DNA of 64,000 nt, taken from the NCBI GenBank assembly GCA_049323895.1, contig JBMOKT010000008.1:250243-314242 (forward strand), given 5' to 3'. The notes below the pieces were generated by a model. That model was not told the origin of the DNA and ran no database searches. It saw only the letters and a list, made by a program, of their open reading frames with translations. Positions within the stretch are counted from its first letter, which is position 1, and each line of letters opens with the position of its first letter. A program made the translations under genes and the position numbers. This document shows positions 1-64,000 of this stretch, piece after piece. This DNA comes from Bacillota bacterium (GTDB taxonomy: Bacteria > Bacillota > Peptococcia > Peptococcales > BICA1-8).

Positions 1-572
1 GGTGGCGCAGATAACCAAACCTCTGCCCCCATTCGTGTCAGACCTAGAATGTTTGACCTTGCCACCCGGCTGTGGAGTATATCGCCTACGATTACTACCT
101 TTTTGCCTGCTATCGTTCCCTTATGCTGCATAATAGTAAACATGTCCAAAAGGGCCTGGGTGGGGTGTTCATGAGTCCCGTCACCCGCATTTATGACCCT
201 GGCCTTAACCGCTTGGGCAAGAATATAATGGGAGCCGCTTGCCGGATGCCGCATAACAACCACATCAGCCCCCATGCTATCGATAGTTTTTGCAGTATCC
301 TTTAAGGCTTCTCCCTTAGTGACACTGCTGGAACTGGCGCTGATATTAATTACATCAGCCCCCATATATTTTCCGGCTAATTCAAAGGAACTGCGGGTCC
401 TAGTGCTGTTCTCATAAAAGAGATTTACCACGGCCTTCCCTCGCAAAGTAGGTACTTTTTTTATTTCCCGGCCAATAATTTCTTTCATTGCTTTAGCATT
501 GATAAATATTTCATTGATTTCCTGGCTGCTTAAATCCGAAATGCTTATTAAATCCTTGGCAGCTATACCCAT
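1..572 (-). CDS. pyrB: aspartate carbamoyltransferase catalytic chain, 5' part only (the gene continues past the window start)
   Basis: Absent from the ORF track because it is open at the window edge. Reverse translation from ATG (comp. 570-572) gives [47 protein letters not shown], which carries the STRTR and HPTQ ATCase signatures. GGAGG SD at comp. 581-585. PyrR attenuators lie upstream. Confidence 0.9.
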
Positions 573-590
573 GGGAATTACCTCCTTCAT

Positions 591-850
591 ATATAGTGGC
601 TAGTGGCTAGTAAGGGTAGGTGCTGATGACTGGTGACTGGTAGTTTGAGAGTGTGATAGTTTGAGAGTGTGATAGTAAAGAACGTTACTTATAAATGTTC
701 GAGTTTTCTAGACGTGACCATAGTGTCATTGTGTATGACATCGTAACACTGAAACAAGAATTCATAGGCGTCACAATGACATGACTATTCTTCATAAAAA
801 ATTAGCCTACACAGGTATGCCAACTATACTGTAGCTACTTCTATTTAGTT
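591..850 (+). repeat. mosaic short-tandem-word island A. Module order: (GGCTAGT)x2, (GTGACTG)x2, (AGTTTGAGAGTGTGAT)x2, GTAAAGAACGT, CGTGAC/GTGTCAT words, CTGTAGCTACT.
   Basis: Read directly: gtggctagtggctagt 596-611; gatgactggtgactggt 625-641; a 16-bp unit repeated at 642-673; gacgtgacc..gtgtcat..gacatcgt..gtcacaatgacatgac 710-790; ctgtagctact ~829-839. It fills the space between the pyrB SD and the second PyrR terminator. Confidence 0.8.
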
Positions 851-869
851 TGTCTTAAAACTGCTAATA

Positions 870-1017
870 TATAAAAAGCCGGGTCAAAAGACCCGGCAGG
901 ATGTTAATAGTTTAGGGGAGTTCAAAGTGAATTTAGTGCTAAATTGCTAGCCACTAGCCACTAAGAACTAGCCACGCTTATTTCTTCCTTGCCGACCTCA
1001 CAGGACCGTTTTAAAGG
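870..1017 (-). promoter_or_regulatory. PyrR-binding transcription attenuator, copy 2 (pyrB-proximal)
   Basis: Minus-strand RNA carries the PyrR loop GGUCCUGUGAGGUCGGCAAGG (comp. 987-1007), then the intrinsic terminator GCCGGGUC-UUUU-GACCCGGC plus a U-run (comp. 873-897). GGUCGGCAAGGA can alternatively pair with UCCUGCCGGGUC as an antiterminator. Confidence 0.8.
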
Positions 1018-1035
1018 ATATCCAATTTAAAGTTA

Positions 1036-1175
1036 TATAAAAAGCCGGGTCAAAAGACCCGGCAGGATTATCAATATAGTTTAGCAAAGCTCAATGTATT
1101 TAGGGCTAATTACTAGCCACTAAGAACCAGCCACTAACTTTTTCCTTGCCGGCCTCACGGGACCGTTTTAAAGGT
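1036..1175 (-). promoter_or_regulatory. PyrR-binding transcription attenuator, copy 1 (promoter-proximal)
   Basis: PyrR loop GGUCCCGUGAGGCCGGCAAGG (comp. 1144-1164), then an identical terminator (stems comp. 1044-1051 and 1056-1063, U-run comp. 1039-1043). This copy is about 167 bp upstream of copy 2. Confidence 0.8.
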
Positions 1176-1195
1176 TCTGCATATTTGTTTTCTCT

Positions 1196-1249
1196 ATTAT
1201 AACCTTTGGTGATATGGTTGACAAGCACATTTTTCTAGGGTAATAATAT
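1196..1249. promoter_or_regulatory. back-to-back sigma-A-like promoters for the pyr leader (minus) and the HAD gene (plus)
   Basis: Minus strand: TTGTCA (comp. 1219-1224), 17 nt, TATAAT (comp. 1196-1201). Plus strand: TTGACA 1218-1223, 17 nt, TAATAA 1241-1246. The two -35 boxes overlap in a palindrome. Confidence 0.5.
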
Positions 1250-1319
1250 TTGGGGACATACTATTCGTAGTATATATTTGGGGGCAATCTCAACCCATTA
1301 GCAAAAAAGGAGCATTGTT

Positions 1320-1955
1320 ATGAATATTAAAGGAATCTTATTTGACTTGGATGGTACATTAATCAATACCAATGATTTAATTGTGGAAACCTTTCAATAC
1401 ACCTATAAGAAAATCTTAGACTTGGATGTTTGCAGGGATGATATTACCTGCCGTTTCGGTGAACCACTTGTAGACACCTTAGCCCAATATTGTCCGGAGA
1501 AGGTTGATTTACTCCTTAAGACTTACCGGGACTACAACTTTGCTAAGCATGATGATTTAACTACTATATTCCCCGGGAGCAAAGAAACTGTTATTGAGCT
1601 TAAAAAACGGGGATACAGTTTGGCGGTAGTAACTTCTAAAAAAAATATAGGTGCACATCAGGGATTAAACCTTTTTGGACTCACCCCATACATAGACTGT
1701 TTTATAGGTTATGACGATACAACAAGCCATAAGCCCAACCCCGAGCCTGCCTTAAAAGCTTTGGAAGGACTAAGGATTGCACCCCAAGAGGCACTAATGG
1801 TAGGAGACAGTCCTTATGACATTCTTTGCGGGAAAAATGCCGGAACTTATACGGCGGTAGTTAAGTATACTGAACACTCCCTTGAGAAACTCATGGAACT
1901 GAAGCCCGATTATGTATTAAATGAATTAGGGGATTTGTTGAGTATTCTAAAATAA
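1320..1955 (+). CDS. HAD-IA family phosphatase (PpaX / phosphoglycolate-phosphatase-like)
   Basis: HAD motif I FDLDGTLINT, motif II VTSK, and motifs III/IV K..GDSPYDI. AAGGAG SD at 1307-1312. Confidence 0.75.
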   Translation: MNIKGILFDLDGTLINTNDLIVETFQYTYKKILDLDVCRDDITCRFGEPLVDTLAQYCPEKVDLLLKTYRDYNFAKHDDLTTIFPGSKETVIELKKRGYSLAVVTSKKNIGAHQGLNLFGLTPYIDCFIGYDDTTSHKPNPEPALKALEGLRIAPQEALMVGDSPYDILCGKNAGTYTAVVKYTEHSLEKLMELKPDYVLNELGDLLSILK

Positions 1956-1983
1956 TAGGTTGGTATAAATTCAGCCCTCGAAT

Positions 1984-3084
1984 TCAGCCCAGTCTATCCT
2001 TAATTAAAGTATTAAGTATTTCCACTCCATGGTTAAGGGCTTCAAGATTAAAGCTCATATCCTGGTGGTGCAGTCCAGGTTCCAGATCAGCTCCCAAACC
2101 GATATAGGCAGTCTTTATTTTCCCTTGTCGGGCATAGAAATGAAAATCCTCGCCACCGGGAGTTAATACAGGTCCCAGAGATTTGCCCAATACCTGTTGA
2201 ATAGCTTTTTGTGCATTTTCTACTAGCTCATGATGGTAATCAGCACCGGGGACTCCTCCCAAGATTTCTACCTCGGCCTCTGCACCTATGCTAGCCGCAC
2301 CATTTTGGACGGCATTTACGGTCTTTTCAATCAGAAGTTCCATAAGCTGGTTGCTTTGGGCCCTTAAATCAAAGACCAAGTGGGCAGTATCGGGAATTAT
2401 ATTAAATGCCTCCCCTCCCGCTGCCAGCTTTGTAGTTTTTATTGAGTGAGGGACTACGGGATTAACCCTAATGGCATTGATAGCGTGTACTATGTTTGCG
2501 GCAGCATCAATTACGTTTATCCCCAAATGGGGACGGGCTCCATGGGCTGCTTTCCCCTTTATTTGTGCCTTTATTACATAAGCAGAACCATGGCATAAGG
2601 CAGGGGTTGCCTCCCCCAGCTTAGCCTCCTGGATAGGGCGCAAATGTATGCCATACATTTCCTCTACATCATCTACAAAACCACTGTTCAGTATTAATTT
2701 AGCCCCCTGGAGAGTTTCCTCAGCAGGTTGAAAAACAATTTTTAAGCTCCCCCTGCCGATTCCTCTTTGAGCAGCTTCCAAAGCTGCCATTAAGACCATG
2801 GTACAGTTTGCATCATGACCACAGGCATGTATAACTTTAAGGTTCCCGTCAATTGTGAAGGGAAGAGCATCCATATCAGCCCGCAAGGCAACTACCGGTC
2901 CCGGCTCCTCCCCTTTAAAAACTCCTACAACTCCTGTGGAGTTGCCTGCATTCCTATACACCTTGAAACCCTTCTCTTCCAACGATTGAGCCAAATAGTT
3001 AGCAGTTTCCTTTTCCTCCATACCTAACTCAGGCATGGAATGGAGTTTCTCATATACTTTAATTATTTCCTCCAACCCTATCAC
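1984..3084 (-). CDS. M20-family amidohydrolase / aminoacylase
   Basis: 366 aa with the HACGHD metal-binding block and the QPAEE catalytic block typical of M20D amidohydrolases. Confidence 0.7.
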   Translation of the reverse strand: MIGLEEIIKVYEKLHSMPELGMEEKETANYLAQSLEEKGFKVYRNAGNSTGVVGVFKGEEPGPVVALRADMDALPFTIDGNLKVIHACGHDANCTMVLMAALEAAQRGIGRGSLKIVFQPAEETLQGAKLILNSGFVDDVEEMYGIHLRPIQEAKLGEATPALCHGSAYVIKAQIKGKAAHGARPHLGINVIDAAANIVHAINAIRVNPVVPHSIKTTKLAAGGEAFNIIPDTAHLVFDLRAQSNQLMELLIEKTVNAVQNGAASIGAEAEVEILGGVPGADYHHELVENAQKAIQQVLGKSLGPVLTPGGEDFHFYARQGKIKTAYIGLGADLEPGLHHQDMSFNLEALNHGVEILNTLIKDRLG

Positions 3085-3145
3085 CTGTTTCTAAAATATA
3101 CTTGTATAAGTATAACAACAAATAAAAATATAGTTCAACCCTTTT

Positions 3146-4759
3146 TTATAAGGTAGTATGGGGTGGAATAGGAGCGGAAACTTTAACATCTATAAGGGAA
3201 GGCTTATTGGAAGCAAAAGCCTCTTTTAAAACATTATCCAGTTGGACTGCTTCAGTTACTTGATAGCCTTCCCAACCACAGCCTTGGGCAACTAATTTAA
3301 AATCGGGGTTATAAAGATTTGTACCGGTTTGACTGATACCGGCAACAATCATTCTGTTTCTTTCCATGGAAAGGGAACTGTTATTAAAGACGACTGTCTT
3401 AACATTAATTCCCCGTTCCACGGCTGTCACCATTTCACCCATGGACATGGTCAAGCCCCCGTCACCTACCAGTGCAATAACCTGGCGCTCAGGAAACTCC
3501 AGCTTAGCAGCCAAAGCAGCCGGCAGCCCAAAGCCCATACTCCTCCATGAACCCGAAATCAAAGGAATTTGCTGCTGACCTTGAAAAACCTTATCAAACC
3601 ATAACACATGCTCGCCAACATCAAGGGCAATTACTGCATCTGCAGCCGCGTTTCCTTCAACAGAAGAAACAAGCCTCTGGGGTAGAATGGGGTTAACATC
3701 TGAATTAACCTCTTGCTCCAGATCATTAATCCATTTTTCCCGAACTGTTTTAACTTTTTCTACCCACCTGCGATTCGGCTTTCCTTCAAACATATCACGA
3801 AGAATAGATAATGACTTTTCAATACAACCCTCTATACCAACACTGATTTTATCTTGAAGCCCTAAATTCTCTAATATGCCATCCAATTGTATAATGGAAA
3901 TCTTCTTTGGTACAAACCTTTCAGGCCACCAGGTTGAACCAATGGTCAACAGACAGTCGGCTTCTTCTAGTAACATAGATGCGCCATTGCTTCCAGCTAA
4001 TCCTAGACCGCCCACCAAATAATTAAAATCCCTGGAAATAATCCCTTTAGCCGGCAAAGAGTAGGTTATGGCAGCACCTAATTGTTCTGACCATTTTTCT
4101 ATCATTTGTCCTTTGCCCCGGGCTCCCCTGCCTATTAAAAACATAGGTTTTTTCGCCTGCCGTAAAAGCTGAACCGCCCTTTGCAAGCCCTGTTCATCAG
4201 GCATTTTGTGTGCGGCAAAAATGGAATCTTGAGGACGGGGCTCCTGGGTACAGGGCTTAGTAAAAATATCCTTTGGCACTGCTATGTGAGAGACAGTACC
4301 TTGAACCATGGAGGTTTGCAAAGCCCTATAAATTAACTCCACCGTAGGTTGGGGATCGGTCAAAAGGGCTGAATACTTAGCTAATGGCTGGATTAATATC
4401 TTTTCATCTATATATTGTTTATAACCTGTTCCAATGTATTTTGTCGGTACTTGGCCCGTAATGGCAATTACAGGAACTTTGTCAGAATAGGCATCTCCTA
4501 GACCGTTAATTAAATTAGCGGTTCCGGGACCTGAGGTCGCTGTACATACAGCAACCCTCCCTGTTAGCTTTGCTTCAGCTGATGCCATAAAGGCCGCAGC
4601 ACTTTCGTGCCTTGCTTGTACATATTCTATTTGGGGATGCCTGTTAATAGCGTCTAAAAATGTTAAAATGGCATCACCAGCATAACCGTAAATTCTTTTC
4701 ACCCCCCACGAAGCTAACTGGTCTAAAATTGCATCGGCTACTGTTCTTTTAACTGGCAT
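3146..4759 (-). CDS. thiamine-pyrophosphate-dependent enzyme (acetolactate synthase / pyruvate oxidase superfamily)
   Basis: 537 aa. N-terminal TPP-pyrimidine domain (ILDQLASWGVKRIYGYAGDAIL) and the C-terminal GDGG..(24)..NN TPP-binding motif (LVGDGGLTMSMGEM...VVFNNSS). Confidence 0.75.
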   Translation of the reverse strand: MPVKRTVADAILDQLASWGVKRIYGYAGDAILTFLDAINRHPQIEYVQARHESAAAFMASAEAKLTGRVAVCTATSGPGTANLINGLGDAYSDKVPVIAITGQVPTKYIGTGYKQYIDEKILIQPLAKYSALLTDPQPTVELIYRALQTSMVQGTVSHIAVPKDIFTKPCTQEPRPQDSIFAAHKMPDEQGLQRAVQLLRQAKKPMFLIGRGARGKGQMIEKWSEQLGAAITYSLPAKGIISRDFNYLVGGLGLAGSNGASMLLEEADCLLTIGSTWWPERFVPKKISIIQLDGILENLGLQDKISVGIEGCIEKSLSILRDMFEGKPNRRWVEKVKTVREKWINDLEQEVNSDVNPILPQRLVSSVEGNAAADAVIALDVGEHVLWFDKVFQGQQQIPLISGSWRSMGFGLPAALAAKLEFPERQVIALVGDGGLTMSMGEMVTAVERGINVKTVVFNNSSLSMERNRMIVAGISQTGTNLYNPDFKLVAQGCGWEGYQVTEAVQLDNVLKEAFASNKPSLIDVKVSAPIPPHTTL

Positions 4760-4820
4760 GTTTAACCCTCCTTTTTATAGCTATAGATTTAGAAAAAAAA
4801 TAAGTAATTATACACTTCAA

Positions 4821-4853
4821 TAATTAAAGGTGCGGCATGGAAACCGCACCCTA
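4821..4853 (-). terminator. probable intrinsic terminator after ATPase paralogue 1
   Basis: Minus strand GGGTGCGG-TTTCCAT-GCCGCACC followed by TTTAATTATT. Confidence 0.5.
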
Positions 4854-4939
4854 CATATTGGCTAATGGTCAATAGCTTGATAGCAATGAAAAACCTTAAT
4901 CTAGCGTCAGCGAAATCTTTAATGTCTATTAAATAATCT

Positions 4940-5018
4940 TGCAGCGGCAAAATCTTTAGTCCGAGATCGCTTCGTGCCTCTATGACAATTTCATTGTAAC
5001 ACTCGCCCACTATCTTAT
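4940..5018 (-). repeat. mosaic-vocabulary island Y. It starts at the ATPase TAG stop and shares a 37-38 nt block with 33430-33467.
   Basis: Minus strand reads TAG-ATAAGATAGTGGGCGAGTG..AATGAAATTGTCATAGAGGCACGAAGCGATCTCGGAC. The block at 4959-4995 is the reverse complement of 33430-33467, apart from a CG/A difference (one indel, one substitution) and a C/G substitution. Confidence 0.6.
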
Positions 5019-7736
5019 CTATCTTGCATCCTGCAAGTTTCCTGTACCAAAGAAGCTCTTCCTCGCAAACTTAACTATTTCAGCTACCAGTAGTGGGGTT
5101 AAGCTTAAGCCTAAAGCCACAGCTAAATCGTTAGTTTGCAGTGCCGATGTTTCAAATACCCCTCTTAGAAATGGGATATAAATAACGGCAAGCTGGGCTA
5201 AGGCCGAAAAGAAGAAGGCAACTACTAAAGCACGATTGGTAGTGATGCCTGTTTCAAATATTGAATCTTCGAGGCTGCGTACATTGAAGGAATGTACCAG
5301 CTGGGAAAATGCCATAGTTACAAAGGCCATGGTATGTGCTTCTTCAATAGTTCTTCCCCACTCTAAGGCCAGCCAGTAACTTGTCAGAGAAATAAAACCT
5401 ATGGTTACACCTAGAATAAGAATATCCGTTCCAACTCCACCTGCAAATACTCCTTCCTGGGGATCTCTCGGCTTTTTACCCATTACACCTTTTTCAGGTG
5501 GTTCGAGACCCAGGGCCAGCGCAGGAGGTCCATCAGTTACCAGGTTCATCCACAATATCTGGATGGGAGTTAAAGGACTGCCCAGACCCAGAAGGATGGC
5601 AGTAAAAATTGCAACAATCTCCCCTGTGTTACATGATAAGAGATACTGGATTGACTTGCGGATATTTGCATAGATAGTTCTGCCTTCCTCAACTGCATTA
5701 ACTATGGTAGCAAAATTATCATCCAAAAGAACCATGTCAGAGGCTTCTTTGGAAACCTCGGTTCCCGTTATACCCATGGCTGAACCAATATCTGCCCGTT
5801 TTAGAGCAGGGGCATCATTAACACCGTCACCTGTCATGGCAACAACATGACCGTGGGCCTTTAATGCATCAACAATGCGAAGTTTGTGCTCGGGCGATAC
5901 CCTGGCGTAGACTGTGGTTTTTAGAACATGGTCTTTTAGTTCATCCTGGCTCATCTTTTCCAGTTGGATACCGGTTAAGATACCGTCACCCTTACGCCAA
6001 ATATCGAGTTCTCTGGCAATCGCCAGGGCCGTATCCTGATGGTCACCGGTTATCATTACAGTTTTAATTCCCGCTTTACGGGCGATAGCTACAGCGTCCT
6101 TTACCTCATCACGTGCGGGGTCAATAATTGCATAAAAGCCAATAAATGTAAGATCATTCTCCACATTTTCCGAGGTTAGTTCTCCAGGAACCTGCTTCCA
6201 TTTACGCATAGCCAGGGCTAAAACCCTTTGCCCCTGGGAAGCCAGCTTGGAGTTCACTTCTAAGACCTTATCATATATATCCTTACTCAGAGGAGAGATG
6301 CCTTGTGGAGTAACAAGTTCCTTGCAACGGGCTAAAAGTATATCGGGAGCACCTTTGGTAAAAGAAACTATCTCCTTATCCATGTTATGAAAGGTAGTCA
6401 TCATCTTCCGGGCTGAATCAAAAGGTATTTCTTCGATACGGCTGTACTTTTTATCTACTTCCTCCTTGGTCAGTCCCGCCTTAGCTGCTGCAACTACCAA
6501 GGCACCTTCTGTGGGATCACCTATAATCTGATAACCTTTGTCTGTCTTATCAATACGGGCATCACTATTTAAAGCACCGCCTAATAACATCAACTTCAAA
6601 TTTGCATCATCTAAGGGATTAATTTTGCCGCCCTTTTCCCTGGAAAATTCTCCTTCCGGTTGATATCCCGTTCCAGAAATTTTTAAGAAATCACCATTTG
6701 TATAAATATTGGTAACTGTCATTTCATTTTTAGTTAATGTACCTGTTTTATCAGAACAAATGTAGGTAGCCACACCCAGAGTTTCTACCGCCGGCAGTTT
6801 TCTGATGATGGCATTACGCCTGCTCATTCTTGTAACCCCTAGTGCCAGTACAATGGTTACTACCGAGGGAAGACCCTCAGGAATTGCAGCAACTGCCAAA
6901 GCAATAGCAGTCATAAACATTTCTAAAACATCTTCTCCACGTAAAAGTCCAGTTATAAATACAACGGCAACAATCACACCGGCGGCCATTCCTAATATTT
7001 TGCCGAGTTTAGCAAGTTGCTGCTGTAAAGGGGTAGGTTCCGGCGGTGTCTCCTGAAGCATCTGGGCGATACGGCCTAATTCGGTTTTCATACCTGTCTC
7101 AACAACAATAGCTTTACCCCTGCCACCCGTGACTGTAGTACCTCTGAAAATCATATTCTTTCTGTCTCCTACGGGAACCTCATCGGCTTTAATTGCTTTA
7201 AGGTCCTTTTCGGACGGAACAGATTCACCTGTAAGAGCTGCTTCGTTTACCCTTAAAGAAGCGGATTCTATAAGCCGAGCATCTGCCGGTATAGCATCAC
7301 CGGTGTCAAGTAAGATTACATCACCCGGTACTAAATTATCTACTTCAAGCTGTGATACCTTGCCGTTACGCAAAACTTTGACTGCGGCCTTTGTCATTTC
7401 TTTTAAAGCCTTGAGGGCTTGTTCTGCCTTGTTCTCCTGGAATACACCCAAGGCTGCGTTTAAAATAACAATAATCAAAATTACTATAGTATCTTCCCAT
7501 TCACCTAATGCCCCGGAAATTATAGCTGCACCAATTAGTATCAAAACCAGTACTTCCTTTAATTGCTCAATGAACATGGAGATTAAGCTCCTGGGCGGCG
7601 GCTCTTTGAGAGCATTAGGTCCATAAGTATTAAGGCGGTCTTCCACCTCTTTGGAAGTCAGCCCCTGCTGGGCATCAGTTGATAAATCCTCAACTACCTG
7701 TGGGCCCTCCATGGAATACCATCTTTTATCAGACAA
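5019..7736 (-). CDS. P2-type (SERCA/PMR1-like) cation-transporting P-type ATPase, paralogue 1; probably a Mn2+/Ca2+ exporter
   Basis: 905 aa with TGES, CSDKTGTLT, TGDGVNDAPAL, the TM4 AIPEGLP and the TM6 NLVTDGPPALAL. TTG start with AAAGGAGG SD. A yybP-ykoY riboswitch lies in the leader. Confidence 0.9.
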   Translation of the reverse strand: MSDKRWYSMEGPQVVEDLSTDAQQGLTSKEVEDRLNTYGPNALKEPPPRSLISMFIEQLKEVLVLILIGAAIISGALGEWEDTIVILIIVILNAALGVFQENKAEQALKALKEMTKAAVKVLRNGKVSQLEVDNLVPGDVILLDTGDAIPADARLIESASLRVNEAALTGESVPSEKDLKAIKADEVPVGDRKNMIFRGTTVTGGRGKAIVVETGMKTELGRIAQMLQETPPEPTPLQQQLAKLGKILGMAAGVIVAVVFITGLLRGEDVLEMFMTAIALAVAAIPEGLPSVVTIVLALGVTRMSRRNAIIRKLPAVETLGVATYICSDKTGTLTKNEMTVTNIYTNGDFLKISGTGYQPEGEFSREKGGKINPLDDANLKLMLLGGALNSDARIDKTDKGYQIIGDPTEGALVVAAAKAGLTKEEVDKKYSRIEEIPFDSARKMMTTFHNMDKEIVSFTKGAPDILLARCKELVTPQGISPLSKDIYDKVLEVNSKLASQGQRVLALAMRKWKQVPGELTSENVENDLTFIGFYAIIDPARDEVKDAVAIARKAGIKTVMITGDHQDTALAIARELDIWRKGDGILTGIQLEKMSQDELKDHVLKTTVYARVSPEHKLRIVDALKAHGHVVAMTGDGVNDAPALKRADIGSAMGITGTEVSKEASDMVLLDDNFATIVNAVEEGRTIYANIRKSIQYLLSCNTGEIVAIFTAILLGLGSPLTPIQILWMNLVTDGPPALALGLEPPEKGVMGKKPRDPQEGVFAGGVGTDILILGVTIGFISLTSYWLALEWGRTIEEAHTMAFVTMAFSQLVHSFNVRSLEDSIFETGITTNRALVVAFFFSALAQLAVIYIPFLRGVFETSALQTNDLAVALGLSLTPLLVAEIVKFARKSFFGTGNLQDAR

Positions 7737-7889
7737 TAGTACTACCTCCTTTATAACCTGATAATATAGTTTTCAACAAATAATCCATAACCATACCTAA
7801 TCCTCCCCATAATTTTGTGGTTATCAGGCTTTCTTATTCATTTACCCAACCTAATTATTTAGTAAAAACTTTGTAAAAAATTAAATCCT

Positions 7890-8012
7890 AAAAAATAAAG
7901 ACCTTTACCAATATTGGTAAAGGTCTCGCAAGCAACAGTTACGTTGACAATAAAGCCGGGGCTTAAAAACCCGTTCTGACGACTTTACTGTAGAAGCTAC
8001 TCCCCTTTAACA
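7890..8012 (-). promoter_or_regulatory. yybP-ykoY (Mn2+) riboswitch with expression-platform terminator
   Basis: Minus strand: AAAGGGGAGUAGC..AAAGUCGUCA..CCGGCUUUAUUGUCAACGU..UUGCGAGACCUUUACC (aptamer comp. 7916-8012). This matches the conserved cores of the family as I recall the L. lactis yoaB element. The 3' P1 strand is also the 5' arm of the terminator AGACCUUUACC-AAUAUU-GGUAAAGGUCU plus a U-run (comp. 7890-7926). Confidence 0.9.
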
Positions 8013-8131
8013 TATTACATTATTTTACATCTATATTTTACATTAAACATTTGAAACAAGCAAGGCAGTTTTTTAAAAACTGTTCAAGGAACTTTATTAA
8101 TATACCTTTCGTCTATTATTAAATATACTAA

Positions 8132-8914
8132 ATGTGCAATAAAATTAAGGAGTTGTTTGCATTGGAAAGAATTAGTCTCGGCTTTAAGGTTTTACAGGAA
8201 AATCTCTGGTTATGGTTTGTGGCCTTAGGTTTAAATTTATTGGTTTTTTTCGTGGGGATAATAACCAAAACCCTTAAGCTAGTACCCCCTGGCATACATT
8301 TAAAACTTGGCATGCCTAATGGAATTCCTGAAATGTCTAATATTCTTCAGCAGCCCCAAACCCATGGGATCAATATTGACCTTAGTCCTGCCTTTATAGT
8401 ATTTATACTGGTGGCTCCCTATTTAGCAGGAGGTTTTATTTCCAGTATATTTAATATCCTCAAAGGTTATGAAATTTCTAAAGAAACCTTTATGAGCGAT
8501 TGTAAATACTTTTATCTGAGGATGCTGGCGGTTAACATCTTAACTTTACTATTGCTTCTGGCAGCATTTTTACCAGCACTAATATTTCCTCCTTTAATAA
8601 TTGTCTCCATAATTTTTGTAATGTTTTACACATATTTTTGGCAGCTTGCTCTAATCAGAGACGATTTGGAAATAGGTGAAGCGCTTTATAAGGGGAAAAG
8701 TCTCTTTAAAGATAACCTGTCAAATGTATTAGGATTATTAATACAGATCGCTGTTCTATCTGCTATAGTAAGTATTCCTTTAAATATCCTGGGACAGAAT
8801 GTAATGGGCTATTTATTTTCAATCCTAATATGGACTTATCTAGGTTCCATATTTGTTATTGCTGTTATCAGTCTGTTTAAAGATCTGGAAGAAAAACCAG
8901 GTATTTTGGATTAA
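8132..8914 (+). CDS. hypothetical polytopic membrane protein
   Basis: 260-aa ORF with several hydrophobic helices and no motif I recognise. A TTG at 8162 preceded by AAGGAG may be the true start. Confidence 0.5.
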   Translation: MCNKIKELFALERISLGFKVLQENLWLWFVALGLNLLVFFVGIITKTLKLVPPGIHLKLGMPNGIPEMSNILQQPQTHGINIDLSPAFIVFILVAPYLAGGFISSIFNILKGYEISKETFMSDCKYFYLRMLAVNILTLLLLLAAFLPALIFPPLIIVSIIFVMFYTYFWQLALIRDDLEIGEALYKGKSLFKDNLSNVLGLLIQIAVLSAIVSIPLNILGQNVMGYLFSILIWTYLGSIFVIAVISLFKDLEEKPGILD

Positions 8915-9033
8915 GTCAGGGAAAGAGTATTTTCAATAGGGAGAATTTCCTTATTTTTGTACTGGATTCACACCGTTTGCATGGATTAAAATTGACAAGT
9001 GGCATCTTACTCTTTTTCATCAGGAGGTCAAAT

Positions 9034-10563
9034 ATGCAGAAAATCATTAGAATTCTCCCTGCCCTATTGTTGATCCTTTCCTTTATTTTATTCCCGGCAA
9101 ATGTTTTAGCAGGGGAAGAAAAAATCAGCTTTATGTATCTCCATGGCGGGAAAACACAGGACTATATAAACCAGTTCCAGTTAGCAAAAGGGTCTGTTGA
9201 TATCATTAGTCCCAATTATTTTGAACTAGATAATCAGGGAAATTTAGTTATTAATGCAGACAATATATTAACAAATTATATGCATGGGCAAAAGGTAAAG
9301 GTTGTTCCTTACCTGAGCAACCACTGGAACAGAGAGATTGCCCAGACCGCCCTTAAAAACCCCGAAAAATTGGCCCATGATTTGGCAGTGGCAGCTGATA
9401 TCTATAATGTAGACGGGATAAACATCGATTTGGAAAACCTGACATACGAAGACAGAGCCCAGCTCACTAAATTTGCAGGTCTCCTTAAAAACAAGCTGGC
9501 ACCAAAAGGGCGCACTGTTTCCATTGCAGTAGCTGCTGTGGAAAAACCCATGACGACAGGCTGGTCTGCAGCCTATGACTTGGCTAACCTAAGTAAGGTT
9601 GTAGACTATATTATTGTAATGGCCTATGACCAACACTCTAAGGAAAGCGCTCCCGGACCTGTTGCCGGCCTGGATTGGGTTAAGAGGCAGCTAGATTATA
9701 TGACAACCCTGGTTCCTAAAAACAAACTGGTTTTAGGCGTCCCTTTTTATGGCAGAGTTTGGACTAATGGACAAAATGGCGGAGGAATCTGGTACAATGA
9801 CAGCATAAAAGCCATCAAGGAAAATAAAGCTGTTGCCCAATGGCACAACCAGTACCAAGTTCCCTATGCAAAATACACTAAACCCGATGGAAGTACTAAG
9901 GAAATATGGTTTGAAAATGCCAGAAGCCTTGAAGAAAAAATTAAATTAGTGGAAAGTTATGGTCTGAAAGGTGTGGCAGCCTGGAGGCTGGGACAGGAAG
10001 ACCCAAGCATCTGGAAAGGATTCAGCACCTTGTTAAAAGGGAAATACTTCAGGGATATACGGGGTCACTGGGCAGAAAATGATATCTCTTACCTCAGCAG
10101 CCGCAGTTTAATCAGCGGCCGGGATACATACAATTATGCCCCTGACGCCGGTGTCACCCGAGGGGAAGCTGTAGCTATCCTTTCCCGTATTTTCAACTGG
10201 TCCAGTGCCCCTAAGAACCCCTTTAGCGATGTTCCAAATAACCACTGGGCAAAGGAACCCATCCTTAAAGCTTATAACCATTCCATTATCCATGGCGTCA
10301 GCAGTAATAAATTTGGTCCCGAGCAAAGACTGACCAGGGCCCAACTGGCGGTTATTTTGCAAAGGGCTTTCCGGATAGAAGAAACTAACAATCAAAACAA
10401 AAATAAATTCCAGGATGTTCCCCAAAACCACTGGGCAGCCAAGGAAATATATATTTTAAGCAATAAAGGCTTCATCGCCGGGCAAAGTGCTAAAAAATTT
10501 GCCCCTGACATTTATGTTACCAGGGCTGAGTTAGCTGCAATGATAGCAAGGATGATAAAATAA
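9034..10563 (+). CDS. secreted glycoside hydrolase family 18 (chitinase / spore-peptidoglycan-hydrolase-like) with three C-terminal SLH domains
   Basis: Start at MQKIIRILPALLL.. (signal peptide, AGGAGG SD) rather than the ORF-track start at 8977. GH18 catalytic DGINIDLE motif. Three SLH repeats (F[RSQ]D[IV]..HWA..). Confidence 0.85.
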   Translation: MQKIIRILPALLLILSFILFPANVLAGEEKISFMYLHGGKTQDYINQFQLAKGSVDIISPNYFELDNQGNLVINADNILTNYMHGQKVKVVPYLSNHWNREIAQTALKNPEKLAHDLAVAADIYNVDGINIDLENLTYEDRAQLTKFAGLLKNKLAPKGRTVSIAVAAVEKPMTTGWSAAYDLANLSKVVDYIIVMAYDQHSKESAPGPVAGLDWVKRQLDYMTTLVPKNKLVLGVPFYGRVWTNGQNGGGIWYNDSIKAIKENKAVAQWHNQYQVPYAKYTKPDGSTKEIWFENARSLEEKIKLVESYGLKGVAAWRLGQEDPSIWKGFSTLLKGKYFRDIRGHWAENDISYLSSRSLISGRDTYNYAPDAGVTRGEAVAILSRIFNWSSAPKNPFSDVPNNHWAKEPILKAYNHSIIHGVSSNKFGPEQRLTRAQLAVILQRAFRIEETNNQNKNKFQDVPQNHWAAKEIYILSNKGFIAGQSAKKFAPDIYVTRAELAAMIARMIK

Positions 10564-10596
10564 GGGAATGACTTTTAAGTCATTCCCTTATTTTAT
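10561..10596 (+). terminator. intrinsic terminator of the GH18-SLH gene
   Basis: AAGGGAATGAC-TTTTAA-GTCATTCCCTT followed by ATTTTAT. Confidence 0.75.
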
Positions 10597-10607
10597 CATC
10601 CCCAGGC

Positions 10608-10865
10608 AAAGGTAAGCTATTAGGTCATTCTGCATGACAGGTAAAGGTTGAGAAAAAAATTAGTAGGGAACAACCCCAGTGTCGTTCCGTAAACTCTTGG
10701 CATCTGCTTAAGAGATAGTTTTTAGGGATGCATCTTGCAGTATAACTTATGAGCAGATGCATCCCTGTAAATTGCCTTTCATCGGATGCTAGCAGCTTTA
10801 GGTTAACCCTAACCTCAACCTTTACCTTTACCTGTCATACTGAATTGCTCCAAAGCTTACCTGAC
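10608..10865. repeat. MITE-like mosaic island H with ~23-bp terminal inverted repeats and an internal 12-bp hairpin
   Basis: The left arm tctgcatgacaggtaaaggttgag (10630-10653) is the reverse complement of the right arm ctcaaccttta(ccttta)cctgtcat (10814-10838). Outer words aaaggtaagct (10608-10618) and agcttacct (10854-10862). Internal agggatgcatct..agatgcatccct. The left end aaaggtaagctattaggt is identical to 56709-56726. Confidence 0.7.
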
Positions 10866-10881
10866 CCATAGTATATCCCAT

Positions 10882-10919
10882 GAGCTTAAATCAGGTCACT
10901 TGTGACCTGATTTAAGCTC
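10882..10919 (-). terminator. stem-loop overlapping the stop codon of the ABC-2 permease gene
   Basis: gagcttaaatcaggtcac-ttgt-gacctgatttaagctc forms a long perfect stem. There is no clear U-tract, so a terminator role is uncertain. Confidence 0.4.
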
Positions 10920-11916
10920 TGCTTTCATACTTCTTAATTCCCCAATAGGCTAGTACTAAAAATACTAAATTAATTGTCATATTCCAGCCAAATATGGGCA
11001 GCAGTTCCCCCCATGTGCCTGATTCCCAAAATATGCTGCGGTAGCCGGCAAAGGTCCAATAGGTAGGTACCCAATACAGGAAGTATTCCTTGCTTCTGGG
11101 TATAAAAACAGTTATCAAAGGAATAACAATAAAAAACATGCTTCCTATTTTAGTATTTGCCAGGGCTGTTAGTTGGTTATTGCTAATGGCACCTATCATA
11201 ATGCCGAATAATGTGCTTAAAAAAACTCCTCCTAAGGTTATCAGCAGCAACTGCAGCCAGTTGACTTCAATACCCAGGATTAAGATTATTAATACCACCA
11301 TTATAAAGGCAATTCCCATCCCCAATAGAGTTTTACCCATTAGATATTCAACATTGGTCAGAGGAGTGACATAAAGGGCCTGACGGGTCTTAAACTCTTT
11401 TTCCTCGGTTAAAGCAAACCCGGTCAGCATACCCCCTATCATTAAAGGAAAAATGCACAATAATATGGCAGTCATCATATAAACCGGCTGTTTAGGTTTG
11501 TTTAGGTTTATCTGCCCAACCTGGGCTCCCTCCAAAGATCCCGATAGCTTATTTGTCACAGCACCGGCTAATTCAAGTACAGCCTTATCTTCATTACCCT
11601 CTGCAATAATAGTAAAGGATTTCCCTTCCTGTTTTTCCGCAATAATCCCTACCGCATCATCCCACCTTAAGACACGCTCCTTCATTTCCTCTGAAGTATC
11701 TACATATTCTACCTGGGCTAACTCCTGGATTGGCGACATGCTGTTCTTATCTTGTTCCAGAAGTACTACATCAAAAGAATTGGCTGAAAGTACCGGAAGA
11801 AAAAAACGCATCAAGAGAGCAAGAATTAATGGGGCTAAGAGGGCATAAAGAAAAATATTGTCTCGTAAACCATTTCGAAAGTCCTTACCGATTAAAACAG
11901 CTATTCTATTAAACAT
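10912..11916 (-). CDS. ABC-2 type exporter permease
   Basis: 334 aa. One N-terminal TM helix, a large loop, then a C-terminal cluster of 5 TM helices. Last gene of the marR-ATPase-permease-permease operon. Confidence 0.7.
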   Translation of the reverse strand: MFNRIAVLIGKDFRNGLRDNIFLYALLAPLILALLMRFFLPVLSANSFDVVLLEQDKNSMSPIQELAQVEYVDTSEEMKERVLRWDDAVGIIAEKQEGKSFTIIAEGNEDKAVLELAGAVTNKLSGSLEGAQVGQINLNKPKQPVYMMTAILLCIFPLMIGGMLTGFALTEEKEFKTRQALYVTPLTNVEYLMGKTLLGMGIAFIMVVLIILILGIEVNWLQLLLITLGGVFLSTLFGIMIGAISNNQLTALANTKIGSMFFIVIPLITVFIPRSKEYFLYWVPTYWTFAGYRSIFWESGTWGELLPIFGWNMTINLVFLVLAYWGIKKYESRA

Positions 11917-11928
11917 TTTCCTTCCCCC

Positions 11929-12966
11929 TTAATTCCATAATTTCTGCTGACTGAAACGCATCTTAGCTAAATAAAAGAGAATAACATCGTATATTACAAA
12001 GGTAACTATTCCTTTAACAACTACTTCTTCCTGACCTAAGGAGAAGGCTGCCTGACGCAAACCAAAAATAAGGTCATAGGTAGGTAGCCATGTTATAAAA
12101 TCAGGTGAAAAACTGGGAAAGATGTAGCTGGCAGTGGGCAGGGTAAATACACCCAAGACCAAGACTGCCGGAAACAAAAACTGGGACAGGTTGGAAAAAT
12201 AGCTGGCTACAATCAAACCCAACAGGCTGGTAAAGCAACTGCCCAAGACAACTAACACAAGAAGCTGTAAATAGTCTGGCTGCAATCCTAGTGTCGGTAA
12301 TGCCAGCAATAGGGTAAAAAACACCGCTAATACTGCCATCATCACCACCTTTGCCAATAGATATTGTCCTATTTTCGAAGGTGTTACCAAAAAGGCTTTC
12401 AAGGTCCCCTCGTCCTTTTCAATAAAAATTAGAGCTGCAATGAAAAACATCCCTATCATGAACACTTCGCTAAATAAAAACATTGGTACTAAAAATTTGT
12501 TAAAGGGAGGTTTAATATACCCTTGCATACCAATTTTTTCAATTGCATAGGCATTATCCATCTGCAAGTAGTTTTTGGCAAGATAATCCTCAATGGTGAC
12601 AACCATTAAATTCTTTAATTTGGGGTCTTCCCAGCCCTGAAAAAGATATTGAATCTGCGGGGCTTTCTCCCCTTTTTGGGCAACTAACCCCCAGGCATAA
12701 TTCTCATCCTGCAGTTTTTGCTTTACCTGCTCATCGCTGTCTAATTTAAATTTACTCCCTTTAAAATCCGCCAGTGCCTTATCGAGTACATCTGCTCCCG
12801 ACTCATCTGCATAATATATCACAGGATCCATCACTAACTCTTCGGGAATGGCAAAAAAGATTGTTAGTATATAGATGACCGCCAGCAGTAAGAGGATGGA
12901 GAAAAAGTGGTTTCGCAATCCTATTTTAATTTCCCTCGCTGTTAAGGTACTTAAATTAGCAAACAT
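11929..12966 (-). CDS. ABC-2 type exporter permease
   Basis: 345 aa with the same architecture as its neighbour. Its start abuts the stop of the ATPase gene. Confidence 0.7.
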   Translation of the reverse strand: MFANLSTLTAREIKIGLRNHFFSILLLLAVIYILTIFFAIPEELVMDPVIYYADESGADVLDKALADFKGSKFKLDSDEQVKQKLQDENYAWGLVAQKGEKAPQIQYLFQGWEDPKLKNLMVVTIEDYLAKNYLQMDNAYAIEKIGMQGYIKPPFNKFLVPMFLFSEVFMIGMFFIAALIFIEKDEGTLKAFLVTPSKIGQYLLAKVVMMAVLAVFFTLLLALPTLGLQPDYLQLLVLVVLGSCFTSLLGLIVASYFSNLSQFLFPAVLVLGVFTLPTASYIFPSFSPDFITWLPTYDLIFGLRQAAFSLGQEEVVVKGIVTFVIYDVILFYLAKMRFSQQKLWN

Positions 12967-13817
12967 TATTTAAGCCCCCTCCCCGTCAGCTTGACAAAGA
13001 TTTCTTCCAGGGTGGCTTCCTGGGAATGGATTGTTTCTACATCCTTTTCAGCTATCAGCCTTTGCAGCTTTAGCTTATCCTCTGCTAAATCTAATGACAG
13101 GGTTTCTTTTTGCAGACCTTGGGAATTCCGGTATTCTACCTTAACCAGATGCTTGCCGAATTTAATTTTTAAACTGCGGGGAGTATCCAAAGCCACAATT
13201 TTGCCTTGATGAATAAAAGCAACTCTGTCACACAATTCTTCTGCCACAAACATATTATGGGTTGTGAGGAAAATGGTAACTCCCTGTTCCCGTTGTTCCT
13301 TTATCAATTCCTTCATATCCAGAGCGCTCTCGGGATCCAAACCTGAAAGAGGTTCATCTAAAAACCAGATTTTTGGTTTATTTATAAGTGACCTGGCTAA
13401 CATAAGCCTCTGCTGCATCCCTTTAGAATAAGCAGCGGTTTTTTTATTTTCCGCACCTACAAGATTTACCCTTTTTAATAATTCCATGGGTGCATAAGTA
13501 GGTACCCCATAGAGCTTAGATTGATAGACCAGATTTTCCAGCCCTGTCAGTTTCTTGTAAAGGTTTGGTTGTTCAAAGCAAACACCTATCAGGTTAAAAA
13601 GGTTATTATCCAGTTTCTCCAAATCGAATCCTCCTACACTAACCTTTCCTTCCTGTAGTTTCAAAAGCCCGATTAGTATCTTTTGGGTAGTACTTTTGCC
13701 GGCACCATTAGGACCAAGAAAACCAAAAATTTCCCCCTTTGAAATATCAAAGCTGACATCATCTACTGCATATACCTGGCCATCATAGGTGTGTTTTAAA
13801 TTATTAACTGAAATCAT
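12966..13817 (-). CDS. ABC transporter ATP-binding protein
   Basis: Walker A GPNGAGKST, signature YSKGMQQRL, Walker B IWFLDEP. Start taken at MISVNN (AAGGAGG SD) rather than 13847. Confidence 0.9.
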   Translation of the reverse strand: MISVNNLKHTYDGQVYAVDDVSFDISKGEIFGFLGPNGAGKSTTQKILIGLLKLQEGKVSVGGFDLEKLDNNLFNLIGVCFEQPNLYKKLTGLENLVYQSKLYGVPTYAPMELLKRVNLVGAENKKTAAYSKGMQQRLMLARSLINKPKIWFLDEPLSGLDPESALDMKELIKEQREQGVTIFLTTHNMFVAEELCDRVAFIHQGKIVALDTPRSLKIKFGKHLVKVEYRNSQGLQKETLSLDLAEDKLKLQRLIAEKDVETIHSQEATLEEIFVKLTGRGLK

Positions 13818-13933
13818 CTTACCTTCCTCCTTAAAATTCTTTTGCAAAATTATTCGTATTAATAATTATTCTTCATTCGTAATATTTATCCAAAGAAAAA
13901 GTGCATTATATCTGCACATTAAAGTCAAATAAG

Positions 13934-14380
13934 TTATGCCTGGGTTATTTTAAGAAAAATCTTTTTCAGGAATTCCATTTCCTCCTCTGTCAGATTAGCA
14001 GTTACTTTAGCCACCAGGTGTTTCATCATTGATTCAAGTTTAATCATTGTTCCTTGGGCTAAATCTTTACCCTTTTGACTTAAACTAACCATTACAACCC
14101 TGCGGTCTTCCTTACTTCTTAATCTTTCAACCAAATTTTTCTGCTCCAAACGATCAACAATAGAGGTAGTGGTACTAAAGGGTAAATTGAGCCTCTTGGA
14201 AATATCACTGACTTTAAGTTCCTTTTCCCTTAATAAAATCAGTAAGATAAAGATTTCTGTCTTGGAAAGGGTCATATCCACTTCCAACCAGTCAATGGGG
14301 TTATATAAGTTTCCTGTATTAGTCAACAAATAATCCATATATTTTTCAAAGAATTGCTTTTCTATTAATACCACCTCCAA
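13934..14380 (-). CDS. MarR-family transcriptional regulator
   Basis: 148 aa with a winged-helix block (KVSDISKRLNLPFSTTTSIVDRLEQKNLVERLRSKEDRRVV). First gene of the exporter operon. Confidence 0.8.
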   Translation of the reverse strand: MEVVLIEKQFFEKYMDYLLTNTGNLYNPIDWLEVDMTLSKTEIFILLILLREKELKVSDISKRLNLPFSTTTSIVDRLEQKNLVERLRSKEDRRVVMVSLSQKGKDLAQGTMIKLESMMKHLVAKVTANLTEEEMEFLKKIFLKITQA

Positions 14381-14524
14381 ATTATTCGCACTTCGTATTA
14401 TTTACATCTAGGATAAAACATATACCAGAGAAAATCAAGGTATTTTTATATATTAGGAATAATTTACCTACAAAAGTAAAAAATACAGTATACCCTAAAT
14501 TTAAATATGAAAGGATGACCTCGG

Positions 14525-15340
14525 GTGGAATCAATATTCAATGCCTATGTAGTTGCCAAAGAAATTAACCTCAACAGTCTTGCCGGGCATTTTGGGGTAA
14601 ATAAAAAATTCCGCTGGGAGGATCCTTTAATCTTAAAGGGTACAAATTTGACAGGTATCATCAATGATTGGGAAAACAAACTTATCTATGTTTTTTATTT
14701 TGGCAGTATTGTCTTTATTAACTTTTCCCACCACGAAGCAATGGATGTTTTGAATTATTTAAATAAGACCGTGAAAAATATCAATTCAATCCATCCCCAC
14801 AGCTTTCAGGATGATTTTAAACTGGTAATAGATCCAAGGGGAGATTCCAGTATCAATTATGAAGATATGGTCGCCAATGAATTCCAGGACTATTATCTTG
14901 AAATCATCTCCACTATTTTGGCTAAATCTGTTGCCTTAGAGAAAATTGAGAGTGAAATGGATAAGCTTTTTGATGATGTTGAATACATAGTAGATTTATT
15001 AGACAGGGGAAGATTTAATGTATCTGATCAGCGGCTTGCTAAAACTGCCTCAAAAATTTTACGCTATAAGTTTAACAGCATTTCCTACATATTACTTTTA
15101 GATAAACCTGATATTACCTGGGTTAATGAGCAGGCAGGCACCCTTTATACTGAACTGAGCACACTGTTTGAATTGGATGAACGCTTTACAGTAGTCCAGC
15201 AAAAATCCGAAACCCTGATGGATGTCACCCAGTCCTTTACCAGCTTGACCCACGCCACCCGGGGGACCAGGTTGGAGTGGATGATAATTATTCTGATTGC
15301 TTTTGATATAGTGCTCTCCCTGCTCGAAAAAATATTTTAA
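14525..15340 (+). CDS. RMD1/DUF155-family protein with a C-terminal TM helix
   Basis: 271 aa. The overall pattern and the C-terminal LEWMIIILIAFDIVLSLLE helix resemble bacterial DUF155 proteins. Called from memory of the family only. Confidence 0.5.
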   Translation: MESIFNAYVVAKEINLNSLAGHFGVNKKFRWEDPLILKGTNLTGIINDWENKLIYVFYFGSIVFINFSHHEAMDVLNYLNKTVKNINSIHPHSFQDDFKLVIDPRGDSSINYEDMVANEFQDYYLEIISTILAKSVALEKIESEMDKLFDDVEYIVDLLDRGRFNVSDQRLAKTASKILRYKFNSISYILLLDKPDITWVNEQAGTLYTELSTLFELDERFTVVQQKSETLMDVTQSFTSLTHATRGTRLEWMIIILIAFDIVLSLLEKIF

Positions 15341-15381
15341 CCCGCCAGGCTGCGGTAAGTGCCAGTGATAGTTGCTCTTCT

Positions 15382-16644
15382 CTATTTACCAACCTCTCTG
15401 ATAAGGTTGTTTTTATCATCAAATCTAATTTCTTGGGCCTGTTCAACTATTTCCAGGTTTTGATTCTCCCGTATCTCATCTAACAGACTTTCCGAACAAT
15501 ACATTTCATCTAAAAATAAAGTATTTTTAATAATTGCTATTTTTGCCTTGGTAATATCCTTAAGGTGTAAGGTCTTAAGGCTAGTTTCCATAATCTCTTT
15601 ATGGGAATTTAAAATAACAGGAATCATACCCCTCTGCACAAAACCTGTAGTAAGGCAGTTTAAATAGGTTGTATGGTAATCAATTTTATCAAAAAGCCTT
15701 TTTGTAATAAAATCAGCCAAACCTATGCCGTTGGCATTGCCATAGGAGGCATCAGTTAAATCCAAAACTGCAATCCGTTTATATACTGGTTTTTCGGGCT
15801 CGGGTACTCCCTGGATACGCCATCTTCCAATAACATTTGTATCCATACCTGTACCGCTGTAATTTTTACCCATTGCTTCTATCACTAATAAATCCAGGTT
15901 ATCAAAAGGGATTTTAGGCATTAATTCTTTAGCATATTGCAGCAGGTCAATTTCAGCATCCTCAAATTCTCCGGGCAGAAGACCTTTTAGCAATGCTGTT
16001 TCTTCATAACCGTTTTCTACTATGGCTATACCGGCTAGGACTTTGGTTTCCTGCCTTACTACCCGCGACAACTCTAAAATAATTTCGCCTATTACATCAG
16101 GACCTTGTGAATGTATTGCCTCAGCACCTGGTGCTCGGCCTAAACCAATGCCCAGCATTTTTAGAAGCCCAGACTCCCTTGGAGCCCGAAAGGCAGTATG
16201 GGGCTTAATACGGTTAATAACAATAATCCCATCTGCCTGAGCGGCCTCTTTGGCACAATATACAGGTATCTGGTGGGTAGGAGTTGAACCTAGTAATACT
16301 ACCTCCGCTGAAGCAAGGACAGGGCAGCCCATTGATTCCTGGGTTACTCCCAGATGGGCCAGGATTTCTCTCTGCCCCTCTCCCGTTCCGCCCCCATGGC
16401 TGCCCATAGCTGAAACAATAACGGGATTGCCACCTTTTTCCTTGATAAATTCCACTACAGCGACATAAATTTTGTCTATGCCGTTAATACCCCGGCTTCC
16501 TCCTGTAATGGCAATAGTCTTATTTTGCAACTTATCCGCCAGGCTTAATTTCTCTAATTCTTCTTTTACTGCCTGCAATACTTTCTCCAGTCGGGGTCTG
16601 GGCAAATGCTGTTTTATCTTCAGCATTTTTGGCAAACCATGCAA
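15382..16644 (-). CDS. LarA-like (DUF2088-type) protein of unknown specificity
   Basis: 420 aa. Blocks ITGGSRG, SAMGSHGGG and ADGIIVINRIKPHTAF..G..K line up loosely with LarA blocks but lack its canonical residues. TTG start directly after the TRAP permease stop (TAATTG). Confidence 0.35.
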   Translation of the reverse strand: MHGLPKMLKIKQHLPRPRLEKVLQAVKEELEKLSLADKLQNKTIAITGGSRGINGIDKIYVAVVEFIKEKGGNPVIVSAMGSHGGGTGEGQREILAHLGVTQESMGCPVLASAEVVLLGSTPTHQIPVYCAKEAAQADGIIVINRIKPHTAFRAPRESGLLKMLGIGLGRAPGAEAIHSQGPDVIGEIILELSRVVRQETKVLAGIAIVENGYEETALLKGLLPGEFEDAEIDLLQYAKELMPKIPFDNLDLLVIEAMGKNYSGTGMDTNVIGRWRIQGVPEPEKPVYKRIAVLDLTDASYGNANGIGLADFITKRLFDKIDYHTTYLNCLTTGFVQRGMIPVILNSHKEIMETSLKTLHLKDITKAKIAIIKNTLFLDEMYCSESLLDEIRENQNLEIVEQAQEIRFDDKNNLIREVGK

Positions 16645-18570
16645 TTAAATCACCTCGGTCAAGTTTTTAGCTTTTTTCCTAGCTGATATATTGTGGAAAA
16701 TAAAGGCTGCACCCACAATGATTAGTCCCGGAAGGTCGGTATATAAACCGGGCTTAATTAAAAGCAGTGCCCCAGCAAAAAAAACAAAACGTTCAAAGTA
16801 GCTCAATTTTTTTGCATAGTAGTTCTCCGCAGCGATAGCTAGGCTGAATACCCCTATTATACCAGTTATAAAGGCTAATCCAGCCTTAAAAAGGGTAAAA
16901 TTTTGCATCAGCAATATGGGACTGTAAACAAAAATAAAGGGAATCAAGAACCCGGCCAGGGTCAATTTTAACCCTTGCCAACCGGTCTTCATGGGGTCAT
17001 CACCTGCTATAGCAGCAGCAGTATATGAAGCTAAAGCCACCGGCGGAGTAACATTGGACAAGGCGCCGAACCAGAAAACAAAGAAATGGGCTGCCAAGGG
17101 AAGGACACCTGCTTTTACCAAGGCCGGTGCAGCGGTTACTGCCACAACTATATATAATGCCGTTGATGGAAGTCCCATGCTGAGGAAAATGCAGGCAAAC
17201 ATTACTAAAACTAAGGCAAAGAAAATAGTTCCGCCGGAAATTTTAATAATATTGTGGGCGATAACAGAACCTACTCCCGTCATGCCGGCAACCCCGACAA
17301 TAAAACCGCAGGCAGCGCATGCCATGCCTACAATGAGGGCACCCCGAGCCCCATCTTCCATAGCCTTCAGGGCTTCCTTGACCCCAATCCGATTGGCACC
17401 TTTAGCCACCCAGCTGGCAATAATTGTAGAGATAATACCTGCGAAACCGGCAAATAGAGGTGTTTTCCCGGCAATCAGTGTGTAAATAATAACTAAAATG
17501 GGTAATACCAATACACCTTGTTTACGGAGAACATCCTTTAATGTAGGCAGCTGGTCGGCAGGCAAACCCTTTAATCCCAGCTTCTTTGCTTCGATGTCTA
17601 CCATGATAATTATGCCAGCATAATAGAGAAGTGACGGCAGTATAGCCGCTGCCATTATTGTTAAATAAGGAACACCTAAAAATGAGGACATGATAAAGGC
17701 CGCTGCACCCATAATAGGAGGCATAATCATACCACCCGTAGAAGCTGCAGCTTCTACCGCTCCAGCAAAATAAGGCTTGTAACCAATTCTTTTCATAAGG
17801 GGAATGGTAAAGGTTCCCGTAGTAGCCACATTAGCAACAGCACTTCCACTTAAAGTCCCCATCATTGCTGAAGAAAGAACAGCTACCTGGGCGGGACCCC
17901 CTCTTTTTTTCCCGGCAATAGCTAAGGCCAAGTCATTAAAGAAATTGGCAGCGCCGCTGACATTCAGAAATGCACCAAACAAAATAAAGATAAAAATATA
18001 AGTGGCAGATACAGTTAAGGTTATACCAAAAATCCCCTCATAAGTTAAATACATTCTGTATAAAATCCTCTCCCAGCTTAATCCGGCATGACCGAAAAGA
18101 CCGGGGAAATATGGACCATACTTTGCATAAAGGAGAAATATTATTGATAGTATGGGAATAAGGGGTCCAATTGCCCTGCGGGCAGCTACTAGTACCATTA
18201 CAATTGCTAAAATAGCAAAGAAGAAATCCCTGCCGTTGGCAATAGAGTTACGAACAAGGTGGAGGTCATTATAAAAGAAGACTATATATAGCCCCACCAC
18301 AGCCCCTAGGGAAGCTAAAAAAATATCCCACCAGGTAAAACGGTCTGTTGGTGATTTTTTGCTGGCAGGAAATAATAGGAAAGTTAATACCAAGAGAAAA
18401 CCCAAATGAACTGCATTTTTGAATACTCCTGGTATCACACCGAAGCTGTTGTACCAGATTTCAAAGAGAGAAAAAGCAATTAGCAGTACCGTTACAACCT
18501 TCCCCTGAACACCTGTTAAGTTTCTAGCAATTAGGACACTTTCTTTATCTTTTATCTTAGGTGTTGACAT
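16645..18570 (-). CDS. TRAP transporter fused permease (TAXI-associated 4TM/12TM type)
   Basis: 641 aa, highly hydrophobic throughout. Adjacent to a TAXI solute receptor. Confidence 0.8.
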   Translation of the reverse strand: MSTPKIKDKESVLIARNLTGVQGKVVTVLLIAFSLFEIWYNSFGVIPGVFKNAVHLGFLLVLTFLLFPASKKSPTDRFTWWDIFLASLGAVVGLYIVFFYNDLHLVRNSIANGRDFFFAILAIVMVLVAARRAIGPLIPILSIIFLLYAKYGPYFPGLFGHAGLSWERILYRMYLTYEGIFGITLTVSATYIFIFILFGAFLNVSGAANFFNDLALAIAGKKRGGPAQVAVLSSAMMGTLSGSAVANVATTGTFTIPLMKRIGYKPYFAGAVEAAASTGGMIMPPIMGAAAFIMSSFLGVPYLTIMAAAILPSLLYYAGIIIMVDIEAKKLGLKGLPADQLPTLKDVLRKQGVLVLPILVIIYTLIAGKTPLFAGFAGIISTIIASWVAKGANRIGVKEALKAMEDGARGALIVGMACAACGFIVGVAGMTGVGSVIAHNIIKISGGTIFFALVLVMFACIFLSMGLPSTALYIVVAVTAAPALVKAGVLPLAAHFFVFWFGALSNVTPPVALASYTAAAIAGDDPMKTGWQGLKLTLAGFLIPFIFVYSPILLMQNFTLFKAGLAFITGIIGVFSLAIAAENYYAKKLSYFERFVFFAGALLLIKPGLYTDLPGLIIVGAAFIFHNISARKKAKNLTEVI

Positions 18571-18640
18571 ACATAATTATCCTCCTTCAAGGTTTGAGAT
18601 AAAGAGGTAGTCCCAGAGGACTACCCCGTAAAATTACTGC

Positions 18641-19690
18641 TTATTTTGCTTCTGGTGGAATTAGTCTGTCAGGAATATTCATACCCTTTTCTTTAAAGTA
18701 TTTGTAGGCACCTGCATGGAGGGGAGCAGGAAGACCATCCAGTGCAGTCTCTAAGGTAATATTCTTTGCTGACTGGTGAACAGCATGCATTTCTTGCAGG
18801 TTTTCAAAGAGTGTCTTTGTTAACAAGTAAACAGTCTCTTCATCAGTGGGTGCACTTACCGCCAGCCAGTTGGGCTGGGCAATGGTATTAATAGGCTTGT
18901 CTTGACCCGGATATACGTTTGGCTGAATTGTATAGGCATACCAGGTATCAAAGACACTGTTAATTCCTTTTAGGTCTTCCTCAGTGAAATCTAATACTCG
19001 CACTTTAGTGGGGCTGGCATAGAGGTCGGTAACAGCCGATGCAGGTGGTCCTGCAGGCATTGAGGCACCGTCTATGTTGCCGTTTTTCATAGCGTCGGCA
19101 GATTCACTATATCCTAGATACTCAGGCTTAATATCATTAGCAGTTAAGCCTAAACCTTTCATAATTATCAATGTGGATTCCTCAGTACCGCTGCCGGAAG
19201 GTCCTACGGAGATTCCTAAACCTTTTATATCCTTGACATTTCCGGTTTTGACCTTATCCTCCACCAGGGTAAAATGCTCTACATTAGGCCACAACATACT
19301 AATAGAACGAAGCTCTTTGTATGCATTGCCTTCAAATTTTCCTTTACCGGACCAAGCCATAGCACCAATAAGACCTTGCATGATGGCCAGTTGTGCTTCA
19401 CCTTTTCTAAGGATATCAATATTTTCCACAGAGCCTGCAGATGATTGTCCAGTAACATTAATATTTTGTTCTTTTAGTTTGTCGGTCCAAAGGGTAGCCA
19501 TTCCCATCCCTATAGGATAATAAGTACCACCTGTAGAAGCTGTAGTAATGGTTAAAAATTGTCTTTTAGGAGGAGCAGGTTTCTCTCCCTCAGTTTTTTT
19601 CCCTCCTCCGCCGCCCCCGCAGCCGGCAACAGTAATAACGAAAGATAAAATAATTAATAAAGAAATAACCTTAATCCACTTTTTTTTCAC
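18641..19690 (-). CDS. TAXI-family TRAP transporter solute-binding lipoprotein
   Basis: 349 aa. Lipobox VAGCGGGGGG, then TTASTGGTYYPIG, which is typical of TAXI receptors. Confidence 0.8.
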   Translation of the reverse strand: MKKKWIKVISLLIILSFVITVAGCGGGGGGKKTEGEKPAPPKRQFLTITTASTGGTYYPIGMGMATLWTDKLKEQNINVTGQSSAGSVENIDILRKGEAQLAIMQGLIGAMAWSGKGKFEGNAYKELRSISMLWPNVEHFTLVEDKVKTGNVKDIKGLGISVGPSGSGTEESTLIIMKGLGLTANDIKPEYLGYSESADAMKNGNIDGASMPAGPPASAVTDLYASPTKVRVLDFTEEDLKGINSVFDTWYAYTIQPNVYPGQDKPINTIAQPNWLAVSAPTDEETVYLLTKTLFENLQEMHAVHQSAKNITLETALDGLPAPLHAGAYKYFKEKGMNIPDRLIPPEAK

Positions 19691-19734
19691 ATGATTTCCC
19701 CCTCGTAATTAATTCATTAAACATAAAAGAAAAA

Positions 19735-20520
19735 CTACTGGATACTCACCTCCCTCCCCACTGTTTTATTATTAAGCTTATTCTCAAGTTGTCGGCAGGT
19801 AATGGTAATGTCCTCTAAATGCTCCAGCATGGCACTTTTAGCCTTTTTCGGATTTCTCTCTGCAATGGCTTGAAATATTTTTTTATGCTGGTCTAAAATA
19901 TCCTGGGGTCTGCCGGGGATACACCTGGAATATTGCCTGGTATGCTTTTGACAGTGTTTGATTAACTCGCTCAAGCTTTCCATAACCTGATAAAGAATTG
20001 AATTATGGCTGGCTTTAGCAATTATAAGATGATAACTTAAATCGGTCTCTTCCCCTAATTTACCTTGTCTCATTTCCTCCTGCATCTTAGTAAGTACTTT
20101 CTCTATTTCCCCTAAATCCTCTTCATTGGCATTTTCAGCAGCCAAAGCAGCTATATTGACTTCAATGGCTTTTCTGGCATCCAGCATTTCATAAACAACA
20201 CCGGATTTTATTAAAATATTCACAGCCAGCGGATGGATATGGGTATGCAGGTCTATATCCCTGATAAAGCTTCCTTCTCCATGGCGCATTTCAATAATTT
20301 CCGCCATTTCCAGAGCACTTAAAGCTTCGCGGATGGAAGGACGGCTTACACCAAACATTTCTTCCAATTTTTTTTCCGTAGGAAGTCTATCACCAGGCAT
20401 CAATTCGCCATTACTGATTAGAGTTATTATTTGCTCTGCTATTTCTTGCGGTATCTTACGTTTAGAAATTTTTTGCACTTCCACTATAACCACTCCCCTA
20501 GTTGTAAGACAACATGACAA
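19735..20520 (-). CDS. GntR/FadR-family transcriptional regulator
   Basis: GntR HTH (GDRLPTEKKLEEMFGVSRPSIREALSALE) plus a C-terminal FCD-like helical domain. The true start is probably a GTG near 20484 (GGGGAG SD). Confidence 0.8.
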   Translation of the reverse strand: MSCCLTTRGVVIVEVQKISKRKIPQEIAEQIITLISNGELMPGDRLPTEKKLEEMFGVSRPSIREALSALEMAEIIEMRHGEGSFIRDIDLHTHIHPLAVNILIKSGVVYEMLDARKAIEVNIAALAAENANEEDLGEIEKVLTKMQEEMRQGKLGEETDLSYHLIIAKASHNSILYQVMESLSELIKHCQKHTRQYSRCIPGRPQDILDQHKKIFQAIAERNPKKAKSAMLEHLEDITITCRQLENKLNNKTVGREVSIQ

Positions 20521-20623
20521 TCTATTTGTCTGTTTATATTCTCCAGCACATTCGCAATTCCTTCCAGGTTGTTTTTAAAAATTGTTAACTTTCTTATAAT
20601 TTAAAATAATGCTTTTGGTAAAA

Positions 20624-21067
20624 TTAATTTATCATCCTACTTACTATCCGCTCATAAACCTGCTCAAATAATAATCCCGCGGCAAACCAGACTGGTGCAT
20701 AATCCAATCTTATATACCCCCGAACGGAAAATGGAGTATCGCCGCTATAATCCCAAGGACAAGCACCTATTAATGAATGTAATAAAAATCCTGTTAAAAA
20801 CTCCATAGCAAAAATCAGAGACATATAAATAAGCCCTCGAATCCACCACTTGTTATCCTTTATTTCCAGGTAAATATCCTCTAAAAATACAGCCAAGCCA
20901 TAAATAGGAAACATCCAAAGATAGGTATGGCTATCAAGGGTCCATTCTCCTTTTAAAAGAGACCCCAATCCTGTCCAAATTATTTCAACTATCCAACCTA
21001 GTAATCCATAGAAAACAAATTTTTTCAGCATAAATATATTTTGTGTAAAATTTAGGGGAGAATACAT
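20624..21067 (-). CDS. small polytopic membrane protein (resembles the PF06541 'putative ABC-transporter type IV' family)
   Basis: 147 aa, 4 TM helices. The PWDYSG..YIRLDYAPVWFAAG block resembles that family. Called from memory. Confidence 0.4.
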   Translation of the reverse strand: MYSPLNFTQNIFMLKKFVFYGLLGWIVEIIWTGLGSLLKGEWTLDSHTYLWMFPIYGLAVFLEDIYLEIKDNKWWIRGLIYMSLIFAMEFLTGFLLHSLIGACPWDYSGDTPFSVRGYIRLDYAPVWFAAGLLFEQVYERIVSRMIN

Positions 21068-21137
21068 TTTTTGTTTGCCGGAATTTAAATATTTTGTTAA
21101 TATATCTATATATCACGATATATGGGAGGTTTAGTAA

Positions 21138-21491
21138 TTGAATCAAATTCTTAACATACTAATTGGTGTTTTAGTGGTCTATCAGCTTTATAATTTTTAT
21201 TTGGTATTTAAGGCCCCTGCCATTATACCTTCCGAGGCTAAAAAAATGAAAAAAGATGTATTTTTTTTAGATGTGCGTACTGTAAACGAGTACAGCAGAG
21301 GCCATATTCCAGGTTCCAAAAATATTCCCTTGCACCAACTTGGAAAAAGACTTGCAGAAATACCCAGGGATAAAACAATTATTGTTGTCTGCCAAAGTGG
21401 AACCCGCAGTGCTAAAGGTACAGTAAAGCTATTAAAGCAGGGATTCAAAAATGTTTTCAGCCTAAAAGGCGGCATGGTGGCCTGGAAATAG
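21138..21491 (+). CDS. membrane-anchored single-domain rhodanese (sulfurtransferase)
   Basis: N-terminal TM helix. Rhodanese active-site loop CQSGTRS. TTG start with GGGAGG SD. Confidence 0.8.
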   Translation: MNQILNILIGVLVVYQLYNFYLVFKAPAIIPSEAKKMKKDVFFLDVRTVNEYSRGHIPGSKNIPLHQLGKRLAEIPRDKTIIVVCQSGTRSAKGTVKLLKQGFKNVFSLKGGMVAWK

Positions 21492-21557
21492 ACGAAAAAA
21501 ATGCATACCTTACCCTTATTTTTCTAATACTAATATTAAAATAGGGGGTGAGTTATT

Positions 21558-21950
21558 GTGCGGTGGCGTGAAACCGAGATTCGTGATATTATGTTAAACC
21601 CGTCCAGCATCGGTATCAAAGTAACACCAGAGGATGTTTTCCTATTAAATGTCCGGGGCTATTACCTGCTGCTTGCAACCAAGTTTTCTAAAGAAGAGTT
21701 GACAACAGAAAAATTCCAAGAACTTTACCTTAAATTTTTAGGTTTAGCACAGGAAAACGGTTTTTCCGTGGAAAGACACGATGTTAATTTTTCCGAAAGC
21801 TGGCTGCATAACCAAATAGAAAGGGTTAATGAAAAAAGGAAATTTGCCAGTGCCATAATGAATATGCTGGATACAAATAAAACATCCAATGATGTAGTAT
21901 TTAGTGCTCTGGAATCAGGTGATTTGTACGAAGTGAATCCGATACAATGA
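21558..21950 (+). CDS. hypothetical protein
   Basis: 130-aa ORF with a GTG start behind GGGGGTGA. No motif recognised. Confidence 0.45.
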   Translation: MRWRETEIRDIMLNPSSIGIKVTPEDVFLLNVRGYYLLLATKFSKEELTTEKFQELYLKFLGLAQENGFSVERHDVNFSESWLHNQIERVNEKRKFASAIMNMLDTNKTSNDVVFSALESGDLYEVNPIQ

Positions 21951-21958
21951 ATGCGAAA

Positions 21959-22019
<61 letters not shown>

Positions 22020-22057
22020 AATTGTAACAGAAAAGCAAAGCAGTCAATGCCAGAATT

Positions 22058-22090
22058 AAAAAAACGGGCTTTACGCCCGTTTTTATTTTT
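22058..22090. terminator. bidirectional intrinsic terminator
   Basis: AAAAAAACGGGC-TTTAC-GCCCGTTTTTATTTTT has an A-run and a U-run on both sides. It lies between convergent genes. Confidence 0.8.
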
Positions 22091-22204
22091 CATCACTATT
22101 AATCTTACCTTTACCTTATTTACAATGTCACGATGTCACATCCCGGTAAATTGCCATTCATCATACCACGTCTTTTACTTTCACACTATCACACTTTCAA
22201 ACTA
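22091..22204 (-). repeat. mosaic island B (inverted module order relative to islands A and F)
   Basis: cttacctttacctta; gtcacgatgtcaca; a 26-nt core at 22137-22162 that is the reverse complement of 55654-55679 (25/26); ctttcacactatcacactttcaaactat running into the TAG stop of the next gene. Confidence 0.75.
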
Positions 22205-24073
22205 TTTAACTGTCTGTGCATACTGCAAAATAATATTCAGCCAATAATATGCTTCTTTTACCTTCAATGTCCGATTGTTGTTTAGCTTGCCTGCTAACAG
22301 GTCATCCGTCAATCCAGCGCCTTTAATCGAAGACCAGGCATCCTGTTCAATATCTTTGCCAAAGGACTCTAAGATAATTTCAGCAGCTAAATCTCTTGTA
22401 AGGGGCTCATTTTTTTCCAAGTAGGTGTATTTATTTAAATCCATCATTTCCTGGGCTAAGGTCTGGTAAAGTTCAGGGTTTGACCTCTGGATTATATTTT
22501 GAATGCCGAAAACAAACATATGCTTAGTTGCAGCGGTATCTGCCCCAATATTATTTTTATAACCACCTACAATCAGTCCATAGTTCATTAATCCTCTGAG
22601 AGACTCATAGTACCATTCCCCTTGATAAGGGTAGCTTAAGTTAAAGTGTTCTATATAAGCCCCCTGGCTGGATAAGACCGATCTTAGTTTTTTGATAATT
22701 GGTTCATCTTTGGTCATTGCCCGGAAAGTAATTCCTTCCCCTAGTGATATTGCTGCAGCAACACCTGCAGCTTGACCCGTCGCCATTCCGGTAGCAACAA
22801 TTCTTACACTGCCTGCTGCCAGTGATGAATAGCCCGCAGAACGTCCAGTGACTAATAAATTATCAATTTCCAGAGGTACCAAGGAACGAAATGGAATTGC
22901 ATATTGGATAGGGTCACAGGTAACATAGCCTAAGTCATATATAGTCTGGGCTTGAACATCAACAGGATATCCGCCAATGGCAATGCTGTCCCAATGGTCT
23001 CGATTTTCCCAGATGTCTGAGACTGGCAGTTGGTACTCGGTCAAGACATGTCTGGTCTCCCTAACGTATAGCTCGGGAGGATAAGAGGAAATTTCCGCTC
23101 TTTCAAAGCCCTGAAAATTCTTGCGTAAATATTCTAAAATATGAGCAGTTTCCCGCTTGCCTTTTTCGATAGCTTCCTGCTTTGATTTCTGGTCAAGACC
23201 GTCTACACCGAAAATCTGCAGAGCATTGATATAAACCTCATCATTACCTATACGGGACATATTAAGACCCCTGAGGCGGGTGTTTTCCTCAACAGGCTTA
23301 TACATGTTTATTAATTGACCAAAGCCCCAGGCAATCTCGTTATTTGCATTGGAATAACCAAATTTCTTAGATTTTACAGTCTCTCTAACACCGTTCCAGT
23401 CTACCCCTTTATAGTGCAGCATTAAAGTGACAGCCATCTTTTTATCCGGAAGCCCTATGTCTTCACTGCCAATAAAATATGGTGCCCCGGCCAGTACACT
23501 GAAATCGGCATCCTGGGTAGCATCAATAAAACGCTTGCCAATTATTTTTATCTGTTCTCCTTCTTTATTAACTAACATTTCCGATAGGCTGTTGCCGGTT
23601 TCATTCTTTGTTATATCAACCACATCGGTATTTAAATATAAAGTAAGATTCTTTTCCGCCTTTACCAGTTGGGCAAAGGCAGATTTTGCCTCAGCAATAT
23701 CAAAAGTGGAATAGCCGCTGAGGGACTTATGCCATTCCTTAAAAACCCCTTGTGATGTTAATTTTCCATTAGCGCCTAATGGAAAATCAATAAAATTCAT
23801 CATGCCAAAGGTAAATAAGCCGCCTAATGCATCCCGTTGTTCTATTAAAAGAGTTTTGCTCCCGTTTCTTGCCGCTGCTACCGCCGCTGCTACTCCCTCA
23901 GGCTCACCTCCTACAACTATAACCTCATAGGATTCAACCCGGGGAGGGATTTGTTCCTTATCTCCATCTAATTTAGGTGTTTCACTGTGAGTCTGCCCTG
24001 TTTCCGTAGAATAAAAAGCAACAAGCAGTAAAAGGAAGCAAATAAGGATTATAGACTTACGGAATATTTTCAA
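22202..24073 (-). CDS. secreted FAD-dependent oxidoreductase (PF12831-like)
   Basis: 623 aa. Signal peptide, then a dinucleotide-binding fold VIVVGGEPEGVAAAVAAARNGSKTLLIEQRDALGG. Confidence 0.65.
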   Translation of the reverse strand: MKIFRKSIILICFLLLLVAFYSTETGQTHSETPKLDGDKEQIPPRVESYEVIVVGGEPEGVAAAVAAARNGSKTLLIEQRDALGGLFTFGMMNFIDFPLGANGKLTSQGVFKEWHKSLSGYSTFDIAEAKSAFAQLVKAEKNLTLYLNTDVVDITKNETGNSLSEMLVNKEGEQIKIIGKRFIDATQDADFSVLAGAPYFIGSEDIGLPDKKMAVTLMLHYKGVDWNGVRETVKSKKFGYSNANNEIAWGFGQLINMYKPVEENTRLRGLNMSRIGNDEVYINALQIFGVDGLDQKSKQEAIEKGKRETAHILEYLRKNFQGFERAEISSYPPELYVRETRHVLTEYQLPVSDIWENRDHWDSIAIGGYPVDVQAQTIYDLGYVTCDPIQYAIPFRSLVPLEIDNLLVTGRSAGYSSLAAGSVRIVATGMATGQAAGVAAAISLGEGITFRAMTKDEPIIKKLRSVLSSQGAYIEHFNLSYPYQGEWYYESLRGLMNYGLIVGGYKNNIGADTAATKHMFVFGIQNIIQRSNPELYQTLAQEMMDLNKYTYLEKNEPLTRDLAAEIILESFGKDIEQDAWSSIKGAGLTDDLLAGKLNNNRTLKVKEAYYWLNIILQYAQTVK

Positions 24074-24127
24074 TTAATAAACCCCTTTCCCAGGCAAATA
24101 TATTTTTAATACTTTCAAAAGTCAAAC

Positions 24128-25162
24128 TTAATCAATTTTCTTAAATGTTACTGCGTCAAGACTGGGAACAACATTTATCCAAGCATGCTGACCAAAAAAT
24201 TTCATTGGCTTTCCATCAACATAAAATTCAAACTCACTTTCGGCATTACTTTTTTTCCAGCTGCCTCTATATACCTGGCCATTTGTAAAGAAAAATGCCT
24301 TGTCACCGCCAATAATTTCAATATTAGATTTCAGTATTTTTCCATCCATATATTCACGGGTTTTGGCTGCCATAACAATGACATTTTCTGTATAAATCTC
24401 CTCCCCTGTCAAAACCTTATGGGGTATACCGTTAATATATCTTTTAAACCTTGCTCCATCCCATTCATATGTAACAGTATATAGGTATTTAGGGTCAGTG
24501 GAGTATGTAATATCTACCAAACTTATGGGTTCTCCGCCAGGCATGTCTTTACCCAAGGGCAGAGGCTTAAGAGACAGGAGTTCATAACCTTTTTTGTTAG
24601 CGCCAGTAACCATGAGCTCAGTACTGGTGTAAAGATTATGAGGGGGTTTGCGGCTTTTATCCCTCTGGAAATAGGCTCCTGAATTATAAATTTCATCAAA
24701 ATCTTTTAATTTGAGTTTGGCAATTAGGTCTAGTGCTTCGGCACTGCCCCCGGCATGAGCAAAAGGCAAATCATGACCCTTTGCAATATACGCAAAATAG
24801 TAACGGGCACTCCTAATAGGTCCGATTTTTTCCGCCTGGTTAGAATGGAAAACCGCTAAATAACGGGTTATTCCACCTTCGGCAAGTATTTCATATACCC
24901 GGTCAGCTTGGTTTAAACCGCTGTGGGGATAGGCATTGCGGTGGTTATCAATAGAAACAATAAAGGCTCCCGGTAATTCCTTATTTTCCTTAACCAGAGG
25001 CTCTTTAGTACTTATGGGGGGCGAAGTTTCGGGGATAGATTCTTCTACCTTTTCCGAATTGGTGATTACTTTTTCCGTACTTTCCTTTTCAGGCTCCTTA
25101 TTGCTGCAACCAGTAGAACTTAACAATAAGAAAACTAGGAATAAAAATAGAAATTTACGCAT
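24128..25162 (-). CDS. DUF3048 (YerB-like) lipoprotein
   Basis: Lipobox LLSSTGCS. Family block PHSGLNQADRVYEILAEGGITRYLAVF. Confidence 0.7.
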   Translation of the reverse strand: MRKFLFLFLVFLLLSSTGCSNKEPEKESTEKVITNSEKVEESIPETSPPISTKEPLVKENKELPGAFIVSIDNHRNAYPHSGLNQADRVYEILAEGGITRYLAVFHSNQAEKIGPIRSARYYFAYIAKGHDLPFAHAGGSAEALDLIAKLKLKDFDEIYNSGAYFQRDKSRKPPHNLYTSTELMVTGANKKGYELLSLKPLPLGKDMPGGEPISLVDITYSTDPKYLYTVTYEWDGARFKRYINGIPHKVLTGEEIYTENVIVMAAKTREYMDGKILKSNIEIIGGDKAFFFTNGQVYRGSWKKSNAESEFEFYVDGKPMKFFGQHAWINVVPSLDAVTFKKID

Positions 25163-25243
25163 ACTAACACCTCTGCATTAATGGTTTAGTATTCTCTTTC
25201 TATCACATCCCTAGCTTTTCCTTCTTAACTGTATGGAAAAGAC

Positions 25244-25714
25244 CTATAAATCCTTAAATTTTCTAAAAAGATGGCTGTTTTCCAATAAATGCAGCAACGG
25301 CAAACCCAGAAGGTAGCAGGCTCCAATCTGACCTAAAGCTACATATCCCGCTGTCAGGTAGAAAGGCATATCTGAGAAGAAACTCCACATATAGCCAATA
25401 ACTAAAGCATTTATTACTACGGGCGGAAGGGGAGCAAGCCATTTGTTGGGCATTTTACGGGTCAAATAAGCTGCCAGCAATGTGGCTAAACTGCCAAAGA
25501 CAATGTCATAAATCCCTAATCCACTATAAATATTTGCTATTGCACAACCGATAAAAAGTCCTAAAATACTCTGAGGCATCAAGAAAGGCAGGATTGTCAA
25601 AGCCTCCGAGACCCGCAACTGAACAAAATTATAAGATAAAGGGGCTAAACCGATGGTTAATGCTGCATAAATAGCGGCAATTAGGCTAATCTTAGTAATA
25701 GATTTTGTATTCAT
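25244..25714 (-). CDS. queT: QueT-family queuosine-precursor transporter (ECF S-component-like)
   Basis: Start at MNTKSITKISLIAAIYAALTIGLAP.. (GGAGG SD at comp. 25720-25724). About 5 TM helices. N-terminal pattern typical of QueT. Confidence 0.65.
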   Translation of the reverse strand: MNTKSITKISLIAAIYAALTIGLAPLSYNFVQLRVSEALTILPFLMPQSILGLFIGCAIANIYSGLGIYDIVFGSLATLLAAYLTRKMPNKWLAPLPPVVINALVIGYMWSFFSDMPFYLTAGYVALGQIGACYLLGLPLLHLLENSHLFRKFKDL

Positions 25715-25906
25715 GTTTACCTCCAAAATCAATATGAAAGGGTGAGTTATTTGCAAAGCACCGGAAACACTGGAGAAACTGTAAAATCTTCAGGTCAATA
25801 TGTAAACAAATACGGGAAGAAAGTTTCTTTAGAAGAGGGAAAGAATTTTCCTCCTTGCCCTGAAAAAGGCATTCCTACCAGTTGGCAAAAGGTTGATTAG
25901 AGGACT

Positions 25907-26632
25907 CTAGACCCAGTTCTTCAAACCTTCCATATCAGTAATAACAATACTTTTTCCCGAAATATCAACAACTTCAGCTTGGTTTAATTTACTCAAAATC
26001 CTGCTTATTGTTTCTCTGGTTGTTCCTACAAAGGCGGCAAGGTCCTGGCGTGTTATATTAACGCAGAGTTCAGTACCTGCTTTGGTTTTCCTGCCATGGC
26101 CTTCCGCAAGGGCAATCAATACCTGAATGGTCCTTTCAACAGCATCATTAGCGCCCAAGTGTCTGATTCGCTCCTGGATAGTAAGGATTTTACCAGTTAA
26201 AGCTCTAATTAGCTGCAAAGCAATACGGGGATTAGCTGAAACAAGATTCTCCAGCTTGTCATTCTTTATCATGCCTATTTCTGCATCCTCAATTACTTCT
26301 GCACTAGCGGGATAGGTGCTTTTTTCCTGAAAAAGTGTAACCTCGGCAAAGATATCACCAGTTCCCAGAATATGAATGATTATTTCCCGACCGGTTTCGG
26401 AAACTTTGGAAATTTTCACCTTACCCGACTTAACAAAATATAGGGCAGAACCGGGATCCCCTTCCATAAAAATAATTTTTCCCTTAGGAAAAGACTTTTC
26501 TTCTATTACCCCACTAATTAAATTTAATAAGTTATCATCTAAATCCTTAAATAAACCTACCTTTTTTAAAAAAGCCTGGTTTTTAACGTCCAAATAACCT
26601 CCTCCTTTTTTCAAAATAGTTTTCCCATACAA
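25907..26632 (-). CDS. Crp/Fnr-family transcriptional regulator
   Basis: cNMP-binding beta-barrel (FMEGDPGSALYFVKSGKVKI) plus a C-terminal HTH (RQDLAAFVGTTRETISRILSKL). The start may be a TTG at 26593 behind GGAGGAGG. Confidence 0.85.
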   Translation of the reverse strand: MYGKTILKKGGGYLDVKNQAFLKKVGLFKDLDDNLLNLISGVIEEKSFPKGKIIFMEGDPGSALYFVKSGKVKISKVSETGREIIIHILGTGDIFAEVTLFQEKSTYPASAEVIEDAEIGMIKNDKLENLVSANPRIALQLIRALTGKILTIQERIRHLGANDAVERTIQVLIALAEGHGRKTKAGTELCVNITRQDLAAFVGTTRETISRILSKLNQAEVVDISGKSIVITDMEGLKNWV

Positions 26633-26792
26633 TAAAAAAGCCGGGATAAATTTTTCCCAGCGAATAACTACTCAAAAACAGTTTTGATAACGCAGGTCGC
26701 TGCCACTGCGAAAGTTGTACTATCAAAGAAAATATATCACCTATTAACCTAAAAATCAATGGTTGATTCCTATCAGAACTAGTCTGTTTATC

Positions 26793-27875
26793 CTATTTAT
26801 TCCCAGGACAGGTATACTGCTTTTGGGGCGTTACATTTATCTCGAACTTTTCCATATCCTCTACCAGACTCCAAACTTTGTTCATTATCCTTTGTCCCTC
26901 AGCAACCATGTTATAGTAGTGTAAATGGGTCAAATTAGAAGCATTATTGGCTAACAGCAGTATTTCTTTTTCCACCTCTTTTTCTTCTTCTGCAAATTCA
27001 TTAATTATTCTTGATTCCAGCGGTTTGCCATAAAGTATGTGGTCATAAATCCTTTGGTGGTATAAGAAGATTGATGTTAAATAGTGGTGGATTTTCTGGC
27101 GAATTTCATGGTGACATTCATCAGGAGGAGCTAAAATAATACTTCGATGGATTTCCAACAATCTTTCCAAGTTTGATTGAACTGCATTAATGGATTTTCT
27201 TATTAAAAAATAGCTATCTTTGGCTTTACCTTCCTGGTATCCTAGCATACTTTCAATAGATAGTGCATAAATTCCTCGAGTCTCTTCTAACAATTCTTTC
27301 AAATATAAGGTTTTATCCTTCACTTCTTTTTTGCTTAAATAAGTTTCCCTGACAATATCATTGACACACAGATAATAAAAATCTTCAAAGATATGGCGCA
27401 GCTTATCAACCTTTTCTATCAGCCGAGAAGTATGACGGGGCGGTATCAATAGGTTAAGGGCAAATGCAACTGCCAAACCTATGAATATCATTATCATTCT
27501 GTTTTTAACTATTAAAAAGTAATCTCCTCTTCCTGCCTCGCCTACCAGGATTAAGGTAATAACCGCCAGTATGATACTCTCCTGCCAGCCTAACCTAATA
27601 CATATCCAGATTGTTAATATTGCAGCTAAAGCTATAAGAAGCATATTTCCGCTAAAATAATAGGCAATAAAAATGGCAATTATACAGCCAATAGTTGTTG
27701 CTAATAACTGGTTTTTAATTGTGTTTAGAGACCCTTTTAGGGATGGCTGCAGGCCAACCAGTGCAGTTATTGCTGCCAACTCCCCATTCCCAAGGTTTAA
27801 CATGTTGGAAATCAAAAGAGCAAAGTATATTCCAACCCCTGTTTTAAATGTTCGCATTCCTAATTTAATTTTCAC
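26793..27875 (-). CDS. aromatic-acid-exporter / FUSC-like membrane protein (UPF0421, YgaE-like)
   Basis: N-terminus (V)KIKLGMRTFKTGVGIYFALLI.. followed by a soluble helical C-terminal half. GTG start at 27875 preferred over the ORF-track start at 27974. Confidence 0.6.
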   Translation of the reverse strand: MKIKLGMRTFKTGVGIYFALLISNMLNLGNGELAAITALVGLQPSLKGSLNTIKNQLLATTIGCIIAIFIAYYFSGNMLLIALAAILTIWICIRLGWQESIILAVITLILVGEAGRGDYFLIVKNRMIMIFIGLAVAFALNLLIPPRHTSRLIEKVDKLRHIFEDFYYLCVNDIVRETYLSKKEVKDKTLYLKELLEETRGIYALSIESMLGYQEGKAKDSYFLIRKSINAVQSNLERLLEIHRSIILAPPDECHHEIRQKIHHYLTSIFLYHQRIYDHILYGKPLESRIINEFAEEEKEVEKEILLLANNASNLTHLHYYNMVAEGQRIMNKVWSLVEDMEKFEINVTPQKQYTCPGNK

Positions 27876-28033
27876 AAAAGAACACTTCCCTGAAGATATA
27901 TAATAATAGAATATTATAACTACTTGGAATAAATTACAATAGCAAAAATTAATCAATAATACTATTTTTGCCATCTATTACTATTTATTACATTTGCATT
28001 TTAATTTTAACTGTGTTATGATAATTATACTGT

Positions 28034-28109
28034 CGCGGGATAGAGCAGCTGGCAGCTCGTCGGGCTCATAACCCGGAGGTCGGAGGTTCAAATCCTCCTC
28101 CCGCAACCA
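28034..28109 (+). tRNA. initiator tRNA-Met (anticodon CAT)
   Basis: CGCGGGATAGAGCAGC..TCGGGCTCATAACCCGG..GGTTCAAATCC..CCCGCAACCA. It has a C1:A72 mismatch, three G:C pairs at the base of the anticodon stem, and an encoded CCA. Confidence 0.9.
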
Positions 28110-28147
28110 AAAAAAACGCCTGCGGCGTTAGTATTTATCTAAACGAT

Positions 28148-28180
28148 AAAAAAACACACTTTTCTAGTGTGTTTTTTTAT
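28148..28180 (+). terminator. intrinsic terminator downstream of the tRNA
   Basis: AAAAACACACT-TTTCT-AGTGTGTTTTTTTAT. A weaker hairpin AACGCC-TGC-GGCGTT sits at 28115-28129. Confidence 0.7.
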
Positions 28181-28247
28181 TTAGCTATTAGTATTTTGAA
28201 AATTTTGGGTTATAATATTAACAAACTTGCCACATGGAGGTAAAAGA

Positions 28248-28892
28248 ATGAGTTCCTTACAAAACAGATACACTTTAAAGGAAGAATTATTTAACAGCAT
28301 CACCCATGGCATAGGTGCCCTTTTTAGTATTGCCGCCTTAGTTATTTTAGTAGCCTATGCCAGCATCCAAGGTGATCCCTGGCGCATAGTAAGCTTCAGT
28401 ATTTACGGTTTTACTTTATTCTTTCTCTATCTTTCCTCTACCCTTTATCACAGTGTTTTCCATTACCGGATTAAAAGAATTTTAAGGATCTTTGACCACT
28501 CCTCCATTTTTTTATTGATTGCCGGCAGCTATACCCCTATTACCCTTGGCTTGATGCGTGGTGTTTGGGGCTGGGTTTTATTCGGACTTGTCTGGTCCCT
28601 GGCTATATTTGGCATCATCCTCAAGATTATCAGTCTGGAAAAAATGAAATACTTTTCCCTTGGTCTTTATATACTCATGGGCTGGCTGATTGTTGTTGCC
28701 GTTAAGCCCATGTTGGCAGTGGCACCCGCCGGTCTTTTCATGTGGTTATTGGCGGGGGGTCTTATCTACACCTTAGGGGTCATATTTTATGTTTGGAAAA
28801 AGCTCCCTTACAACCACGGAATCTGGCATTTATTTGTCCTGGGAGGTAGTGTAACCCATTTTCTAGGGATATTGTTTTATATAGCAATGTAA
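28248..28892 (+). CDS. hemolysin-III / PAQR-family membrane protein
   Basis: 7 TM helices. N-terminal EELFNSITHGIGA and C-terminal HGIWHLFVLGGS motifs. GGAGG SD before the ATG at 28248. Confidence 0.85.
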   Translation: MSSLQNRYTLKEELFNSITHGIGALFSIAALVILVAYASIQGDPWRIVSFSIYGFTLFFLYLSSTLYHSVFHYRIKRILRIFDHSSIFLLIAGSYTPITLGLMRGVWGWVLFGLVWSLAIFGIILKIISLEKMKYFSLGLYILMGWLIVVAVKPMLAVAPAGLFMWLLAGGLIYTLGVIFYVWKKLPYNHGIWHLFVLGGSVTHFLGILFYIAM

Positions 28893-28916
28893 AAAACGAG
28901 CTAAGGCTCGTTTTTT
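28891..28916 (+). terminator. intrinsic terminator
   Basis: AAAAAACGAGC-TAAG-GCTCGTTTTTT. Confidence 0.8.
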
Positions 28917-29077
28917 GGTGACTAGTGACTAGTGACTGGTGACTAGTCAATTGGATAGTTTGAAAAATTTAAGAATTCGATAGTGCAAATCTTAGGGTAT
29001 AGCTTATTGGTTAGTTTAATAAACTCTTTCACTTTTTCACTCTTTCACTAATAATTTCTGTAGCTACTGTAGCTACT
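28917..29077 (+). repeat. mosaic island C: (GTGACTA/G)x4, GATAGTTTGAAA words, (CTCTTTCACT)x3, (CTGTAGCTACT)x2
   Basis: gtgactagtgactagtgactggtgacta 28918-28945; ctctttcactttttcactctttcact 29024-29049; ctgtagctactgtagctact 29058-29077. Confidence 0.85.
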
Positions 29078-29112
29078 AAAAAAGTGCCCCCATTTTGGGA
29101 GGCACTTTTTTA
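29078..29112. terminator. bidirectional intrinsic terminator
   Basis: AAAAAAGTGCCCCC-ATTT-TGGGAGGCACTTTTTT. Confidence 0.75.
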
Positions 29113-29120
29113 TGGAAAAA

Positions 29121-29960
29121 TTACAGCTTAAGAATAGACCATTGATTTTTGAGGTGGTCAACAAGGTTATTTGTATCAATGCCGTCGTGGCACTGGATGC
29201 AATCCATCTTACCCCTGGTGTTTTCTAAAGTTCCGCCTTTACCGTGGCAGGTCATACATTCTCCAACGGACTCAGCATCCTTCAATACCGGTGTAAATGT
29301 CTTATTGAAGTATGCATTTAACATTTGAACTGTTTTACCGGCTACATCAGCTGTCAGTCTGCCGCAGCGCTCACTGCGTTCTTTTCCTTCGGCACGGTAT
29401 TTAGAAGCTGCACACCAGTCACTAACAGAAACATGACAGAGAACAGAACCACAAGCACTAGTAACCAATTTTCCTTCTGCCTTGCCTGCTTTACCTTTCG
29501 GAGGCATATATTCGGGGAAGGGGAAGGTAGTATACCATTTATATAATTCATCAATAATCTTGTTGGCATCTTTACCAACTACAGTATTAATTGCTGTTGA
29601 AGCACCAATTAAGGCTCCGCAAAGAGTTGCCCATGAAGCTCCACCTGTTCCGCCCCACTTCATAATATCTGACGGAATACTGGTATAAGGTGCACCTACT
29701 TTTTCTCTCAACTGGGCAATAACGGCATCAAAAGCACCATAAGAGCACTGGCTGCTCATATAACCCCAGTAGCCTAATTCCTTGGCCTTTTCTACATCCA
29801 ATTGCACATAGGGCAAGGGATGAACGGGGGCTTCATCTGCCTTTGCCGCGTTAATACTAAAAGCTCCAAAGATTCCACCGCTGACAGCTAATGTTCCTGC
29901 TGTTGCAGCACCCGCAGTAATAAAATTCCTTCTGGTTAATTCCCTTTTTTCAATACTCAC
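29121..29960 (-). CDS. Tat-signal C_GCAxxG_C_C-family redox protein with two C-terminal CXXCH haem-c motifs (split-Soret cytochrome c-like); likely electron acceptor of the hydrogenase
   Basis: Twin-arginine signal TRRNFITAGAATAG. SQCSYGAF and LCGALIGA blocks of the C_GCAxxG_C_C family. CMTCH and CIQCH. Last gene of the hydrogenase operon. Confidence 0.65.
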   Translation of the reverse strand: MSIEKRELTRRNFITAGAATAGTLAVSGGIFGAFSINAAKADEAPVHPLPYVQLDVEKAKELGYWGYMSSQCSYGAFDAVIAQLREKVGAPYTSIPSDIMKWGGTGGASWATLCGALIGASTAINTVVGKDANKIIDELYKWYTTFPFPEYMPPKGKAGKAEGKLVTSACGSVLCHVSVSDWCAASKYRAEGKERSERCGRLTADVAGKTVQMLNAYFNKTFTPVLKDAESVGECMTCHGKGGTLENTRGKMDCIQCHDGIDTNNLVDHLKNQWSILKL

Positions 29961-30056
29961 TAATTAAACCTCCCTTAAGACAAATTTGATTTTTCTCTAC
30001 TCTATTTAACACTGGGTCTGCTGCTTTACAACCACCTCCTGTTTAAAGATTTTATT

Positions 30057-30521
30057 TTAACAAGGGAATAATTTAGTGTGCAAATATTTAATAACCTTTT
30101 CTTTTAGTAAAGGGACTCCCTGTTTAACCTGAGGGGACAATTCCATTCCCCAGGAAACGTCTGCCACCTGGATACCCATTAAGGCTACCTGCAAATCAAT
30201 ATCCAGAAGCTTTACAGCATGCAGGAGTTCTCTTACCCCCACCTGGTGAAAAGACATCTGAGGTGAAATACCATCCAGGGTCCTTCCTTCCCAGAAGAAA
30301 ACTGTTCCCGGCTCCTCACCTACATCCAAGGCATCAATAACCAATAGGGAAGAATATCCCTCCACATATGCCAATAGATCAAGACCCAAAGTTCCGCCAT
30401 CTAAAAAGGATACTTGGGGATTTTGGTAATTTTGCTCCAACTCACGTATTACCAGCGGTCCGAGTCCGTCATCGGTCAGCAAGACATTGCCAATGCCTAG
30501 AACTAAAATTTTGTTATCCAA
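30057..30521 (-). CDS. [NiFe] hydrogenase maturation endopeptidase (HyaD/HybD family)
   Basis: 154 aa with the GIGNVLLTDDGLG motif. Sits directly after the large-subunit gene. Confidence 0.85.
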   Translation of the reverse strand: MDNKILVLGIGNVLLTDDGLGPLVIRELEQNYQNPQVSFLDGGTLGLDLLAYVEGYSSLLVIDALDVGEEPGTVFFWEGRTLDGISPQMSFHQVGVRELLHAVKLLDIDLQVALMGIQVADVSWGMELSPQVKQGVPLLKEKVIKYLHTKLFPC

Positions 30522-30545
30522 GATTTTGTCTCCAGTCGTATATTT

Positions 30546-32105
30546 TTAGAAACGAATCAGTTTTTCCCCCTTGGGGCTTACCACATGAACTGCACAAGCC
30601 AGACATGGGTCAAAGGACCTAATTACCCTTACTACATTGACAGGATTATCTTCATCTACCGGAAGTCCGATTAATGCCTGTTCAATTGGACCACGGATTC
30701 CTTTCTCATCCCGGGGTGAAACGTTCCAGGTAGTTGGAACTATCATTTGGTAGTTCTTCACCTTGTGGTCTGCTATTTCAACCCAATGCCCCAGTGCACC
30801 TCGAGGAGCCTCGGTCAGCCCTGCACCACTGCCTGCTAGGGGTGGTTCCCAGGAATCTGAATCATGGATAGCAGCCCTTCCTGTACTGTTTTGCCTGCCT
30901 TGTTCCAGCACTTGTTCCAGTTCTTTCAGCCATTTAAACATGGCATCAGCCACCAGTATGCTTTCTTGGGCTCTGGCCAGGTGACGAGCTACTGCACCCT
31001 GCTCCATACCATACTCGGCCATGAGTTTTGTAAATGGCTCATATTTATTGATAAGCATCCTGGCTAAAGGACCGACTTCAGTTGATAATCCTTTGTATCG
31101 GGGAGATTTAACAAAGGTATATCCACCAGCATGTTCTAAGTCTACCTCGCTTTTCCCATTACGGGGATGGGCGGGAGGAGAATAGGCATACCAGGAACTT
31201 GTTACTGATTCAGTAATTTGATTTTCATCAAGTGGTTCAATAACCCCGTCTTTACCCAGAAAACCTCCGGCAAACAGATTGGTTTTACCCATATCATCCA
31301 TGGGGAAAGCACCATACGCCAGGTAATTCCCAGTTCCTTTGCCAACGCCCAGTTTGACCAGCGGCAGAAGAGGACCGGTGGCGAAAGCTACTACATCAGG
31401 AACATACACATTCTTTACAAACTGAACAACATCTGTCAGTATCTGTCTGAACTGGTTTATCTGCTCAGTCTTGGGATAGACAGTAACGCCTCCTACTACA
31501 ATGCTTGACTGGTGAGGCTGCTTACCACCCAAAATAGCAGACATTTGTTTTGCTCTAGCTTGTATTTTAAGGGCTTCTAAGTAATGGGCGACTGCAGCGG
31601 TAACAATCTCCGGATCCTTAACACTAAAATCATCGGGCTTATAGCGGGGTGTTAAGGGAGCTGTATCTCCCGACTCAACCATTTTCACAACCTTAGCTTT
31701 TACTTCAAGAAGTCCTTTGTCATTGCCCTGATAATCTTTAATAGCTAAAACATCCAGATAGTCTAATGCTGAAAGATGATAAAAATGCAAAGGATGATCA
31801 TGAAGCCATAGGGCCCCTACCAATAAATTTCTGATTAATCTGGCGGCAGTTGGTAAAACCGCACCGTGGGCTTTTTCCACAGCTATGGATGAGGTCCATC
31901 CATGGGAAGCCATACACACACCGCAAATCCGTTCAGTTATGTACACCGCGTCCCGGGGGTCTTTACCCTGGATTATTTTTTCCAAACCTCTGAACATAGT
32001 ACCTTTGGTCCATGCATCAACTACTTTCCCGTTTTCAACTTGAACCTCAACCCTTAAATGACCTTCAATCCGAGTTACGGGATCAATTACTATTCTTTTA
32101 CTCAT
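30546..32105 (-). CDS. [NiFe] hydrogenase large subunit
   Basis: N-terminal RICGVC and C-terminal DPCLACAVH Ni-binding motifs, followed by a cleavable tail. Overlaps the small-subunit gene by ATGA. Confidence 0.95.
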   Translation of the reverse strand: MSKRIVIDPVTRIEGHLRVEVQVENGKVVDAWTKGTMFRGLEKIIQGKDPRDAVYITERICGVCMASHGWTSSIAVEKAHGAVLPTAARLIRNLLVGALWLHDHPLHFYHLSALDYLDVLAIKDYQGNDKGLLEVKAKVVKMVESGDTAPLTPRYKPDDFSVKDPEIVTAAVAHYLEALKIQARAKQMSAILGGKQPHQSSIVVGGVTVYPKTEQINQFRQILTDVVQFVKNVYVPDVVAFATGPLLPLVKLGVGKGTGNYLAYGAFPMDDMGKTNLFAGGFLGKDGVIEPLDENQITESVTSSWYAYSPPAHPRNGKSEVDLEHAGGYTFVKSPRYKGLSTEVGPLARMLINKYEPFTKLMAEYGMEQGAVARHLARAQESILVADAMFKWLKELEQVLEQGRQNSTGRAAIHDSDSWEPPLAGSGAGLTEAPRGALGHWVEIADHKVKNYQMIVPTTWNVSPRDEKGIRGPIEQALIGLPVDEDNPVNVVRVIRSFDPCLACAVHVVSPKGEKLIRF

Positions 32106-33127
32106 TTTTTCGCCTCCTCGGGATTAGCAAATAAAGGTGAAAACTGCTCATAAAATTCCGGCTGACTGCATCCTGAGCAGGGGGAACCCGCATATCCACA
32201 GAAACTTACACCATTATTCCACCAAGAGGTTCCACAATTGGTAAAGGTTTCTTTCCCTTTACACCCTTTATGGTAGAGACACCAATCTGTTGTAGCCGGG
32301 TCATTCCAATCCAGCAGAAATTCACCGTTCTCATAATGCAGTCTGCGGTGGCAGCTGTCATGAAGTGTATAACGGTAATAAGCAACAGGACGGCGATTCT
32401 TATCCAAACGGGGAAGTTCATTATGGCTAAGATAATAAAGGATTATGCCCACAAGTCTATCGGGTTTGACCGGGCAACTGGGCAAATTGACCAGATTTTG
32501 CACCTTAATAATGTCTTGTGCCCCGACAGCACCTGTATTACCTGCTCTGGGAATTCCTCCATATGCCGCACAGGAACCTGCGGCTATTACCAGCTCTGCT
32601 CTTGCAGCAGCTTTTTCAAACTGTTCCCTAAAGGAATGTCCTTCAACCATACAATAGCGGTCATCGGCTGTTGGAATAGAACCCTCTAATACCAATAGAT
32701 AGTTACCTTCCTTAATTGCCTGGTCGAGACTTGCCACAGCCTCAGTCCCCGCTGCTGCCATAATAGTGGGATGGAATCTTACTGAAAGCAGATCAAGTAT
32801 AATTTTTTCCGGTCCGGGATCTAAAGAAGAAAGCAATGAAGAACTGCACCCGGTACAACCTTGTCCCTGCATCCAAATTAAGGGCTTTTTAGCTAAGTTA
32901 GCTGCTGCGGCATCGGCCATCTTAGGTCCGAAACTTACATCAAGACCTAATGCCAGACAGCTTGCGGTACAAATCTTGATAAAATCCCGCCTGCTAACCC
33001 CCCTTTTCTCCAGACGTTCATATCCATGCTCCATGGATTTTTTCTGCTCTTCTTTCAAAGAACTAACCTCCTTTACCCTATTTTTAAATACTAACCTTAA
33101 AATTTTAAGGAAAGATAATACTTTCAC
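32102..33127 (-). CDS. [NiFe] hydrogenase small subunit, Tat-exported
   Basis: SRRDFIK twin-arginine signal and the GQGCTGCS proximal-cluster motif. The real start is probably the TTG at 33058 (GGAGG SD) or the ATG at 33034, not 33127. Confidence 0.9.
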   Translation of the reverse strand: MKVLSFLKILRLVFKNRVKEVSSLKEEQKKSMEHGYERLEKRGVSRRDFIKICTASCLALGLDVSFGPKMADAAAANLAKKPLIWMQGQGCTGCSSSLLSSLDPGPEKIILDLLSVRFHPTIMAAAGTEAVASLDQAIKEGNYLLVLEGSIPTADDRYCMVEGHSFREQFEKAAARAELVIAAGSCAAYGGIPRAGNTGAVGAQDIIKVQNLVNLPSCPVKPDRLVGIILYYLSHNELPRLDKNRRPVAYYRYTLHDSCHRRLHYENGEFLLDWNDPATTDWCLYHKGCKGKETFTNCGTSWWNNGVSFCGYAGSPCSGCSQPEFYEQFSPLFANPEEAKK

Positions 33128-33379
33128 AAATAAAATAAAACTGATGAGGTGTCATAATAATATTTATAATATTCTAAAAATTTTTTATGGCAAAGCCCCT
33201 TTATTCCAGATGCAGCAAGGGATGCATTAAAAATTTCAAACATATATATAGCTTATTATTCTGCCTAATTTATAAAATTCCTTTATGTACCTAATTAATT
33301 ATGAGATAAACTTTCGACAAATTTACTGCATTTTTCGACAAATTTCGGAAAAGATAGTGATTTTTGTAACATTAATTAG

Positions 33380-33500
33380 CCTGCAGCTATAGTTGCTGGT
33401 TACTGGCGACTGCTGATGAAGGAAAAGGAAATGAAATTGTCATCGGAGGCACGAAGCGATCTCCGACCCAAAAGAAACAATCCATGTAATAAGATTTTAC
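33380..33500 (+). repeat. mosaic-vocabulary island X (degenerate GGTTACTGGCGACTG heptamers plus a block shared with 4959-4995)
   Basis: gttgctggttactggcgactgctgatg, then aatgaaattgtcatcggaggcacgaagcgatctccgac at 33430-33467. Confidence 0.55.
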
Positions 33501-33513
33501 TATTAATTGCATT

Positions 33514-33544
33514 AAATTGGGCGGACACTAGGTCCGCCCAATTT
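33514..33544. terminator. stem-loop / terminator after the cupin gene
   Basis: AAATTGGGCGGAC-ACTAG-GTCCGCCCAATTT. Confidence 0.55.
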
Positions 33545-33572
33545 AATTGTTTATCATCCTTAGTTGCAAATA

Positions 33573-33917
33573 TTAAATTTCTTCAGCAAATCTTTCATCC
33601 CCTGGCCCCGGGGTCAGGGTGACATATAAGGATAATTCCTCTCCTCCGTCATTTACCAGACTGACCATTTCATTTTCCTGGTAAATCATTACCTGCCCAA
33701 CCTCTGCATCAATTGATACATTGTCGGCAGTAAATTTACCTTTGCCCTTAAGAATCTGGATAATTGTTACCATTCCTGGGTGGTTATGACTTGGCAAAGA
33801 TTGACCGGGCTTGAAATTAAGTACGAAGGCTAACACATCCTTATCCCTGTAAACAATCTTTTTTGTTAAAAACTTATCGGAATAAACCATTTTTTCTTTC
33901 AAGTTAAGTATTTGCAT
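33573..33917 (-). CDS. cupin-domain protein
   Basis: 114 aa with the cupin motif PSHNHPG. GAGGAGGG SD. The start overlaps the end of fprA, suggesting translational coupling. Confidence 0.7.
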   Translation of the reverse strand: MQILNLKEKMVYSDKFLTKKIVYRDKDVLAFVLNFKPGQSLPSHNHPGMVTIIQILKGKGKFTADNVSIDAEVGQVMIYQENEMVSLVNDGGEELSLYVTLTPGPGDERFAEEI

Positions 33918-35115
33918 TTTTTCCCTCCTCTATGTTCAGCAGTTTTTTTCCAAACAACTTCCCAAAATGTTCACACTCTTCTATTTCATCAATAGAAGGT
34001 TCATATTTTATTTTTTTCCCCTCCAGGACAACTTCTATTCCTGCTTCCTTAAGTTCCCGTTCAAGAATAGCAACTCCCTCTCCGCTCCAGCCATAGGAAC
34101 CAAAAGCTGCCCCTACTTTACCCTTAAACTTAAGCCCTTTAATCATTTCTAAAATAGCGGCAGTATCTGAGAGAATGCCATTATTAATGGTTGAACTGGC
34201 AACCATTATCCCTTTTGACTTAAAAACCTCGGCGATTAAATCATTTCTATCGGATTTACCAATATTAAATGTCTTGGCAGGTACACCTGCATTTTCCAAT
34301 CCGCGGGCAATTGCCAAGGCCATTCTCTTTGTTGCCCCCCACATAGTATTATACAGAATTGTAACTCCACCCTCATGGTAATTGGAAGCCCATTCATAAT
34401 ATTTCTCTATTATCTGCAGAGGATTTTCCCTCCAGATCACACCGTGGCTGGGGGCAATCATCTTAATCGGTAAATTTAAACTTTTAACCTCTTCTACCTT
34501 ACTTCTAACCAGCTTACTAAAAGGTGTTAAAATATTGGCATAATACTTTAGGGCCTCCTGGAAAAGCTCGCATTGGTCTACCTGGTCATTATAAAAATGG
34601 GGTGTTGCATAGTGCTGTCCAAAAGCATCGTTTGACAACAAAACATCTGCCCCTTGAACATAAGTCATCATTGAATCAGGCCAATGGAGCATCGGCGCTT
34701 CCACAAAAATCAGCTTATATTCCCCTAAATCTAAAGTGTCACCAGTCTTAACAATTTGAAAATTCCAATCCCTGTGAAAATGTTTTTTTATCATCTGAGC
34801 ACCGTTCTTAGTACAATAAATTGGTGTACCTGGTATTTGTTCCATTAGATGTGCCAGGCTTCCGCCGTGGTCTACTTCAGTATGATTAATTACGATTAAA
34901 TCAATATTTTTAAGTCCTACATTTTTGTCCAATGCATCAACATACTGTTCCTTAAAGGGGGTCCACACAGTGTCTATGAGAGCAGTTTTTTTATCTCTGA
35001 CCAAATAAGAATTATATGTGGAGCCACGGTGGGTTGAGTACTCTTCTCCATGAAAAAGTTTGATTTCCCAATCCTTAATACCTACCCAGTAAATGTTTCT
35101 ACTGATTTCAAGCAT
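33904..35115 (-). CDS. fprA: flavodiiron protein (FprA-type O2/NO reductase)
   Basis: 403 aa. Metallo-beta-lactamase-like di-iron motif NHTEVDHGG plus a C-terminal flavodoxin domain. Confidence 0.85.
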   Translation of the reverse strand: MLEISRNIYWVGIKDWEIKLFHGEEYSTHRGSTYNSYLVRDKKTALIDTVWTPFKEQYVDALDKNVGLKNIDLIVINHTEVDHGGSLAHLMEQIPGTPIYCTKNGAQMIKKHFHRDWNFQIVKTGDTLDLGEYKLIFVEAPMLHWPDSMMTYVQGADVLLSNDAFGQHYATPHFYNDQVDQCELFQEALKYYANILTPFSKLVRSKVEEVKSLNLPIKMIAPSHGVIWRENPLQIIEKYYEWASNYHEGGVTILYNTMWGATKRMALAIARGLENAGVPAKTFNIGKSDRNDLIAEVFKSKGIMVASSTINNGILSDTAAILEMIKGLKFKGKVGAAFGSYGWSGEGVAILERELKEAGIEVVLEGKKIKYEPSIDEIEECEHFGKLFGKKLLNIEEGKNANT

Positions 35116-35136
35116 CTTTCTTCCTCCTTTTAAATA

Positions 35137-35331
35137 TTAATCTTCCGCACATATGGCCCTAACGGGACAAGTCCTTTCTGCTTCCCGTACACATTCCTCC
35201 AACCCTGGGGGAACATCTTCCGTTACTGCATATGCAAAATCACAGTTTGGATACATTTGGAAAACTTCAGGACATAGGGCAGGACATGCTTCACAACCGA
35301 TACACAAACCTTGGTCAACAGATACTTTCAT
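35137..35331 (-). CDS. small [4Fe-4S] ferredoxin
   Basis: Start at MKVSVDQGLCIGCEACPALCP.. (GAGGAG SD) with a distal CPVRAI. The ORF-track N-terminal extension to 35442 is unlikely. Confidence 0.8.
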   Translation of the reverse strand: MKVSVDQGLCIGCEACPALCPEVFQMYPNCDFAYAVTEDVPPGLEECVREAERTCPVRAICAED

Positions 35332-35501
35332 TTTTTTCACTCCTCGTATTTTCATCTTCCTAGTTAAATAATATTCCTTCCCGCCCTTTAATTCGATGAT
35401 AATTATCACACTGCTTGTTTTTTGTCTAATATATATTACCACTAAGAGTTAGATTATAAACAAAAAGCCAAATATTTCACCAATAAAAATAATTTTACAT
35501 A

Positions 35502-35530
35502 TTGACTCTGTTATATATTACATCTATACT
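35502..35530 (+). promoter_or_regulatory. sigma-A-like promoter of the T-box leader
   Basis: TTGACT 35502-35507, a 17-nt spacer, TATACT 35525-35530. Confidence 0.6.
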
Positions 35531-35539
35531 ATTCTTAAA

Positions 35540-35812
35540 TATTATAACAACTGTGAAAGAGAAAAGTAGTCTTAACTTGGGGTTTACAGAGAGCCGGGGA
35601 TGCTGGAAACCGGCAACAACATGTAAGATGAAGTTCCCTCCGGAGTTGTCCACTGAACAATAGTAGGTGCGACCGGAAACTTCCACCGTTAACAGGAAGG
35701 GGATATTAAGGTGTTCTTGACACTGCGTATCCTATTAAGCTGGGTCACGTTTGACCAACTAAGGTGGTACCGCGGGTAACCTCTCGTCCTTATAGGGATG
35801 AGAGGTTTTTTG
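35540..35812 (+). promoter_or_regulatory. T-box leader RNA (tRNA-sensing riboswitch) with terminator
   Basis: Stem I elements: AGAGAAAAGUAG, the AG bulge ACAGAGAGCC and the distal loop GGGGAUGCUGGAAACCGGC. T-box sequence AAGGUGGUACCGCGG at 35761-35775. Terminator AACCUCUCGUCC-UUAUA-GGGAUGAGAGGUU plus a U-run at 35778-35812. Confidence 0.9.
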
Positions 35813-35825
35813 TTTTGTTTTTCAC

Positions 35826-35875
35826 GTAGGACGGCAGGATTGGGCAGGATGGCAGGATGGGTAGGATGGGCTTAT
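35826..35875 (+). repeat. degenerate tandem GGCAGGAT(G/T) repeat
   Basis: ggcaggattgggcaggatggcaggatgggtaggatggg, directly after the T-box terminator. Confidence 0.8.
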
Positions 35876-35985
35876 ATTCCTTTGAGAGGAAGGTGTTAAA
35901 GTTTCCCGTAAAACAAAAAATCAGAAAATTACAAGACACCTCTTCTCAACTACTTTTTTAAGAATTCAAGGAGGATCAACAGAAA

Positions 35986-36117
35986 ATAAGTATTCCATTA
36001 ACAATTGTCCTTATATACATCGGGGTTTTATATATAATATCCTGGTATTCTACCAGACTTTCCAAAAATAGCGGTTTAGTAGGTAATTATCCCAAAAAAA
36101 TGCACCTTGTATGTTAA
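35986..36117 (+). pseudogene. possible remnant of the T-box-controlled gene: a 43-codon hydrophobic ORF with a strong SD but no canonical start
   Basis: AAGGAGGA at 35968-35975, then ATA AGT ATT.. encoding ISIPLTIVLIYIGVLYIISWYSTRLSKNSG.. with a stop at 36115. The ..WYSTR.SKN.. pattern resembles the N-terminus of sodium:solute symporters (PutP/OpuE-like). This resemblance is judged by eye only. Confidence 0.3.
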
Positions 36118-36155
36118 CCCCTGCTTAACATATGTGGTGCACTTTTAATGCTGGT

Positions 36156-37091
36156 TTATTTTATTTCAAAGCTTTTAATATGTGGCACACGGCTGAGGTT
36201 GGCTATTTCATAAAAAGGGATTAGCACTGTAATAGGGTCTACTGAGGTAATCTGGTAGCCAAGCTGCTTTAAATCCTCCATGGCTGCGTTTTGGTCCCCC
36301 TTAACACTAATCTGGACAGATATAACCTGCTCTGCTTTTCCTTTCATAAGTATTTCTTTTATCTTTTGATTGGTTTCATCCCCATATAATCCTTCCATAG
36401 CCGGCAGGCTGATACCGTCAAACTTGTATCTTTCACTGTTCCAGATAAAACCGCCGTCATCAGCCGCTAGATTATATTTGAAATCCACATACCCTTTTTG
36501 GAATAAGAGATTTATTTCCCCGCCTTTTCTTTTTACTCCCACATACCTGGCATCATAAAAAATTATATTTGAAAACTCTCCTTGCCTTTCTTTAGGAACA
36601 ACTTCCATAACTTTTGCCAGGGCATCCCCCAAGGTAACCTTATCAAGGAGAGATCCATCTTTATACGCTTCTAAAATATCAACCTGATTAGCCTGTGGGT
36701 CTCGATTTTCATTAAAATTACGGGCAACAATAGTGTAACCATGGTTCCTGACAGCCTTATCCGCAGGATTTAACCCTTGTGCATCAGCATAAACATGACC
36801 ATAGTAATTATTTAATAAACCGTTCTCAATTTTTTCCATTGGTATATATTTTTGTGCAAAAATAAATAAAAGCAAAACAATACAGATATTAATACCCACA
36901 TATTTAAACTTCCTGTCACGTCCGAATGCTAATTCAGCGGCTGTAGTAAATCCGGCTGCAATAAGCATAAAAACAGGATAAACGACAACCCACCCCATCA
37001 AATAATCGTCATAGACATAAATCCAAGCCCCAATGTTTAAAAGTAATAGGACAGGAATGGTAATCCAGCGGGAAAATTTAGGAACCTTCAT
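36156..37091 (-). CDS. hypothetical membrane-anchored protein
   Basis: Start at MKVPKFSRW (AGAGGTG SD). Three N-terminal TM helices and a soluble C-terminal domain of about 210 aa with no motif I recognise. Confidence 0.5.
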   Translation of the reverse strand: MKVPKFSRWITIPVLLLLNIGAWIYVYDDYLMGWVVVYPVFMLIAAGFTTAAELAFGRDRKFKYVGINICIVLLLFIFAQKYIPMEKIENGLLNNYYGHVYADAQGLNPADKAVRNHGYTIVARNFNENRDPQANQVDILEAYKDGSLLDKVTLGDALAKVMEVVPKERQGEFSNIIFYDARYVGVKRKGGEINLLFQKGYVDFKYNLAADDGGFIWNSERYKFDGISLPAMEGLYGDETNQKIKEILMKGKAEQVISVQISVKGDQNAAMEDLKQLGYQITSVDPITVLIPFYEIANLSRVPHIKSFEIK

Positions 37092-37238
37092 AACAACACC
37101 TCTAATTGGATACGGGCAGAATTTATTTAGCACCGTTTTATTTGGTGATTATATAAATTCTAGGCAGTCCTTAAATATCCTTTTAAAAGAAATCTTTTAT
37201 GTTATACTTTAGATACATAAAGGTAAGGAGGTATTGCC

Positions 37239-37598
37239 GTGTCTATAAAAATTTACATAGACCATATCCCTGAAAATATTATAAACCAAATGAAAATACT
37301 TAATATTATTGCCAATAAGGACCAGGTGCGAGGTGTTTATGTAAATACTTTCCTAGGTAAAATAAGAGAAGCTTATGTTTTAACTCCCGACAAACTTATT
37401 GCATGGAAAACAAGAATGAATGGTAATGAAAAGAATATAATCAGTTTTAAAAAGATAAAAGATATAACTTATTTTGAGAAAGGCATTTATGGGACTATCA
37501 CCTATCATATCTCATCTAAGAAGACCTATGAGCTAAAACTAAACCGCCAAGATAGTGAGAAGTTTTTAAGCCTTTCTACAGACATCTGGAATAAATAA
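37239..37598 (+). CDS. hypothetical protein
   Basis: 119-aa ORF with a GTG start behind AAGGAGG. No motif recognised. Confidence 0.45.
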   Translation: MSIKIYIDHIPENIINQMKILNIIANKDQVRGVYVNTFLGKIREAYVLTPDKLIAWKTRMNGNEKNIISFKKIKDITYFEKGIYGTITYHISSKKTYELKLNRQDSEKFLSLSTDIWNK

Positions 37599-37692
37599 TT
37601 TTCTAACCACTGACCCATATGGGCACACAGATGCACACGGTTTTGAGTAAGTGTCCATCCGTGTGTGATAGTCACCTGCTACGTGATTTACA

Positions 37693-37878
37693 CTACTTGT
37701 CAGATATGAGTTTACCGCCCACTGCCACGTTGTCTGCACTGTTTTCTTTAATAACTACAATAAAAGAATTATCCTGGAATTCCGGCAGCACCTCTTTGGC
37801 AGCTCTGGTTAACTTGGCAGCAAGCTCTCCCTTCTTCTCCTTGTTCAAAACAGGCCCATCGAATTCTATAATTGGCAT
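37693..37878 (-). CDS. 4-oxalocrotonate tautomerase family protein
   Basis: 61 aa. MPIIEF.. supplies the catalytic Pro1, and size and pattern are typical of the family. Confidence 0.75.
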   Translation of the reverse strand: MPIIEFDGPVLNKEKKGELAAKLTRAAKEVLPEFQDNSFIVVIKENSADNVAVGGKLISDK

Positions 37879-37940
37879 ATCTTCACCTCCTTATCCTTAT
37901 TATTATTTTGTTATAAAAAAAAGATGCACAATGCATCTTT

Positions 37941-38363
37941 TTAATTCAACCCTAAGGTTTTCTCAATATCTAAAAGCAACAAGAGCCGGTCTTTATACTT
38001 ACCAACCCCCTCTATGAATTTCCTCTCTACCGCTTCGGTAAATTCAGGGTTTTCAATATCTTCTTCTTTAAGCCTGATAACCTCTGTTACATTATCAACA
38101 GTTATGCCAACAGTAATATCGTCTTTATTTAAAATTATCACCCTGGACTGGTCTGTCAGCTTTTCCTCCGAATTGGCAAATCTTTTGTGGAGATTAATAA
38201 CAGGGACCACTACTCCCCTTAAATTGATAACACCTTTAATAAAATTTGCAGTCTTAGGTACTCTGGTAACATTGGTGGGTCTAATAATCTCCCTTACATC
38301 ATTAATTCTTACCGCATATTCTTCCTGACCCAGTCTGAAAGCAACCAATTGTCTTTCTACCAT
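37941..38363 (-). CDS. cheW: chemotaxis coupling protein CheW
   Basis: 140 aa with a CheW-like domain (QLVAFRLGQEEYAV..IINLRGVVVPVINL). Confidence 0.9.
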   Translation of the reverse strand: MVERQLVAFRLGQEEYAVRINDVREIIRPTNVTRVPKTANFIKGVINLRGVVVPVINLHKRFANSEEKLTDQSRVIILNKDDITVGITVDNVTEVIRLKEEDIENPEFTEAVERKFIEGVGKYKDRLLLLLDIEKTLGLN

Positions 38364-38375
38364 AAGTGTTCCCCC

Positions 38376-40355
38376 CTAAAATAAGGTTGTAATATCCAGG
38401 ATTAAAGACACTTTTCCGTCACCTAGTATTGCAGCCCCTGCAATTCCAGGAATTCCATTTAAAAACTTTCCTAAAGAACTGATTACAATTTCCTGCTGCC
38501 CAATCAATTCATTTACAATTAAACCGAGCAGTTTGTCATTCTTTTTAACTACTACAACGTACAATTCATTATCCGTCAGATTTTCCAGATTTGGAACTCG
38601 CAAAACTTTACCCAGCCGTACCAGAGGAAGGACATTGTTTCTTAAAACCATGACTTCCTGGTCTTGAACCTTTTTAATCTCGCCTAAATCTATACTAGTA
38701 GTTTCATTAATATTAGCCAGCGGTATGGCGTAGATTTCTTCTCCTATCTTCACCATAAGGGCCTGGATAATTGCTAGTGTAAGAGGAAGCTTGATAGTAA
38801 AACGGGTTCCTTGTCCCTCTCTTGTTTCAACAGCAACTTGTCCCTTTAAGGCTTGGATTTTAGATCGTACAACATCTAGTCCCACTCCTCTCCCGGAAAG
38901 GTCTGTAATCTGACTGGCAGTACTAAAACCTGGGGAGAAGATAATATTTACAATTGCATTTTCATCCATTTGCTCTAATTGACTTTGGGTAAACAAACCC
39001 TTCTCCAAAGCTTTCTTTTTGATAGCTGTTACATTTAGACCCTGTCCATCATCTTCCACCATAATAACAATAGAATTACCTTCCTGCTTAGCTGTCAGGC
39101 GTAAGGTGCCCTGGGGGGACTTGCCTTTTTTTTGTCTTTCTGCGGAGCTTTCAATACCATGGTCTATAGAGTTGCGCAGGAGATGAACTAAAGGGTCAGA
39201 AATTTCATCTATCACTGTACGATCTAATTCTGTTTCCTTACCCTCCATTATTAGGTTTATCTCTTTCCCCAGTTCCTTTGTGACATCCCTTACCATACGA
39301 GGGAATCTATTAAAAACCTGTTCGATTGGAACCATTCGTACATCCATAACAACTGCCTGTAAATCGGAAGATATCCTGTCAATCTGTTCAGCCGTCTCAT
39401 TTAAAGCTGTTAAATCATTGGTTTTAAAAATTTGTTCTAATCTTGTTTTGTTTATTACCAATTCCCCTACTAAATTCATAAGACGGTCCAGTTTACCAAT
39501 ATCCACTCGAACTGTCTGGCTAATCTTATTACTTCCGCCTTGCTTTTTGGCGTCCTGCTCCTTCTCGGAGCTTGCGGGGTTTTCTATTTTAGTCCCCTCT
39601 CCATCAATCTGTGCCTTTGGTTCATAAACGGTGCTAAGGGCCTTGATTTCGGTAATTTGCACTTCACTTATTTGATCAATTACTTTTCTTACTTCAGCTT
39701 CTTTCCCTGTAGTAATTAATATAACGGTAAATTGGTTGTCAAACTTCTCATCTTCAATATCCTGAACAGATGGGATGGATTTTATTATTTCTCCCAGCTT
39801 CTCTAAATTGTTAAACACCATAAAAGCCCGGACGGCTTTCATGATGCAATCGGGAACAATACTTACAGTTATTTGAAAACTGTTTAACTGTTTTTCCTGG
39901 GCGGTCTTTATAGCATGATGGTCATAATCGTTCAACTCAACCTTGTTATAATCTGCAGTCGTTAAACTTGCTTCTGCAGAAGGGTCAAAATTTTGTAGTC
40001 TGTTTAAAAGATTGGAAATATTATAACCTTCCACATTCTTTGCTGCCACATTTTCAACCATTATTTCAAGGGCATCGACACAGTTAAAGAGAATTTCACC
40101 AATCTCCGGGTTAAAGGCAAATTTATCCTCCCTCAATTCATCTAACATATTCTCCATCTTATGGGTTAATTCAGCTATTTTTTCAAAACCCATGGTTGCC
40201 GACATTCCTTTTAATGTATGGGCAGACCTGAATATTTCATTTACTGCATCCTTATTCTGCGCATCCTGCTCTAATTTTAATAATTCTTGGTTTAAAATTT
40301 GCAAATGTTCCCTTGATTCTTCTAAAAATAAGTTTAAATATTCACTAATACTCAT
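38376..40355 (-). CDS. cheA: chemotaxis histidine kinase CheA
   Basis: Hpt H-box FRSAHTLKGMSATMGF, kinase N/G1/G2 boxes (HLLRNSIDHGIE, DDGQGL, GRGVGLD) and a C-terminal CheW-like domain. Confidence 0.95.
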   Translation of the reverse strand: MSISEYLNLFLEESREHLQILNQELLKLEQDAQNKDAVNEIFRSAHTLKGMSATMGFEKIAELTHKMENMLDELREDKFAFNPEIGEILFNCVDALEIMVENVAAKNVEGYNISNLLNRLQNFDPSAEASLTTADYNKVELNDYDHHAIKTAQEKQLNSFQITVSIVPDCIMKAVRAFMVFNNLEKLGEIIKSIPSVQDIEDEKFDNQFTVILITTGKEAEVRKVIDQISEVQITEIKALSTVYEPKAQIDGEGTKIENPASSEKEQDAKKQGGSNKISQTVRVDIGKLDRLMNLVGELVINKTRLEQIFKTNDLTALNETAEQIDRISSDLQAVVMDVRMVPIEQVFNRFPRMVRDVTKELGKEINLIMEGKETELDRTVIDEISDPLVHLLRNSIDHGIESSAERQKKGKSPQGTLRLTAKQEGNSIVIMVEDDGQGLNVTAIKKKALEKGLFTQSQLEQMDENAIVNIIFSPGFSTASQITDLSGRGVGLDVVRSKIQALKGQVAVETREGQGTRFTIKLPLTLAIIQALMVKIGEEIYAIPLANINETTSIDLGEIKKVQDQEVMVLRNNVLPLVRLGKVLRVPNLENLTDNELYVVVVKKNDKLLGLIVNELIGQQEIVISSLGKFLNGIPGIAGAAILGDGKVSLILDITTLF

Positions 40356-40382
40356 CTTTTACCCCCTAGAAATCAAATTAGG

Positions 40383-40853
40383 TTAGGCTGCTCTTTTCTC
40401 TGCAGATATATTGATGGTTATTTTTGCCCCTTCAAAAATATTAACCGGTACACAAATCATTTGTTCCTTTTGAGTAATCACAATATTACTACCCTCTAAA
40501 ACAGTGGGGCTGGTTATGTTAATGGCTATTCCCTGATTTGCAAAAAGGGTGGCCGTAGTGCCTAAAATCATATTGCACAGTTCACTGACGGCACTCTTTG
40601 AAAGCTCATTAAATTCAACATCCATACCACCCATCATTTGGGAGGCTATATTTACACAACTAACCTTATCAATGTTTATTATTACTTTTCCATTCATTTC
40701 TCCCGTTACACCAATAATAATTAGTAGCTCCTCTTGGCTATTTACAGGCGTATCTTTTACATAGGCTTTTTCAAAGGCCGGCATTGTACCCAAAACCTGG
40801 GTGACAATATCACTGGTGGCCTTTAAAAATGGATTAATATATTTAACATTCAT
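40383..40853 (-). CDS. cheX: CheX/CheC-family chemotaxis phosphatase
   Basis: 156 aa. N-terminus MNVKYINPFLKATSDIVTQVLG is typical of CheX. Located in the che operon. Confidence 0.7.
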   Translation of the reverse strand: MNVKYINPFLKATSDIVTQVLGTMPAFEKAYVKDTPVNSQEELLIIIGVTGEMNGKVIINIDKVSCVNIASQMMGGMDVEFNELSKSAVSELCNMILGTTATLFANQGIAINITSPTVLEGSNIVITQKEQMICVPVNIFEGAKITINISAEKRAA

Positions 40854-40993
40854 TGTTATTTACACTCCTTTAATTATGTATTACTAAATAGCATTCCTGG
40901 AGGCAGCCTGGCAATCTTAGCATATAACCTTAGACCCTAGGCTTTGCGTCCTGCCCTTTCGAACAGTTTGCCCTTATTGTAAATAATTGATTT

Positions 40994-41029
40994 TAAAAAG
41001 CCAACACTAGAATTAATTCTGTGCTGGCA
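40994..41029 (-). terminator. intrinsic terminator after the mcp gene
   Basis: Minus strand GCCAGCAC-(loop)-GTGTTGGC followed by TTTTT. Confidence 0.6.
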
Positions 41030-41153
41030 TATCTTTTTAATCTAATAACCTCCCATTTTAACTAAATTTGGTTATTATTATATATTATAATCACAAAATT
41101 TTCCATATTTTTCGACATATAATTAAAATTTTTTTATAAAATTGGGGGGTTAT

Positions 41154-42872
41154 TTAAATTTTAAACTGGCTGATTTTATCCCCTAACTTCTGAGTCATAT
41201 TTTCCAACTCGGACATAGTTGCCCCTATCTCTTCCAATGTACCTGCCTGCTGTTGAATACCTGCTGAAATTTCCTGGGCATTTGCCGCAGTTTCATCAGT
41301 CACTGTAACAATATCGTTTACAGAGGCTGTCATTTCCTGACTCAATGCCGACTGCTGCTGGGCGGCAGCGGCCATTTCCTGGATTTGCGTATTTATTCTG
41401 CTTATTGCATTTACAATCTCAACAATTCTGCCTTTAGCCCCCTGAACCTGGGTAACAGTACTAGTAATCTGCTCACCGGTTTTATTGCTGGTAATAACAG
41501 CACTCTGGGTTTTTTCTTGTATATTCTTAATAAGATTTTGAATTTCTTTAGCGGATTTTGCAGATTCCTCTGCTAGTTTTCTAACCTCATCAGCAACAAC
41601 GGCAAAGCCCCGTCCATGTTCACCGGCCCTTGCTGATTCAATAGCGGCATTGAGGGCTAAGAGGTTGGTCTGGTCTGCAATACTGCTGATAATATTGACA
41701 AAACCAGAGATATTGTCAGTTGCTTGAACCAAATCCTGCACAACTCTGCCTATCTCTTGTCGACCAGTATCCAAATGGTTAACAGTTTCTTCAACCTTAT
41801 TCATAGCCTGCAAAGTATCCTCGGACTGCTTGCTGATTTTCATACCGACCTCCGATGCATTTTGGGAGGAATTTGCAACATGCTCCGCAGATTTAGCAAC
41901 TTCTTCTGCACCAATATTTGTTTCCTTGAGTATTCCGGCATTGCTTTGGGCACCTTGGGCAACTTTATCTATTCCGATAGCAATATTTGTCATGCTGGCA
42001 TTAGATTCTTCCAAAGCCTTGCTGATTTGTTCAGTAGATAAAGTAACTTGTGATATGGTAGTGTTTATCTCCTCTACTAAAGAACGGTTGGCATTAATCA
42101 TGGTGTTAAAACTATCGGATAAGATTCCTAACTCATCTTGTGATGATATCTCGGACTTAACTGTTAAATCTCCCTTGCTGGCTATTTCCATATTTTCCTT
42201 TAAAACTTTTATTGGCTTAAGAATATACCTATTGGCATAAAACAGTACAGCAATAATTGTTAACAACACTAATAAAACCAGGGCGATTATGATTTTCTGC
42301 CTCTCAGCATTCATAATTTCTGTAACATCATTGATATATATACCTGTTCCTACTATCCACTCCCACGGAGCAAAAGTAGAAACATAGGACATTTTGGGTT
42401 CAATTTTAGTAGTATCATCATAATACTGCCATTGGTAATTTAAGTACCCTGAGCCTTGCCTTTTAGCAATATCTACAAACTCTAAAAATATTTTTACCCC
42501 ATTGGGATCAACTATATTGGAAGCATCCTTGTTTTCTAATTCTGGTTTAAAGGGATGCATTAATACATTAGGCGTAAAGTCATTAATCCAGATATAGTCC
42601 TGGGCACTATCGCCAAATCTAATGGCTCTTAAAGCATCCTTAGCAGCTTTTTGTGCCTCTACAGTTGTTAGCTGTCCTTTCTCGGCTTGGGAATGGTAGA
42701 ACTTTATAATTGAAAGTGCGGAATTAACCAAATCCCTGGTCTGGTCTTCTTTTTCGTGATAAATTTTATCACTGATAGACGGTAGAATATAGAAGAAGGT
42801 AACAAGTGTAAATAAAACTATGGGTATAATCGCTAAGATAACTAATTTTCCTTTAATACTTTTTCCAAACAT
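41154..42872 (-). CDS. methyl-accepting chemotaxis protein with a Cache-type extracellular sensor
   Basis: TM, periplasmic Cache-like domain, TM, HAMP, and the conserved signalling hairpin [39 protein letters not shown]. Confidence 0.9.
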
Positions 42873-43045
42873 CTTCTAACGACCCCTTTTCTTAACCTTA
42901 TTTTACTTTATATTACCTATTACCTATGTTCGCACTTAGTTAAACAAACACCTTACAAAATTCGACATATTTTTTAGGAAAAAATCTTATATATTAAATA
43001 AAAAAATAAAATACTACAAGCATTAGTAGATGTGGTGCTTTAATT

Positions 43046-43082
43046 AGAAAAAAACATATTAATTTAGTAATTAATATGTTTA
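43046..43082 (-). terminator. intrinsic terminator after sbcC
   Basis: Minus strand AAACATATTAAT-TACTAA-ATTAATATGTTT followed by TTTTTT. Confidence 0.7.
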
Positions 43083-43114
43083 AAGTGAAGACTATATTTT
43101 TGACAGATAAGCAG

Positions 43115-46100
43115 CTAAGCAGTTTCTATACTTAGGCACGTACCCCGTCCTCCTTTTAGGGCGGGTTCAACAACAAGACTGCGGGAAATTCTGGCCCTCA
43201 ATTCAGGGACATGGCTAATAATACCGATGGTCATTTTTTCCGTATGCAGCCTTTCCAGAGAATTCATCACAGTTTCCAGCAAAAAACTATCAAGGGTGCC
43301 AAAGCCCTCATCCAAAAAGAAAAATTGCAAGGGATACTTGCCTTTAAGTTGGATTTGTCCCGATAAAGCCAAAGCTAATGCCAAAGAGGTCAAAAATGTC
43401 TCCCCGCCCGAAAGGGTTGCAACAGGTCTGCGCAAACCACCATTGGCATCATCCCTGATTATAAAACCTCCTTCAGAATCTACTTCCAAAGCATACCGGT
43501 AGTTGGTTAATTCACCTAATCTGCGGGAGGCATCTAGAGAAATGCTTATAAGCTGTTCTTCTGCCATGTATTCCACAAAGGTATTGCCGCGAAATAGCTT
43601 TTCTAATAGGACGAGCTTGTCCAGTTCCATGCTTAATAGTTTCCTCTCCCTCTCTAAGTCCTGCCAGCGGACATAATTATTATTCAGGGTTTGGAGATTT
43701 CCCTCCAGCTTATGTACTTTTGCTTGGGCTTCCTCCAGTTCCTTTTCCAGGGTAATTTTTTGCCTCGAAAACTGGAGCCATTGTTCTTGGGTAATACTCC
43801 TCCCAGCTAGTTTATTTTCCAAGGCTTCAATATTTTTTTCTTTTATTAATAAGCTATTACGGTAACTTTCAATTTCGCCTTTTAATTTTTCACATTCCGC
43901 AGGCAAAAGGAATGAAGACTCTGCCTCCTCACAGGAGTTAAAGCCATACTCAGCTAATTTATCATTTAATTGCCTTTCACCTTCAAATATTCTGAAACAA
44001 ATCCCCTCTATTTCTTGATCCGCTGACAAAAGGGCACCTTTTTTTTCCTCCCAGGAAATCTTTGTCTGCTCCTTATTTTCTACTGCTTTATTAAATTGCC
44101 TATTTATAGATTCCAATTCAATCAAAACCAACTCTTTTGCCTCTTTGGGTTTTTTTCCACCGGTAATATCGTTAATTTTAGATGTATACTCAGATATCAA
44201 ATTATTAGAGTTCTGCCCTTCTTGCTTAATAACTTCCAGGCTTTGCAGCAGTTTTGCCTTCAAGTCTTGTCGTAGGGAAAGCTGTTCATAGTAATAATCT
44301 AACTGCTGAACTGCTTCTTTTTCCAAGCTTCTTAATCTTTCTACATCCTGTTTTGCCTCCTTGAGTAAGTCAACTCGGTTTAAAATCTCTTCAGCCGACA
44401 GTCCCTGGGCAGAATTCTTAAAAGCAAGCAGCTTTTCATCCCGTTCTATAATGAACTTTTTTTCCTTTTCCTTTAAGTCTTCCAAATCTTCACCCATGGC
44501 AGCAGCTCTTGCTTCTTCTTGCTTCAAGAAAACATACACTTGGTTTACTTGTTTTGAAAGGGCGTCTGCCTCTTTTGCCAGTCTTTCCTTATGACTGGTA
44601 TATGAATCCAATAAAGTTTGTTGATTTTGATAGTACTCCTTTTCCTCTGCCAGCTTCATCTTGATATGGGCAAGAGACAACTGCTGCCAGTTACCAGGGA
44701 GATTTTGCACATTTAAATCAAGAGCTGTTTGCAGTTCCCGAGCTTTAGACTCTAACTGAATCTCTTCTTTTTTAATATTTTCATTTTGTATTTTAAGGGC
44801 TGCGATTTCCTGGGCAATAACTCTGTATTTTTCTTCAATTTCTTTTAGGTTTTGTTTATGCGACAGCAGCGCATTTTGCAGGTTTGCAATCCCATCCTCT
44901 GACCCGTCAAGGATTGGGGCCGGGTTGGGATGGTCTAGAGAACCGCAGACGGGACAGGGAATATCTTTTTGCAGCCTGCTGCTTAATAATGACCCATAGC
45001 TTTGCACTTCCTTTTCCTTAATAAGGATTTCCAGGTCATTAACTGCAGAAACAAATTTTTCCCTCTGTAAAGCTGCTTGATTAAGATAGAGCACCTGTTC
45101 CTGTAATTGTCTTTCGAATAATCTTTGCTTATCTCTATTTTCAGATATTTGCTTCTGGATATTGACCAATAATGTCTGGTAGTGTTCTAAAGTAAATACT
45201 TCTTTTTCCCATTGGGAAATTTTCATGAGGAGACTATTTAGTTCATCTTGTTCCAAGACGGGTCTCGGCAGTTGATGATTTTCTTGTTCCTTTATTTGTT
45301 GCCGCCGTGATATTTCTTCCAGTTCATGCTGATATGCTTTTACTTTCTTTTGAATAGCATCAAAATTTTCTTCTTTATTTTTTTTATTTAGATTGAACTC
45401 AAGTAAACCCTTTTCAGCATCCATAAAGACCTGCAAAGTTTCTTTTTGTCTATTAATAACTTCCTCCTGCTTCAGAAGTTGTTCTTTTGCTTGTATTGCC
45501 CCATTAAGATCGTCTCTTTTATTTTGAAAAAAGGTCTTTTTCTTATCTAGTTCCTTAATCTCAGCTATAAGAGCCTGATATTCATTATTTAAAGCTGTAT
45601 ATTCTGCCAATAGCAATTCACGCTTACCCTGCAGCTCATCCCTTTTTTGTTCAGCAATAAATGCATCTTCCAGTCTATGCAGGGTAATTTTCAGCTTTTC
45701 CCCCTGGGTATTTATTATTTCCTGCCATTTTAGCAGGTCCTGTTCTGCCCCCTGATAAGCCTGTTTTACTAATACCAACTGCGCTTTCAATATTGCCGCT
45801 TCTTCTGTTCTTTGTCTTTTGAGTTTGTTTTCATTTTTGAGATATGTTATAAAGGGCTTTAGATAATCAGCCTGAACAGCACCTTTTAGCCTTTCCTCTT
45901 TCCCCCTGATTTCTTCCTGTAAGCTTTGCAAGGAATTTTGTATTTCTAACTCCTGAGCTAGTTCCTCCTGGAGTTGTAAAATCTGCTTAAAATCTTCCTC
46001 TCTTTTTCTGAATTCCTCCGCCTTTGTTTTCAGAGTTTGCAGGATTTTTGTTTCCTGCGCCAGATTCTCTGTCAGGTGTTCTATTGCCTCAGGTGATGCA

Positions 46101-46720
46101 TCACCAAGTTCACTTTGCCTGCCTCTGATCTTCTCTTCATTTATTTTAGTATGGTTTAAACGGTTTTTAATGTTCTGTATTAACTGTTCACCGTATTTCT
46201 CCAGGTTAAAAATCCTTTGCAGCATTTTCCTTCTTTCCGCACCCTGCAGTGTTAAAAACTCTTGGAATTTGCCCTGGGGAAGGACAACAGCACGGGTAAA
46301 ATCCTCTGAAGTAAGCCCTAGAATACCCTGTATTTTTTCATCCACTTCCCTTTTTTTATCAGCAATGACCTGAGGTTCATCCTCCATGAATTCCATCAAA
46401 CGGCAGCTCTGTTGATTTATGCTGCCGTCACTGCTCTTCTTATAAGAGCGTTCAGCACTAAACTTCCTGTCTCCTATTTCAAAGGTAAAACCCACATATG
46501 CTTTTTCCTCATTTTGATTAATAATTCCCGAAGTAGCACCCTTTGCCCGCTCAACCTTACCATACAAGGCCAGGGTTATAGCATCGAGAACCGTTGATTT
46601 GCCGCTGCCCGTTGGTCCGAATATTCCAAATACGCCTGCTTCACAAAGGGAAGTAAAATCAATTTCCTGTTGCTCCCGAAAGCTATTGAGACCTGCAATA
46701 ATTAGATGAATAGGTTTCAT
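43115..46720 (-). CDS. sbcC: SbcC (Rad50-like) exonuclease ATPase subunit
   Basis: 1201 aa. Walker A GPTGSGKST, long coiled coils with the CPVCG zinc hook, signature LSGGETF, Walker B FFFLDEGFG. ATGA overlap with sbcD. Confidence 0.95.
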   Translation of the reverse strand: MKPIHLIIAGLNSFREQQEIDFTSLCEAGVFGIFGPTGSGKSTVLDAITLALYGKVERAKGATSGIINQNEEKAYVGFTFEIGDRKFSAERSYKKSSDGSINQQSCRLMEFMEDEPQVIADKKREVDEKIQGILGLTSEDFTRAVVLPQGKFQEFLTLQGAERRKMLQRIFNLEKYGEQLIQNIKNRLNHTKINEEKIRGRQSELGDASPEAIEHLTENLAQETKILQTLKTKAEEFRKREEDFKQILQLQEELAQELEIQNSLQSLQEEIRGKEERLKGAVQADYLKPFITYLKNENKLKRQRTEEAAILKAQLVLVKQAYQGAEQDLLKWQEIINTQGEKLKITLHRLEDAFIAEQKRDELQGKRELLLAEYTALNNEYQALIAEIKELDKKKTFFQNKRDDLNGAIQAKEQLLKQEEVINRQKETLQVFMDAEKGLLEFNLNKKNKEENFDAIQKKVKAYQHELEEISRRQQIKEQENHQLPRPVLEQDELNSLLMKISQWEKEVFTLEHYQTLLVNIQKQISENRDKQRLFERQLQEQVLYLNQAALQREKFVSAVNDLEILIKEKEVQSYGSLLSSRLQKDIPCPVCGSLDHPNPAPILDGSEDGIANLQNALLSHKQNLKEIEEKYRVIAQEIAALKIQNENIKKEEIQLESKARELQTALDLNVQNLPGNWQQLSLAHIKMKLAEEKEYYQNQQTLLDSYTSHKERLAKEADALSKQVNQVYVFLKQEEARAAAMGEDLEDLKEKEKKFIIERDEKLLAFKNSAQGLSAEEILNRVDLLKEAKQDVERLRSLEKEAVQQLDYYYEQLSLRQDLKAKLLQSLEVIKQEGQNSNNLISEYTSKINDITGGKKPKEAKELVLIELESINRQFNKAVENKEQTKISWEEKKGALLSADQEIEGICFRIFEGERQLNDKLAEYGFNSCEEAESSFLLPAECEKLKGEIESYRNSLLIKEKNIEALENKLAGRSITQEQWLQFSRQKITLEKELEEAQAKVHKLEGNLQTLNNNYVRWQDLERERKLLSMELDKLVLLEKLFRGNTFVEYMAEEQLISISLDASRRLGELTNYRYALEVDSEGGFIIRDDANGGLRRPVATLSGGETFLTSLALALALSGQIQLKGKYPLQFFFLDEGFGTLDSFLLETVMNSLERLHTEKMTIGIISHVPELRARISRSLVVEPALKGGRGTCLSIETA

Positions 46721-47949
46721 TGAGACTCAACCTCTCTCCCTTGATCCACTAATTCCAAAAATAATTTAAGAAGTTCGTCCTTTGGCTCGGACTGAAAATT
46801 CTTCATGTAAAAGCTTTTAAAAAGTTCATCTATTGGAAGATTTATGCGGTCTTCCCATTGTGCCTCTTTTTGAACCATATTTTTTAAAACAGGTCTGATA
46901 TTAATAATATCCGGTCTTATTTCCTTCAATTGTTTAATCTCACCTATAGTTAAAGGCTCATCCAGATGGATAGCCAAGTCGATCCAAGCAAGGTAATCTC
47001 TTTTTTCCTGGCACCATTTAAATACCTGCTGTATTCCTAAAGGGGCATCCCACCGAACTAAGGGGCGGCCGCTGGATAAAGGTATCTCTTTTACAACAGT
47101 TTTACTGCCGGGGCTGCATTCTATCAAATACACAACCTTGGTCTGACCCGCTTCGGAAAAACTGTAGGCCAAAGGAGAACCCGAATACCTCGCATTTTCT
47201 TTATCCCCCACCCGCTGGGGTCTATGCAAATGACCCAATGCAGTATAATGAGCTTTTTCTAAAGGAAGCATTTGTATATCGACAGCAGGGGAACCACCCA
47301 ACTGGATAGGACGCTCCGATTCACTCTCCCTGCCCCCCCGCACAAATAAGTGACTCAGGCAAAGGTTCACTGTATCGTGTCGATAATAACTGCTAAGGTT
47401 ATTTATAAGGGCTCCCACTCTTTGGGAGTAACTTTTTTGCATGACTTCTTCATCCAGGTTAACGGCTAAAATTTCCTTTAGCCTTTGTTCTGAGGGGTAC
47501 GGAAGAGCAATTATCACTGCCTGATGGCTGCAGCCGGGAACAGCCAGTTTTAACCAACCCGGACCTGCATTCACCCTCTGCACCTTCCCCGTCTTAGTAC
47601 CCAATACTGACGCCTGTTCCTTAGGCAGACCCAACAGAGTAATTCCCAACTGTTCCGCTAAGGGATCAGAGGCTGTAATCCGTTCCGGATTGTCATGGTT
47701 GCCGGCAATGGCAACTATCCCCCTCCTGCCTCCTGCCGACAGATTAAATAGTCCTTGATAAAAAAGCTGTTCCGCTTTGGCAGGGGGGTTGGGGGTGTCA
47801 TAGATATCACCTGCTATCAGCACCAGGTCAACCTTCTCCTGCTCTACAATATCACACAATTCATTTATAAATGCTTCCTGCTCTTGGTGCCTGTCCCTGC
47901 CTTCCAGAGACCGCCCCAAATGCCAGTCTGATGTATGTAGGATACGCAT
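46717..47949 (-). CDS. sbcD: SbcD (Mre11-like) nuclease subunit
   Basis: Start at MRILHTSDWHLGR. Phosphoesterase motifs GDIYD and GNHD. Confidence 0.9.
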   Translation of the reverse strand: MRILHTSDWHLGRSLEGRDRHQEQEAFINELCDIVEQEKVDLVLIAGDIYDTPNPPAKAEQLFYQGLFNLSAGGRRGIVAIAGNHDNPERITASDPLAEQLGITLLGLPKEQASVLGTKTGKVQRVNAGPGWLKLAVPGCSHQAVIIALPYPSEQRLKEILAVNLDEEVMQKSYSQRVGALINNLSSYYRHDTVNLCLSHLFVRGGRESESERPIQLGGSPAVDIQMLPLEKAHYTALGHLHRPQRVGDKENARYSGSPLAYSFSEAGQTKVVYLIECSPGSKTVVKEIPLSSGRPLVRWDAPLGIQQVFKWCQEKRDYLAWIDLAIHLDEPLTIGEIKQLKEIRPDIINIRPVLKNMVQKEAQWEDRINLPIDELFKSFYMKNFQSEPKDELLKLFLELVDQGREVESQ

Positions 47950-48000
47950 ATCTTGCATCTCCCTTCTTTTCGATGTTACGTCTAGTAAGCTAGTCTTCAT

Positions 48001-48267
48001 GATAATACACTTTAAGTGGCTACAATTGTTATAGTGCTACAGTGCTACCGAAAAATACTAAAAGGTTATTTACTATGAAAGCTGCACATTCATGGTCACA
48101 CTTTCTTTTACTATCACACTATCAAACTATCAAACTATCGCACTCACAAACTACCAGCACTAGCCACTAGCCACTAACAACTAGCCACTGTTTTTTACCA
48201 GTCACCAGTCACCAGTCACCAGTCACCAGTCACCAGTCACCAGTCACCAGTCACCAGTCACCAGTCA
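48001..48267 (-). repeat. mosaic island D between addA and sbcD, inverted orientation, ending in (CCAGTCA)x10
   Basis: gtgctacagtgctacc 48034-48049; ctatcacactatcaaactatcaaactatcgcactcacaaactacc 48111-48155; cactagccactagccactaacaactagccactg 48158-48190; a perfect 70-nt heptamer array at 48198-48267 abutting the addA TAG stop. Confidence 0.9.
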
Positions 48268-51200
48268 CTATAATTGTATCGCTTTACCTAGACTAAACAA
48301 ATACAAATATCTTTCTTTAACCTTTTCCTTAGTTATAGTCTCTACAGCTCTGGTATAAAGGTTTATTTGCCCGGAGTACCTATCGATAAACCCTGAGAGG
48401 TCTTCATCCTTTATTTGGTCACTTTTATAATCAATTAAAACCCAGCCTCCATCCTCATACCACATGCAGTCAATTACCCCTTGCAGTAATACTTTATCAG
48501 AGGTATCGGTCCCAATATCATCATAAATCTCCTGAACATCCAAGGTTAAACTGAAGGGAATTTCCCTTTCTGCCCTTTGGGCCCTTTTAAGTCTTTCCCC
48601 TAGAGAACTCTCAAAAAAGAGCAGGATATTTTCCTGGGGGATTGACTCTTTTTGTTCTGGAGTTAGTAACTCCCTGCTTAATAAATCCTCCAGAAACATC
48701 TCCAGGTATTGCCCGGTGATTTTCTGATGTAATGGAATATGCTGCATCACACAATGGATAGCAGAGCCTTTTTCTACAGCTGTCAAAGCCTTCTTCTTTT
48801 GAAGAAATACGGGGCGCCTTCTAAATCCTTGAAAAATCCTGTTTTCTTGTAAATCAAGCTGCACTTCCTGAAATTTATGCTTAATCTCGGTAACACTAAC
48901 TTTAGCCCCTTTGGTGCTTACCCCGGGAAAGGGGTATGTCCACTCCAGCTTTTCTGCAACCTGTCTATAAAGCTGGGGATCAATCTGTACCTGCTGTAAA
49001 TCCTTAATGCTTTCCAGCATTTCCCTGGTTGCTGCAACCTGCTCATCTTCCTGGACGTTTAATTCTTCTTGCAGAACGGCAATTTCCCACGCAGATTCAT
49101 CTTCCAGCAGGGAAATTGCCTGCTGTGGGACGAATCTACGCAAGGGGATGCCATCCCTGTGCCTGGTTAACGCAGGTCCAAGCCAATCCAAAAAGCTGTC
49201 GGCCTGGGCAAGGAAGCTGTCGGGAATTTTAACAGAGGGAATGTCTAAAAATTGAGCCCAGTCCTCAATTTGTTTCTGTACCTTTCTTACAGTACCAATC
49301 ATTATCAACTTTTCCCTGGCTCTGGTCATAGCTACGTAAAGTATGCGCATTTCTTCCGCCAAGGTCTCTAGCTTAACCTTAATATCTATGGCAAGTTTAG
49401 CAATTGTTGGATATTTAATCCTCTTCTCAGGATCGATAAAAACAGGTCCAAGACCTAAATCCTTATGCAGAGTAATATCTTGCCTGGTATCCAGCATGTT
49501 AAACTTTTTGCCCAGCCCGGCAATAATTACAACGGGAAATTCCAAGCCCTTGCTTTTATGGATACTCATAATACGGACGACGTTTTCGTTTTCACTAAGG
49601 GCTTTAGCCGCCTCTAAATCACTTTTATTTTCCTCCATTCTTTGCAGGAAACGGAGAAACATAAACAGCCCCTTGAAACTGGTTGTTTCAAATTGCCTGG
49701 CCCTGTCGTGGAGGGCCCGCAGGTTTGCCTGCCGCTGGCTTCCCCCGGCCATTGCACCTACATAATCGAAATAACCCGTTTCCCGATACAAAGTCCAAAT
49801 AAGGTTTGCCAGTTCATTCTGACGGGCCAGGGTTCTCCAGTTTTCCAGCCGGGACAGGAATCCTCCCAATTTTTCGGCTAATTGGTCCTTTGTTTTCTCG
49901 ACTGTTTGTAATATAGCCTGGTAAAAATCACCTTGAGGACAATGAAGTCGGATATTTGCCATCTCCTGGGAACTTAATCCCACTAGAGGCGAGCGAAGCA
50001 CCCCAGCCAAAGGGATATCCTGCCGGGGATTATCTATAATCTTTAATAAGGAAAGCATAATCTGTACTTCCGTAGCTTTAAAATATCCCCTTCCCAGTTC
50101 TCCATAAACAGGAATTCCCAGTAAACGGAACCTTTCCAGAAAGGTCTCTGCAGAACCTTTAGGTGAGCGTAGAAGGATAACAATATCTGAATAGGTAATG
50201 GTCCGATAGTCGTTTGTTTTTTTATCAAACACAAGACAATTCTGCTCTATTAGTTCCTTAATCCGATTACCTATTATAACCGCTTCCCGTTCTACGGAAG
50301 TCAGTTGCTCTGCCTCTTCCATATCTTTTTCTACTAAATAAAATTCTACCGGACCTGCCAAACCAGCTTGCCCTTGACATTCTGGGTAAACTACGCCGCA
50401 TCTGAGGCGAGCCTCCTGGTTATATTCTATCTCCCCTAAATCCTTGCCCATTAATTGCTGAAAAACAAAGTTTACTCCATCCACAATCTCCTTGCGGCAG
50501 CGGAAATTACTAGCTAAATCTATCCGCCGGTCTGCATATCCTTCCTTGTTTGCAAAGCGGTAATATTTTTCCTGGAAAAGTTCAGGCCTTGCCAGACGGA
50601 AGCGGTAAATACTCTGCTTCACATCACCCACCATAAAAAGATTATCAGGACGGGAAACAAGCTGTAATATGGTTTCTTGAACGTCATTAATATCCTGGTA
50701 CTCATCAACTAAGACTTGGGAGTACTTTTCCTGGAGCTTCATGCTGACGGCAGAAGGTATTATCTGTTCAGGAGTTGAATTTGTTGCCATTAACAGTTGG
50801 AGACAGTAATGCTCTAAGTCATTGAAATCCATAATGTTTCGCCGTATCTTGGCCTTGGCATACTCTTCCTTAAACTCCATAACTAAGCGTCCGAGAAGCT
50901 CCAAATAAGGTTGTACAATTACTAAATCATTAATAAAGTCCTGGGGTAAACGATGAAAATATTTATTCTGCAGTCCTTTCAATATATCTTTGGCCTTATC
51001 TCTAAAGTATTTTACCTTTTCCTGCAGCTCCGGATTACTTTCTTCTTTTTTTGCCCTAGGCAGCCTGCCAAAGGCCGCAGTGGATGCCGCATCGTAGGCT
51101 TCCTTCCAGGAAAGGGATGCTGCATTTAATATATCTTCCAAGAGATAAATTTCCTCTTGAAGTGTAGCAATATAAGCGGCAGGTCCTCCCGGTGCCCCTG

Positions 51201-51891
51201 CCAGCCTAAATGCCTGCACCAGCATTTCCCGGGCAGTACTGAATTCCATTTTAATGCTTGGCAATAGGTATTGAAACCATTCCGAGCCAGTAAAACCAGT
51301 AATTACCTCTTCCAGCCATTTTTGCGGCCAGGGATTGCTTTGGGCAAAGGAAAACAGTTTGATTATCAAGTTCTGTATCAAGACATCATCCTGTGAACCT
51401 CCGTAGGCATCTATCAATTTGCTAAAACCGTCGCCGTCGACGCAGTTTGTGTAGTATTTTTCCAGGATTTCCTCCAATACATCCAGCCGTAAAAGTTCTG
51501 CCTCCGTCTCGTCAGCAATTCGGAAGTGGGGGTCTATGCCTAGAATATAGAAATTCTCCTTCACCACCTCCATGCAAAAGGAATGGAGTGTCATAATTGA
51601 TGCTTTATTAAGCAGGGTACTCTGCCGGTACAAATGACGGGAAAGGGGGTTTCTTTTTGCCGCTTGTGCCAGTGCTGCACCTATTCTCTCCTTCATCTCT
51701 GCGGCAGCGGCATTAGTAAAGGTTACCACCAAGAGGGCATCCACATCAACAGGAGCCTTTTCATCACAAATCAGTTTGATAATCCGTTCTACCAATACAG
51801 CAGTTTTTCCCGAGCCTGCTGCTGCTGCCACTAAAAGGTTGCAGTTGCGAGTATATATTGCCTGTTCCTGTTCCCTTGTCCAGGTGGTCAT
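48268..51891 (-). CDS. addA: ATP-dependent helicase/nuclease AddA
   Basis: 1207 aa. UvrD-type helicase (AAAGSGKT..) with a C-terminal RecB-family nuclease (GVIDCMW..LIDYKSD). AAGGAG SD. Confidence 0.95.
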   Translation of the reverse strand: MTTWTREQEQAIYTRNCNLLVAAAAGSGKTAVLVERIIKLICDEKAPVDVDALLVVTFTNAAAAEMKERIGAALAQAAKRNPLSRHLYRQSTLLNKASIMTLHSFCMEVVKENFYILGIDPHFRIADETEAELLRLDVLEEILEKYYTNCVDGDGFSKLIDAYGGSQDDVLIQNLIIKLFSFAQSNPWPQKWLEEVITGFTGSEWFQYLLPSIKMEFSTAREMLVQAFRLAGAPGGPAAYIATLQEEIYLLEDILNAASLSWKEAYDAASTAAFGRLPRAKKEESNPELQEKVKYFRDKAKDILKGLQNKYFHRLPQDFINDLVIVQPYLELLGRLVMEFKEEYAKAKIRRNIMDFNDLEHYCLQLLMATNSTPEQIIPSAVSMKLQEKYSQVLVDEYQDINDVQETILQLVSRPDNLFMVGDVKQSIYRFRLARPELFQEKYYRFANKEGYADRRIDLASNFRCRKEIVDGVNFVFQQLMGKDLGEIEYNQEARLRCGVVYPECQGQAGLAGPVEFYLVEKDMEEAEQLTSVEREAVIIGNRIKELIEQNCLVFDKKTNDYRTITYSDIVILLRSPKGSAETFLERFRLLGIPVYGELGRGYFKATEVQIMLSLLKIIDNPRQDIPLAGVLRSPLVGLSSQEMANIRLHCPQGDFYQAILQTVEKTKDQLAEKLGGFLSRLENWRTLARQNELANLIWTLYRETGYFDYVGAMAGGSQRQANLRALHDRARQFETTSFKGLFMFLRFLQRMEENKSDLEAAKALSENENVVRIMSIHKSKGLEFPVVIIAGLGKKFNMLDTRQDITLHKDLGLGPVFIDPEKRIKYPTIAKLAIDIKVKLETLAEEMRILYVAMTRAREKLIMIGTVRKVQKQIEDWAQFLDIPSVKIPDSFLAQADSFLDWLGPALTRHRDGIPLRRFVPQQAISLLEDESAWEIAVLQEELNVQEDEQVAATREMLESIKDLQQVQIDPQLYRQVAEKLEWTYPFPGVSTKGAKVSVTEIKHKFQEVQLDLQENRIFQGFRRRPVFLQKKKALTAVEKGSAIHCVMQHIPLHQKITGQYLEMFLEDLLSRELLTPEQKESIPQENILLFFESSLGERLKRAQRAEREIPFSLTLDVQEIYDDIGTDTSDKVLLQGVIDCMWYEDGGWVLIDYKSDQIKDEDLSGFIDRYSGQINLYTRAVETITKEKVKERYLYLFSLGKAIQL

Positions 51892-52180
51892 GGTAACAAC
51901 TCCTTATTCGTCGTGTCGTCTACTCATCTTTTCGTCTTTTCGTCTAGTGGTCATCTCGTGTTGGTCTAAAGTATTAGGTCTGTATGACGACTAATGGTTT
52001 TCATTATTGGTCGGTATTTCGGCTAAAGGGATTTACTGAATGTCAACATTTTTAACCCTGTCTCGCGAATGAGCTTGCGATTGAACAAAAGGATGTTATT
52101 CGGTGACACGGTTTTTTAGCCAACTAGCCACTGACTGATTTTTCTAGTCAGCAACAAGCTCCAAGTCACTAGTCACTACT
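51892..52180 (-). repeat. mosaic island E between addB and addA
   Basis: TCGTC-rich words (cgtcgtgtcgtct, ttttcgtcttttcgtct) at 51909-51946; agccaactagccactgactg 52128-52147; agtcactagtcactact 52164-52180, overlapping the last codons and the TAG stop of addB. Confidence 0.8.
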
Positions 52181-55100
52181 TAACAATTCCCAGACTTGCT
52201 CATTACTTAATGGCTTAATAGTACGGAAGCAGTTGTTTTCTACCTGCCGGTCAAACTGGCAGACAATCAAAAAGGAACAGTAACTGCAAGCTTGAAAACC
52301 CTTAAACTCATAGGGCGAAATACTCACATCCCCCTTTAGTACAGCTTCTCCCGCCTTTTTCATGATTCCCCTGACATGATTTCGTAAAGCCTCTATCTGT
52401 TCAGTATTTACCGCTTTAGAATTCTTATAAAATTGTCCATCCTTATTGATGGCTGCAGGAATAATAGGTGACCAACCGTCCTTGGTTTCTCCATCCATAA
52501 GTTGAAAAACCTCCTGATCTGCCACCAGCAGCCCCTCCATTTTTAGTTCCTTGAGGATGTTTTTTTCCAGTTCATCCTCGGAAATTGGACCTGTCAAAGA
52601 CAGCATAGGATCCTTTAGAAAAAAATATAATATACCGGCAGGCAGCGCTTCTTTGGTCTGCAGCAGCTGGTCGGCATAAGTAAGGACAATGTCCAAATAG
52701 GTTAACAGTTGAAGCTTTAAGCCATAATAGACCTCCATAATACCTAATCCCGCATTGCCCGACTTATAATCTATTACCCTTAGGAAATACTTTCCTTCCT
52801 TGCAGGCTGCATCCACCCGGTCAATTCTTCCTACTAACTCCATTTCCGTTCCATCTTCCAGGGTTATCTTTAAAGCAGGCAAAGAACCTTGGGGTCCAAA
52901 AGCTGCTTCTAAAGCCACAGGTCTGAATTTGCCCCTGCGGGCATGCTCAGCCAAGATGAGAGCAGCTCTTTGGATTGTCTTTTTAAACCTCTTAGTGAGG
53001 TATTTGTATTTTGCCGAGCTTAAAAGAATTTCCCCCTGTACCTGGGGAATCAGCTCTTCAGCAATATTGTCACAAAGGATTATAATGGCTTTTTTATCTA
53101 ATTGAGTCCAATCCAAGTTCTCAACTTCAAGTTTATTAGCTAAGGATTCTAAGGCCTTGTGGTAAAAACGTCCTAAATCAGGCTGGGAAAGTTTAAAAAT
53201 TTCCCTTTCCCGCAAGCCCAGTCCATAAGTACTGAAATGGGAAAAAGGGCAGGCTTGGAATTTTTCTAAACGGGATACGCTGACCCTTAAGGGGTTGCCG
53301 AACAAACCTCTAGCAGTAAGGGAATCAATTGGTAGGGCCTGATTGGTATGAAACAGACCCTCAACAACCCTTTGCAAACCTAATTTGCCTTGTTGATTTT
53401 GCAAAAGCCATTGGTAGATATTCCACCAAACTGGCTCAACAGGTTGTCCCTCCCTAGCCTGACGCAGTTGTATCCCTAAACCCGATAAAGCCTTTTGGGG
53501 ATGGTTTATAAACTCCGGCTCCATCCAGGATAAAGTTTCACATAGCTTAGGGAAAATATCCTTGATCCTTCTAATGATTGAAGAAGGTCTTAATGCCCTG
53601 CCTTCACTATCGGCCAGGGGATAGCTTAGAACTAAATAGTGGCTGGCCCGGGTCAGGGCCATATAGACTAAAAACTCCTCTGTAAAGACCTTTTCCTTAT
53701 TTCCCGGTGCCAGTTCCAGCCCAATATCCTTTAAATAATCCCGCTCAAAATCATTAAATATTCCTTCCGAACCAGGTCTGGCAGGGAAAATCCCTTCCAA
53801 GACACCTAAAATAAATACACCCTTTAAATTAGGATTTCTTGAACGCTCTAATGAACCAACAACCACCTGGTCCAGACCGGGAGGTATTAAACCTAACTTC
53901 AGACTTTGCAGTCCCGTATCAATAATCTTTATAAAGCTATCCAGATTAAAGGGCTGTGCACCCATGGTTTCTGAGATTTGGTCAAGAATATCCATGATGC
54001 CATCCCAGATTTGGTTGTGTTCCCCTGCTGACACCAGCCGTCCCTGCTCTCCTGCCTCTAGTGAGCAATTCTCCAATTTACGTGAGACATCCAATTCAAC
54101 CAATAAATTATATATGGCTGCAACAGCATCAACATTACATTGGCATTGGCGGATTGCAACTGTAAAAGAATGAAGTTCCTTAATACCCCTCCGGCGAATA
54201 CTATTTATATTACCATTGTCTTTGCATTTCCAATCTTTATGGTGGTGCCACCTTTTACCTCTAATACCATAGGCTAATATATAGTTCTCCAATATATCAG
54301 CATCAGCCCGGCTGATATTAGTCAGGTCCGTTTTGAAATAGCGGGACACAGCCTGATAGGACCAATCTTCCATTACTGCCTCTAAGGCTGACCTGAGCAA
54401 CTCAACTAAGGGATGATGCATAACCGTTCTTTTCCTGTCAATAAAAAAGGGAATTTCGTAATCGGAAAAAATAGTCTCTATCAATAGATCATAATTGTTA
54501 AAGTCTCTTAGGAGTAATGCAATATCCTTATACCGCCAGCCTTCATCCCGGCATAGCCTTCTAATTTCCCCCGCTACCGACTCAACTTCCTCCCGCTGGT
54601 TTTGGGAACTGATAATCCTGATGTTTCTTACTTCTTCATCGAAGGGTTGGGCGGCAGGTGCAAAAAAATTCTCTTCTAAATAACTAAGGTCGCGTTGTTG
54701 GGCAAAACGGTATGGTTTCTCATTAACCGCTAAAACATATGGTTTTTCAATTGGGACGCTGCTTTTCAAGGCAGCATCTGTCAATCTGTCAAAGGTTTTG
54801 TTTGTCTCCTGAAAGATATTTCTTTTGTCCAGGGTCAATAAAACATTGACCCTTTTAGCAGTTTGCAGCAGCACCTTAATTACACTTATTTCCTGGGGAG
54901 TAAAGCCAAAAAAACCATCCAGCCAGATTTCTGAATTAATTATAGTGGGAGATGAATGGGCTTTGACACCTAAAAGGCTTAAGGAATCATCGGGATCAAT
55001 AAATTTATCAGCAAGATAATTTTCCAAATCGGAATATATCAGTTCCAATTCCCGCAGCTTGGATAATAAAAGAGAGTCTTCCTGGCTTTTTGCCTGCAAA

Positions 55101-55528
55101 ACATTGTTTAAATCCTGATTACTGATTTGGTATAGCTTGAATTCAGAAATGGCTGAAGATACGCTATCTATAAAGCCGGGGAAGTCACCGGCTTTGTTGA
55201 AAATTTGCAACTGGTCTTTACGATTTTCTATAAATTGACGAATAACCATATGCTTGCCCAGGTCACTAATATGTACCTTATTGCCTCCGCCTGTTTCCTG
55301 AAACACCCGCCAGGCTAAACGGCGAAAGCTTAAAACCTGTGTACCTATAATACCTTGGAGTTGGGGATGGGAAGCCAGCGCTAATTCGTATTGGAAGGTA
55401 GCCTGTTCAGGAACCAACAAAATATGGGGTTTGTTAAGGGGCGACGATAATAGGTCTTCCTTTATATAATTTAGACAGTATGTAGTTTTTCCTGAGCCTG
55501 CAGGTCCCAAAATGAATCGCAAAGTCAT
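52169..55528 (-). CDS. addB: ATP-dependent helicase/nuclease AddB
   Basis: 1119 aa. Walker A GPAGSGKT, a C-terminal nuclease (GRIDRVD..VIDYKSG) and Fe-S cysteines (CPFSHF.. CSYCSFLIVC). Confidence 0.95.
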   Translation of the reverse strand: MTLRFILGPAGSGKTTYCLNYIKEDLLSSPLNKPHILLVPEQATFQYELALASHPQLQGIIGTQVLSFRRLAWRVFQETGGGNKVHISDLGKHMVIRQFIENRKDQLQIFNKAGDFPGFIDSVSSAISEFKLYQISNQDLNNVLQAKSQEDSLLLSKLRELELIYSDLENYLADKFIDPDDSLSLLGVKAHSSPTIINSEIWLDGFFGFTPQEISVIKVLLQTAKRVNVLLTLDKRNIFQETNKTFDRLTDAALKSSVPIEKPYVLAVNEKPYRFAQQRDLSYLEENFFAPAAQPFDEEVRNIRIISSQNQREEVESVAGEIRRLCRDEGWRYKDIALLLRDFNNYDLLIETIFSDYEIPFFIDRKRTVMHHPLVELLRSALEAVMEDWSYQAVSRYFKTDLTNISRADADILENYILAYGIRGKRWHHHKDWKCKDNGNINSIRRRGIKELHSFTVAIRQCQCNVDAVAAIYNLLVELDVSRKLENCSLEAGEQGRLVSAGEHNQIWDGIMDILDQISETMGAQPFNLDSFIKIIDTGLQSLKLGLIPPGLDQVVVGSLERSRNPNLKGVFILGVLEGIFPARPGSEGIFNDFERDYLKDIGLELAPGNKEKVFTEEFLVYMALTRASHYLVLSYPLADSEGRALRPSSIIRRIKDIFPKLCETLSWMEPEFINHPQKALSGLGIQLRQAREGQPVEPVWWNIYQWLLQNQQGKLGLQRVVEGLFHTNQALPIDSLTARGLFGNPLRVSVSRLEKFQACPFSHFSTYGLGLREREIFKLSQPDLGRFYHKALESLANKLEVENLDWTQLDKKAIIILCDNIAEELIPQVQGEILLSSAKYKYLTKRFKKTIQRAALILAEHARRGKFRPVALEAAFGPQGSLPALKITLEDGTEMELVGRIDRVDAACKEGKYFLRVIDYKSGNAGLGIMEVYYGLKLQLLTYLDIVLTYADQLLQTKEALPAGILYFFLKDPMLSLTGPISEDELEKNILKELKMEGLLVADQEVFQLMDGETKDGWSPIIPAAINKDGQFYKNSKAVNTEQIEALRNHVRGIMKKAGEAVLKGDVSISPYEFKGFQACSYCSFLIVCQFDRQVENNCFRTIKPLSNEQVWELLSSD

Positions 55529-55845
55529 ATTTACACCGGCTTTCGTTAAGTAGTTACTGGTGACTGGTATAAAAGTGTGAAATTATAAAAGTGTGATAGT
55601 GTGACAGTAAAAGAACGTGCGGATATAAACGTCTAGCTTACAGGACGTGTCACGATGAATGGCAATTTTCCGGGATGTGCTGCCGGGTCACCGATTGACA
55701 GTCTTTTGTTCTTGACTCTCTTACTTTTTCACTTTTACACTCTTTGAAATTCTTACTTTTCAGTAGCACTGTAGCACAGACACGCTGTATATCATATAAG
55801 CTTTCACACGGACAAGCAGTATTTACGTAATAGCTTACCTTTACA
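55529..55845 (+). repeat. mosaic island F in the addB/ecsC divergent region
   Basis: actggtgactggt; aaaagtgtgatagtgtgacagtaaaagaacgtg; gtctagcttacaggacgtgt 55631-55650; core gatgaatggcaattttccgggatgtg 55654-55679; ctcttactttttcacttttacactctttg; cagtagcactgtagcac; tagcttacctttac ~55830-55844. Confidence 0.8.
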
Positions 55846-55985
55846 ATAAACCGGTTTGACGGTTTAATGTTATATTTCTACCCAAAGAACATATGTTCCT
55901 GCAACTATTATTAAAGAATTTTCGTATACTATAAAAGTAATAAACAAAGGTTGACATGGCTTCAAGAAGGAAGGAAATAAATTTT

Positions 55986-56705
55986 ATGGAATATGAGGTA
56001 AGGGTCAAAAAAGAATTGGCTGCCTGGGAAAAAAAAATCTTATGCAGGACCGGAATCTTGGAACAAATGTCAAGAGGTATGCAGAAGAAGATTGATTCCT
56101 TTATCCCCCCTAAGATACACAAGACAATAAGCAAAACTATGGAAGTAACCATCAAATCAATACTGGCGGGAATCAACCTTATCCCTGTTGATGAAAAAAA
56201 GCTGCGTATCGCCCAGAATCTTAGTTTGGCGGAGGTGGATTGTGAAGTAGATAAAATCATAAAAAACTACAAGAAGGTTGCAGCGGCAACTGGAGCCGGA
56301 ACCGGCTGGGGAGGTTTACTGGGCCTGGCAGTGGATTATCCTGCATTAATTTCTCTGGAATTGAAAATGCTGCAGGAAATTGCCCTAGCCCACGGTTATG
56401 ATATAAACTTAAAACCAGAAAGAACCTACCTGCTTAAGGTCTTCATTTTGGCTTTTTCCGCAGACTCCTGCAGAAAAAGAACCTATTTGGAATTGCTAAA
56501 CTTCCAGAACCAAAGGGAAATAGACTGGCAGCAACTGTACCATGAATATAAGGAACGGGTAGAATTTAAAAAAATGCTCCAGATTATCCCCGGATTTGGA
56601 GCTGTCGTAGGAGCCTGGGCAAACTATGGACTAATAACCGAGTTAGGAGAGACTGCCCGCAACGCATATCGGCTACGATACTTCAAACGGCAAGAGCTAC
56701 GCTAA
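55986..56705 (+). CDS. EcsC-family protein
   Basis: Start at MEYEVRVKKELAAWEKK.. The family pattern (..GAGTGWGG..A..D.PAL) matches EcsC/PF12787 as I recall it. Confidence 0.6.
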   Translation: MEYEVRVKKELAAWEKKILCRTGILEQMSRGMQKKIDSFIPPKIHKTISKTMEVTIKSILAGINLIPVDEKKLRIAQNLSLAEVDCEVDKIIKNYKKVAAATGAGTGWGGLLGLAVDYPALISLELKMLQEIALAHGYDINLKPERTYLLKVFILAFSADSCRKRTYLELLNFQNQREIDWQQLYHEYKERVEFKKMLQIIPGFGAVVGAWANYGLITELGETARNAYRLRYFKRQELR

Positions 56706-57041
56706 GGTAAAGGTAAGCTATTAGGTTAATTTTTCCGTCAGGAAAAGATACACTTTGGGGCTAAATATTCCGTCAGGTATAGAAAAACACCAGTTTGATA
56801 GTGTGATAGTTTGAAAGTTTGATAGTATAATACGTGTCACAATGATTGTCTAGCTTATAGGACGTGACATCGTGTCGCCGTGACATCGAATATCAGCACC
56901 CAATAGTTCTGGGGCTACTGTAGCTACTGTATTTATTTTACCTTTACCTGTCCCAAAAAATATACCCGGAAGCTTACCTCTACCTGTCATGCAGAGTCGC
57001 TTTATAGCTTACCTGACATGCAGTATACCTCCATAGCTCAA
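56706..57041 (+). repeat. mosaic island G between the convergent ecsC and rnhA genes, with GGTAAAGGTAAGCT / AGCTTACCT.TACC inverted termini
   Basis: aaaggtaagctattaggt 56709-56726 (identical to 10608-10625); ttccgtcagg x2; gtttgatagtgtgatagtttgaaagtttgatagt; gtctagcttataggacgtg 56848-56866; cgtgacatcgtgtcgccgtgacatcg; ctactgtagctactgt; agcttacctctacctgtcatgcag 56971-56994; agcttacctgacatgcag 57006-57023. Confidence 0.85.
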
Positions 57042-57527
57042 TCAATCTTCTCTCGCATCTATGGGTAAATCGGGCAGTTGGGCTGCAGTAGTTGCCAACT
57101 GGTCACAACGCTCATTTTCCGGTGTACCGCTATGCCCCCTTACCCAGACAAATTTAACCTCATGCCTAGCAAGGGCTTGCAGAAGCCTTTGCCAGAGATC
57201 GATATTTTTGGCCTTAATCCCTTTTTTGGGGTCCCGGTACCAGCCGTTTTTTTGCCAGCGTTCAATCCACTTTTCTTCAATGGATTTTACAAGATACTGG
57301 GAATCGGAGTAAAGGGTTACCCGGCAAGGCTTTTTCAAAGCCTCCAGCCCTATAACGGCAGCCATAATCTCCATTCTGTTGTTTGTTGTATTTTTGTAAC
57401 CCCCTGATAGCTCCTTGCGGTGGGTTTCACCTTTATCATCGGTAAATAATAAAACTGCCCCATAGCCTCCGGGACCATCAGGATTACCCTTACATGCCCC
57501 GTCGGTATAAATTGTAACCTGCTGCAT
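57042..57527 (-). CDS. rnhA: ribonuclease HI
   Basis: Start at [23 protein letters not shown].. DEDD catalytic pattern (D..E..D..D). GGGAGG SD. Confidence 0.9.
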
Positions 57528-57715
57528 AAACCAACCTCCCAATTTGTGGTTTAATAAAACCTAACCCGGCTTTTGTACCCTTAGATATGCTATTTGCCCC
57601 ACTGATAAAAAACCTCTCCTCTTTATTCTTTGGTTTTAGTTTTTTATTTTCTCCAAATTAGGTAATTTTTCCTTCCTTTTCCTCAGTTTAAGCCACTTTT
57701 ATAAACTGCTAATGT

Positions 57716-58187
57716 CTACTTAAGCCTTGCACTAAACCAATACATTGTTTTAGCTAAAACAACTCCATAAATAATTGCACCTGCAAAATCAGAAGCAGCT
57801 GTATCAAAATGCAATGGTATAGTTGCTTCTATTTTATATAATAGGGAAATGCCATAAAGCAAAAACCAAGTAAATGAACCAAAAATACCACCTTTTAAAA
57901 GATAATTGACACTATTAATTTGAGTGATTAAATAAGCAAAAATAATACCTAAAACTCCAGAAAAAATAATTTGTGCAACCAAAGCAAAAACTGTCTCTAT
58001 TGTATTTTCAGGTTTAATACCATAAATCATAATTGCAGCCCAGTCAATATATCTTAGTTCAGCAACCCCAAAATAAAAAGAAATGGAGTCAAAAATATTC
58101 AGGAGGAAAACCATGGATTTAAGAGATAGATTTGCAAGAGGCTTTTTGGCTGGGATAGTTGGCGGAATTGTTATGGTAAGTTGTTAA
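57716..58187 (-). pseudogene. 4-TM membrane-protein gene whose first ~20 codons are inverted relative to the rest (a split gene in this orientation)
   Basis: The body lies on the minus strand (57716..58114; it starts mid-helix at MVFLLNIF.. with no SD). The missing N-terminus MDLRDRFARGFLAGIVGGIVMV is encoded on the plus strand at 58113-58178. Flipping 58115-58172 between ACCAT (58110-58114) and ATGGT (58173-58177) restores one in-frame 152-codon ORF. Confidence 0.6.
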
Positions 58188-58267
58188 ATATAGTCTTTCC
58201 TATTTTAAATGGAAAATAAAACAAGCATTTATTGTCATATCCCAAAGCCAATAGCCAAACTGATATG

Positions 58268-58317
58268 CTCCCCTTTAGCGGCAGGCAATATTCTTTACCT
58301 GTCTGCCGTAAGGGGAG
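58268..58317. other. long imperfect stem-loop between ATPase paralogue 2 and the split membrane gene
   Basis: CTCCCCTTTAGCGGCAGG..(loop with tctttacctgtc word)..CCTGTCTGCCGTAAGGGGAG. There is no U-tract, so it may be a terminator or an RNA-stability element. Confidence 0.45.
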
Positions 58318-58347
58318 TAGTATATCACTAGGCATAAAATTTATTTT

Positions 58348-61062
58348 TTAGCTGGTTTGCAGCCTGCCTGCAACGGCTCTATCTTTTCTAAAGAGTTTAA
58401 CTATCTCTGAAACAACAAAAGGTGTTAAAGCTAGTGCTAAGGCTATTAAGAAATCATTAACTGGAAGTAATTCAGTTTCAAAAATATCTCTTAAGAAAGG
58501 TACAAATATTACAGCCACTTGTAACGTTGCTGATATAAGAAATGCATAAATTAAGGCACGGTTACCAAAAATACCCCTTTGAAAAAGAGACTGATTTAAA
58601 CTTCTAACATTAAAAGAATGCACTAATTGGGAGAAAGCCATAGTTACAAAGGCCATTGTATGGGCTTGCTCTATTGTTCTGCCCCACTGTAAAGATAACC
58701 AATAAGCTACCAAGGAAATCAAACCAATGGTTGCTCCTAGAATTAAGATATCTTGACCCACTCCACCGGCAAATACAGTTTCTTTCGGATCCCTAGGCTT
58801 TTCCTTCATAACCCCTTTTTCAGGTGGCTCAAGTCCTAATGCTAAAGCAGGAGGTCCATCAGTTACCAGGTTCAGCCATAAAATTTGAATAGGTGTCAAT
58901 GGACTGCCCAAACCTAAGAGAATAGCAGTAAAAATAGCTACAATCTCACCGGTGTTACAGGATAATAAATATTGAATAGATTTTCGTATATTAGAGTAAA
59001 TAGTTCTGCCTTCTTCAACAGCATTAACAATTGTAGCAAAGTTATCATCTAAGAGAACCATGTCAGAGGCCTCTTTGGATACCTCTGTACCGGTTATACC
59101 CATTGCCGAACCAATATCGGCCCTCTTTAAAGCAGGTGCATCATTCACACCATCACCAGTCATTGCTACAATATGCCCATGGGCTTTTAATGCATCAACT
59201 ATTCGTAGCTTATGCTCTGGTGAAACCCTGGCATAAACTGATGTTTTTAATACATTGTCTTTTAATTCTAAGTCACTCATTTTTTCTAATTGCACACCGG
59301 TTAAAACACCATCACCCTTACGCCAAATGTCAAGTTCTCTAGCAATGGCCAATGCAGTGTCCTGGTGGTCACCTGTTATCATAACTGTCTTAATTCCAGC
59401 AGTACGGGCGATAGCAACAGCATCCTTAACTTCTTCCCTGGCTGGATCAATTATTGAATAAAATCCGATAAAAGTAAGGTCTGTTTCCACTGTATCAGAT
59501 TCCGGATTTTCTGGTGCGTCAGTCCATTTGCGGACAGCTAAGGCTAAAACCCTTTGCCCCTGGGAGGCAAGCTTGGAGTTTACATCCAAAAGTTTGACTC
59601 TTGTTTGTTCCGTTAGTTCTATTGAACCTTGTGGTGTCAACAATTCTTTACACCTTGCTATAAGAATATCAGGTGCACCCTTTGTAAAAGATACCACTTC
59701 ATCATTCATCTTATGGAAGGTGGTCATCATTTTACGTGCTGAATCAAAAGGTATCTCTCCTATCCTGGGATACTTCTTATCCAGTTCGCTCTTTTTCAAG
59801 CCTGCTTTTTCTGCCGCTACTACTAAAGCTCCTTCTGTTGGGTCACCAATAATTTTATATCGATTATCAGTAAAATCCAATTGAGCATCACTATTTAAAG
59901 CGCCGCCCTTCAACATAAATTCAATATTTTTATCTGCTGCAGGAGAGATTTGTTCCCCTTTTTCTTTAGTAAATTTACCTTGGGGTTCATAACCAACTCC
60001 AGAAATCTTTAACAATTCATCATTTACATATAATCCGGTGGTAGTCATCTCATTTTTAGTCAAAGTACCAGTCTTGTCAGAACAAATATATGTTGCTACT
60101 CCTAAAGTCTCAACAGCCGGTAATTTTCTAATAATTGCATTTCTGCGACTCATTCTTGTTACACCAAGGGCTAACACAATGGTAACTACGGAAGGCAGAC
60201 CTTCTGGTATGGCTGCAACAGCTAAAGCTATGGCAGTCATAAACATTTCTATCAGATCTTCTCCCCTTAGTACTCCCATTAGAAATGTTACAGCAACAAT
60301 ACCAATAGCTGCTATTCCTAAAATTTTACCTAATCTTGCTAGCTGCTTTTGTAGAGGGGTTGGTTCAGGAGGAGTTTCCTGTAACAGCTGGGCTATTCTG
60401 CCCAACTGAGTCTTCATCCCTGTTTCTACAATAAGAGCCTTACCACGGCCGGCAGTAACGGAAGTGCCTTTAAAGACCATGTTATTACGGTCACCTACGG
60501 GAACTTCCGGTTTATCTATAACCTTGAGATTTTTTTCCGAAGGTACCGATTCCCCTGTTAAAGCAGCCTCATTAACCCTTAAGGAAGCGGCCTCTATTAG
60601 TCTAGCATCAGCAGGAACAGAGTCTCCTGTATCTAAAAGCACTACATCACCAGGAACCAGTTTATCCAGCTCCAACTGATTAATCTTGCCATTTCTCATT
60701 ACCTTTACTGAAGCCTTGGTCATTTCCTTTAAGGCCTTTATGGCCTGTTCTGCCTTGTTTTCTTGATAAACTCCTAAGGCTGCATTTAATACAACTATTA
60801 TCATGATTACACTACTGTCTTCTATTCCTTTTACTATCCCTGAAATTATTGCAGCAACAATTAGGACTAAAACTAGGGGATCCTTCAATTGTTCAACAAA
60901 CATTGACAGTAAACTTTTCGGTGGGGCCTCTTCTAAAGCATTAGGTCCATAGGTGTTAATGCGATTTTCAGCTTCTTGTTGAGTTAAGCCCCTTTCTAAG
61001 TCAGTATTTAGTTCTTTAGCAGCTTGGGAAGCCTCTAATGAATACCACTTTTTTTCAGCCAC
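58348..61062 (-). CDS. P2-type (SERCA/PMR1-like) cation-transporting P-type ATPase, paralogue 2
   Basis: 904 aa, colinear with 5019..7736 and mostly identical by eye (same TGES, CSDKTGTLT, TGDGVNDAPAL, AIPEGLP). GTG start with AAAGGAGG SD. Confidence 0.9.
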   Translation of the reverse strand: MAEKKWYSLEASQAAKELNTDLERGLTQQEAENRINTYGPNALEEAPPKSLLSMFVEQLKDPLVLVLIVAAIISGIVKGIEDSSVIMIIVVLNAALGVYQENKAEQAIKALKEMTKASVKVMRNGKINQLELDKLVPGDVVLLDTGDSVPADARLIEAASLRVNEAALTGESVPSEKNLKVIDKPEVPVGDRNNMVFKGTSVTAGRGKALIVETGMKTQLGRIAQLLQETPPEPTPLQKQLARLGKILGIAAIGIVAVTFLMGVLRGEDLIEMFMTAIALAVAAIPEGLPSVVTIVLALGVTRMSRRNAIIRKLPAVETLGVATYICSDKTGTLTKNEMTTTGLYVNDELLKISGVGYEPQGKFTKEKGEQISPAADKNIEFMLKGGALNSDAQLDFTDNRYKIIGDPTEGALVVAAEKAGLKKSELDKKYPRIGEIPFDSARKMMTTFHKMNDEVVSFTKGAPDILIARCKELLTPQGSIELTEQTRVKLLDVNSKLASQGQRVLALAVRKWTDAPENPESDTVETDLTFIGFYSIIDPAREEVKDAVAIARTAGIKTVMITGDHQDTALAIARELDIWRKGDGVLTGVQLEKMSDLELKDNVLKTSVYARVSPEHKLRIVDALKAHGHIVAMTGDGVNDAPALKRADIGSAMGITGTEVSKEASDMVLLDDNFATIVNAVEEGRTIYSNIRKSIQYLLSCNTGEIVAIFTAILLGLGSPLTPIQILWLNLVTDGPPALALGLEPPEKGVMKEKPRDPKETVFAGGVGQDILILGATIGLISLVAYWLSLQWGRTIEQAHTMAFVTMAFSQLVHSFNVRSLNQSLFQRGIFGNRALIYAFLISATLQVAVIFVPFLRDIFETELLPVNDFLIALALALTPFVVSEIVKLFRKDRAVAGRLQTS

Positions 61063-61228
61063 TATTTAAAACCTCCTTTTTTATTTCTATTTATTATTAG
61101 ATAATTTGTAAATATGAATACAAAATGTTTGTCTTTTCACCTCCGGTTTTATTTATTTTCCAGGGACTATACTTCTATCTTTGATTAGTACAGACTATTA
61201 ATGGTATTAAGTTTGATAAAAATATAAA

Positions 61229-61420
61229 GGTCTTTACCGAAACCGGTAAAGACCACTATATAAAAAGACCTTTACCAATGGTAAAGGTCGAAATTTATTC
61301 AATAAAAGACCTTTACCAAATAAGTAAAGGTCTTGCAACAACGTATATACGTTGACAATAAGCCGGAGATAATTATATCACGAAATGTCGACTTTATTGC
61401 TAAGCTACTCCCCTTTAGGA
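61229..61420 (-). promoter_or_regulatory. yybP-ykoY (Mn2+) riboswitch followed by three tandem terminator hairpins
   Basis: Aptamer at comp. 61325-61420: AAAGGGGAGUAGC..AAAGUCGACA..CCGGCUUAUUGUCAACGU..UUGCAAGACCUUUAC. Three hairpins follow at comp. 61307-61333, 61267-61289 and 61229-61254. Each is GACCUUUACC-type and is followed by a U-run. Confidence 0.9.
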
Positions 61421-61487
61421 CGTATTAAATTGTATATCAAATATTAAGCCATTATGTGATGGAAGTCAAGCATTTTTTTTACCAAGT

Positions 61488-62348
61488 CTAATAACTAAGG
61501 CTGCGAAGTTTCTGAACCCTATCACCAATTGGTGGGTGGGTACTAAATAGCGAGAGCATTTTTTGTGCAGTAAAGGGATTAACTATAAATAGATGACTTG
61601 CAGCAGGGTTAACATTCATAGGCAATACTTTGGATGCCTGTTCAAGCTTTAATAAGGCATTTGCTAATCCTCTAGAATTACCTGCAATTTTAGCACCAGT
61701 TGTATCAGCCATATACTCCCTTGAACGTGATATAGCCATCTGTACTAACATGGCTGCAATTGGTCCTAGAATAATTAGCGGCAAGGCTGCCAGCCCGCCG
61801 GCACCTTCCCCCTCTTCATCACTGCCACCCATACCGCCAAACAATAATGCCCATTGAGCCCAGTTTGCTAAGGTTGTTATTACTCCTGCCATAACGGCAG
61901 CTAGTGTGCTGATTAGTGTATCCCTGTTTTTAATATGTGCCAGTTCGTGGGCTATAACACCTTCTAGTTCTTCATGGTCTAGTATTCTTAATAAACCTTC
62001 TGTAACTGCAACAGCAGCATTCTCCGGATTACGTCCAGTAGCAAATGCATTAGGTTGTTGTGATGGTGTTAAATATAATCTGGGCATAGGCATTTTAGCA
62101 TTTTCCGTTAACCTTTCCACCATCTTATATAAATAAGAATAATGATTCTTATCCAATGGTACAGATTTAGTCATGGAAATTGCTAATTTATCACTAAGCC
62201 AATAGGTTGAAAAATTCATTACTGCAGCAATAACCAGAGCTACTAACATTCCAGTTTTTCCACCCAAAGTTGAGCCTGCCATAATTACTAGAACAGTCAA
62301 AGTGCTCATAAAGATTAGTGTTTTTAACCTATTGTTAAAATTGTTCAA
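61488..62348 (-). CDS. htpX: HtpX-family M48 zinc metalloprotease
   Basis: 286 aa with TM helices and the HELAHIKNRD zinc motif. Confidence 0.9.
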   Translation of the reverse strand: MNNFNNRLKTLIFMSTLTVLVIMAGSTLGGKTGMLVALVIAAVMNFSTYWLSDKLAISMTKSVPLDKNHYSYLYKMVERLTENAKMPMPRLYLTPSQQPNAFATGRNPENAAVAVTEGLLRILDHEELEGVIAHELAHIKNRDTLISTLAAVMAGVITTLANWAQWALLFGGMGGSDEEGEGAGGLAALPLIILGPIAAMLVQMAISRSREYMADTTGAKIAGNSRGLANALLKLEQASKVLPMNVNPAASHLFIVNPFTAQKMLSLFSTHPPIGDRVQKLRSLSY

Positions 62349-62396
62349 TTAAAAATCAACCTCCATATAAAATTATATTTTTATGTGAATTTAGTT

Positions 62397-62822
62397 TTAG
62401 AGTATAAGAGGTGTTTCATTAAGAATCATTGTTAGGGTAGTCATAGTATTTAACAATCTACTAAGGACTGATTGGGATAGCATTTTTGCTTTCTCATCTT
62501 GTTCACAGTTTAATAAACAGTTTTGAAGCTCAATAATTTTCTTCTCAAGATCTTCAAGTTGTTTTTCTATACTCAAGGCAATTTCTAAAGTTTTATCCGT
62601 TTTGGTATTTTTCAATATGTCACAAATTTCAATTAATGAAAAACGTTGTTCCCTTAGCTTCTTTATAACTTCTAAAGTTTGAATTGTTTCTTCGGAATAT
62701 AGGCGATGATTTCCAGAAGTCCGTTCCGTTTCTTGAATTAAGCCCAGTTGAGTATAATAGTCTATTGTTCTTGAACTGACATCAGCTATAGATGCCAACT
62801 CCCCAATACGCAGGTATTTTAT
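62397..62822 (-). CDS. MerR-family transcriptional regulator (start codon uncertain)
   Basis: The HTH ..YLRIGELASIADVSSRTIDYYTQLGLI.. requires a start upstream of the ORF-track TTG at 62798. The in-frame upstream codons have no ATG, GTG or TTG before the stop at 62862-62864. ATA at 62820-62822 would give MKYLRIGELA. Coiled-coil C-terminus. Confidence 0.7.
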   Translation of the reverse strand: MKYLRIGELASIADVSSRTIDYYTQLGLIQETERTSGNHRLYSEETIQTLEVIKKLREQRFSLIEICDILKNTKTDKTLEIALSIEKQLEDLEKKIIELQNCLLNCEQDEKAKMLSQSVLSRLLNTMTTLTMILNETPLIL

Positions 62823-62865
62823 ATCTGTCCCAACGCAAACACTCCCTTTTAAATCAACTATTTAA

Positions 62866-62894
62866 AATATACAGTAGAACGTTACATTAGTCAA
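62866..62894 (-). promoter_or_regulatory. sigma-A-like promoter for merR-htpX
   Basis: Minus strand TTGACT (comp. 62889-62894), a 17-nt spacer containing GTAACGTTCTAC, TATATT (comp. 62866-62871). Confidence 0.45.
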
Positions 62895-63252
62895 AATTAG
62901 CAAGAGTGGAATATTAAGAGAATTAAATAGTTACAATTAGCTTTAAGGAAATGTATATGAAAATTGAATACTTTAGGATGTTTTCCTTTGATTTTAGTAC
63001 ATTATAAAAAAAGCAGCCTATAACTTGTCATTTACAGCCTGTAGGTCCATTGGTATAATAGTTTATAATAAAAAATTAAAAGGAGTATAATTCCTACTAT
63101 GGAAGATAGCATAGAACCTGATTTGTTACTAAAAAAAATGAAATTGATTTTTTGAAGTTAGCAGACAAATAACCCTTTAAACTTATTAATTTTATGGGGG
63201 CTTTTTGTCTTTTTTTATTTTTGTTTATTTACTAAGTGGAGGTTGAGAAAAA

Positions 63253-64000
63253 TTGTTTGTTGAATTACTTATACTATTTCTTCTTATTTTACTTAATGCT
63301 TTCTTTGCTGCTTCAGAAATTGCGTTAATCTCCCTAAATGATAATAAAATAAAAATGCTTGCTGAAGAAGGGGACAAAAAGGCCCAACTGATCAAAAACC
63401 TTTTAAAAGAGCCCAGCAGGTTTTTAGCAACCATTCAGATTGGTATAACCTTGGCTGGTTTTTTAGCTAGTGCTTTTGCATCAGAGAGCTTTGCAGACAG
63501 GCTGGTAGCTGTTATACAATCCAAGGGAATCCCTGTATCCCCAACATTAATCAAGCCTTTTGTGGTAATCATTATAACACTTATACTTGCATATTTTACC
63601 TTAGTTTTAGGAGAACTGGTACCTAAGCGGCTGGGAATGCAGAAGTCGGAGAATATTTCCAGATTTTCTGCTGCTCCCCTTACTTTTTTAGCCTGGATAA
63701 CAGCACCTTTTGTAAAATTATTAACATTTTCCACAAATTCTGTTATTAAGCTTTTAGGCAGTGATCCCCATGCCCATGAAGAAAATGTAACTGAAGAAGA
63801 AATACGCCTGATGATAGATGTTGGTGAAGAAAAAGGCACCATACAAGAAATTGAAAAGGAAATGATTAATAATATCTTTGACTTTGATGATAAAACTGCT
63901 TCGGATATTATGACCCACCGTACAGAAATAGTAGGTATTCCTATTGACCTTAGTTTAGAGGAAATAATTAAAGTCATAAGCGATGAAGAATTTACAAGGA
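63253..64000 (+). CDS. DUF21/CNNM plus CBS-domain membrane protein (TlyC/CorC 'hemolysin' family), 5' part; continues past the window end
   Basis: Not in the ORF track because it is open at the window edge. TTG start behind GGAGG. Translation: LFVELLILFLLILLNAFFAASEIALISLN..LATIQIGITLAG..GELVPKRLG..EEEIRLMIDVGEEKGTIQEIEKEMINNIFDFDDKTASDIMTHRTE. Confidence 0.85.
   Translation, partial: MFVELLILFLLILLNAFFAASEIALISLNDNKIKMLAEEGDKKAQLIKNLLKEPSRFLATIQIGITLAGFLASAFASESFADRLVAVIQSKGIPVSPTLIKPFVVIIITLILAYFTLVLGELVPKRLGMQKSENISRFSAAPLTFLAWITAPFVKLLTFSTNSVIKLLGSDPHAHEENVTEEEIRLMIDVGEEKGTIQEIEKEMINNIFDFDDKTASDIMTHRTEIVGIPIDLSLEEIIKVISDEEFTR

What the first reader, a model, noticed from the sequence alone, without database searches (positions are those of the whole stretch)
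591..57041. Dispersed family of mosaic intergenic islands built from a shared vocabulary of 7-16 bp tandem words
About twelve intergenic stretches are almost entirely made of the same short words:
- 591-850
- 4940-5018
- 10608-10865
- 21961-22204
- 28917-29077
- 33380-33500
- 35826-35875
- 37600-37690
- 48001-48267
- 51892-52180
- 55529-55845
- 56706-57041

The words are TGGCTAG, GTGACTG/A, GTGTGATAGTTTGAGA, GTAAAAGAACGTG, CGTGACAT/GTGTCAC, CTCTTTCACT, CTGTAGC(T)ACT and GGTAAAGGTAAGCT/ACCTGTCATGCAG. Where several words co-occur, they follow the same order: heptamers, then GATAGT words, then GTAAAAGAACGTG, then GTCAC words, then TTTCACT words, then GTAGCTACT, then AGCTTACC. This holds in islands A, C, F and G in one orientation and in D and E in the other. 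That pattern points to copies of a composite element rather than independent microsatellites. The islands carry no credible ORFs and run right up to stop codons, terminators or SD sequences. They also occur inside an operon and inside an attenuator loop: the GGCTAGT words at 949-975 and 1113-1135 sit in the PyrR antiterminator loops. The architecture recalls E. coli BIMEs or cyanobacterial STRR heptamers, but I do not recognise these words from any described family.
Basis: seen in the sequence. Interest (0 to 1): 0.72.

Follow-up and report, generated by a model that had tools for sequence, protein, structure and literature searches.

The report
Modular foldback repeats filling intergenic DNA
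About a quarter of the DNA between genes in this uncultured Bacillota genome is a non-coding repeat built from short tandem words in a fixed order; it has even wedged itself between genes of a DNA-repair operon, and it ties the old puzzle of bacterial heptamer repeats to a larger repeated element.

Summary
Eight islands are solid family members: 591-850, 10605-10890, 21959-22201, 28917-29077, 48001-48267, 51892-52180, 55529-55850 and 56705-57041. Exact 12-mers shared with another island cover 25-53% of bases in seven of them and 10% in 51892-52180, against 0% in 13 control intergenic regions and 0.6% in coding DNA.

The modules are colinear: GTGRCTR heptamers, AGTKTGAKAG words, GTAAAAGA, a non-repetitive core ACGTGTCAYGATGAATGGCAATTTNCCGGGATGTG, GTGACATCG words, CTCTTTCACT, CTGTAGCTA, AGCTTACCTTTACC. 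Two listed sites (4940-5018, 33380-33500) are degenerate relatives. Two (35826-35875, 37600-37690) do not belong.

The same kind of island fills orthologous gaps of the addB-addA-sbcD operon in five related uncultured Bacillota genomes. Two outgroups have gaps of 17 nt or less. One relative holds copies 89% identical over 339 nt. There is no match in Rfam, plasmids, phages or the searched literature.

GTGRCTR arrays alone are widespread in metagenomes. They follow the polarity already published for other heptamers: G-rich strand after stop codons, convergent inverted pairs.

Best reading: a selfish REP/BIME- or MITE-like foldback repeat family with slippage-prone word arrays. How it spreads is unknown. 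I rate it a new variant of a known kind.

The parts
591..850 (+). Island in the pyrB 5' UTR, between the attenuator terminator (878-897) and the pyrB ribosome-binding site. Contents: GTGGCTA words at 594-611, GTGACTG words at 619-641, (GTGTGATAGTTTGAGA)2 at 641-676, GTAAAGAACGT, a degenerate GTGAC/GTCAC core region at about 705-790, and CTGTAGCTAC at 829-838.
   Evidence: 29% of bases lie in 12-mers shared with other islands. The G-C skew runs from +0.55 in the left half to -0.11 in the right.
944..975 (-). CTAGCCA words (3-4 units) in the central part of PyrR-like attenuator 1 (871-1021, minus strand). They are 95% complementary over 20 nt to 594-613.
1110..1136 (-). CTAGCCA/CCAGCCA words in PyrR-like attenuator 2 (1037-1178, minus strand).
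10605..10890 (.). Complete foldback copy between convergent genes. The outer arms are 10610-10648 and 10824-10862 (39 nt, 79% complementary; GGTAAAGGTAAGCT and CTGCATGACAGGT words). The inner hairpin GGGATGCATC...GATGCATCCC is at 10719-10771. The core is at 10760-10783(-). The right tail is homologous to 56974-57041.
   Evidence: RNA fold z = -11 and -8 on the two strands. DNA fold z = -5.7.
21959..22018 (+). (AGTGGCT)8.6 array starting 8 nt after the stop codon of 21558-21950, upstream of the bidirectional terminator at 22060-22084.
22092..22201 (-). Half island in the 3' UTR of 22202-24073(-). Read on the minus strand it goes AGTKTGAKAG words, GTAAAAGACGTG, core (22139-22162), GTGACATCG x2, GGTAAAGGTAAG.
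28917..29077 (+). Island lying between the terminators of two convergent genes, so it is probably little transcribed. Contents: (GTGACTR)4, GATAGTTTGA, (ACTCTTTC)3, (CTGTAGCTA)2.
48001..48267 (-). addA-sbcD intercistronic island. On the mRNA strand it reads (GTGACTG)10, GTGGCTA x3-4, AGTKTGAKAG x4, GTAAAAGAAAGTGTGACCATGAATG, (GTAGCACT)2, then the sbcD start. The addA stop codon UAG (48268-48270) is part of the array.
   Evidence: (sense RNA z = -4.6). 53% of bases lie in shared 12-mers.
51892..52180 (-). addB-addA intercistronic island. On the mRNA strand it starts with TAGTGAC units that contain the addB stop codon (52169-52171) and its last two codons. GTGGCTAG follows, then unique sequence, then TAGACGA/AAGACGA words (51907-51945) directly before the addA ribosome-binding site. 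This is the weakest of the eight solid islands.
   Evidence: 10% of bases lie in shared 12-mers.
55529..55850 (+). Island in the addB 5' UTR, downstream (in the mRNA) of the conserved promoter and LexA box GAACATATGTTC (55887-55898). Contents: GTGACTG, AGTGTGAKAG words, GTAAAAGAACGTG, GTCTAGCTTACAGGACGTG (55631-55649), core (55654-55677), CTTTTTCACT words, GTAGCACT x2, AGCTTACCTTTAC (55832-55845).
56705..57041 (+). Full-length copy between convergent ecsC-like and rnhA genes. Contents: GGTAAAGGTAAGCT arm (56706-56719), AGTTTGAT words (56792-56826), GTCTAGCTTATAGGACGTG (56848-56866), GTGACATCG x2, (CTGTAGCTA)2 (56914-56931), AGCTTACC/ACCTGTCATGCAG arms (56935-57023).
   Evidence: (30-nt arms 56705-56734 and 56956-56985).
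33380..33500 (+). Degenerate relative: decayed heptamers (GTTGCTG GTTACTG GCGACTG) and the hairpin module ATTGTCAT-CGGAGGCACGAAGCGATCTCCGA (33445-33466).
   Evidence: (105 nt at 70% to 4995-4901).
4940..5018 (-). Degenerate relative: the same hairpin module (4960-4981, minus strand) plus a CTCGCCCA word that also occurs in locus L006.

Best explanation
The islands are whole, half and nested copies of a non-coding, modular foldback repeat family. It behaves like REP/BIME or MITE-type selfish DNA and is native to a family-level clade of uncultured Bacillota (Peptococcaceae-like genomes).

**Architecture.** A full copy reads from the outside in. Tandem GTGRCTR heptamers come first, then 8-nt AGTKTGAK words, then GTAAAAGA, then a roughly 45-nt non-repetitive core, then GTGACATCG words. 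The C-rich mirror half follows: CTCTTTCACT, CTGTAGCTA and AGCTTACCTTTACC/ACCTGTCATGCAG arms.

**Shown here.**
- The module order is fixed, and the G-C skew switches sign across complete copies.
- Some copies are strong hairpins.
- The islands are inserted where outgroups have almost no spacer.
- They turn over much faster than the adjacent promoter.
- Copies within one genome are up to 89% identical over 339 nt.
- The core is conserved between genomes whose synonymous sites are saturated.

**Inferred.**
- Copies spread between intergenic regions either through a hairpin or single-stranded DNA intermediate handled by a still unidentified trans-acting enzyme, or through gene conversion seeded by the shared words.
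- The word arrays then grow and shrink by replication slippage.
- Selection keeps only copies compatible with expression. The G-rich strand, which carries TGA/TAG in all frames, sits after stop codons. The C/A-rich strand, which has no GTG and no ribosome-binding-site mimic, sits before ribosome-binding sites.
- The islands are carried passively in 5' UTRs, 3' UTRs and intercistronic RNA, where their hairpins may secondarily affect mRNA stability.
For: **Family membership and order**
- Words and long k-mers are confined to the islands.
- The modules are colinear, and seven copies align through the core.
- Inverted arms are 39 nt, 30 nt and, in locus L003, 18 nt perfect.
- Fold z-scores are -11/-8 for 10600-10870 and -5.6/-5.0 for the L003 centre.
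- The G-C skew switches from positive to negative across complete islands.

**Insertion and turnover**
- The addB-addA gap is 277 nt in the window and 226, 300 and 349 nt in relatives L005-L007. The addA-sbcD gap is 267 nt in the window, 117-455 nt in L005-L007 and about 440 nt in L003. All are filled with islands.
- The outgroups have 3 and 17 nt (locus L008) and an overlap of addB with addA (Desulforamulus reducens).
- Tandem repeats cover 8-17% of intergenic DNA in the window and the three syntenic relatives L005-L007 (42% and 4% in the short loci L003 and L004), against about 1.5-2% of coding DNA and 1.5% of D. reducens intergenic DNA.
- The addB promoter and LexA box are invariant in four genomes, yet the 5' UTR islands cannot be aligned.
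- Locus L007 has four copies in 22 kb. The best pair is 88.8% identical over 339 nt.

**Conservation of the core**
- Four-fold degenerate sites are saturated between these genomes (0.32-0.35 identity).
- The core is nevertheless 85% identical over 65 nt between the window and L004, and 75% over 107 nt between the window and L003.

**Polarity**
- Arrays within 40 nt after a stop codon read GTGRCTR on the sense strand in 29 cases against 4.
- Arrays within 40 nt before a start codon read YAGYCAC in 15 cases against 3.
- Opposite-orientation array pairs are convergent in 22 cases against 0.
- The addA and addB stop codons lie inside arrays.

**Other**
- No intrinsic terminators are predicted inside the operon islands.
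- The core has no conserved RNA structure.
Against: - I found no transposase or REP-associated (RAYT-type) gene in the window proteins I scanned or in the precomputed Pfam lists of the related loci. The full genome could not be retrieved.
- There are no target-site duplications and no sharply defined termini. The arrays fray gradually at their outer ends.
- Comparing the two closest genomes (L006 and L007) gave no clean filled-versus-empty site.
- Several islands do not fold better than shuffled sequence: 591-860, 55529-55850 and locus L005.
- Conservation of the core across saturated genomes could equally mean it is a functional binding site.
- The polarity could result from selection alone, without any mobile element.
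- The same heptamer occurs in very distant bacteria that lack the other modules. The arrays may therefore arise independently of the composite element.
Confidence: 0.5

Rival explanations
1. The islands are selected cis-acting 'punctuation' elements in mRNA. After a stop codon the G/U-rich arm supplies back-up stops in all frames. Before the next gene the C/A-rich arm gives an unstructured leader free of start codons. When both arms are present they pair and loop out the spacer. This would set mRNA stability, decouple or re-couple translation of neighbouring cistrons, or block exonucleases, as REP hairpins do in E. coli operons.
For: - The polarity relative to stop and start codons is strong and holds across many taxa. 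Rehm et al. report the same for other heptamers, and most of those repeats are transcribed (PMC4692102).
- The islands lie in UTRs and between cistrons of an operon, with no predicted terminators inside.
- The sense RNA of 48001-48267 folds with z about -4.6 to -4.9, while the other strand does not.
- TAACTGA repeats in Beggiatoaceae sit just upstream of start codons (PMC4679880).
Against: - One island (28917-29077) lies between the terminators of two convergent genes, where an RNA role is unlikely.
- Orthologous islands share no alignable sequence, although the promoter next to them is invariant.
- Outgroups run the same operon with no spacer at all.
- Inverted array pairs fold about equally well on both strands. 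In locus L048 the top-strand RNA, read from the upstream gene, has A:C mismatches and folds far worse than its complement (-52 against -122 kcal/mol).
- Several islands are unstructured.
Confidence: 0.22
2. The word arrays, the palindromic 8-mer GATGCATC and the conserved core are binding sites on DNA for a clade-specific protein, such as a nucleoid-associated protein, a regulator, or the recombinase that moves the element. The islands would then be protein-loading platforms between genes.
For: - The core is conserved at sequence level without any conserved RNA structure, in genomes whose neutral sites are saturated.
- GATGCATC occurs 14 times in locus L007, all of them intergenic, against 0.34 expected. 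The sites are spaced about 30-45 nt apart.
- The arrays have a fixed chirality, as transposon ends do.
Against: - No candidate protein was identified.
- The vocabularies differ between sister genomes at orthologous sites. A host factor would have to co-evolve quickly.
- A 7-nt period does not match the helical repeat of DNA.
- The distribution looks opportunistic, filling any available gap, rather than tied to particular promoters.
Confidence: 0.13
3. The islands are independent microsatellites generated in place by polymerase slippage at each intergenic region. Similar words arise by convergence or from composition, and no common element exists.
For: - Heptamer simple repeats are generally over-represented in bacterial intergenic DNA, and slippage has been proposed as the cause (PMC4692102).
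- Copy numbers vary widely between islands: 2 to 10 units.
- GTGRCTR arrays occur in many unrelated bacteria without the other modules.
Against: - The non-repetitive core and the colinear order of at least eight modules recur in five window sites and in two other genomes.
- Locus L007 has 339-nt copies at 89% identity.
- The control intergenic regions share essentially no 12-mers with the islands (0% in twelve, 2% in one).
Confidence: 0.08

Closest known systems
Intergenic heptamer repeats: cyanobacterial STRR, Xanthomonas GGGAATC and Nostoc GGGGAYT (Rehm et al. 2015, PMC4692102), and TAACTGA in Beggiatoaceae, Cyanobacteria and Bacteroidetes (MacGregor 2015, PMC4679880)
   Same: - Tandem 7-nt units occur almost only between genes, with variable copy number.
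- The G-rich strand is the sense strand just after stop codons, sometimes overlapping the stop, and the antisense strand just before ORFs.
- Convergent inverted pairs are frequent.
- The repeats sit between the same genes in related genomes but vary in sequence and length.
   Different: - The unit here is GTGRCTR. It has no G-tracts, so the G-quadruplex explanation does not apply.
- The host clade is Bacillota, which those papers do not report.
- The heptamers are only the outermost module of a longer colinear element that also has 8-, 9- and 14-nt words and a non-repetitive core.
- TAACTGA repeats are almost never inverted (one indirect set among 170), and they sit on the sense strand before start codons.
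E. coli REP/BIME elements and REPINs with their RAYT transposases (from my own knowledge of the literature)
   Same: - Extragenic, non-coding mosaics of palindromic units and a small set of linker motifs.
- Hundreds of copies, sited in operon spacers and 3' UTRs and transcribed with the genes.
- The sequences are species-specific although positions are often conserved.
- Hairpin-forming.
   Different: - There is no sequence similarity.
- The building blocks here are tandem short words with variable copy number, not a single 35-40-nt palindromic unit.
- No RAYT gene was seen, though the genome was not available to check.
- Many copies do not fold.
Pneumococcal BOX elements (boxA-boxB(n)-boxC) and Neisseria intergenic mosaic elements (from my own knowledge)
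   Same: Ordered modules with a variable number of internal units. Intergenic, non-coding, capable of forming secondary structure, and without a transposase of their own.
   Different: The modules here are much shorter (7-16 nt words against 45-59 nt boxes) and are arranged as a mirror-image foldback. The sequences and the host clade are unrelated.
MITEs, and eukaryotic Foldback transposons whose long terminal inverted repeats are made of short tandem subrepeats (from my own knowledge)
   Same: - Size of 150-340 nt with no coding capacity.
- Inverted arms of 18-39 nt in complete copies.
- Fixed chirality of the terminal arrays, with arms built from tandem subrepeats.
- Near-identical copies within one genome (L007).
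   Different: - No target-site duplications, no sharp termini and no related autonomous element were found.
- Many copies are halves or are rearranged.

Membership tests
Intergenic heptamer simple-repeat arrays (STRR / GGGAATC / GGGGAYT class) | Tandem 7-nt units, at least 2 copies, variable number, essentially confined to intergenic DNA | tested here: met
   Tandem repeat arrays at 594-641, 21959-22018, 28918-28947 and 48158-48268. CTAGCCAC occurs 18 times in intergenic DNA and 0 times in coding DNA.
Intergenic heptamer simple-repeat arrays (STRR / GGGAATC / GGGGAYT class) | Polarity: the G-rich strand is the sense strand within about 50 nt after a stop codon and the antisense strand within about 50 nt before an ORF; inverted pairs are convergent | tested here: met
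   29 against 4 after stop codons, 15 against 3 before start codons, and 22 against 0 convergent pairs. All window arrays comply. The rule is described in PMC4692102.
Intergenic heptamer simple-repeat arrays (STRR / GGGAATC / GGGGAYT class) | G-tracts able to form G-quadruplexes (this defines the Rehm et al. subclass) | tested here: not met
   GTGRCTR has no run of three or more G (read directly from the sequence).
Intergenic heptamer simple-repeat arrays (STRR / GGGAATC / GGGGAYT class) | Unit sequence identical to a described heptamer (CCCCAGT, TTGGTCA, CAACAGT, GGGAATC, GGGGATT, TAACTGA) | tested here: not met
   The units here are GTGGCTA, GTGACTG and GTGACTA. A full-text search for the arrays found no paper. 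The STRR unit sequences are from my own knowledge.
REP/BIME (REPIN) elements | A mosaic of palindromic units and a fixed set of linker motifs in extragenic DNA of operons and 3' ends | tested here: met
   Ordered modules, inverted arms and operon spacers. The resemblance is in architecture only.
REP/BIME (REPIN) elements | A conserved 20-40-nt imperfect palindrome with a GTAG-type head as the repeated unit | tested here: inconclusive
   Hairpins of the GGGATGCATC...GATGCATCCC type and a GTAGCTAC word exist. No single palindromic unit is common to all copies.
REP/BIME (REPIN) elements | A cognate RAYT (IS200/IS605-like Y1 transposase) gene in the genome | not testable with these tools
   The genome's 345-kb contig could not be retrieved. 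I saw none in the window proteins I scanned or in the Pfam lists of the related loci.
MITE | Terminal inverted repeats | tested here: inconclusive
   Present in complete copies: 39-nt arms at 10610/10824, 30-nt arms at 56705/56956, and 18-nt perfect arms in L003. Absent from half copies, and the ends are frayed arrays.
MITE | Target-site duplications flanking the insertion | tested here: not met
   None were visible at the boundaries of the L007 copies or in the L006/L007 comparison.
MITE | A related autonomous IS element with the same ends | tested here: not met
   No matches in plasmids, phages or viral contigs. No transposase among the window proteins scanned or in the Pfam lists of the related loci. 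The whole genome was not searched.
Any Rfam RNA family | A covariance-model match | tested here: not met
   The whole window at the gathering threshold gives only a T-box, a c-di-GMP-I riboswitch and a tRNA. Scans down to E = 1 of window 55500-57060 (islands 55529 and 56705) and of L007 3400-5010 gave nothing. The scan of 560-1330, which holds island 591-850, gave only the two PyrR-like matches.

The most novel reading that the evidence does not exclude
Heptamer arrays of the STRR type may not be free-standing microsatellites. They may be the terminal arms of an ancient, widespread class of bacterial foldback mobile elements.

In this Bacillota clade the class would still be active and would be seen complete, with inner modules and a conserved core that serves as the recognition site of a dedicated enzyme. 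That enzyme is still unidentified; it could be a hairpin-specific HUH/RAYT-like protein, or an activity that adds templated repeats to 3' ends at breaks.

The fixed chirality (arrays always read GTGRCTR away from the flanking gene; convergent pairs 22 against 0) would then record the mechanism rather than selection.
Probability: 0.12. Interest if true: 0.85.

Novelty: new variant of a known kind. Interest (0 to 1): 0.58.

Why it matters
Short intergenic heptamer repeats have been known in bacteria since 1990 (cyanobacterial STRR) and are over-represented in many genomes. Their origin and function are still unexplained.

In this clade the heptamers are the outer layer of a longer, ordered, alignable element with a conserved core. 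The element has expanded a DNA-repair operon that is gap-free in outgroups. That gives two concrete handles on the old question:
- a core sequence that can be used to fish for a binding or mobilising protein;
- a set of related genomes in which gain, loss and turnover of the repeats can be followed.

There is also a practical side. Such islands make up roughly a quarter of the intergenic DNA here. They lengthen UTRs, supply stop codons to real genes, and will confuse gene callers, operon predictors and searches for non-coding RNAs in metagenome-assembled genomes. The same style of island occurs in human-gut Dialister, a genus with cultured species, which may make experiments possible.

Tried and rejected
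**Searches that found nothing**
- Rfam found nothing on the islands. I scanned the whole window at the gathering threshold, and two island-bearing window stretches and one locus stretch down to E = 1.
- Full-text searches for the word arrays, the core and the hairpin modules returned no paper.
- Plasmid, phage and viral collections gave no match to the composite or to the L007 element.
- nhmmer and blastn with the non-heptamer modules found nothing in the 120 metagenome loci.

**Ideas considered and dropped**
- A structured-RNA reading of the conserved core: the consensus fold is only -1.56 kcal/mol, with no meaningful covariation.
- Intrinsic terminators inside the operon islands: none are predicted.
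- A general G-C polarity of all intergenic edges: not significant, so the polarity belongs to the islands and arrays only.
- Sense-strand-specific folding of inverted array pairs: there is no consistent strand bias.
- A micro-ORF (M-N/K-G-N-F/L-P/Q-G-C) in the core. Three of the four variable sites are third codon positions, but the sample is tiny, the downstream frames and lengths differ, and the copies lie in both orientations. I judged it unlikely.

**Methods that failed**
- An 8-mer coverage statistic and a 9-mer sharing matrix were uninformative because the k-mer space was saturated. I replaced them with 10- and 12-mers.
- I could not get more of this genome or strain variants. The exact AddA protein is not on record. 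Two other window proteins are not on record, probably because the start codons differ. The only hit is an identical Logan contig.
- Looking for an empty site or target-site duplication by aligning the closest pair of genomes (L006 and L007) gave no clean result.

Full report
**1. What is in the window**

The window comes from an uncultured Bacillota genome.
- Its AddA protein is 100% identical to a protein from an NCBI metagenome-assembled genome labelled 'Bacillota bacterium'. The next relatives reach only 62-66% identity.
- Most genes lie on the minus strand and overall GC is about 40%.
- Rfam at curated thresholds finds only a T-box, a c-di-GMP-I riboswitch and a tRNA-Met, and nothing on the islands.
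- Genes next to the islands include pyrB, ppaX, a split-Soret cytochrome, trhA, rnhA and an ecsC-like gene.
- The operon addB (52169-55528), addA (48268-51891), sbcD (46717-48000) and sbcC (43115-46720) lies on the minus strand.

**2.

They are strongly intergenic.
- The 8-mers CTAGCCAC (18 copies), CTATCACA (7 intergenic regions) and ACTGTAGC (5 regions) never occur in coding DNA, which is 6.3 times larger.
- Against dinucleotide shuffles, CTGTAGCTACT occurs 4 times against 0 expected, and GGTAAAGGTAA 4 times against 0.06.

Exact 12-mers shared with another listed island cover 25-53% of bases in nine stretches.
- 51892-52180 reaches 10%.
- 35826-35875 and 37600-37690 reach 0%.
- Twelve of the thirteen control intergenic regions give 0% and one gives 2%. 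Coding chunks give 0.6%.

blastn between intergenic regions gives real alignments. Examples are 48026-48189 against 757-595 (170 nt, 69%) and 56792-56876 against 642-727.

The eight solid islands total about 2.1 kb of the 8.7 kb of intergenic DNA.

Two listed stretches, 4940-5018 and 33380-33500, share a different hairpin module with each other. Two others do not belong to the family.

**3. Anatomy**

All the heptamers are one family, GTGRCTR: GTGGCTA, GTGACTG and GTGACTA.

A module map and a seven-copy alignment give this outside-in order:
1. GTGRCTR arrays
2. AGTKTGAKAG words
3. GTAAAAGA
4. ACGTGTCAYGATGAATGGCAATTTNCCGGGATGTG, a non-repetitive core present at 55654(+), 22139(-) and 10760(-)
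5. GTGACATCG words
6. CTCTTTCACT words, which are roughly the mirror of module 2
7. CTGTAGCTA words
8. AGCTTACCTTTACC and ACCTGTCATGCAG arms

Complete islands switch from G-rich to C-rich halfway along.

Some copies are true foldbacks.
- 10605-10890 has 39-nt arms and folds with z = -11 and -8 as RNA and z = -5.7 as DNA.
- 56705-57041 has 30-nt arms.

Others do not fold better than shuffled sequence: 591-860, 55529-55850 and the half island 22092-22201.

The core has no conserved RNA structure.

**4. Position relative to genes**

The islands occupy every kind of intergenic slot.
- 5' UTRs. For pyrB the island lies between the attenuator terminator and the ribosome-binding site. For addB it lies downstream of a promoter with a LexA box at 55887-55898.
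- Intercistronic spacers: addB-addA and addA-sbcD.
- 3' UTRs on both sides of the bidirectional terminator at 22060-22084.
- The space between the terminators of two convergent genes (28917-29077).

No intrinsic terminator is predicted inside the operon islands.

The stop codons of addA (UAG, 48268-48270) and addB (TAG, 52169-52171) lie inside the arrays. The last two AddB codons are array sequence.

The words at 944-975 and 1110-1136 lie in the middle part of two tandem PyrR-like attenuators. Both score below Rfam's threshold: 46.6 and 43.2 bits against 54.

**5. Relatives**

A scan of one genome per species with the core pattern found the same kind of island in two genomes.
- Peptococcaceae bacterium BICA1-8 (locus L003), where it again lies between addA and sbcD.
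- Clostridiaceae bacterium BRH_c20a (locus L004), between two other genes.

Syntenic loci came from AddA homologues.
- L005: GCA_049366715.1.
- L006: JGI 3300001682.
- L007: GCA_012720075.1.
- All three have islands in the same three gaps. The vocabularies partly differ, for example TTGAGAA, GAACTGA and ACTATAA in L005, AGTGGAAC, CTAGTCA and CTCGCCCA in L006, and many GATGCATC palindromes in L007.

The outgroups have almost no spacer.
- Peptococcaceae bacterium 1198_IL3148 has gaps of 3 and 17 nt.
- In Desulforamulus reducens, addB and addA overlap.
- The islands are therefore clade-specific insertions into an ancestrally compact operon.

Tandem repeats of period 5-20 cover 8-17% of intergenic DNA in the window and in L005-L007. 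The figures are 42% and 4% in the short loci L003 and L004. They cover 1.5-2% of coding DNA and 1.5% of D. reducens intergenic DNA.

**6. Dynamics**

- The addB promoter and LexA box are invariant in four genomes. Everything between them and the ribosome-binding site cannot be aligned, so the islands turn over quickly.
- L007 holds four copies of a 180-340-nt element in 22 kb. The best pair is 88.8% identical over 339 nt, which implies recent copying.
- Four-fold degenerate sites are saturated between the window and L003, L005, L006 and L007 (0.32-0.35 identity).
- The core is nevertheless 85% identical over 65 nt to L004 and 75% over 107 nt to L003. It is therefore either constrained or exchanged horizontally.
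- I found no target-site duplications, no sharp ends and no clean empty site.

**7. The heptamers in a wider frame**

The contigs span GC 38-73% and come from soil, gut and other habitats. One set of contigs is from human-gut Dialister. They carry similar mosaics of several heptamers plus a hairpin module. The non-heptamer modules of the window family are absent from all of these contigs.

Across all the data, using ORFs of at least 150 aa whose stop codon lies fully outside the array:
- Arrays within 40 nt after a stop codon read GTGRCTR on the sense strand in 29 cases against 4 (p = 1e-5).
- Arrays within 40 nt before a start codon read YAGYCAC in 15 cases against 3 (p = 0.0075).
- Neighbouring arrays of opposite orientation are convergent (GTGRCTR ... 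YAGYCAC) in 22 cases and never the reverse (p = 5e-7).

Every array in the window complies.

The polarity rule itself is not new.
- Rehm et al. 2015 (PMC4692102) described the same rule for GGGAATC in Xanthomonas and GGGGAYT in Nostoc. Repeats that overlap stop codons were part of it.
- The 70-75 convergent pairs per genome were in the two Xanthomonas genomes; Nostoc had only a few paired repeats.

What is new is that the rule holds for a heptamer that cannot form G-quadruplexes. The polarity therefore cannot be a G-quadruplex effect.

**8. Interpretation**

The best-supported reading is a selfish, modular foldback repeat family. It is REP/BIME- or MITE-like in behaviour and its arms are slippage-prone word arrays.
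- It colonises any free intergenic slot.
- Selection filters the copies for an orientation compatible with translation signals.

The steps I have shown are the architecture, the insertion, the turnover, the recent copies and the polarity. The steps I infer are the copying mechanism, the slippage and the selective filter.

The rivals are:
- selected mRNA punctuation elements;
- protein-binding platforms;
- independent microsatellites. The colinear alignments contradict this one as a full explanation.

**9. Novelty**

- I found no described family with these words or this core.
- The class is known. Mosaic intergenic repeats and polar heptamer arrays have both been described.
- The variant is new in three respects. 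It is an ordered composite with a conserved core. It is found in Bacillota. It shows heptamer arrays as the outer layer of a larger element.

Noticed in passing
window 7930-8017 (-) and about 61290-61400 (-): A manganese (yybP-ykoY) riboswitch-like leader scores 34.4 bits, below Rfam's threshold of 45 (E = 6.7e-8). A terminator at 7898-7927 follows it. A homologous leader (184 nt at 71%) precedes a second gene. The two genes are paralogous P-type ATPases, 78% identical in protein. The terminator hairpins use GGTAAAGGTC words that resemble the island arm word GGTAAAGGTAAGCT.
   Followed up: partly
window 35544-35794 (+), 35826-35875: A full-length T-box leader (132 bits) has no plus-strand ORF of more than 34 aa downstream for about 1.4 kb. 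The next gene, 36156-37133, is on the opposite strand. A private (GGCAGGATG)n repeat follows the T-box terminator. This is an orphan or decayed T-box.
   Followed up: partly
window 871-1021 (-) and 1037-1178 (-): Two tandem PyrR-binding attenuators lie upstream of pyrB and are 80% identical to each other. Both score below Rfam's threshold because heptamer words replace their central hairpin. The words in attenuator 1 are 95% complementary over 20 nt to the sequence just upstream of the pyrB ribosome-binding site, 330 nt away.
   Followed up: partly
window 55887-55898; L005 about 5993-6027; L006 about 5859-5893; L007 about 4551-4609: A perfect Bacillus-type LexA (Cheo) box, GAACATATGTTC, sits in the addB promoter. 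It is invariant in four genomes although the 5' UTR next to it is completely different. The addBA-sbcCD operon therefore appears to be SOS-regulated in this clade.
   Followed up: partly
window 4960-4981 (-), 33445-33466 (+); L006 about 9760-9800; L045 about 1225-1255; L098 about 3400-3430: There is a second small hairpin module of the form GTCAT-stem-CGAAGCGA-stem. Examples are ATTGTCATCGGAGGCACGAAGCGATCTCCGA in the window, GTCATTGCGAAGGAGCC...GCAATCTCC in L006 and GTCATCCCGAGCGNAGCCGAGGGATCTC in the gut contigs L045 and L098. It accompanies heptamer arrays in very different bacteria. A full-text search found no paper containing the L045/L098 form or the window form.
   Followed up: partly
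L041, L045, L098 (gut metagenome contigs; L041 is Dialister sp.): Human-gut contigs carry islands of the same style. They mix GTGACTR, GTGGCTA, GGGATTA, AGGAATG and CTCCTAA heptamers directly after stop codons or terminators. L041 is from Dialister sp. (a protein on it is 97% identical to a Dialister protein), a genus with cultured species in which these repeats might be studied.
   Followed up: partly
window 55651-55680 (+), 22165-22136 (-), 10786-10757 (-); L003 about 3833; L004 about 3119: The conserved core can be read as a short ORF starting M-(N/K)-G-N-(F/L)-(P/Q)-G-C. Three of the four variable positions fall on third codon positions. The downstream frames and lengths differ (11-57 aa), and the copies lie in both orientations relative to host genes. 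It is probably not coding, but I did not exclude this.
   Followed up: no
window 40899-40982 (-); L005 21248-21512: A c-di-GMP-I riboswitch lies upstream of a cheX-like gene in a chemotaxis cluster. The whole leader is conserved with L005 (271 nt at 68%), unlike the islands.
   Followed up: no
L007 14100-17708: In GCA_012720075.1, sbcC is called as three consecutive ORFs (165, 406 and 607 aa) instead of one of about 1200 aa. This could be a pseudogene, frameshifts or an assembly error.
   Followed up: no
L048 3236-3373: In a 66% GC contig, the region between the upstream gene's end and the ATG at about 3410 is largely (GTGACTA)8 followed after 12 nt by (CAGCCAC)9-10. No ribosome-binding-site-like sequence precedes that ATG. 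The two arms mismatch systematically (A:C) on one strand and pair well (G:U) on the other.
   Followed up: partly

Follow-up and report, generated by a model that had tools for sequence, protein, structure and literature searches.

Introduction

To our knowledge, T-box leaders are treated as cis-regulators of protein-coding genes, with roles in aminoacylation, amino-acid synthesis or uptake. T-boxes may be arranged in tandem, as in the trp, thrS and ilv-leu leaders, and no such pair is known to have a promoter separating its members. Other riboswitches are known to control RNAs: in EutX/Rli55, an AdoCbl riboswitch controls a sponge RNA for EutV, and the SAM riboswitch leaders SreA and SreB act in trans. 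In C. difficile, c-di-GMP riboswitches are found before antisense RNAs or without a gene (PMC11477304).

Tandem T-boxes have been described as sensing identical ligands (PMC12452182). It is an established rule that the UGGN bulge of the T-box pairs with the 3′ NCCA end of the tRNA, and the base 3′ of the specifier is usually a conserved purine (PMC7583486). Our literature search found no report of a T-box with a non-coding output.

Here, we describe a T-box leader in a 64-kb stretch of bacterial DNA (the whole stretch analysed, hereafter the window). It shares with the Phe-type leaders of pheS (RF00230) the hallmark elements, the mutually exclusive antiterminator and terminator, and an identical specifier segment, but it has no coding sequence downstream, and the specifier is followed by a C instead of the usual purine. 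It may be comparable to the riboswitch-gated non-coding RNAs described above, in that the complete riboswitch and expression platform are followed by conserved non-coding sequence with repeated motifs, instead of an ORF, and by what may be a terminator-like end of its own; in contrast to those systems, the ligand sensed would be a tRNA. The features of the locus, in window coordinates, are:

33904–35115: flavodiiron (FprA-like) gene next to the ferredoxin gene (ODP and Flavodoxin_1 domains)
35137–35331 (−): divergent ferredoxin gene (Fer4_13/Fer4_15), second synteny anchor
35502–35530 (+): promoter-like site P1 (TTGACT, 17-nt spacer, TATACT), kept in relatives
35544–35794 (+): full-length T-box leader (Stem I, Stem II region, Stem III, T-box sequence, antiterminator), RF00230
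35630–35637 (+): 3′ side of the specifier loop, GAA-G-UUC-C, from the covariance-model alignment; segment also found before pheS
35765–35768 (+): UGGU of the T-box bulge, complementary to a tRNA ACCA end (discriminator A73), from alignment and sequence
35778–35813 (+): intrinsic terminator term1, 13 bp and T-run
35827–35870 (+): GGYAGNAYGG array, from Tandem Repeats Finder and locus comparison
35882–35959 (+): hairpin2 (35882–35949), CUAC and U6 (35954–35959), terminator-like by fold energy and orthologues
35968–35975 (+): AAGGAGGA, Shine-Dalgarno sequence of the lost transporter, with equivalents in relatives
35986–36084 (+): pseudogene stump, codons 1–33 of an SSS-family (PF00474) transporter with ATA for ATG, from tblastn
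36085–36117 (+): deletion junction and unrelated tail of the 43-codon ORF, overlapping the convergent terminator
36094–36146 (−): intrinsic terminator of the convergent gene, hairpin and U7
36156–37091 (−): gene for the convergent 311-aa membrane protein, synteny anchor

The T-box leader and its specifier

A cmscan search against Rfam matched RF00230 on the plus strand at 35544–35794 with a score of 132.0 bits, compared to a gathering score of 93 (E = 4.4e-29), and the alignment spanned model positions 1–219 of 219 without truncation. In the covariance-model alignment, Stem I contained the K-turn (UGAA...GAG), the specifier loop with its S-turn (AGUA/GAA, aligned as AAAAGUA/GAA), and the AG bulge (AGAGA) and distal loop, matched by ACAGAGAG and GAUGCUGGAAA, all at high posterior probability. 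The conserved T-box sequence, AAGGUGGUACCGCG, occupies 35761–35774 and includes the UGGU bulge, and the antiterminator pairs carried zero mismatch flags. The term1 stem comprises 13 bp at 35778–35807, followed by TTTTTGTTTT, and folds with −20.6 kcal/mol (z = −6.2). RNAalifold, applied to nine T-boxes, reproduced Stem I but gave an incorrect fold for the 3′ domain, and the Rfam alignments were therefore used instead.

Upstream of the T-box, P1 matches the promoter consensus at 10 of 12 positions. The related loci with which the window was compared (denoted L001, L003 and so on), all of them from metagenome-assembled genomes (MAGs) and metagenome contigs, include two, L006 and L008, in which TTGACT-17-TATAyT precedes each orthologous T-box. 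P1 is also kept in the clade formed by L001, L009 and L019, which has no gene downstream of the T-box. The score of the window T-box falls inside the range of its A-type orthologues (120–143 bits), and it is changed in 3 of 134 family-invariant columns, compared to 2 of 133 in copies with an intact gene. The promoter, T-box hallmarks and strong terminator that an earlier note had picked out by eye are thus confirmed. By these measures, the element is a genuine class-I (transcription-terminating) T-box leader, with a predicted specificity for tRNA-Phe (specifier UUC, bulge UGGU).

The specifier, UUC (Phe), was assigned from the covariance-model alignment to 35634–35636, with C as the next base and then the helix CUCC. 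The segment GAAGUUCCCUC is identical in T-box leaders ahead of pheS in three metagenomic loci (L017, L022 and L027), which have the same C at the position where the purine preference is unmet in the window. In the paralogous T-box B of L006 and L008, the corresponding segment is GAA-A-UAC-A, which confirms the register of the assignment. None of the triplets GUU, AUG and GAA, which had been proposed as candidates, is borne out by the alignment and the pheS leaders, and GUU (Val) is ruled out both by the identical segment in those leaders and by the register that T-box B fixes. In L003, there is an apparent switch of the specifier from UUC to UAC through a one-base insertion.

The former transporter gene

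The Shine-Dalgarno sequence at 35968–35975 is followed by an ATA at 35986. When the proteins from the syntenic loci were used in tblastn, 35986–36084 aligned to residues 1–33 of SSS transporters with 64–73% identity (E = 3e-10 to 1e-6), a region that comprises the first transmembrane helix with the motif SWYSTKLSK, just as the earlier note had suspected from the resemblance of this ORF to a sodium:solute symporter. The orthologues match PF00474, and their NCBIfam assignment is at the superfamily level only (TIGR00813/PF00474 family). The stump is identical to the T-box-linked orthologues at 21–24 of 33 residues and to a probable copy in its own genome at 19 of 33, and it has accumulated 4–6 more amino-acid changes per 33 residues than separate the intact orthologues from each other. 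The 43-aa peptide had no match in a word-index homology search and no SSF hit in Pfam, because the stump is too short for these searches, and its homology surfaced only via the syntenic orthologues.

Similarity to the transporter ends at residue 33, and no further part of the protein was found in any frame of the window. There is no plus-strand ORF of at least 60 aa within 35812–37239, in agreement with the previous conclusion that no plus-strand gene follows, and the remnant frame has no plus-strand ORF of at least 30 aa with a canonical start. Neither a protein-coding target nor a complete multi-helix SSS coding sequence was present downstream of the T-box. With no start codon and over 90% of the SSS protein missing, the stump is a non-functional member of the family (PF00474/TIGR00813). 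The previous description of a start-less 43-codon remnant with a strong Shine-Dalgarno sequence holds for codons 1–33 only; the last ten codons overlap the terminator of the convergent gene.

The convergent gene, whose 3′ end had been correctly noted to follow on the opposite strand, encodes a 311-aa membrane protein that is 100% identical to MFZ5943105.1 (annotated "MAG: Bacillota bacterium") and 47–61% identical to its relatives, with no Pfam family. Its terminator on the minus strand (hairpin and U7 at about 36094–36146) has a folding energy of −23.9 kcal/mol (z = −4.7), and the region folds on the plus strand as well (−18.7 kcal/mol, z = −3.1). The ferredoxin and flavodiiron neighbours on the other side of the T-box are common to L001, L003, L009 and L019. 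In L003, L006 and L008, an intact PF00474 gene of 471–472 aa, preceded by an equivalent Shine-Dalgarno sequence, has the orthologous T-box on one side and the same 311-aa convergent gene on the other, so that the synteny comparison did recover the intact gene. This arrangement indicates that, ancestrally, the T-box stood at the head of the leader of a transporter gene of the SSS family. It also indicates that the gene was destroyed in the window by a change of the start codon from ATG to ATA and by a deletion of ~1.3–1.4 kb that left codon 33 joined to the convergent terminator.

The same MAG very probably still encodes, at a different locus, a close and intact transporter homologue. The protein in question, P0017 (MFZ5944588.1), belongs to the same accession block as MFZ5943105.1 of the window, and it is encoded in an operon of the order IclR / GlcD-like / Fe-S / LarA / SSS / Ack / Pta / Fd / POR, in which no T-box is present. 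Over the stump, only 57 of 99 nt are identical between the two copies, which makes a collapsed assembly unlikely.

The repeat array and the second hairpin

Downstream of term1, Tandem Repeats Finder detected a tandem array at 35828–35871 with a period of 8–9. This GGCAGGAT repeat consists of four or five GGYAGNAYGG units: CGTAGGACGG, GGCAGGATTG, GGCAGGATGG, GGCAGGATGG and GGTAGGATGG. It is the single GGYAGNAYGG cluster in the 64-kb window, and in other loci such clusters occur solely within this leader, where the array follows the T-box terminator in L001, L003, L006, L008, L009, L011 and L019, exclusively on the strand of the T-box. The comparison shows that all relatives have conserved the GGCAGGAT repeat in this leader, and that it is not debris from the deletion. 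Of the earlier suggestion that the gene had been deleted next to a repeat island, the deletion is upheld by synteny, but the repeats, conserved in the relatives, are not linked to it.

Several known kinds of array were considered. A CsrA-binding array was rejected, since only 23 of the 47 repeat units contain a GGA and position 6 varies (G/T/A/C). The NAG repeats of TRAP-like or HutP-like systems have a period of 5–7 nt, not the 8–10 nt found here, and the middle GG is unconserved, which excludes a G-quadruplex. The restriction to one cluster per 64 kb, and elsewhere to this leader, is incompatible with a genome-wide repeat family. No Rfam family was found downstream of the T-box within 35790–36170, and the repeat and hairpin region contains no conserved small ORF common to the loci. 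The repeat core is similar to the 3′ arm of term1, and the repeats could thus be products of slippage.

The array is followed by hairpin2, which in the window has a predicted energy of −17.9 kcal/mol (z = −1.8) and a U-run that begins 4 nt past the stem; with this weak fold and offset U-run, it may be a poor terminator. The orthologous hairpins have energies of −35.8 kcal/mol in L006 (z = −4.7), −30.1 kcal/mol in L008 (z = −4.4) and −17.1 kcal/mol in L001 (z = −2.9), with z-scores of −4.3 in L009 and −2.9 in L019. The outer stem, UUGAGAGGAAGG/CCUUUUCUCAA, is conserved, while the inner stem varies in sequence with its pairing kept. The repeat array and a hairpin2 with a U-run were retained in five lineages, although the hairpin of the window itself is weak. 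Since the Shine-Dalgarno sequence comes directly after hairpin2, the transporter gene must once have been transcribed through this hairpin, which fits a plain cis-regulatory past.

T-boxes without a gene in related loci

Both L006 and L008 have a pair of complete T-boxes ahead of a single gene, as in the known tandems, in the order Phe T-box, terminator, repeats, strong hairpin with U-run, promoter-like site, Tyr (UAC) T-box, transporter. In contrast to the known tandems, these units sense Phe and then Tyr, each has its own promoter-like site (the second, ahead of the Tyr T-box, also matches at 10 of 12 positions), and a terminator-like hairpin lies between them. With its own terminator and the second promoter-like site after it, the Phe unit thus has the look of a separate transcription unit even in genomes that retain the gene. 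The window keeps only the first unit of such a pair. L003 has a single T-box and no separate Phe unit, from which it follows that the Phe unit is dispensable in some lineages.

T-boxes without a gene were found in at least two lineages besides that of the window: the L001/L009/L019 clade, in which no stump is retained, and L011, in which the 3′ end of the T-box, the terminator and the repeats are kept. Within the clade, whose members share an older loss, promoter and T-box are 91.5–93.9% identical, compared to 68–70% identity in the flanking genes at 263–281 four-fold sites (Fisher p = 1e-13 to 1e-15); relative to these sites, the T-box is 5–6 times more conserved. In these loci, what is left of the second promoter has decayed, whereas the repeats and hairpin2 are still conserved. 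These rates indicate that the gene-less T-box is maintained by selection in this sister clade, which is not a demonstration for the lineage of the window; there, the identity of the neighbouring protein to that of the nearest relative is only about 60%. The idea that the orphan leader has been retained for another role thus gains real support from the relatives; for the genome in which it was raised, it is a proposal.

Discussion

The window T-box shows no decay, while its gene has lost its start codon. We favour the view that it belongs to a stand-alone unit, gated by tRNA-Phe, that yields a non-coding transcript and is kept by selection without a protein-coding target, and we judge the chances that this is correct to be evenly balanced. 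Promoter, T-box, terminator, GGYAGNAYGG array and second hairpin would together make up a self-contained transcription unit. With charged tRNA-Phe, transcription would stop at 35807–35813 and give a leader RNA of ~270 nt. Uncharged tRNA-Phe would pair with UUC and UGGU and allow the antiterminator to form, and read-through across the repeat array to the U6 of hairpin2 (~35959) would then produce a non-coding RNA of ~420 nt with the repeats in its 3′ part. One possible role of this RNA is that of a decoy, sequestering a factor whose binding sites in the relatives are the same repeats of the transporter leader; alternatively, it might have some other trans-acting or cis-acting function. We are more tentative, and lean slightly against it, about the wider proposal of a tRNA-Phe-gated riboregulator whose sole product is a non-coding RNA with the GGYAGNAYGG array, conserved across several Peptococcaceae-like lineages regardless of the transporter.

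If the stand-alone unit is real, a T-box selected without a translated target would bring an RNA output under the control of tRNA charging, and the conserved array would imply a partner that reads it. A more conservative reading is that the locus offers a clean, datable case of a riboswitch outliving its gene once a second gene copy exists elsewhere.

The most serious alternative, though we consider it rather unlikely, is that the locus is a neutral relic, in which a redundant transporter was lost and the T-box, repeats and hairpin have not yet been disabled, yielding only a futile short transcript. The loss need not be ancient, since the stump is still 64–73% identical to its orthologues and its Shine-Dalgarno sequence is intact, and the lineage of the window has no close relative from which a substitution rate could be measured. 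The loss would have been tolerated because an intact copy probably exists elsewhere, and the hairpin2 of the window, weaker than that of the relatives, also fits this reading. However, the start codon is dead and the stump carries its 4–6 extra changes, while so few of the invariant columns of the T-box have changed. Neutral drift also sits poorly with L001, L009 and L019, in which the T-box is far more conserved than the four-fold sites and the adjacent promoter remnant has decayed, and with the retention of the T-box 3′ end, terminator and repeats in the gene-less L011.

We considered the possibility that the T-box has the convergent 311-aa gene as its cis target, with read-through upon Phe limitation running antisense into the gene or colliding with its transcription. 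The clostridial ubiG operon, in which an antisense RNA is reportedly controlled by an S-box, would be a parallel. The T-box faces the 3′ end of the same gene in every locus, at a distance of only 0.3–0.45 kb in those without a transporter, and riboswitch-controlled antisense RNAs are known in clostridia (PMC11477304). However, two or three terminator-like hairpins intervene (term1, hairpin2 and the strong hairpin at 36101–36146, which folds on the plus strand as well). Antisense control cannot have been the ancestral role, because genomes with an intact transporter place 1.4 kb of coding sequence and a terminator between the T-box and the 311-aa gene. We regard this mode of action as improbable.

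It is equally hard to credit that the gene-less T-boxes have stayed similar through gene conversion, with paralogous Phe T-boxes elsewhere in the genome as donors, or through recent recombination between strains, instead of through selection on the orphans themselves. The tandem T-boxes within L006 and within L008 do share identical or near-identical terminator segments, a sign of concerted evolution, and a related Phe T-box, L024, is present in the same sample as L019. However, many positions distinguish L024 from the orphan T-boxes, including 7–10 in otherwise family-invariant columns, and it is thus not an active donor. Furthermore, the promoter, repeats and hairpin2 are conserved along with the T-box, whereas the neighbouring promoter remnant is not, and the differences between the three orphans, compared by eye, are located mostly in loops and variable segments.

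A surviving protein-coding target, hidden by an assembly or frameshift error in what is a MAG contig, encoded as a small protein downstream, or made as a 43-aa membrane peptide initiated at ATA/ATT from the good Shine-Dalgarno sequence and consisting of the one hydrophobic helix of the stump, is the least probable explanation, considering that no other part of the transporter is left in any frame, that the junction adjoins the convergent terminator, that the divergence of the other genomic copy speaks against a collapsed assembly, that small ORFs in the repeat and hairpin region were on inspection unconserved between loci, and that L001, L009 and L019 have no stump at all.

Whichever of these explanations applies to the window, the related loci show a Phe and Tyr pair of separately promoted T-boxes and an SSS transporter subfamily that is tied to aromatic amino-acid status.

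An Intact Phe T-Box Leader

An Rfam scan gave a single T-box (RF00230) match in the whole window, which covered model positions 1–219 without truncation and scored 132.0 bits against a gathering score of 93. The leader and its associated elements are as follows:

35502–35530, plus strand: promoter-like site TTGACT-17-TATACT, 10/12 matches
35544–35794, plus strand: T-box leader, Rfam scan, 132.0 bits, E 4.4e-29
35778–35807, plus strand: T-box terminator, 13-bp stem followed by a T-run, −20.6 kcal/mol, z −6.2
35828–35871, plus strand: tandem repeat array, with a cluster of YAGNAYGG units at 35827–35870

The covariance model score, the promoter-like site and the stable terminator confirm the description, in an earlier note made from the sequence alone, of an intact T-box with a promoter and a strong terminator. 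The claim that no regulated gene follows was borne out as well: no ORF of ≥60 aa was found from the T-box terminator to the next plus-strand gene at 37239. The element is shown to be a genuine Phe T-box that belongs to the family by sequence and structure, and the only family feature that it lacks is contextual, namely a regulated gene.

As aligned to the covariance model, the specifier loop has GAA-G-UUC-C on its 3′ side, and the helix CUCC comes next. The usual T-box register consists of the specifier codon, one nucleotide and then the helix, and by this rule the predicted specifier codon is UUC (Phe) at 35634–35636. The register is settled by pheS leaders carrying GAAGTTCCCTCYGGAGTTGT and by T-box B, a paralogous second T-box in the related loci L006 and L008, which has GAA-A-UAC-A in the same register as the window. 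In a metagenome scan, GAAGTTCCCTCYGGAGTTGT was found at 13 loci, seven with T-boxes, and the first ORF downstream was clearly PheS in L017, L022 and L027. A conserved purine is expected directly 3′ of the specifier codon (PMC7583486), whereas the window T-box has a C; T-box B, with its purine present, reads as a canonical Tyr specifier. The bulge UGGU (35765–68) is compatible with discriminator base A73. The same sequence family includes further Phe (UUC) T-boxes in L023 (2880–3123, minus strand), preceding a different, 532-aa SSS-type transporter, and in L024 (6801–7057, plus strand). The next gene in L024 encodes a 443-aa protein resembling, by eye, an amino-acid dehydrogenase, with ABC-transporter-like genes after it; L024 has a group II intron domain too (43–126).

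Loss of the Transporter Gene

The product of the convergent gene at 36156–37091 (minus strand) is 100% identical to MFZ5943105.1 (“Bacillota bacterium” MAG), and contigs encoding relatives with 47–61% identity were fetched for synteny. L003 has, in order, a 312-aa gene, a 471-aa PF00474 (SSS) transporter on the opposite strand, the T-box, an acetyltransferase, a ferredoxin and FprA. The order in L006 and L008 is the same, but with two T-boxes. The transporter occupies the place left empty in the window in all three loci, which supports the earlier proposal that the regulated gene was deleted beside an intact riboswitch.

When the three transporters were compared with the window by tblastn, residues 1–33 matched 35986–36084 with 64–73% identity (E 3e-10 to 1e-6), and nothing further of the protein was found in the window. 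The orthologues start with MSIPL or MNIPL, corresponding to ATA-AGT-ATT-CCA-TTA in the window, which indicates that the start codon changed from ATG to ATA; the ATA at 35986 comes after AAGGAGGA (35968–35975). Codon 33 is followed by the intrinsic terminator of the convergent gene, a minus-strand hairpin with U7 (−23.9 kcal/mol, z −4.7), implying that ≈1.3–1.4 kb, from codon 34 to about codon 472 plus the 3′ UTR, was deleted. The 43-codon ORF previously taken for an SSS-transporter remnant is thus a remnant in codons 1–33, and the rest belongs to the convergent-gene terminator. Comparison with the orthologues shows the transporter gene to have been lost through this deletion and the start-codon mutation, and the stump is a pseudogene. 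It has 4–6 more substitutions in its 33 residues than are seen among intact orthologues.

Two T-Boxes in Related Loci

Two complete T-boxes precede one SSS transporter in both L006 and L008:

L006, 2921–3172: T-box A, Phe (UUC)
L006, 3482–3733: T-box B, Tyr (UAC)
L008, 9465–9218: T-box A, Phe (UUC)
L008, 8993–8782: T-box B, Tyr (UAC)

A terminator-like hairpin separates the two T-boxes, each of which has a 10/12 promoter-like site of its own. The order is promoter-like site P1, T-box A, its terminator, repeats and a long hairpin ending in a U-run (−35.8 kcal/mol, z −4.7, in L006; −30.1 kcal/mol, z −4.4, in L008), then P2 (TTGACT-17-TATAyT), T-box B, its terminator, more repeats, a Shine-Dalgarno sequence and the transporter. 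The window keeps P1, T-box A, the terminator, the repeats and the long hairpin, directly followed by the Shine-Dalgarno sequence and the stump, and this locus has no T-box B. Tandem T-boxes covered by a published survey are said to sense identical ligands (PMC12452182; PMC7583486), in contrast to the Phe and Tyr specificities found here. L003 has a single T-box (13962–13711, minus strand) before its intact transporter. A single added A distinguishes its specifier loop, GAAGUUACC, from the A-type (Phe) loop GAAGUUCC. With this insertion the codon register reads UAC (Tyr), so one base appears to have switched the specifier from Phe to Tyr.

Gene-Less Copies Are Conserved

Gene-less T-boxes recur in relatives. 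L001 (BICA1-8), L009 and L019 have T-box A at 126–130 bits, and neither a transporter nor a stump was found at these loci. The three share an identical set of deletions that removed T-box B and the transporter, so the loss is older than their divergence. L011, from a more distant lineage, has a contig that ends inside the T-box; its T-box 3′ end, terminator and about 10 repeats lead into a T-box-strand hairpin with a U-rich tail, beyond which comes the 311-aa gene, stop codon first. By identity of the 311-aa protein, rather than by a formal tree, the gene-bearing L003 is more similar to the L001 clade than either the window or L011, which points to at least three separate transporter losses.

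Within the gene-less set of L001, L009 and L019, the promoter and T-box are strongly conserved (91.5–93.9% identical), compared to 68.4–70.5% at 263–281 four-fold degenerate sites in the flanking genes for the 311-aa protein, the acetyltransferase and FprA (Fisher p 4e-13 to 2e-15). Downstream non-coding DNA is 78–83% identical where alignable. The repeats and second hairpin are 73–87% invariant per 30-nt window, compared to 33–57% for the decayed P2 remnant, and the hairpin folds in all three. This rate comparison pertains to the L001/L009/L019 clade, since the window is without a close relative; of 134 columns that the eight other family members keep invariant, 3 have changed in the window T-box, which matches the 2/133 of gene-bearing copies. 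The stump, over against this, has lost its start codon and gained excess substitutions. Gene conversion among paralogous T-boxes keeps a small likelihood as the source of the conservation, because within a genome the A and B terminator segments are identical (L006) or nearly so (L008), a sign suggestive of concerted evolution.

A ≈55-nt block, CTTAACCTAGTGAGCCTTTGGCGAACGAAACCTCAACCTAGCGAAGCGAAACCTT (L001 ≈10945–11010, minus strand, with equivalents in L009 and L019), is 93–97% invariant in the three gene-less loci, equal to the T-box. It lies just before a bidirectional terminator and may derive from the transporter 3′ end or UTR.

A Probable Second Transporter Copy

A family search identified MFZ5944588.1, a 472-aa protein from a “Bacillota bacterium” MAG that is 85% identical to the L006 protein. 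Its accession number is 1,483 away from that of MFZ5943105.1; the two presumably come from one assembly, and the transporter is probably still present in the window's genome at another locus. Its context (L012, 2543–13786) comprises IclR, GlcD-like FAD-oxidase, Fe-S CCG, LarA, SSS, acetate/butyrate kinase (Ack-like), PTA_PTB, ferredoxin and POR genes. No T-box was found in L012, which has a cobalamin riboswitch at 16290–16472, before cbiMNQ. The same IclR-to-POR operon with the transporter is present in BICA1-8 (L013, 5035–12718) and in the source sample of L009 (L029, 1705–13249), and hence in every orphan-bearing genome that could be checked. These homologues are 80–90% identical to the T-box-linked copies.

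The stump matches T-box-linked orthologues (21–24/33 residues) more closely than its probable own-genome copy (19/33 residues; 57/99 nt), which argues against a collapse of the two copies during assembly. Overall, the earlier interpretation is supported, with corrections on the specifier, the stump length, the repeat and the second transporter copy.

NCBIfam assigns the transporter at superfamily level only. The Phe and Tyr T-boxes, together with the LarA/2-hydroxyacid-dehydrogenase/2-oxoacid:ferredoxin oxidoreductase operon, suggest an aromatic amino acid or aromatic 2-hydroxy/2-oxo acid as substrate, and the operon context hints at a 2-hydroxy acid or aromatic keto acid rather than a plain amino acid.

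The Repeat Array

YAGNAYGG units form only one cluster in the 64-kb window. In the other fetched DNA, clusters were found only in the leader after T-box terminators, always on the T-box strand (L001, L002, L003, L006, L008, L009, L011 and L019), and the idea of a repeat island tied to the deletion therefore does not hold. The consensus from 47 units is GG-Y-A-G-(G/T/A)-A-Y-G-G. The unit resembles the start of the terminator 3′ arm, e.g., UAGGACGG in L001 and CAGGACGG in L003, and the core YAGGAYGG matches the first bases of that arm (35794–35807 in the window; also L001, L003 and L011), making it complementary to CCGUCCU, the strand common to antiterminator and terminator. Given this likeness, the repeats may have arisen through slippage of the terminator 3′ arm, or they may compete for the CCGUCCU strand. 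Rfam detected no known RNA family downstream of the T-box. CsrA, TRAP/HutP, G-quadruplex and small-peptide explanations of the RNA's function were considered and rejected.

A Possible Stand-Alone Unit

The earlier note left open whether an intact orphan leader reflected a recent loss or another role; the conservation in L001, L009 and L019 lends support to the latter in these relatives, and for the window such a role is plausible. We infer that the Phe unit forms a self-contained unit of transcription that is retained for its own function. With charged tRNA-Phe, it would produce a terminated leader of ≈270 nt, and with uncharged tRNA-Phe a non-coding RNA of ≈420 nt that includes the repeat array, as predicted from MAG and metagenome contigs, the source of all sequences used. 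Where the two T-boxes stand in tandem, the Tyr T-box has a separate promoter-like site, and a Phe T-box ahead of it would contribute little to cis-regulation of the transporter, which argues for an independent output. Two weak points of a stand-alone unit are the second hairpin in the window, which folds weakly (z −1.8) and is separated from its U-run by 4 nt, and L003, which is without a separate Phe unit.

The literature searched, whose coverage was incomplete, yielded no description of a T-box whose output is non-coding. The nearest functional analogies are EutX/Rli55 and SreA/SreB. C. difficile is known to have both orphan c-di-GMP riboswitches and antisense RNAs under the control of c-di-GMP riboswitches (PMC11477304).

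Other Features of the Window and Related Loci

A tRNA-Met (CAU) gene is located at 28034–28109 (plus strand), and tRNA genes that by eye look near-identical lie close to the FprA side in the L001, L003, L006, L009 and L019 loci, so synteny reaches well beyond the T-box. Many perfect 7–8-nt tandem repeats, e.g., AGTGGCT ×8.6 and ACCAGTC ×10.3, occur in the window, at sites including 594–676, 947–975, 21959–22018, 28918–28947, 48110–48268 and 56792–56826. Related heptamers directly follow the T-box terminator in L001, L009 and L019 (ctagtcactagtca), and AGTGGCT occurs within the L018 T-box; this looks like a lineage-wide phenomenon.

A c-di-GMP-I riboswitch (71 bits; 40899–40982, minus strand) lies directly upstream of a CheX/CheC-like gene (40383–40853), followed on the same strand by cheA-like (38376–40355) and cheW-like (37941–38363) genes. 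The CheX/CheC label comes from the Pfam match of the equivalent 156-aa L003 gene, and CheA and CheW were named by eye. The region 37941–40982 (minus strand) appears to be a chemotaxis operon controlled by c-di-GMP.

Follow-up and report, generated by a model that had tools for sequence, protein, structure and literature searches.

Stop-touching islands of short tandem repeats at two junctions of an addB-addA-sbcD-sbcC operon in a Peptococcaceae-like bacterium

The addB-addA-sbcD-sbcC recombination operon of a Peptococcaceae-like bacterium raises the question of why two of its junctions are filled by islands of short repeats, and why the stop codons of the upstream genes lie in or against these repeats. 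A previous sequence-only reading proposed either an insertion targeted at gene ends or the capture of gene 3' ends by expanding repeats. Here, the whole 64-kb stretch of DNA (the window) was analyzed together with relatives, outgroups, and metagenome contigs. The stop-touching islands are real and belong to a kind of repeat known from cyanobacteria, Xanthomonas, and Beggiatoa, here in a Peptococcaceae-like host.

RESULTS

The operon lies on the minus strand, and NCBIfam equivalog models back the gene identities and the Bacillus-type order that had been claimed for it. It comprises addB (52169-55528; 1119 aa; TIGR02773 addB_Gpos, 1220 bits, residues 1-1116), addA (48268-51891; 1207 aa; TIGR02785 addA_Gpos, 1308 bits, residues 3-1205), sbcD (46717-47949, with the ORF extending to 48000), and sbcC (43115-46720). 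The last two genes share the expected ATGA overlap (46717-46720), and the five relatives in which these genes were read have kept the junction tight. Since the NCBIfam profile begins at ORF residue 18 and relatives have 410-aa proteins with the same N-terminus, sbcD almost certainly starts at the ATG at 47949 (MRILHTSDWH), with GAAGGGAG just upstream; the ORF, beginning at 48000, runs 17 codons too far into the addA/sbcD island. Upstream of the operon, between ecsC and addB, lies the sole GAAC-N4-GTTC in the window, a LexA (Cheo) box consensus (GAACATATGTTC, 55887-55898), and the same motif is also found upstream of addB in the relatives L012, L014, L018, and L139. An island of the same family (55553-55780, plus strand) occupies the addB 5' leader between this putative SOS promoter and the addB start, where the addB sense strand is the CA-rich one.

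Both junction gaps proved to be built of word arrays, in line with the mosaic islands previously described. The addA/sbcD gap (48001-48267) measures 267 nt to the ORF start and 318 nt to the real sbcD start and consists of tandem words of 7 to 9 nt. Read in the sense direction after the addA TAG, the island (47950-48270, minus strand) is composed of (TGACTGG)x10, (GTGGCTA)x3-4, (TAGTTTGA/TAGTGTGA)x4-5, GTAAAAGAA, a GTGTGACC core, (GTAGCACT)x2, TAGCCAC, and the sbcD ribosome-binding site (RBS). Its first module is a perfect (TGACTGG)x10.3 array (48197-48268, minus strand; TRF ACCAGTC x10.3, 100% matches, score 144) that takes in the final base of the addA stop, in agreement with the earlier statement that the TAG sits directly against the first CCAGTCA unit. 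The GTGGCTA heptamers and TAGTTTGA/TAGTGTGA octamers were located at 48110-48189 (minus strand) by TRF and a word map, TRF giving CACTAGC x4.6 at 48158-48189, ACTATCAA x3.8 at 48110-48139, and, further on, AGTGCTAC x2 at 48033-48048. The sense strand of this island holds 40 stop triplets, and every frame is closed within 17 nt.

The addB/addA gap (51892-52168, 277 nt) is made of 7- to 9-nt tandem words as well. In this island (51892-52178, minus strand), two TAGTGAC units that include the addB stop are followed by a CTGACT/AGTCAG hairpin, GTGGCTA-like words, a GTGTCAC core, and GACGAAAA words that extend to the addA RBS, AAGGAG; TRF also detected TTCGTCTT x4.9 at 51907-51945. The addB TAG (52169-52171) is contained in an AGTGACT heptamer array (52164-52178, minus strand; TRF AGTCACT x2.1), so the stop does lie inside the repeat, as had been noticed, but the supposed heptamer run has just two units. 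The final addB codons, AGT GAC TAG, come from island words, the last two codons and the TAG falling within TAGTGAC x2, and all three frames are closed within 53 nt. The reading frames of addA and addB each close with two consecutive stops, TAG TGA, the TGA being part of the first word. The addB/addA island is no assembly artefact, because a Logan assembly of SRR32167787, made separately, matches window positions 49534-55589 without a difference, a range that spans this island and not the addA/sbcD one.

The relatives compared are distant (55-63% AddB identity). In the outgroup L015, the addB/addA junction reads GGGGAGGAA, TAG, TAA, ATG, with a spacing of 3 nt, and the addA/sbcD junction reads TAA, AATGGGGGTGGTTTTTG, ATG, with 17 nt; addB and addA are separated by 3 nt in L016 and overlap by 8 nt in L017. 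In the closest outgroup, the final codons of addB contain the addA RBS, and about 3 nt separate the outgroup addA stop from the following RBS. The tight ancestral junctions expected for a Bacillus-type operon are thereby borne out, and the comparison shows that ancestrally tight, translationally coupled junctions are now occupied by islands. Four relatives (L009, L012, L014, and L018; 61-63% AddB identity) have islands at both junctions with words that differ per genome, so that islands are kept at both places in 5/5 clade members. Repeat words immediately follow the addA stop in L012, L014, and L018, and spacers of intermediate length were found in L139 (63 and 39 nt) and L140 (32 and 95 nt).

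An alignment of 40 AddB homologues at the C-terminus revealed conservation only up to W-x-x-L-(S/x)-(S/G). Past this point, island words specify the tail: a single D before the stop in the window and, in the three relatives whose tails were read, ENEELRIEN from (GAGAATT)n in L014, GREGR from GGGCGAG words in L012, and some 20 additional residues of word-encoded tail in L009. The AddA C-terminus (LG-x-x-x-x-[LIV] before the stop) has equal length with and without islands in eight relatives. Thus, the proposed capture of 3' ends finds limited support in the short variable AddB tail, which has been rewritten by words, but none in AddA, whose C-terminus is unchanged. In L009, a TGACTGG array supplies the stop of ecsC, a different locus from the addA of the window. 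The only indel in 22.9 kb between two 99.97%-identical contigs is one ACCAGTC unit of that array; slippage was observed at this one array in a relative, outside the add islands.

At least seven islands in the 64 kb have shared modules in a common order, built of GTGGCTA, GTGACTG/A, TAGTTTGA/TAGTGTGA, GTAGCACT, and GGTAAAGGTAAG words with units of 7 to 9 nt. Word families A, B, C, F, and G are strongly intergenic (73 matches in 8.9 kb of noncoding sequence versus 18 in 55 kb of coding sequence). The island at 594-1145 (plus strand) runs from GTGGCTA, TGACTGG, and octamer arrays through a core to CTAGCCAC arrays and includes a 20-nt inverted array pair (594-613/944-963, 95% complementary). Between convergent genes, the island at 21959-22205 starts with (AGTGGCT)x8.6 8 nt past one stop, and on the opposite strand the FAD-oxidoreductase TAG (22202-22204) lies within the first octamer, TAGTTTGA. 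In the island between the convergent ecsC and RNase H genes (56706-57015, plus strand), GGTAAAGGTAAG words come immediately after the ecsC TAA (56703-56705) with their complements at the far side, and a 12-nt perfect inverted pair is present (56705-56716/56938-56949). The sequence-only reading was right about these two stops. For the ATPase TAG (5019-5021), which it also described as abutting an island, the P-type ATPase stop is 8 nt from the first recognizable word, GTGGGCGAG, and is only near. The island at 28918-29077 is flush with neither stop because it is flanked by the two intrinsic terminators of convergent genes. One of the stop-touching arrays in the window, that at the sbcC stop, is weak (2.4 copies).

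The coincidence of arrays and stops exceeds chance. Of 24 arrays in the window, 4 are in contact with a stop codon, whereas random placement of each array inside its own gap would give 1.03 (P = 0.017). Across metagenome contigs, where genes were approximated by stop-to-stop ORFs with a minimum of 150 codons, 37/90 long ORFs end between -10 and +21 nt of the start of forward GTGRCTR arrays versus 5/71 on the reverse side (p = 5e-7); part of this excess is the mechanical frame-closing effect itself, since array edges are degenerate. Against the sequence-only claim, AddA is the same in island-free orthologues; in its favor, stops and arrays meet more often than expected.

DISCUSSION

The islands are mosaics of short tandem repeats of the STRR or heptameric-SSR type. 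We consider it likely, with a probability of about 0.7, that they are copies of a lineage-wide family of noncoding word islands that are placed by constraint, close reading frames, and evolve by slippage. The stretch from the last constrained codon of one gene to the RBS of the next would be the only place able to tolerate extra DNA, and because the outgroup junctions have just 3 nt and 17 nt, a tolerated insertion must sit at or in the stop. At addA/sbcD, the island would have been forced flush against the ancestral stop, leaving AddA unaltered; at addB/addA, it would have been forced into the dispensable AddB tail, AddB reading in and ending at the first in-frame stop. Stop-targeted insertion is thus not needed at these two junctions, as the outgroup spacing leaves almost no other room. 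The sense words are GT-rich and carry TAG or TGA, with periods not divisible by three; hence, every frame is closed within a few units. The arrays would then be altered by unit slippage, a step that is partly shown, and orthologous islands could have different words because word sets turn over between genomes. Their history is either one insertion in an ancestor with later turnover of words or repeated independent colonization.

As a consequence, the translational coupling of AddB, AddA, and SbcD may have been lost. Co-transcription from an SOS-type promoter probably persists, since the islands hold no promoter or terminator consensus; they match no Rfam family either. Being GU-rich, the sense RNA of the addA/sbcD island can form stable G.U-containing hairpins, which may influence mRNA stability or processing. 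The geometric argument is limited to the two operon junctions, and the flush stops at convergent pairs (the gene ending at 22202, and ecsC in the window and in L009) fall outside it. Moreover, the orientation bias across taxa indicates that a further force is acting: selection on translation signals, an RNA-level role, or mutational bias.

If the arrays were selected RNA elements, with GU-rich stop-bearing repeats after stops and CA-rich ones before starts, their placement at stops would be functional; as arrays for single-strand-binding proteins or as hairpins, they could insulate cistrons, stabilize the upstream mRNA, or tune termination and re-initiation. The strong orientation bias over many contigs agrees with this, as does the chirality of 23/27 arrays (hand tally), which are 5' GT-rich and 3' CA-rich on either strand. 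The fold of (GUGACUG)10 reaches -35 kcal/mol versus -2.6 for its complement, that of the addA/sbcD island -98 (sense) versus -45 kcal/mol (antisense), with z of about -4 to -5, and in L018 the addA/sbcD junction carries a compact word hairpin of 2x35 nt. The presence of islands at both junctions throughout the clade, the same positional rule for Xanthomonas and Nostoc heptamers (PMC4692102), and the regulator-binding role proposed for TAACTGA repeats (PMC4679880) point the same way. However, word sequences are unconserved between orthologous islands, the fold signal is not significant in the addB/addA island (z -0.4 to -1.6) and absent from that of L014, copy number drifts, no Rfam family matches, and island-free outgroups do well, which makes selected elements an unlikely explanation.

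Site-specific insertion of non-autonomous mobile elements (MITE-, REP/BIME-, or Correia-like) at or near stops, for example at TAG/TGA targets, would make the abutment a matter of target choice. Such elements would account for at least seven islands with shared modules in a common order, the inverted word arrays at both ends of several islands, the flush stops at convergent pairs where the coupling geometry does not apply, and the TGACTGG array that supplies a stop at a different locus in a relative. On the contrary, the junctions read without constant termini, target-site duplications, or uniform length, and the starting module varies among islands (G, A, B, or C words). Orthologous islands have genome-specific words with graded intermediates of 32-95 nt, and other islands stay behind terminators or 8 nt off stops; we regard site-specific insertion as improbable. 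The two-unit addB run, the ATPase stop that is not flush, and the modest window test (P = 0.017) might raise the suspicion of chance or of a low-complexity assembly artefact, but either is very hard to reconcile with the identical separate assembly over the addB/addA island, the perfect 10-unit array at the addA stop, the same junction behavior in four relatives from independent samples, and the metagenome-wide asymmetry.

Placed among known repeats, the word islands resemble the BOX elements of Streptococcus pneumoniae (boxA-(boxB)n-boxC) in being modular and intergenic, with tandem units inside that vary in number and modules in a fixed order, although BOX modules have 45-59 nt, are not heptamers, and are without sequence similarity to the window. 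To our knowledge, no stop association has been reported for them. Enterobacterial REP/BIME are also short-repeat mosaics with hairpin potential, extragenic but transcribed, at gene 3' ends and between operon cistrons. The REP unit, in contrast, is a 20-40-nt imperfect palindrome rather than a 7- to 9-nt direct tandem word, and REPs are mobilized by RAYT transposases; neither a gene of this kind nor a constant unit was noticed in the window. Liang, Rudd and Deutscher (2015, Mol Cell) reportedly found that REPs about 15 nt or less from a stop affect translation of the upstream gene.

The TAACTGA repeats of marine Beggiatoaceae, cyanobacteria, and Bacteroidetes are intergenic heptamer arrays common to distant phyla, as in the window; in forward orientation they give stops in all three frames, so that ORFs end within them, and 13 sets overlap the stop of the upstream gene (MacGregor 2015, PMC4679880). 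They differ in having mostly 2-6 copies directly upstream of start codons, often replacing the Shine-Dalgarno sequence, whereas the window has a canonical RBS after the island and stop-bearing arrays at its upstream end. The GGGAATC heptamers of Xanthomonas (Rehm et al. 2015, PMC4692102) favor sites between aligned ORFs and form inverted pairs, again as in the window, and are transcribed, as is probably true of the window islands; unlike the window words, they form G-quadruplexes, typically in 4 units of a single word type, in a gammaproteobacterial host.

The islands also resemble the STRR heptamers of heterocystous cyanobacteria (CCCCAGT, TTGGTCA, CAACAGT; GGGGA(C/T)T in Nostoc PCC 7120, PMC4692102), which are dispersed intergenic tandem heptamers with several adjoining word types and sometimes inverted arrays, located between co-directional genes and even within operons (pecE-pecF). 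Heptamers occur on the coding strand at most 50 bp from, or overlapping, stop codons, and also between pecE and pecF (PMC4692102), the G-rich strand being the coding one just after stops and the noncoding one just before starts. In our comparison, TGACTGG in its GGTGACT register is one position off the GGGGACT register of STRR1. Differences are the Peptococcaceae-like Firmicute host, the words themselves (GTGGCTA, GTGACTR, octamers, and a 9-mer, not G4-forming), and the recurrent module order around a GTGACA-type core. A metagenome contig (L119), which from its translated N-terminus we would guess to be cyanobacterial, has (GTGACTG)x4 and then CA-rich CAATTAC arrays up to a start codon.

Organization of the repair operon

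The genes addB (52169-55528; TIGR02773, 1220 bits), addA (48268-51891; TIGR02785, 1308 bits), sbcD (46717-48000 as the predicted ORF) and sbcC (43115-46720), all on the minus strand and all identified by NCBIfam equivalog models, match the Bacillus-type operon in both order and orthology. The sbcD/sbcC junction keeps its ATGA overlap in the window. For the other two junctions, the sequence-only reading had described gaps filled by repeats, with stop codons in or at the edge of them, and this description is borne out: the noncoding stretches at 51892-52168 (addB/addA, 277 nt) and 48001-48267 (addA/sbcD, 267 nt) are real and built from short words. The latter is longer than the predicted ORFs indicate. 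The ATG at 48000 extends sbcD by 17 codons into the island (47950-48000), and because the profile match begins at residue 18 and the relatives begin with MRILHTSDWH after a GAAGGGAG RBS, the true start is the ATG at 47949 and the gap measures 318 nt. The addB/addA island is not an assembly artifact, since the separately produced Logan assembly of SRR32167787 is identical to the window over 49534-55589; that assembly ends short of the addA/sbcD island.

Between ecsC and addB, a LexA-type box (GAACATATGTTC, 55887-55898) matches the LexA/Cheo consensus perfectly and is the sole GAAC-N4-GTTC in the window, and the motif CAGGAACATATGTTC is also found upstream of addB in four relatives (L012, L014, L018 and L139). 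The box suggests SOS control of addBA-sbcDC as a single predicted transcript, whose 5' leader of about 330 nt would itself hold a repeat island. The most direct predicted consequence of the islands would be the loss of translational coupling at the junctions that they occupy.

Comparison of the junctions among relatives

By AddB homology, the host is Peptococcaceae/Peptococcales-like. Its best AddB homologs (63-59% identity) are metagenome proteins and MAGs labeled Peptococcaceae or Peptococcales, followed by Desulfotomaculum, Desulforamulus and Desulfonispora (44-49%), and an AddA scan of the GTDB representative genomes found no close relative (best identity, 41%). The junctions are tight in the outgroups, as the sequence-only reading had stated for operons of this type. 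Peptococcaceae bacterium 1198_IL3148 (L015; AddB identity, 55%) has 3 nt between addB and addA (..CAG GGG GAG GAA TAG, then TAA, then ATG), the end of its AddB, GEE-stop, encoding the addA RBS, and 17 nt between addA and sbcD (TAA, AATGGGGGTGGTTTTTG, ATG). Desulfonispora (L016; 49%) also has 3 nt and D. reducens (L017; 46%) an 8-nt overlap at addB/addA, both without sbcD downstream. Two genomes are intermediate: L139 (59%; 63 nt at addB/addA and 39 nt at addA/sbcD) has GT-rich TTGGAG words straight after the addB TAG, and L140 (55%; 32 and 95 nt) has CTAGCCAC words ahead of the sbcD RBS. Full islands stand at both junctions in L009, L012, L014 and L018 (61-63%; 112-300 nt at addB/addA and 86-359 nt at addA/sbcD), with a word set particular to each genome, such as GAGAATT in L014, GTGACTA and GTGGCTA in L012 and a TTGGAAAG/CTTTCCAA palindrome in L018; GTGGGCGAG is found in L009, L012 and L018. 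The series thus begins with tight junctions, passes through spacers of 30-95 nt and ends with islands of 86-359 nt, and it shows short tandem repeats invading coupled junctions, rewriting a dispensable C-terminal tail and supplying new stops.

The two upstream proteins end differently. AddA closes with ..LG-x-x-x-x-[LIV]-stop at the same residue in all compared genomes, whether or not they carry islands. Conservation of AddB stops at ..W-x-x-L-(S/x)-(S/G), and the tail past that point can be anything from 0 to about 25 residues long. In the island-bearing genomes whose tails were read, the island words encode this tail: GAG AAT GAA GAA TTG AGA ATT GAG AAT TGA (ENEELRIEN-stop) in L014, GGG CGA GAG GGC CGG TGA (GREGR-stop) in L012, island sequence in L009, whose tail exceeds the others by some 20 residues, and only GAC TAG (D-stop) in the window. 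The capture of gene 3' ends by expanding repeats, one of two explanations first offered for the contact between stops and repeats, therefore holds for the word-encoded tail of AddB and is not supported for AddA.

Why the stop codons touch the repeats

In our reading, extra DNA would be tolerated only from the last constrained codon to the downstream RBS, as set by the ancestral tight geometry. At addA/sbcD, about 3 nt of room would place the island flush with an unaltered addA stop; at addB/addA, the island would lie inside the old AddB tail, so that AddB would have to terminate within it. The stops would touch the islands at both junctions because the ancestral geometry leaves only that room, and the other explanation first offered, insertion targeted at stop codons, is unnecessary for these two junctions.

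The sense-strand words, with TAG or TGA within them and periods of 7 or 8, would render termination inside an island harmless. No reading frame stays open beyond 17 nt at addA/sbcD or beyond 53 nt at addB/addA, and both addA and addB end in an in-frame TAG TGA. Stop triplets in the addA/sbcD island number 40 on the sense strand versus 13 on the antisense strand. One extra unit in the addB array leaves the protein unchanged; with one unit fewer, it is six residues longer. However, junction geometry does not account for the sense-strand GT-rich arrays that are flush with stops even between convergent genes and in different phyla, nor for the fixed chirality of the islands described below.

Stop association in the window and in metagenomes

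Of the 24 arrays in the window, 4 are in contact with a stop, versus 1.03 expected when each array is placed randomly in its own gap (P = 0.017); the contact at the sbcC stop is made by a weak array of two units. Among the other stops said to lie within or directly against an island, those of ecsC and of the gene ending at 22202 do so, and the ATPase stop is not flush but 8 nt from the words. Intrinsic terminators stand between gene and words at three island-facing 3' ends. At or near the stops of addA, addB, the 22202 gene and ecsC, the G/T-rich strand is the coding strand. In L009, the end of ecsC (AAT AAC AAG TGA-CTGG(TGACTGG)n) has its stop supplied by the array, here at a different locus but with the heptamer of the addA array in the window.

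Public metagenome contigs were scanned for (GTGRCTR)x3.9 and for ORFs, 150 codons or longer, that read into the array. Such arrays occur in at least 120 contigs with G+C contents of 39-73%, some with names of human-gut assemblies. Among the matches listed, a stop falls at -10 to +21 nt of the array start in 37 of 90 ORFs entering from the forward side versus 5 of 71 from the reverse-complement side (Fisher p = 5e-7), although part of the forward-side excess is the frame-closing effect itself. ORFs still open right up to the array, again among the matches listed, make up 47/90 on the forward and 14/71 on the reverse side. Some contigs (L060, L019 and L093) have a forward and a reverse array paired between convergent ORFs.

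Anatomy and dynamics of the islands

Read on the sense strand, the addA/sbcD island has, after the addA stop TAG, (TGACTGG)x10, (GTGGCTA)x3-4, (TAGTTTGA/TAGTGTGA)x4-5, GTAAAAGAA, a GTGTGACC core, (GTAGCACT)x2 and TAGCCAC, followed by the sbcD RBS. The addB gene ends in ..TTA AGT AGT GAC TAG TGA CTTGG, that is, in two TAGTGAC units, after which come GTGGCTA-like words, a GTGTCAC core and GACGAAAA words up to the addA RBS. Tandem Repeats Finder (TRF) reported heptamer arrays of ACCAGTC x10.3 and AGTGGCT x8.6 (both 100% matches), GTGACTA x4.3, CACTAGC x4.6 and AGTCACT x2.1 in the window, where octamer and 9-mer arrays are present as well. The words recur in a set order, namely GGTAAAGGTAAG, GTGGCTA, GTGACTR, TAGTKTGA, the core, reverse words, GTAGCWACT, reverse GGTAAAGG and reverse GTGGCTA, and islands with this arrangement of word families lie at 594-1145, 21959-22205, 28918-29077, 55553-55780 and 56706-57015. 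The words keep strongly to noncoding DNA: families A, B, C, F and G, which occur in at least seven islands in the 64 kb, have 73 matches in 8.9 kb of noncoding sequence versus 18 in 55 kb of coding sequence. The islands are between 86 and about 550 nt long.

Whatever the orientation of the flanking genes, the islands read 5' to 3' on either strand open with GT-rich words and close with CA-rich ones. This chirality is obeyed by 23 of 27 arrays in a hand tally over the window, L009, L012, L014 and L018 (absolute keto skew of at least 0.15). The metagenome contigs L119 and L063 likewise have GT-rich and then CA-rich arrays, the latter reaching a start codon.

A AAAACCGTGTCACCG-type core is found in every island of the family, so the cores of orthologous islands are useless for dating an insertion. 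ACGTG(T/A)CAC-like motifs are present in all island cores, and the islands at 22110-22140 and 55650-55690 have in common a nonrepetitive core, GATGAATGGCAATTT(A/T)CCGGGATGTG, between GTGACA/TGTCAC motifs. The 594-1145 island contains two copies of a hairpin, GCCGGGTCAAAAGACCCGGC, after AAAAA (878-897 and 1044-1063), each followed by a CTAGCCAC array, such that the island carries a unit of about 166 nt twice. A second dispersed module, TTGTCAT(A/C)GAGGCACGAAGCGATCTC(G/C)GAC, is present in the window as two exact copies of 16 nt (4963-4978, minus strand; 33448-33463, plus strand) versus 0.02 expected, and islands of L009 and L012 contain related hairpin modules (GTCATTGCGAGCGGAGCGAAGCAATCTC, GTCATCCTGAGCG..GAAGGATC).

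Direct evidence of copy-number change comes from a relative rather than from the window islands. L009 is 99.97% identical over 22.9 kb to L010 and L011, and the only indel is one 7-nt ACCAGTC unit in the array at the ecsC stop (L009 8124-8202), a difference that is classic slippage. The differing words at orthologous islands would imply turnover or homogenization within genomes.

RNA folding and possible function

As RNA, (GUGACUG)10 folds at -35.4 kcal/mol versus -2.6 for its complement, and GT-rich arrays are modeled to self-pair through G.U. For the addA/sbcD island, the folding energy is -98 to -104 kcal/mol on the sense strand (z of about -4 to -5) versus -45 on the antisense strand, and the addA/sbcD junction of L018 forms a 2x35-nt word hairpin. 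A long-range hairpin, strong also at 594-975, was nevertheless rejected as a universal property of the islands, because the addB/addA island and the L014 island lack the fold signal.

It is improbable, in our estimation, that the islands are one case of a cross-phylum, selected "punctuation" grammar that insulates cistrons and replaces coupling in this repair operon. Were it so, self-pairing, stop-bearing GT-rich words would stand on the sense strand directly after stops, and CA-rich words free of start codons and Shine-Dalgarno-like sequence directly before the RBS; together, they would stop frameshifted or read-through ribosomes, block reinitiation and protect or process the mRNA. Function or a shared mechanism, and not drift, would in that case lie behind the chirality and the presence of GTGRCTR in contigs of 39-73% G+C.

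Searches for other signals were negative. Rfam 15 gave no match in 47900-52300 at the gathering threshold or at E ≤ 1, and scans for sigma-70 promoters and intrinsic terminators gave no sense-strand hit in either operon island, with totals not above those of shuffled sequences. The addA/sbcD island has no sense-strand small ORF of at least 20 aa, and the two in the addB/addA island (23 and 28 aa) are both unsupported, leaving no credible small ORF there. Inverted repeats with arms of at least 10 nt were not found inside the two operon islands.

Relation to known repeat classes

The islands belong to the heptameric SSR or STRR-type intergenic tandem repeats. They have tandem 7-nt units, dispersed noncoding copies, whole-unit changes in copy number, as seen in a relative, and the G/T strand at stops. 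G-rich heptamers of Xanthomonas and Nostoc favor sites between aligned ORFs, lie on the coding strand when overlapping or within 50 bp of a stop and on the noncoding strand upstream of ORFs, and occur in inverted pairs, with one example between pecE and pecF (Rehm et al., PMC4692102). Thirteen sets of TAACTGA repeats overlap the upstream stop, and that heptamer is common to distant phyla (PMC4679880). The window islands show the same behavior as both.

Cyanobacterial STRR in the strict sense (CCCCAGT, TTGGTCA and CAACAGT of heterocystous cyanobacteria) differ in host and units, the closest match being 6/7 to STRR1 in one register. MITEs were rejected on differing terminal modules, lengths of 86 to about 550 nt and flanking duplications not found when the junctions were inspected by eye. 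REP/BIME elements need alternating, imperfect palindromes of 20-40 nt, whereas the islands have direct words of 7-9 nt, with inverted symmetry only between whole arrays. CRISPR is dismissed because the islands lack a constant repeat interspersed with unique spacers, and BOX elements are dismissed on their defining features. A HutP/TRAP-like UAG-N4 interpretation was given up, since (TGACTGG)n contains no UAG.

New here are the host lineage, the set of words, the ordered mosaic and the comparative series of coupled-junction invasion; in the literature on Peptococcaceae and on heptamer repeats near stop codons, we found no report for this lineage. Heptameric intergenic repeats, which the papers found describe for cyanobacteria, Xanthomonas, Beggiatoaceae and Bacteroidetes, are thereby extended to a Peptococcaceae-like Firmicute. 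Annotation beside islands calls for caution, since the repeats set the ends and starts of ORFs there, as in the over-extended sbcD and the variable AddB tails.

Over the whole window, Rfam matched only three RNAs. A full-length T-box leader (132 bits, 35544-35794, plus strand) has a (AGGATGGC)n array behind it at 35828-35871; the next plus-strand ORF of at least 80 aa is about 1.4 kb away and the neighboring genes are on the minus strand, and the leader looks orphaned or rearranged. A c-di-GMP-I riboswitch (40899-40982, minus strand), upstream of the gene at 40383-40853, and a tRNA gene (28034-28106, plus strand) are ordinary and unrelated to the islands.
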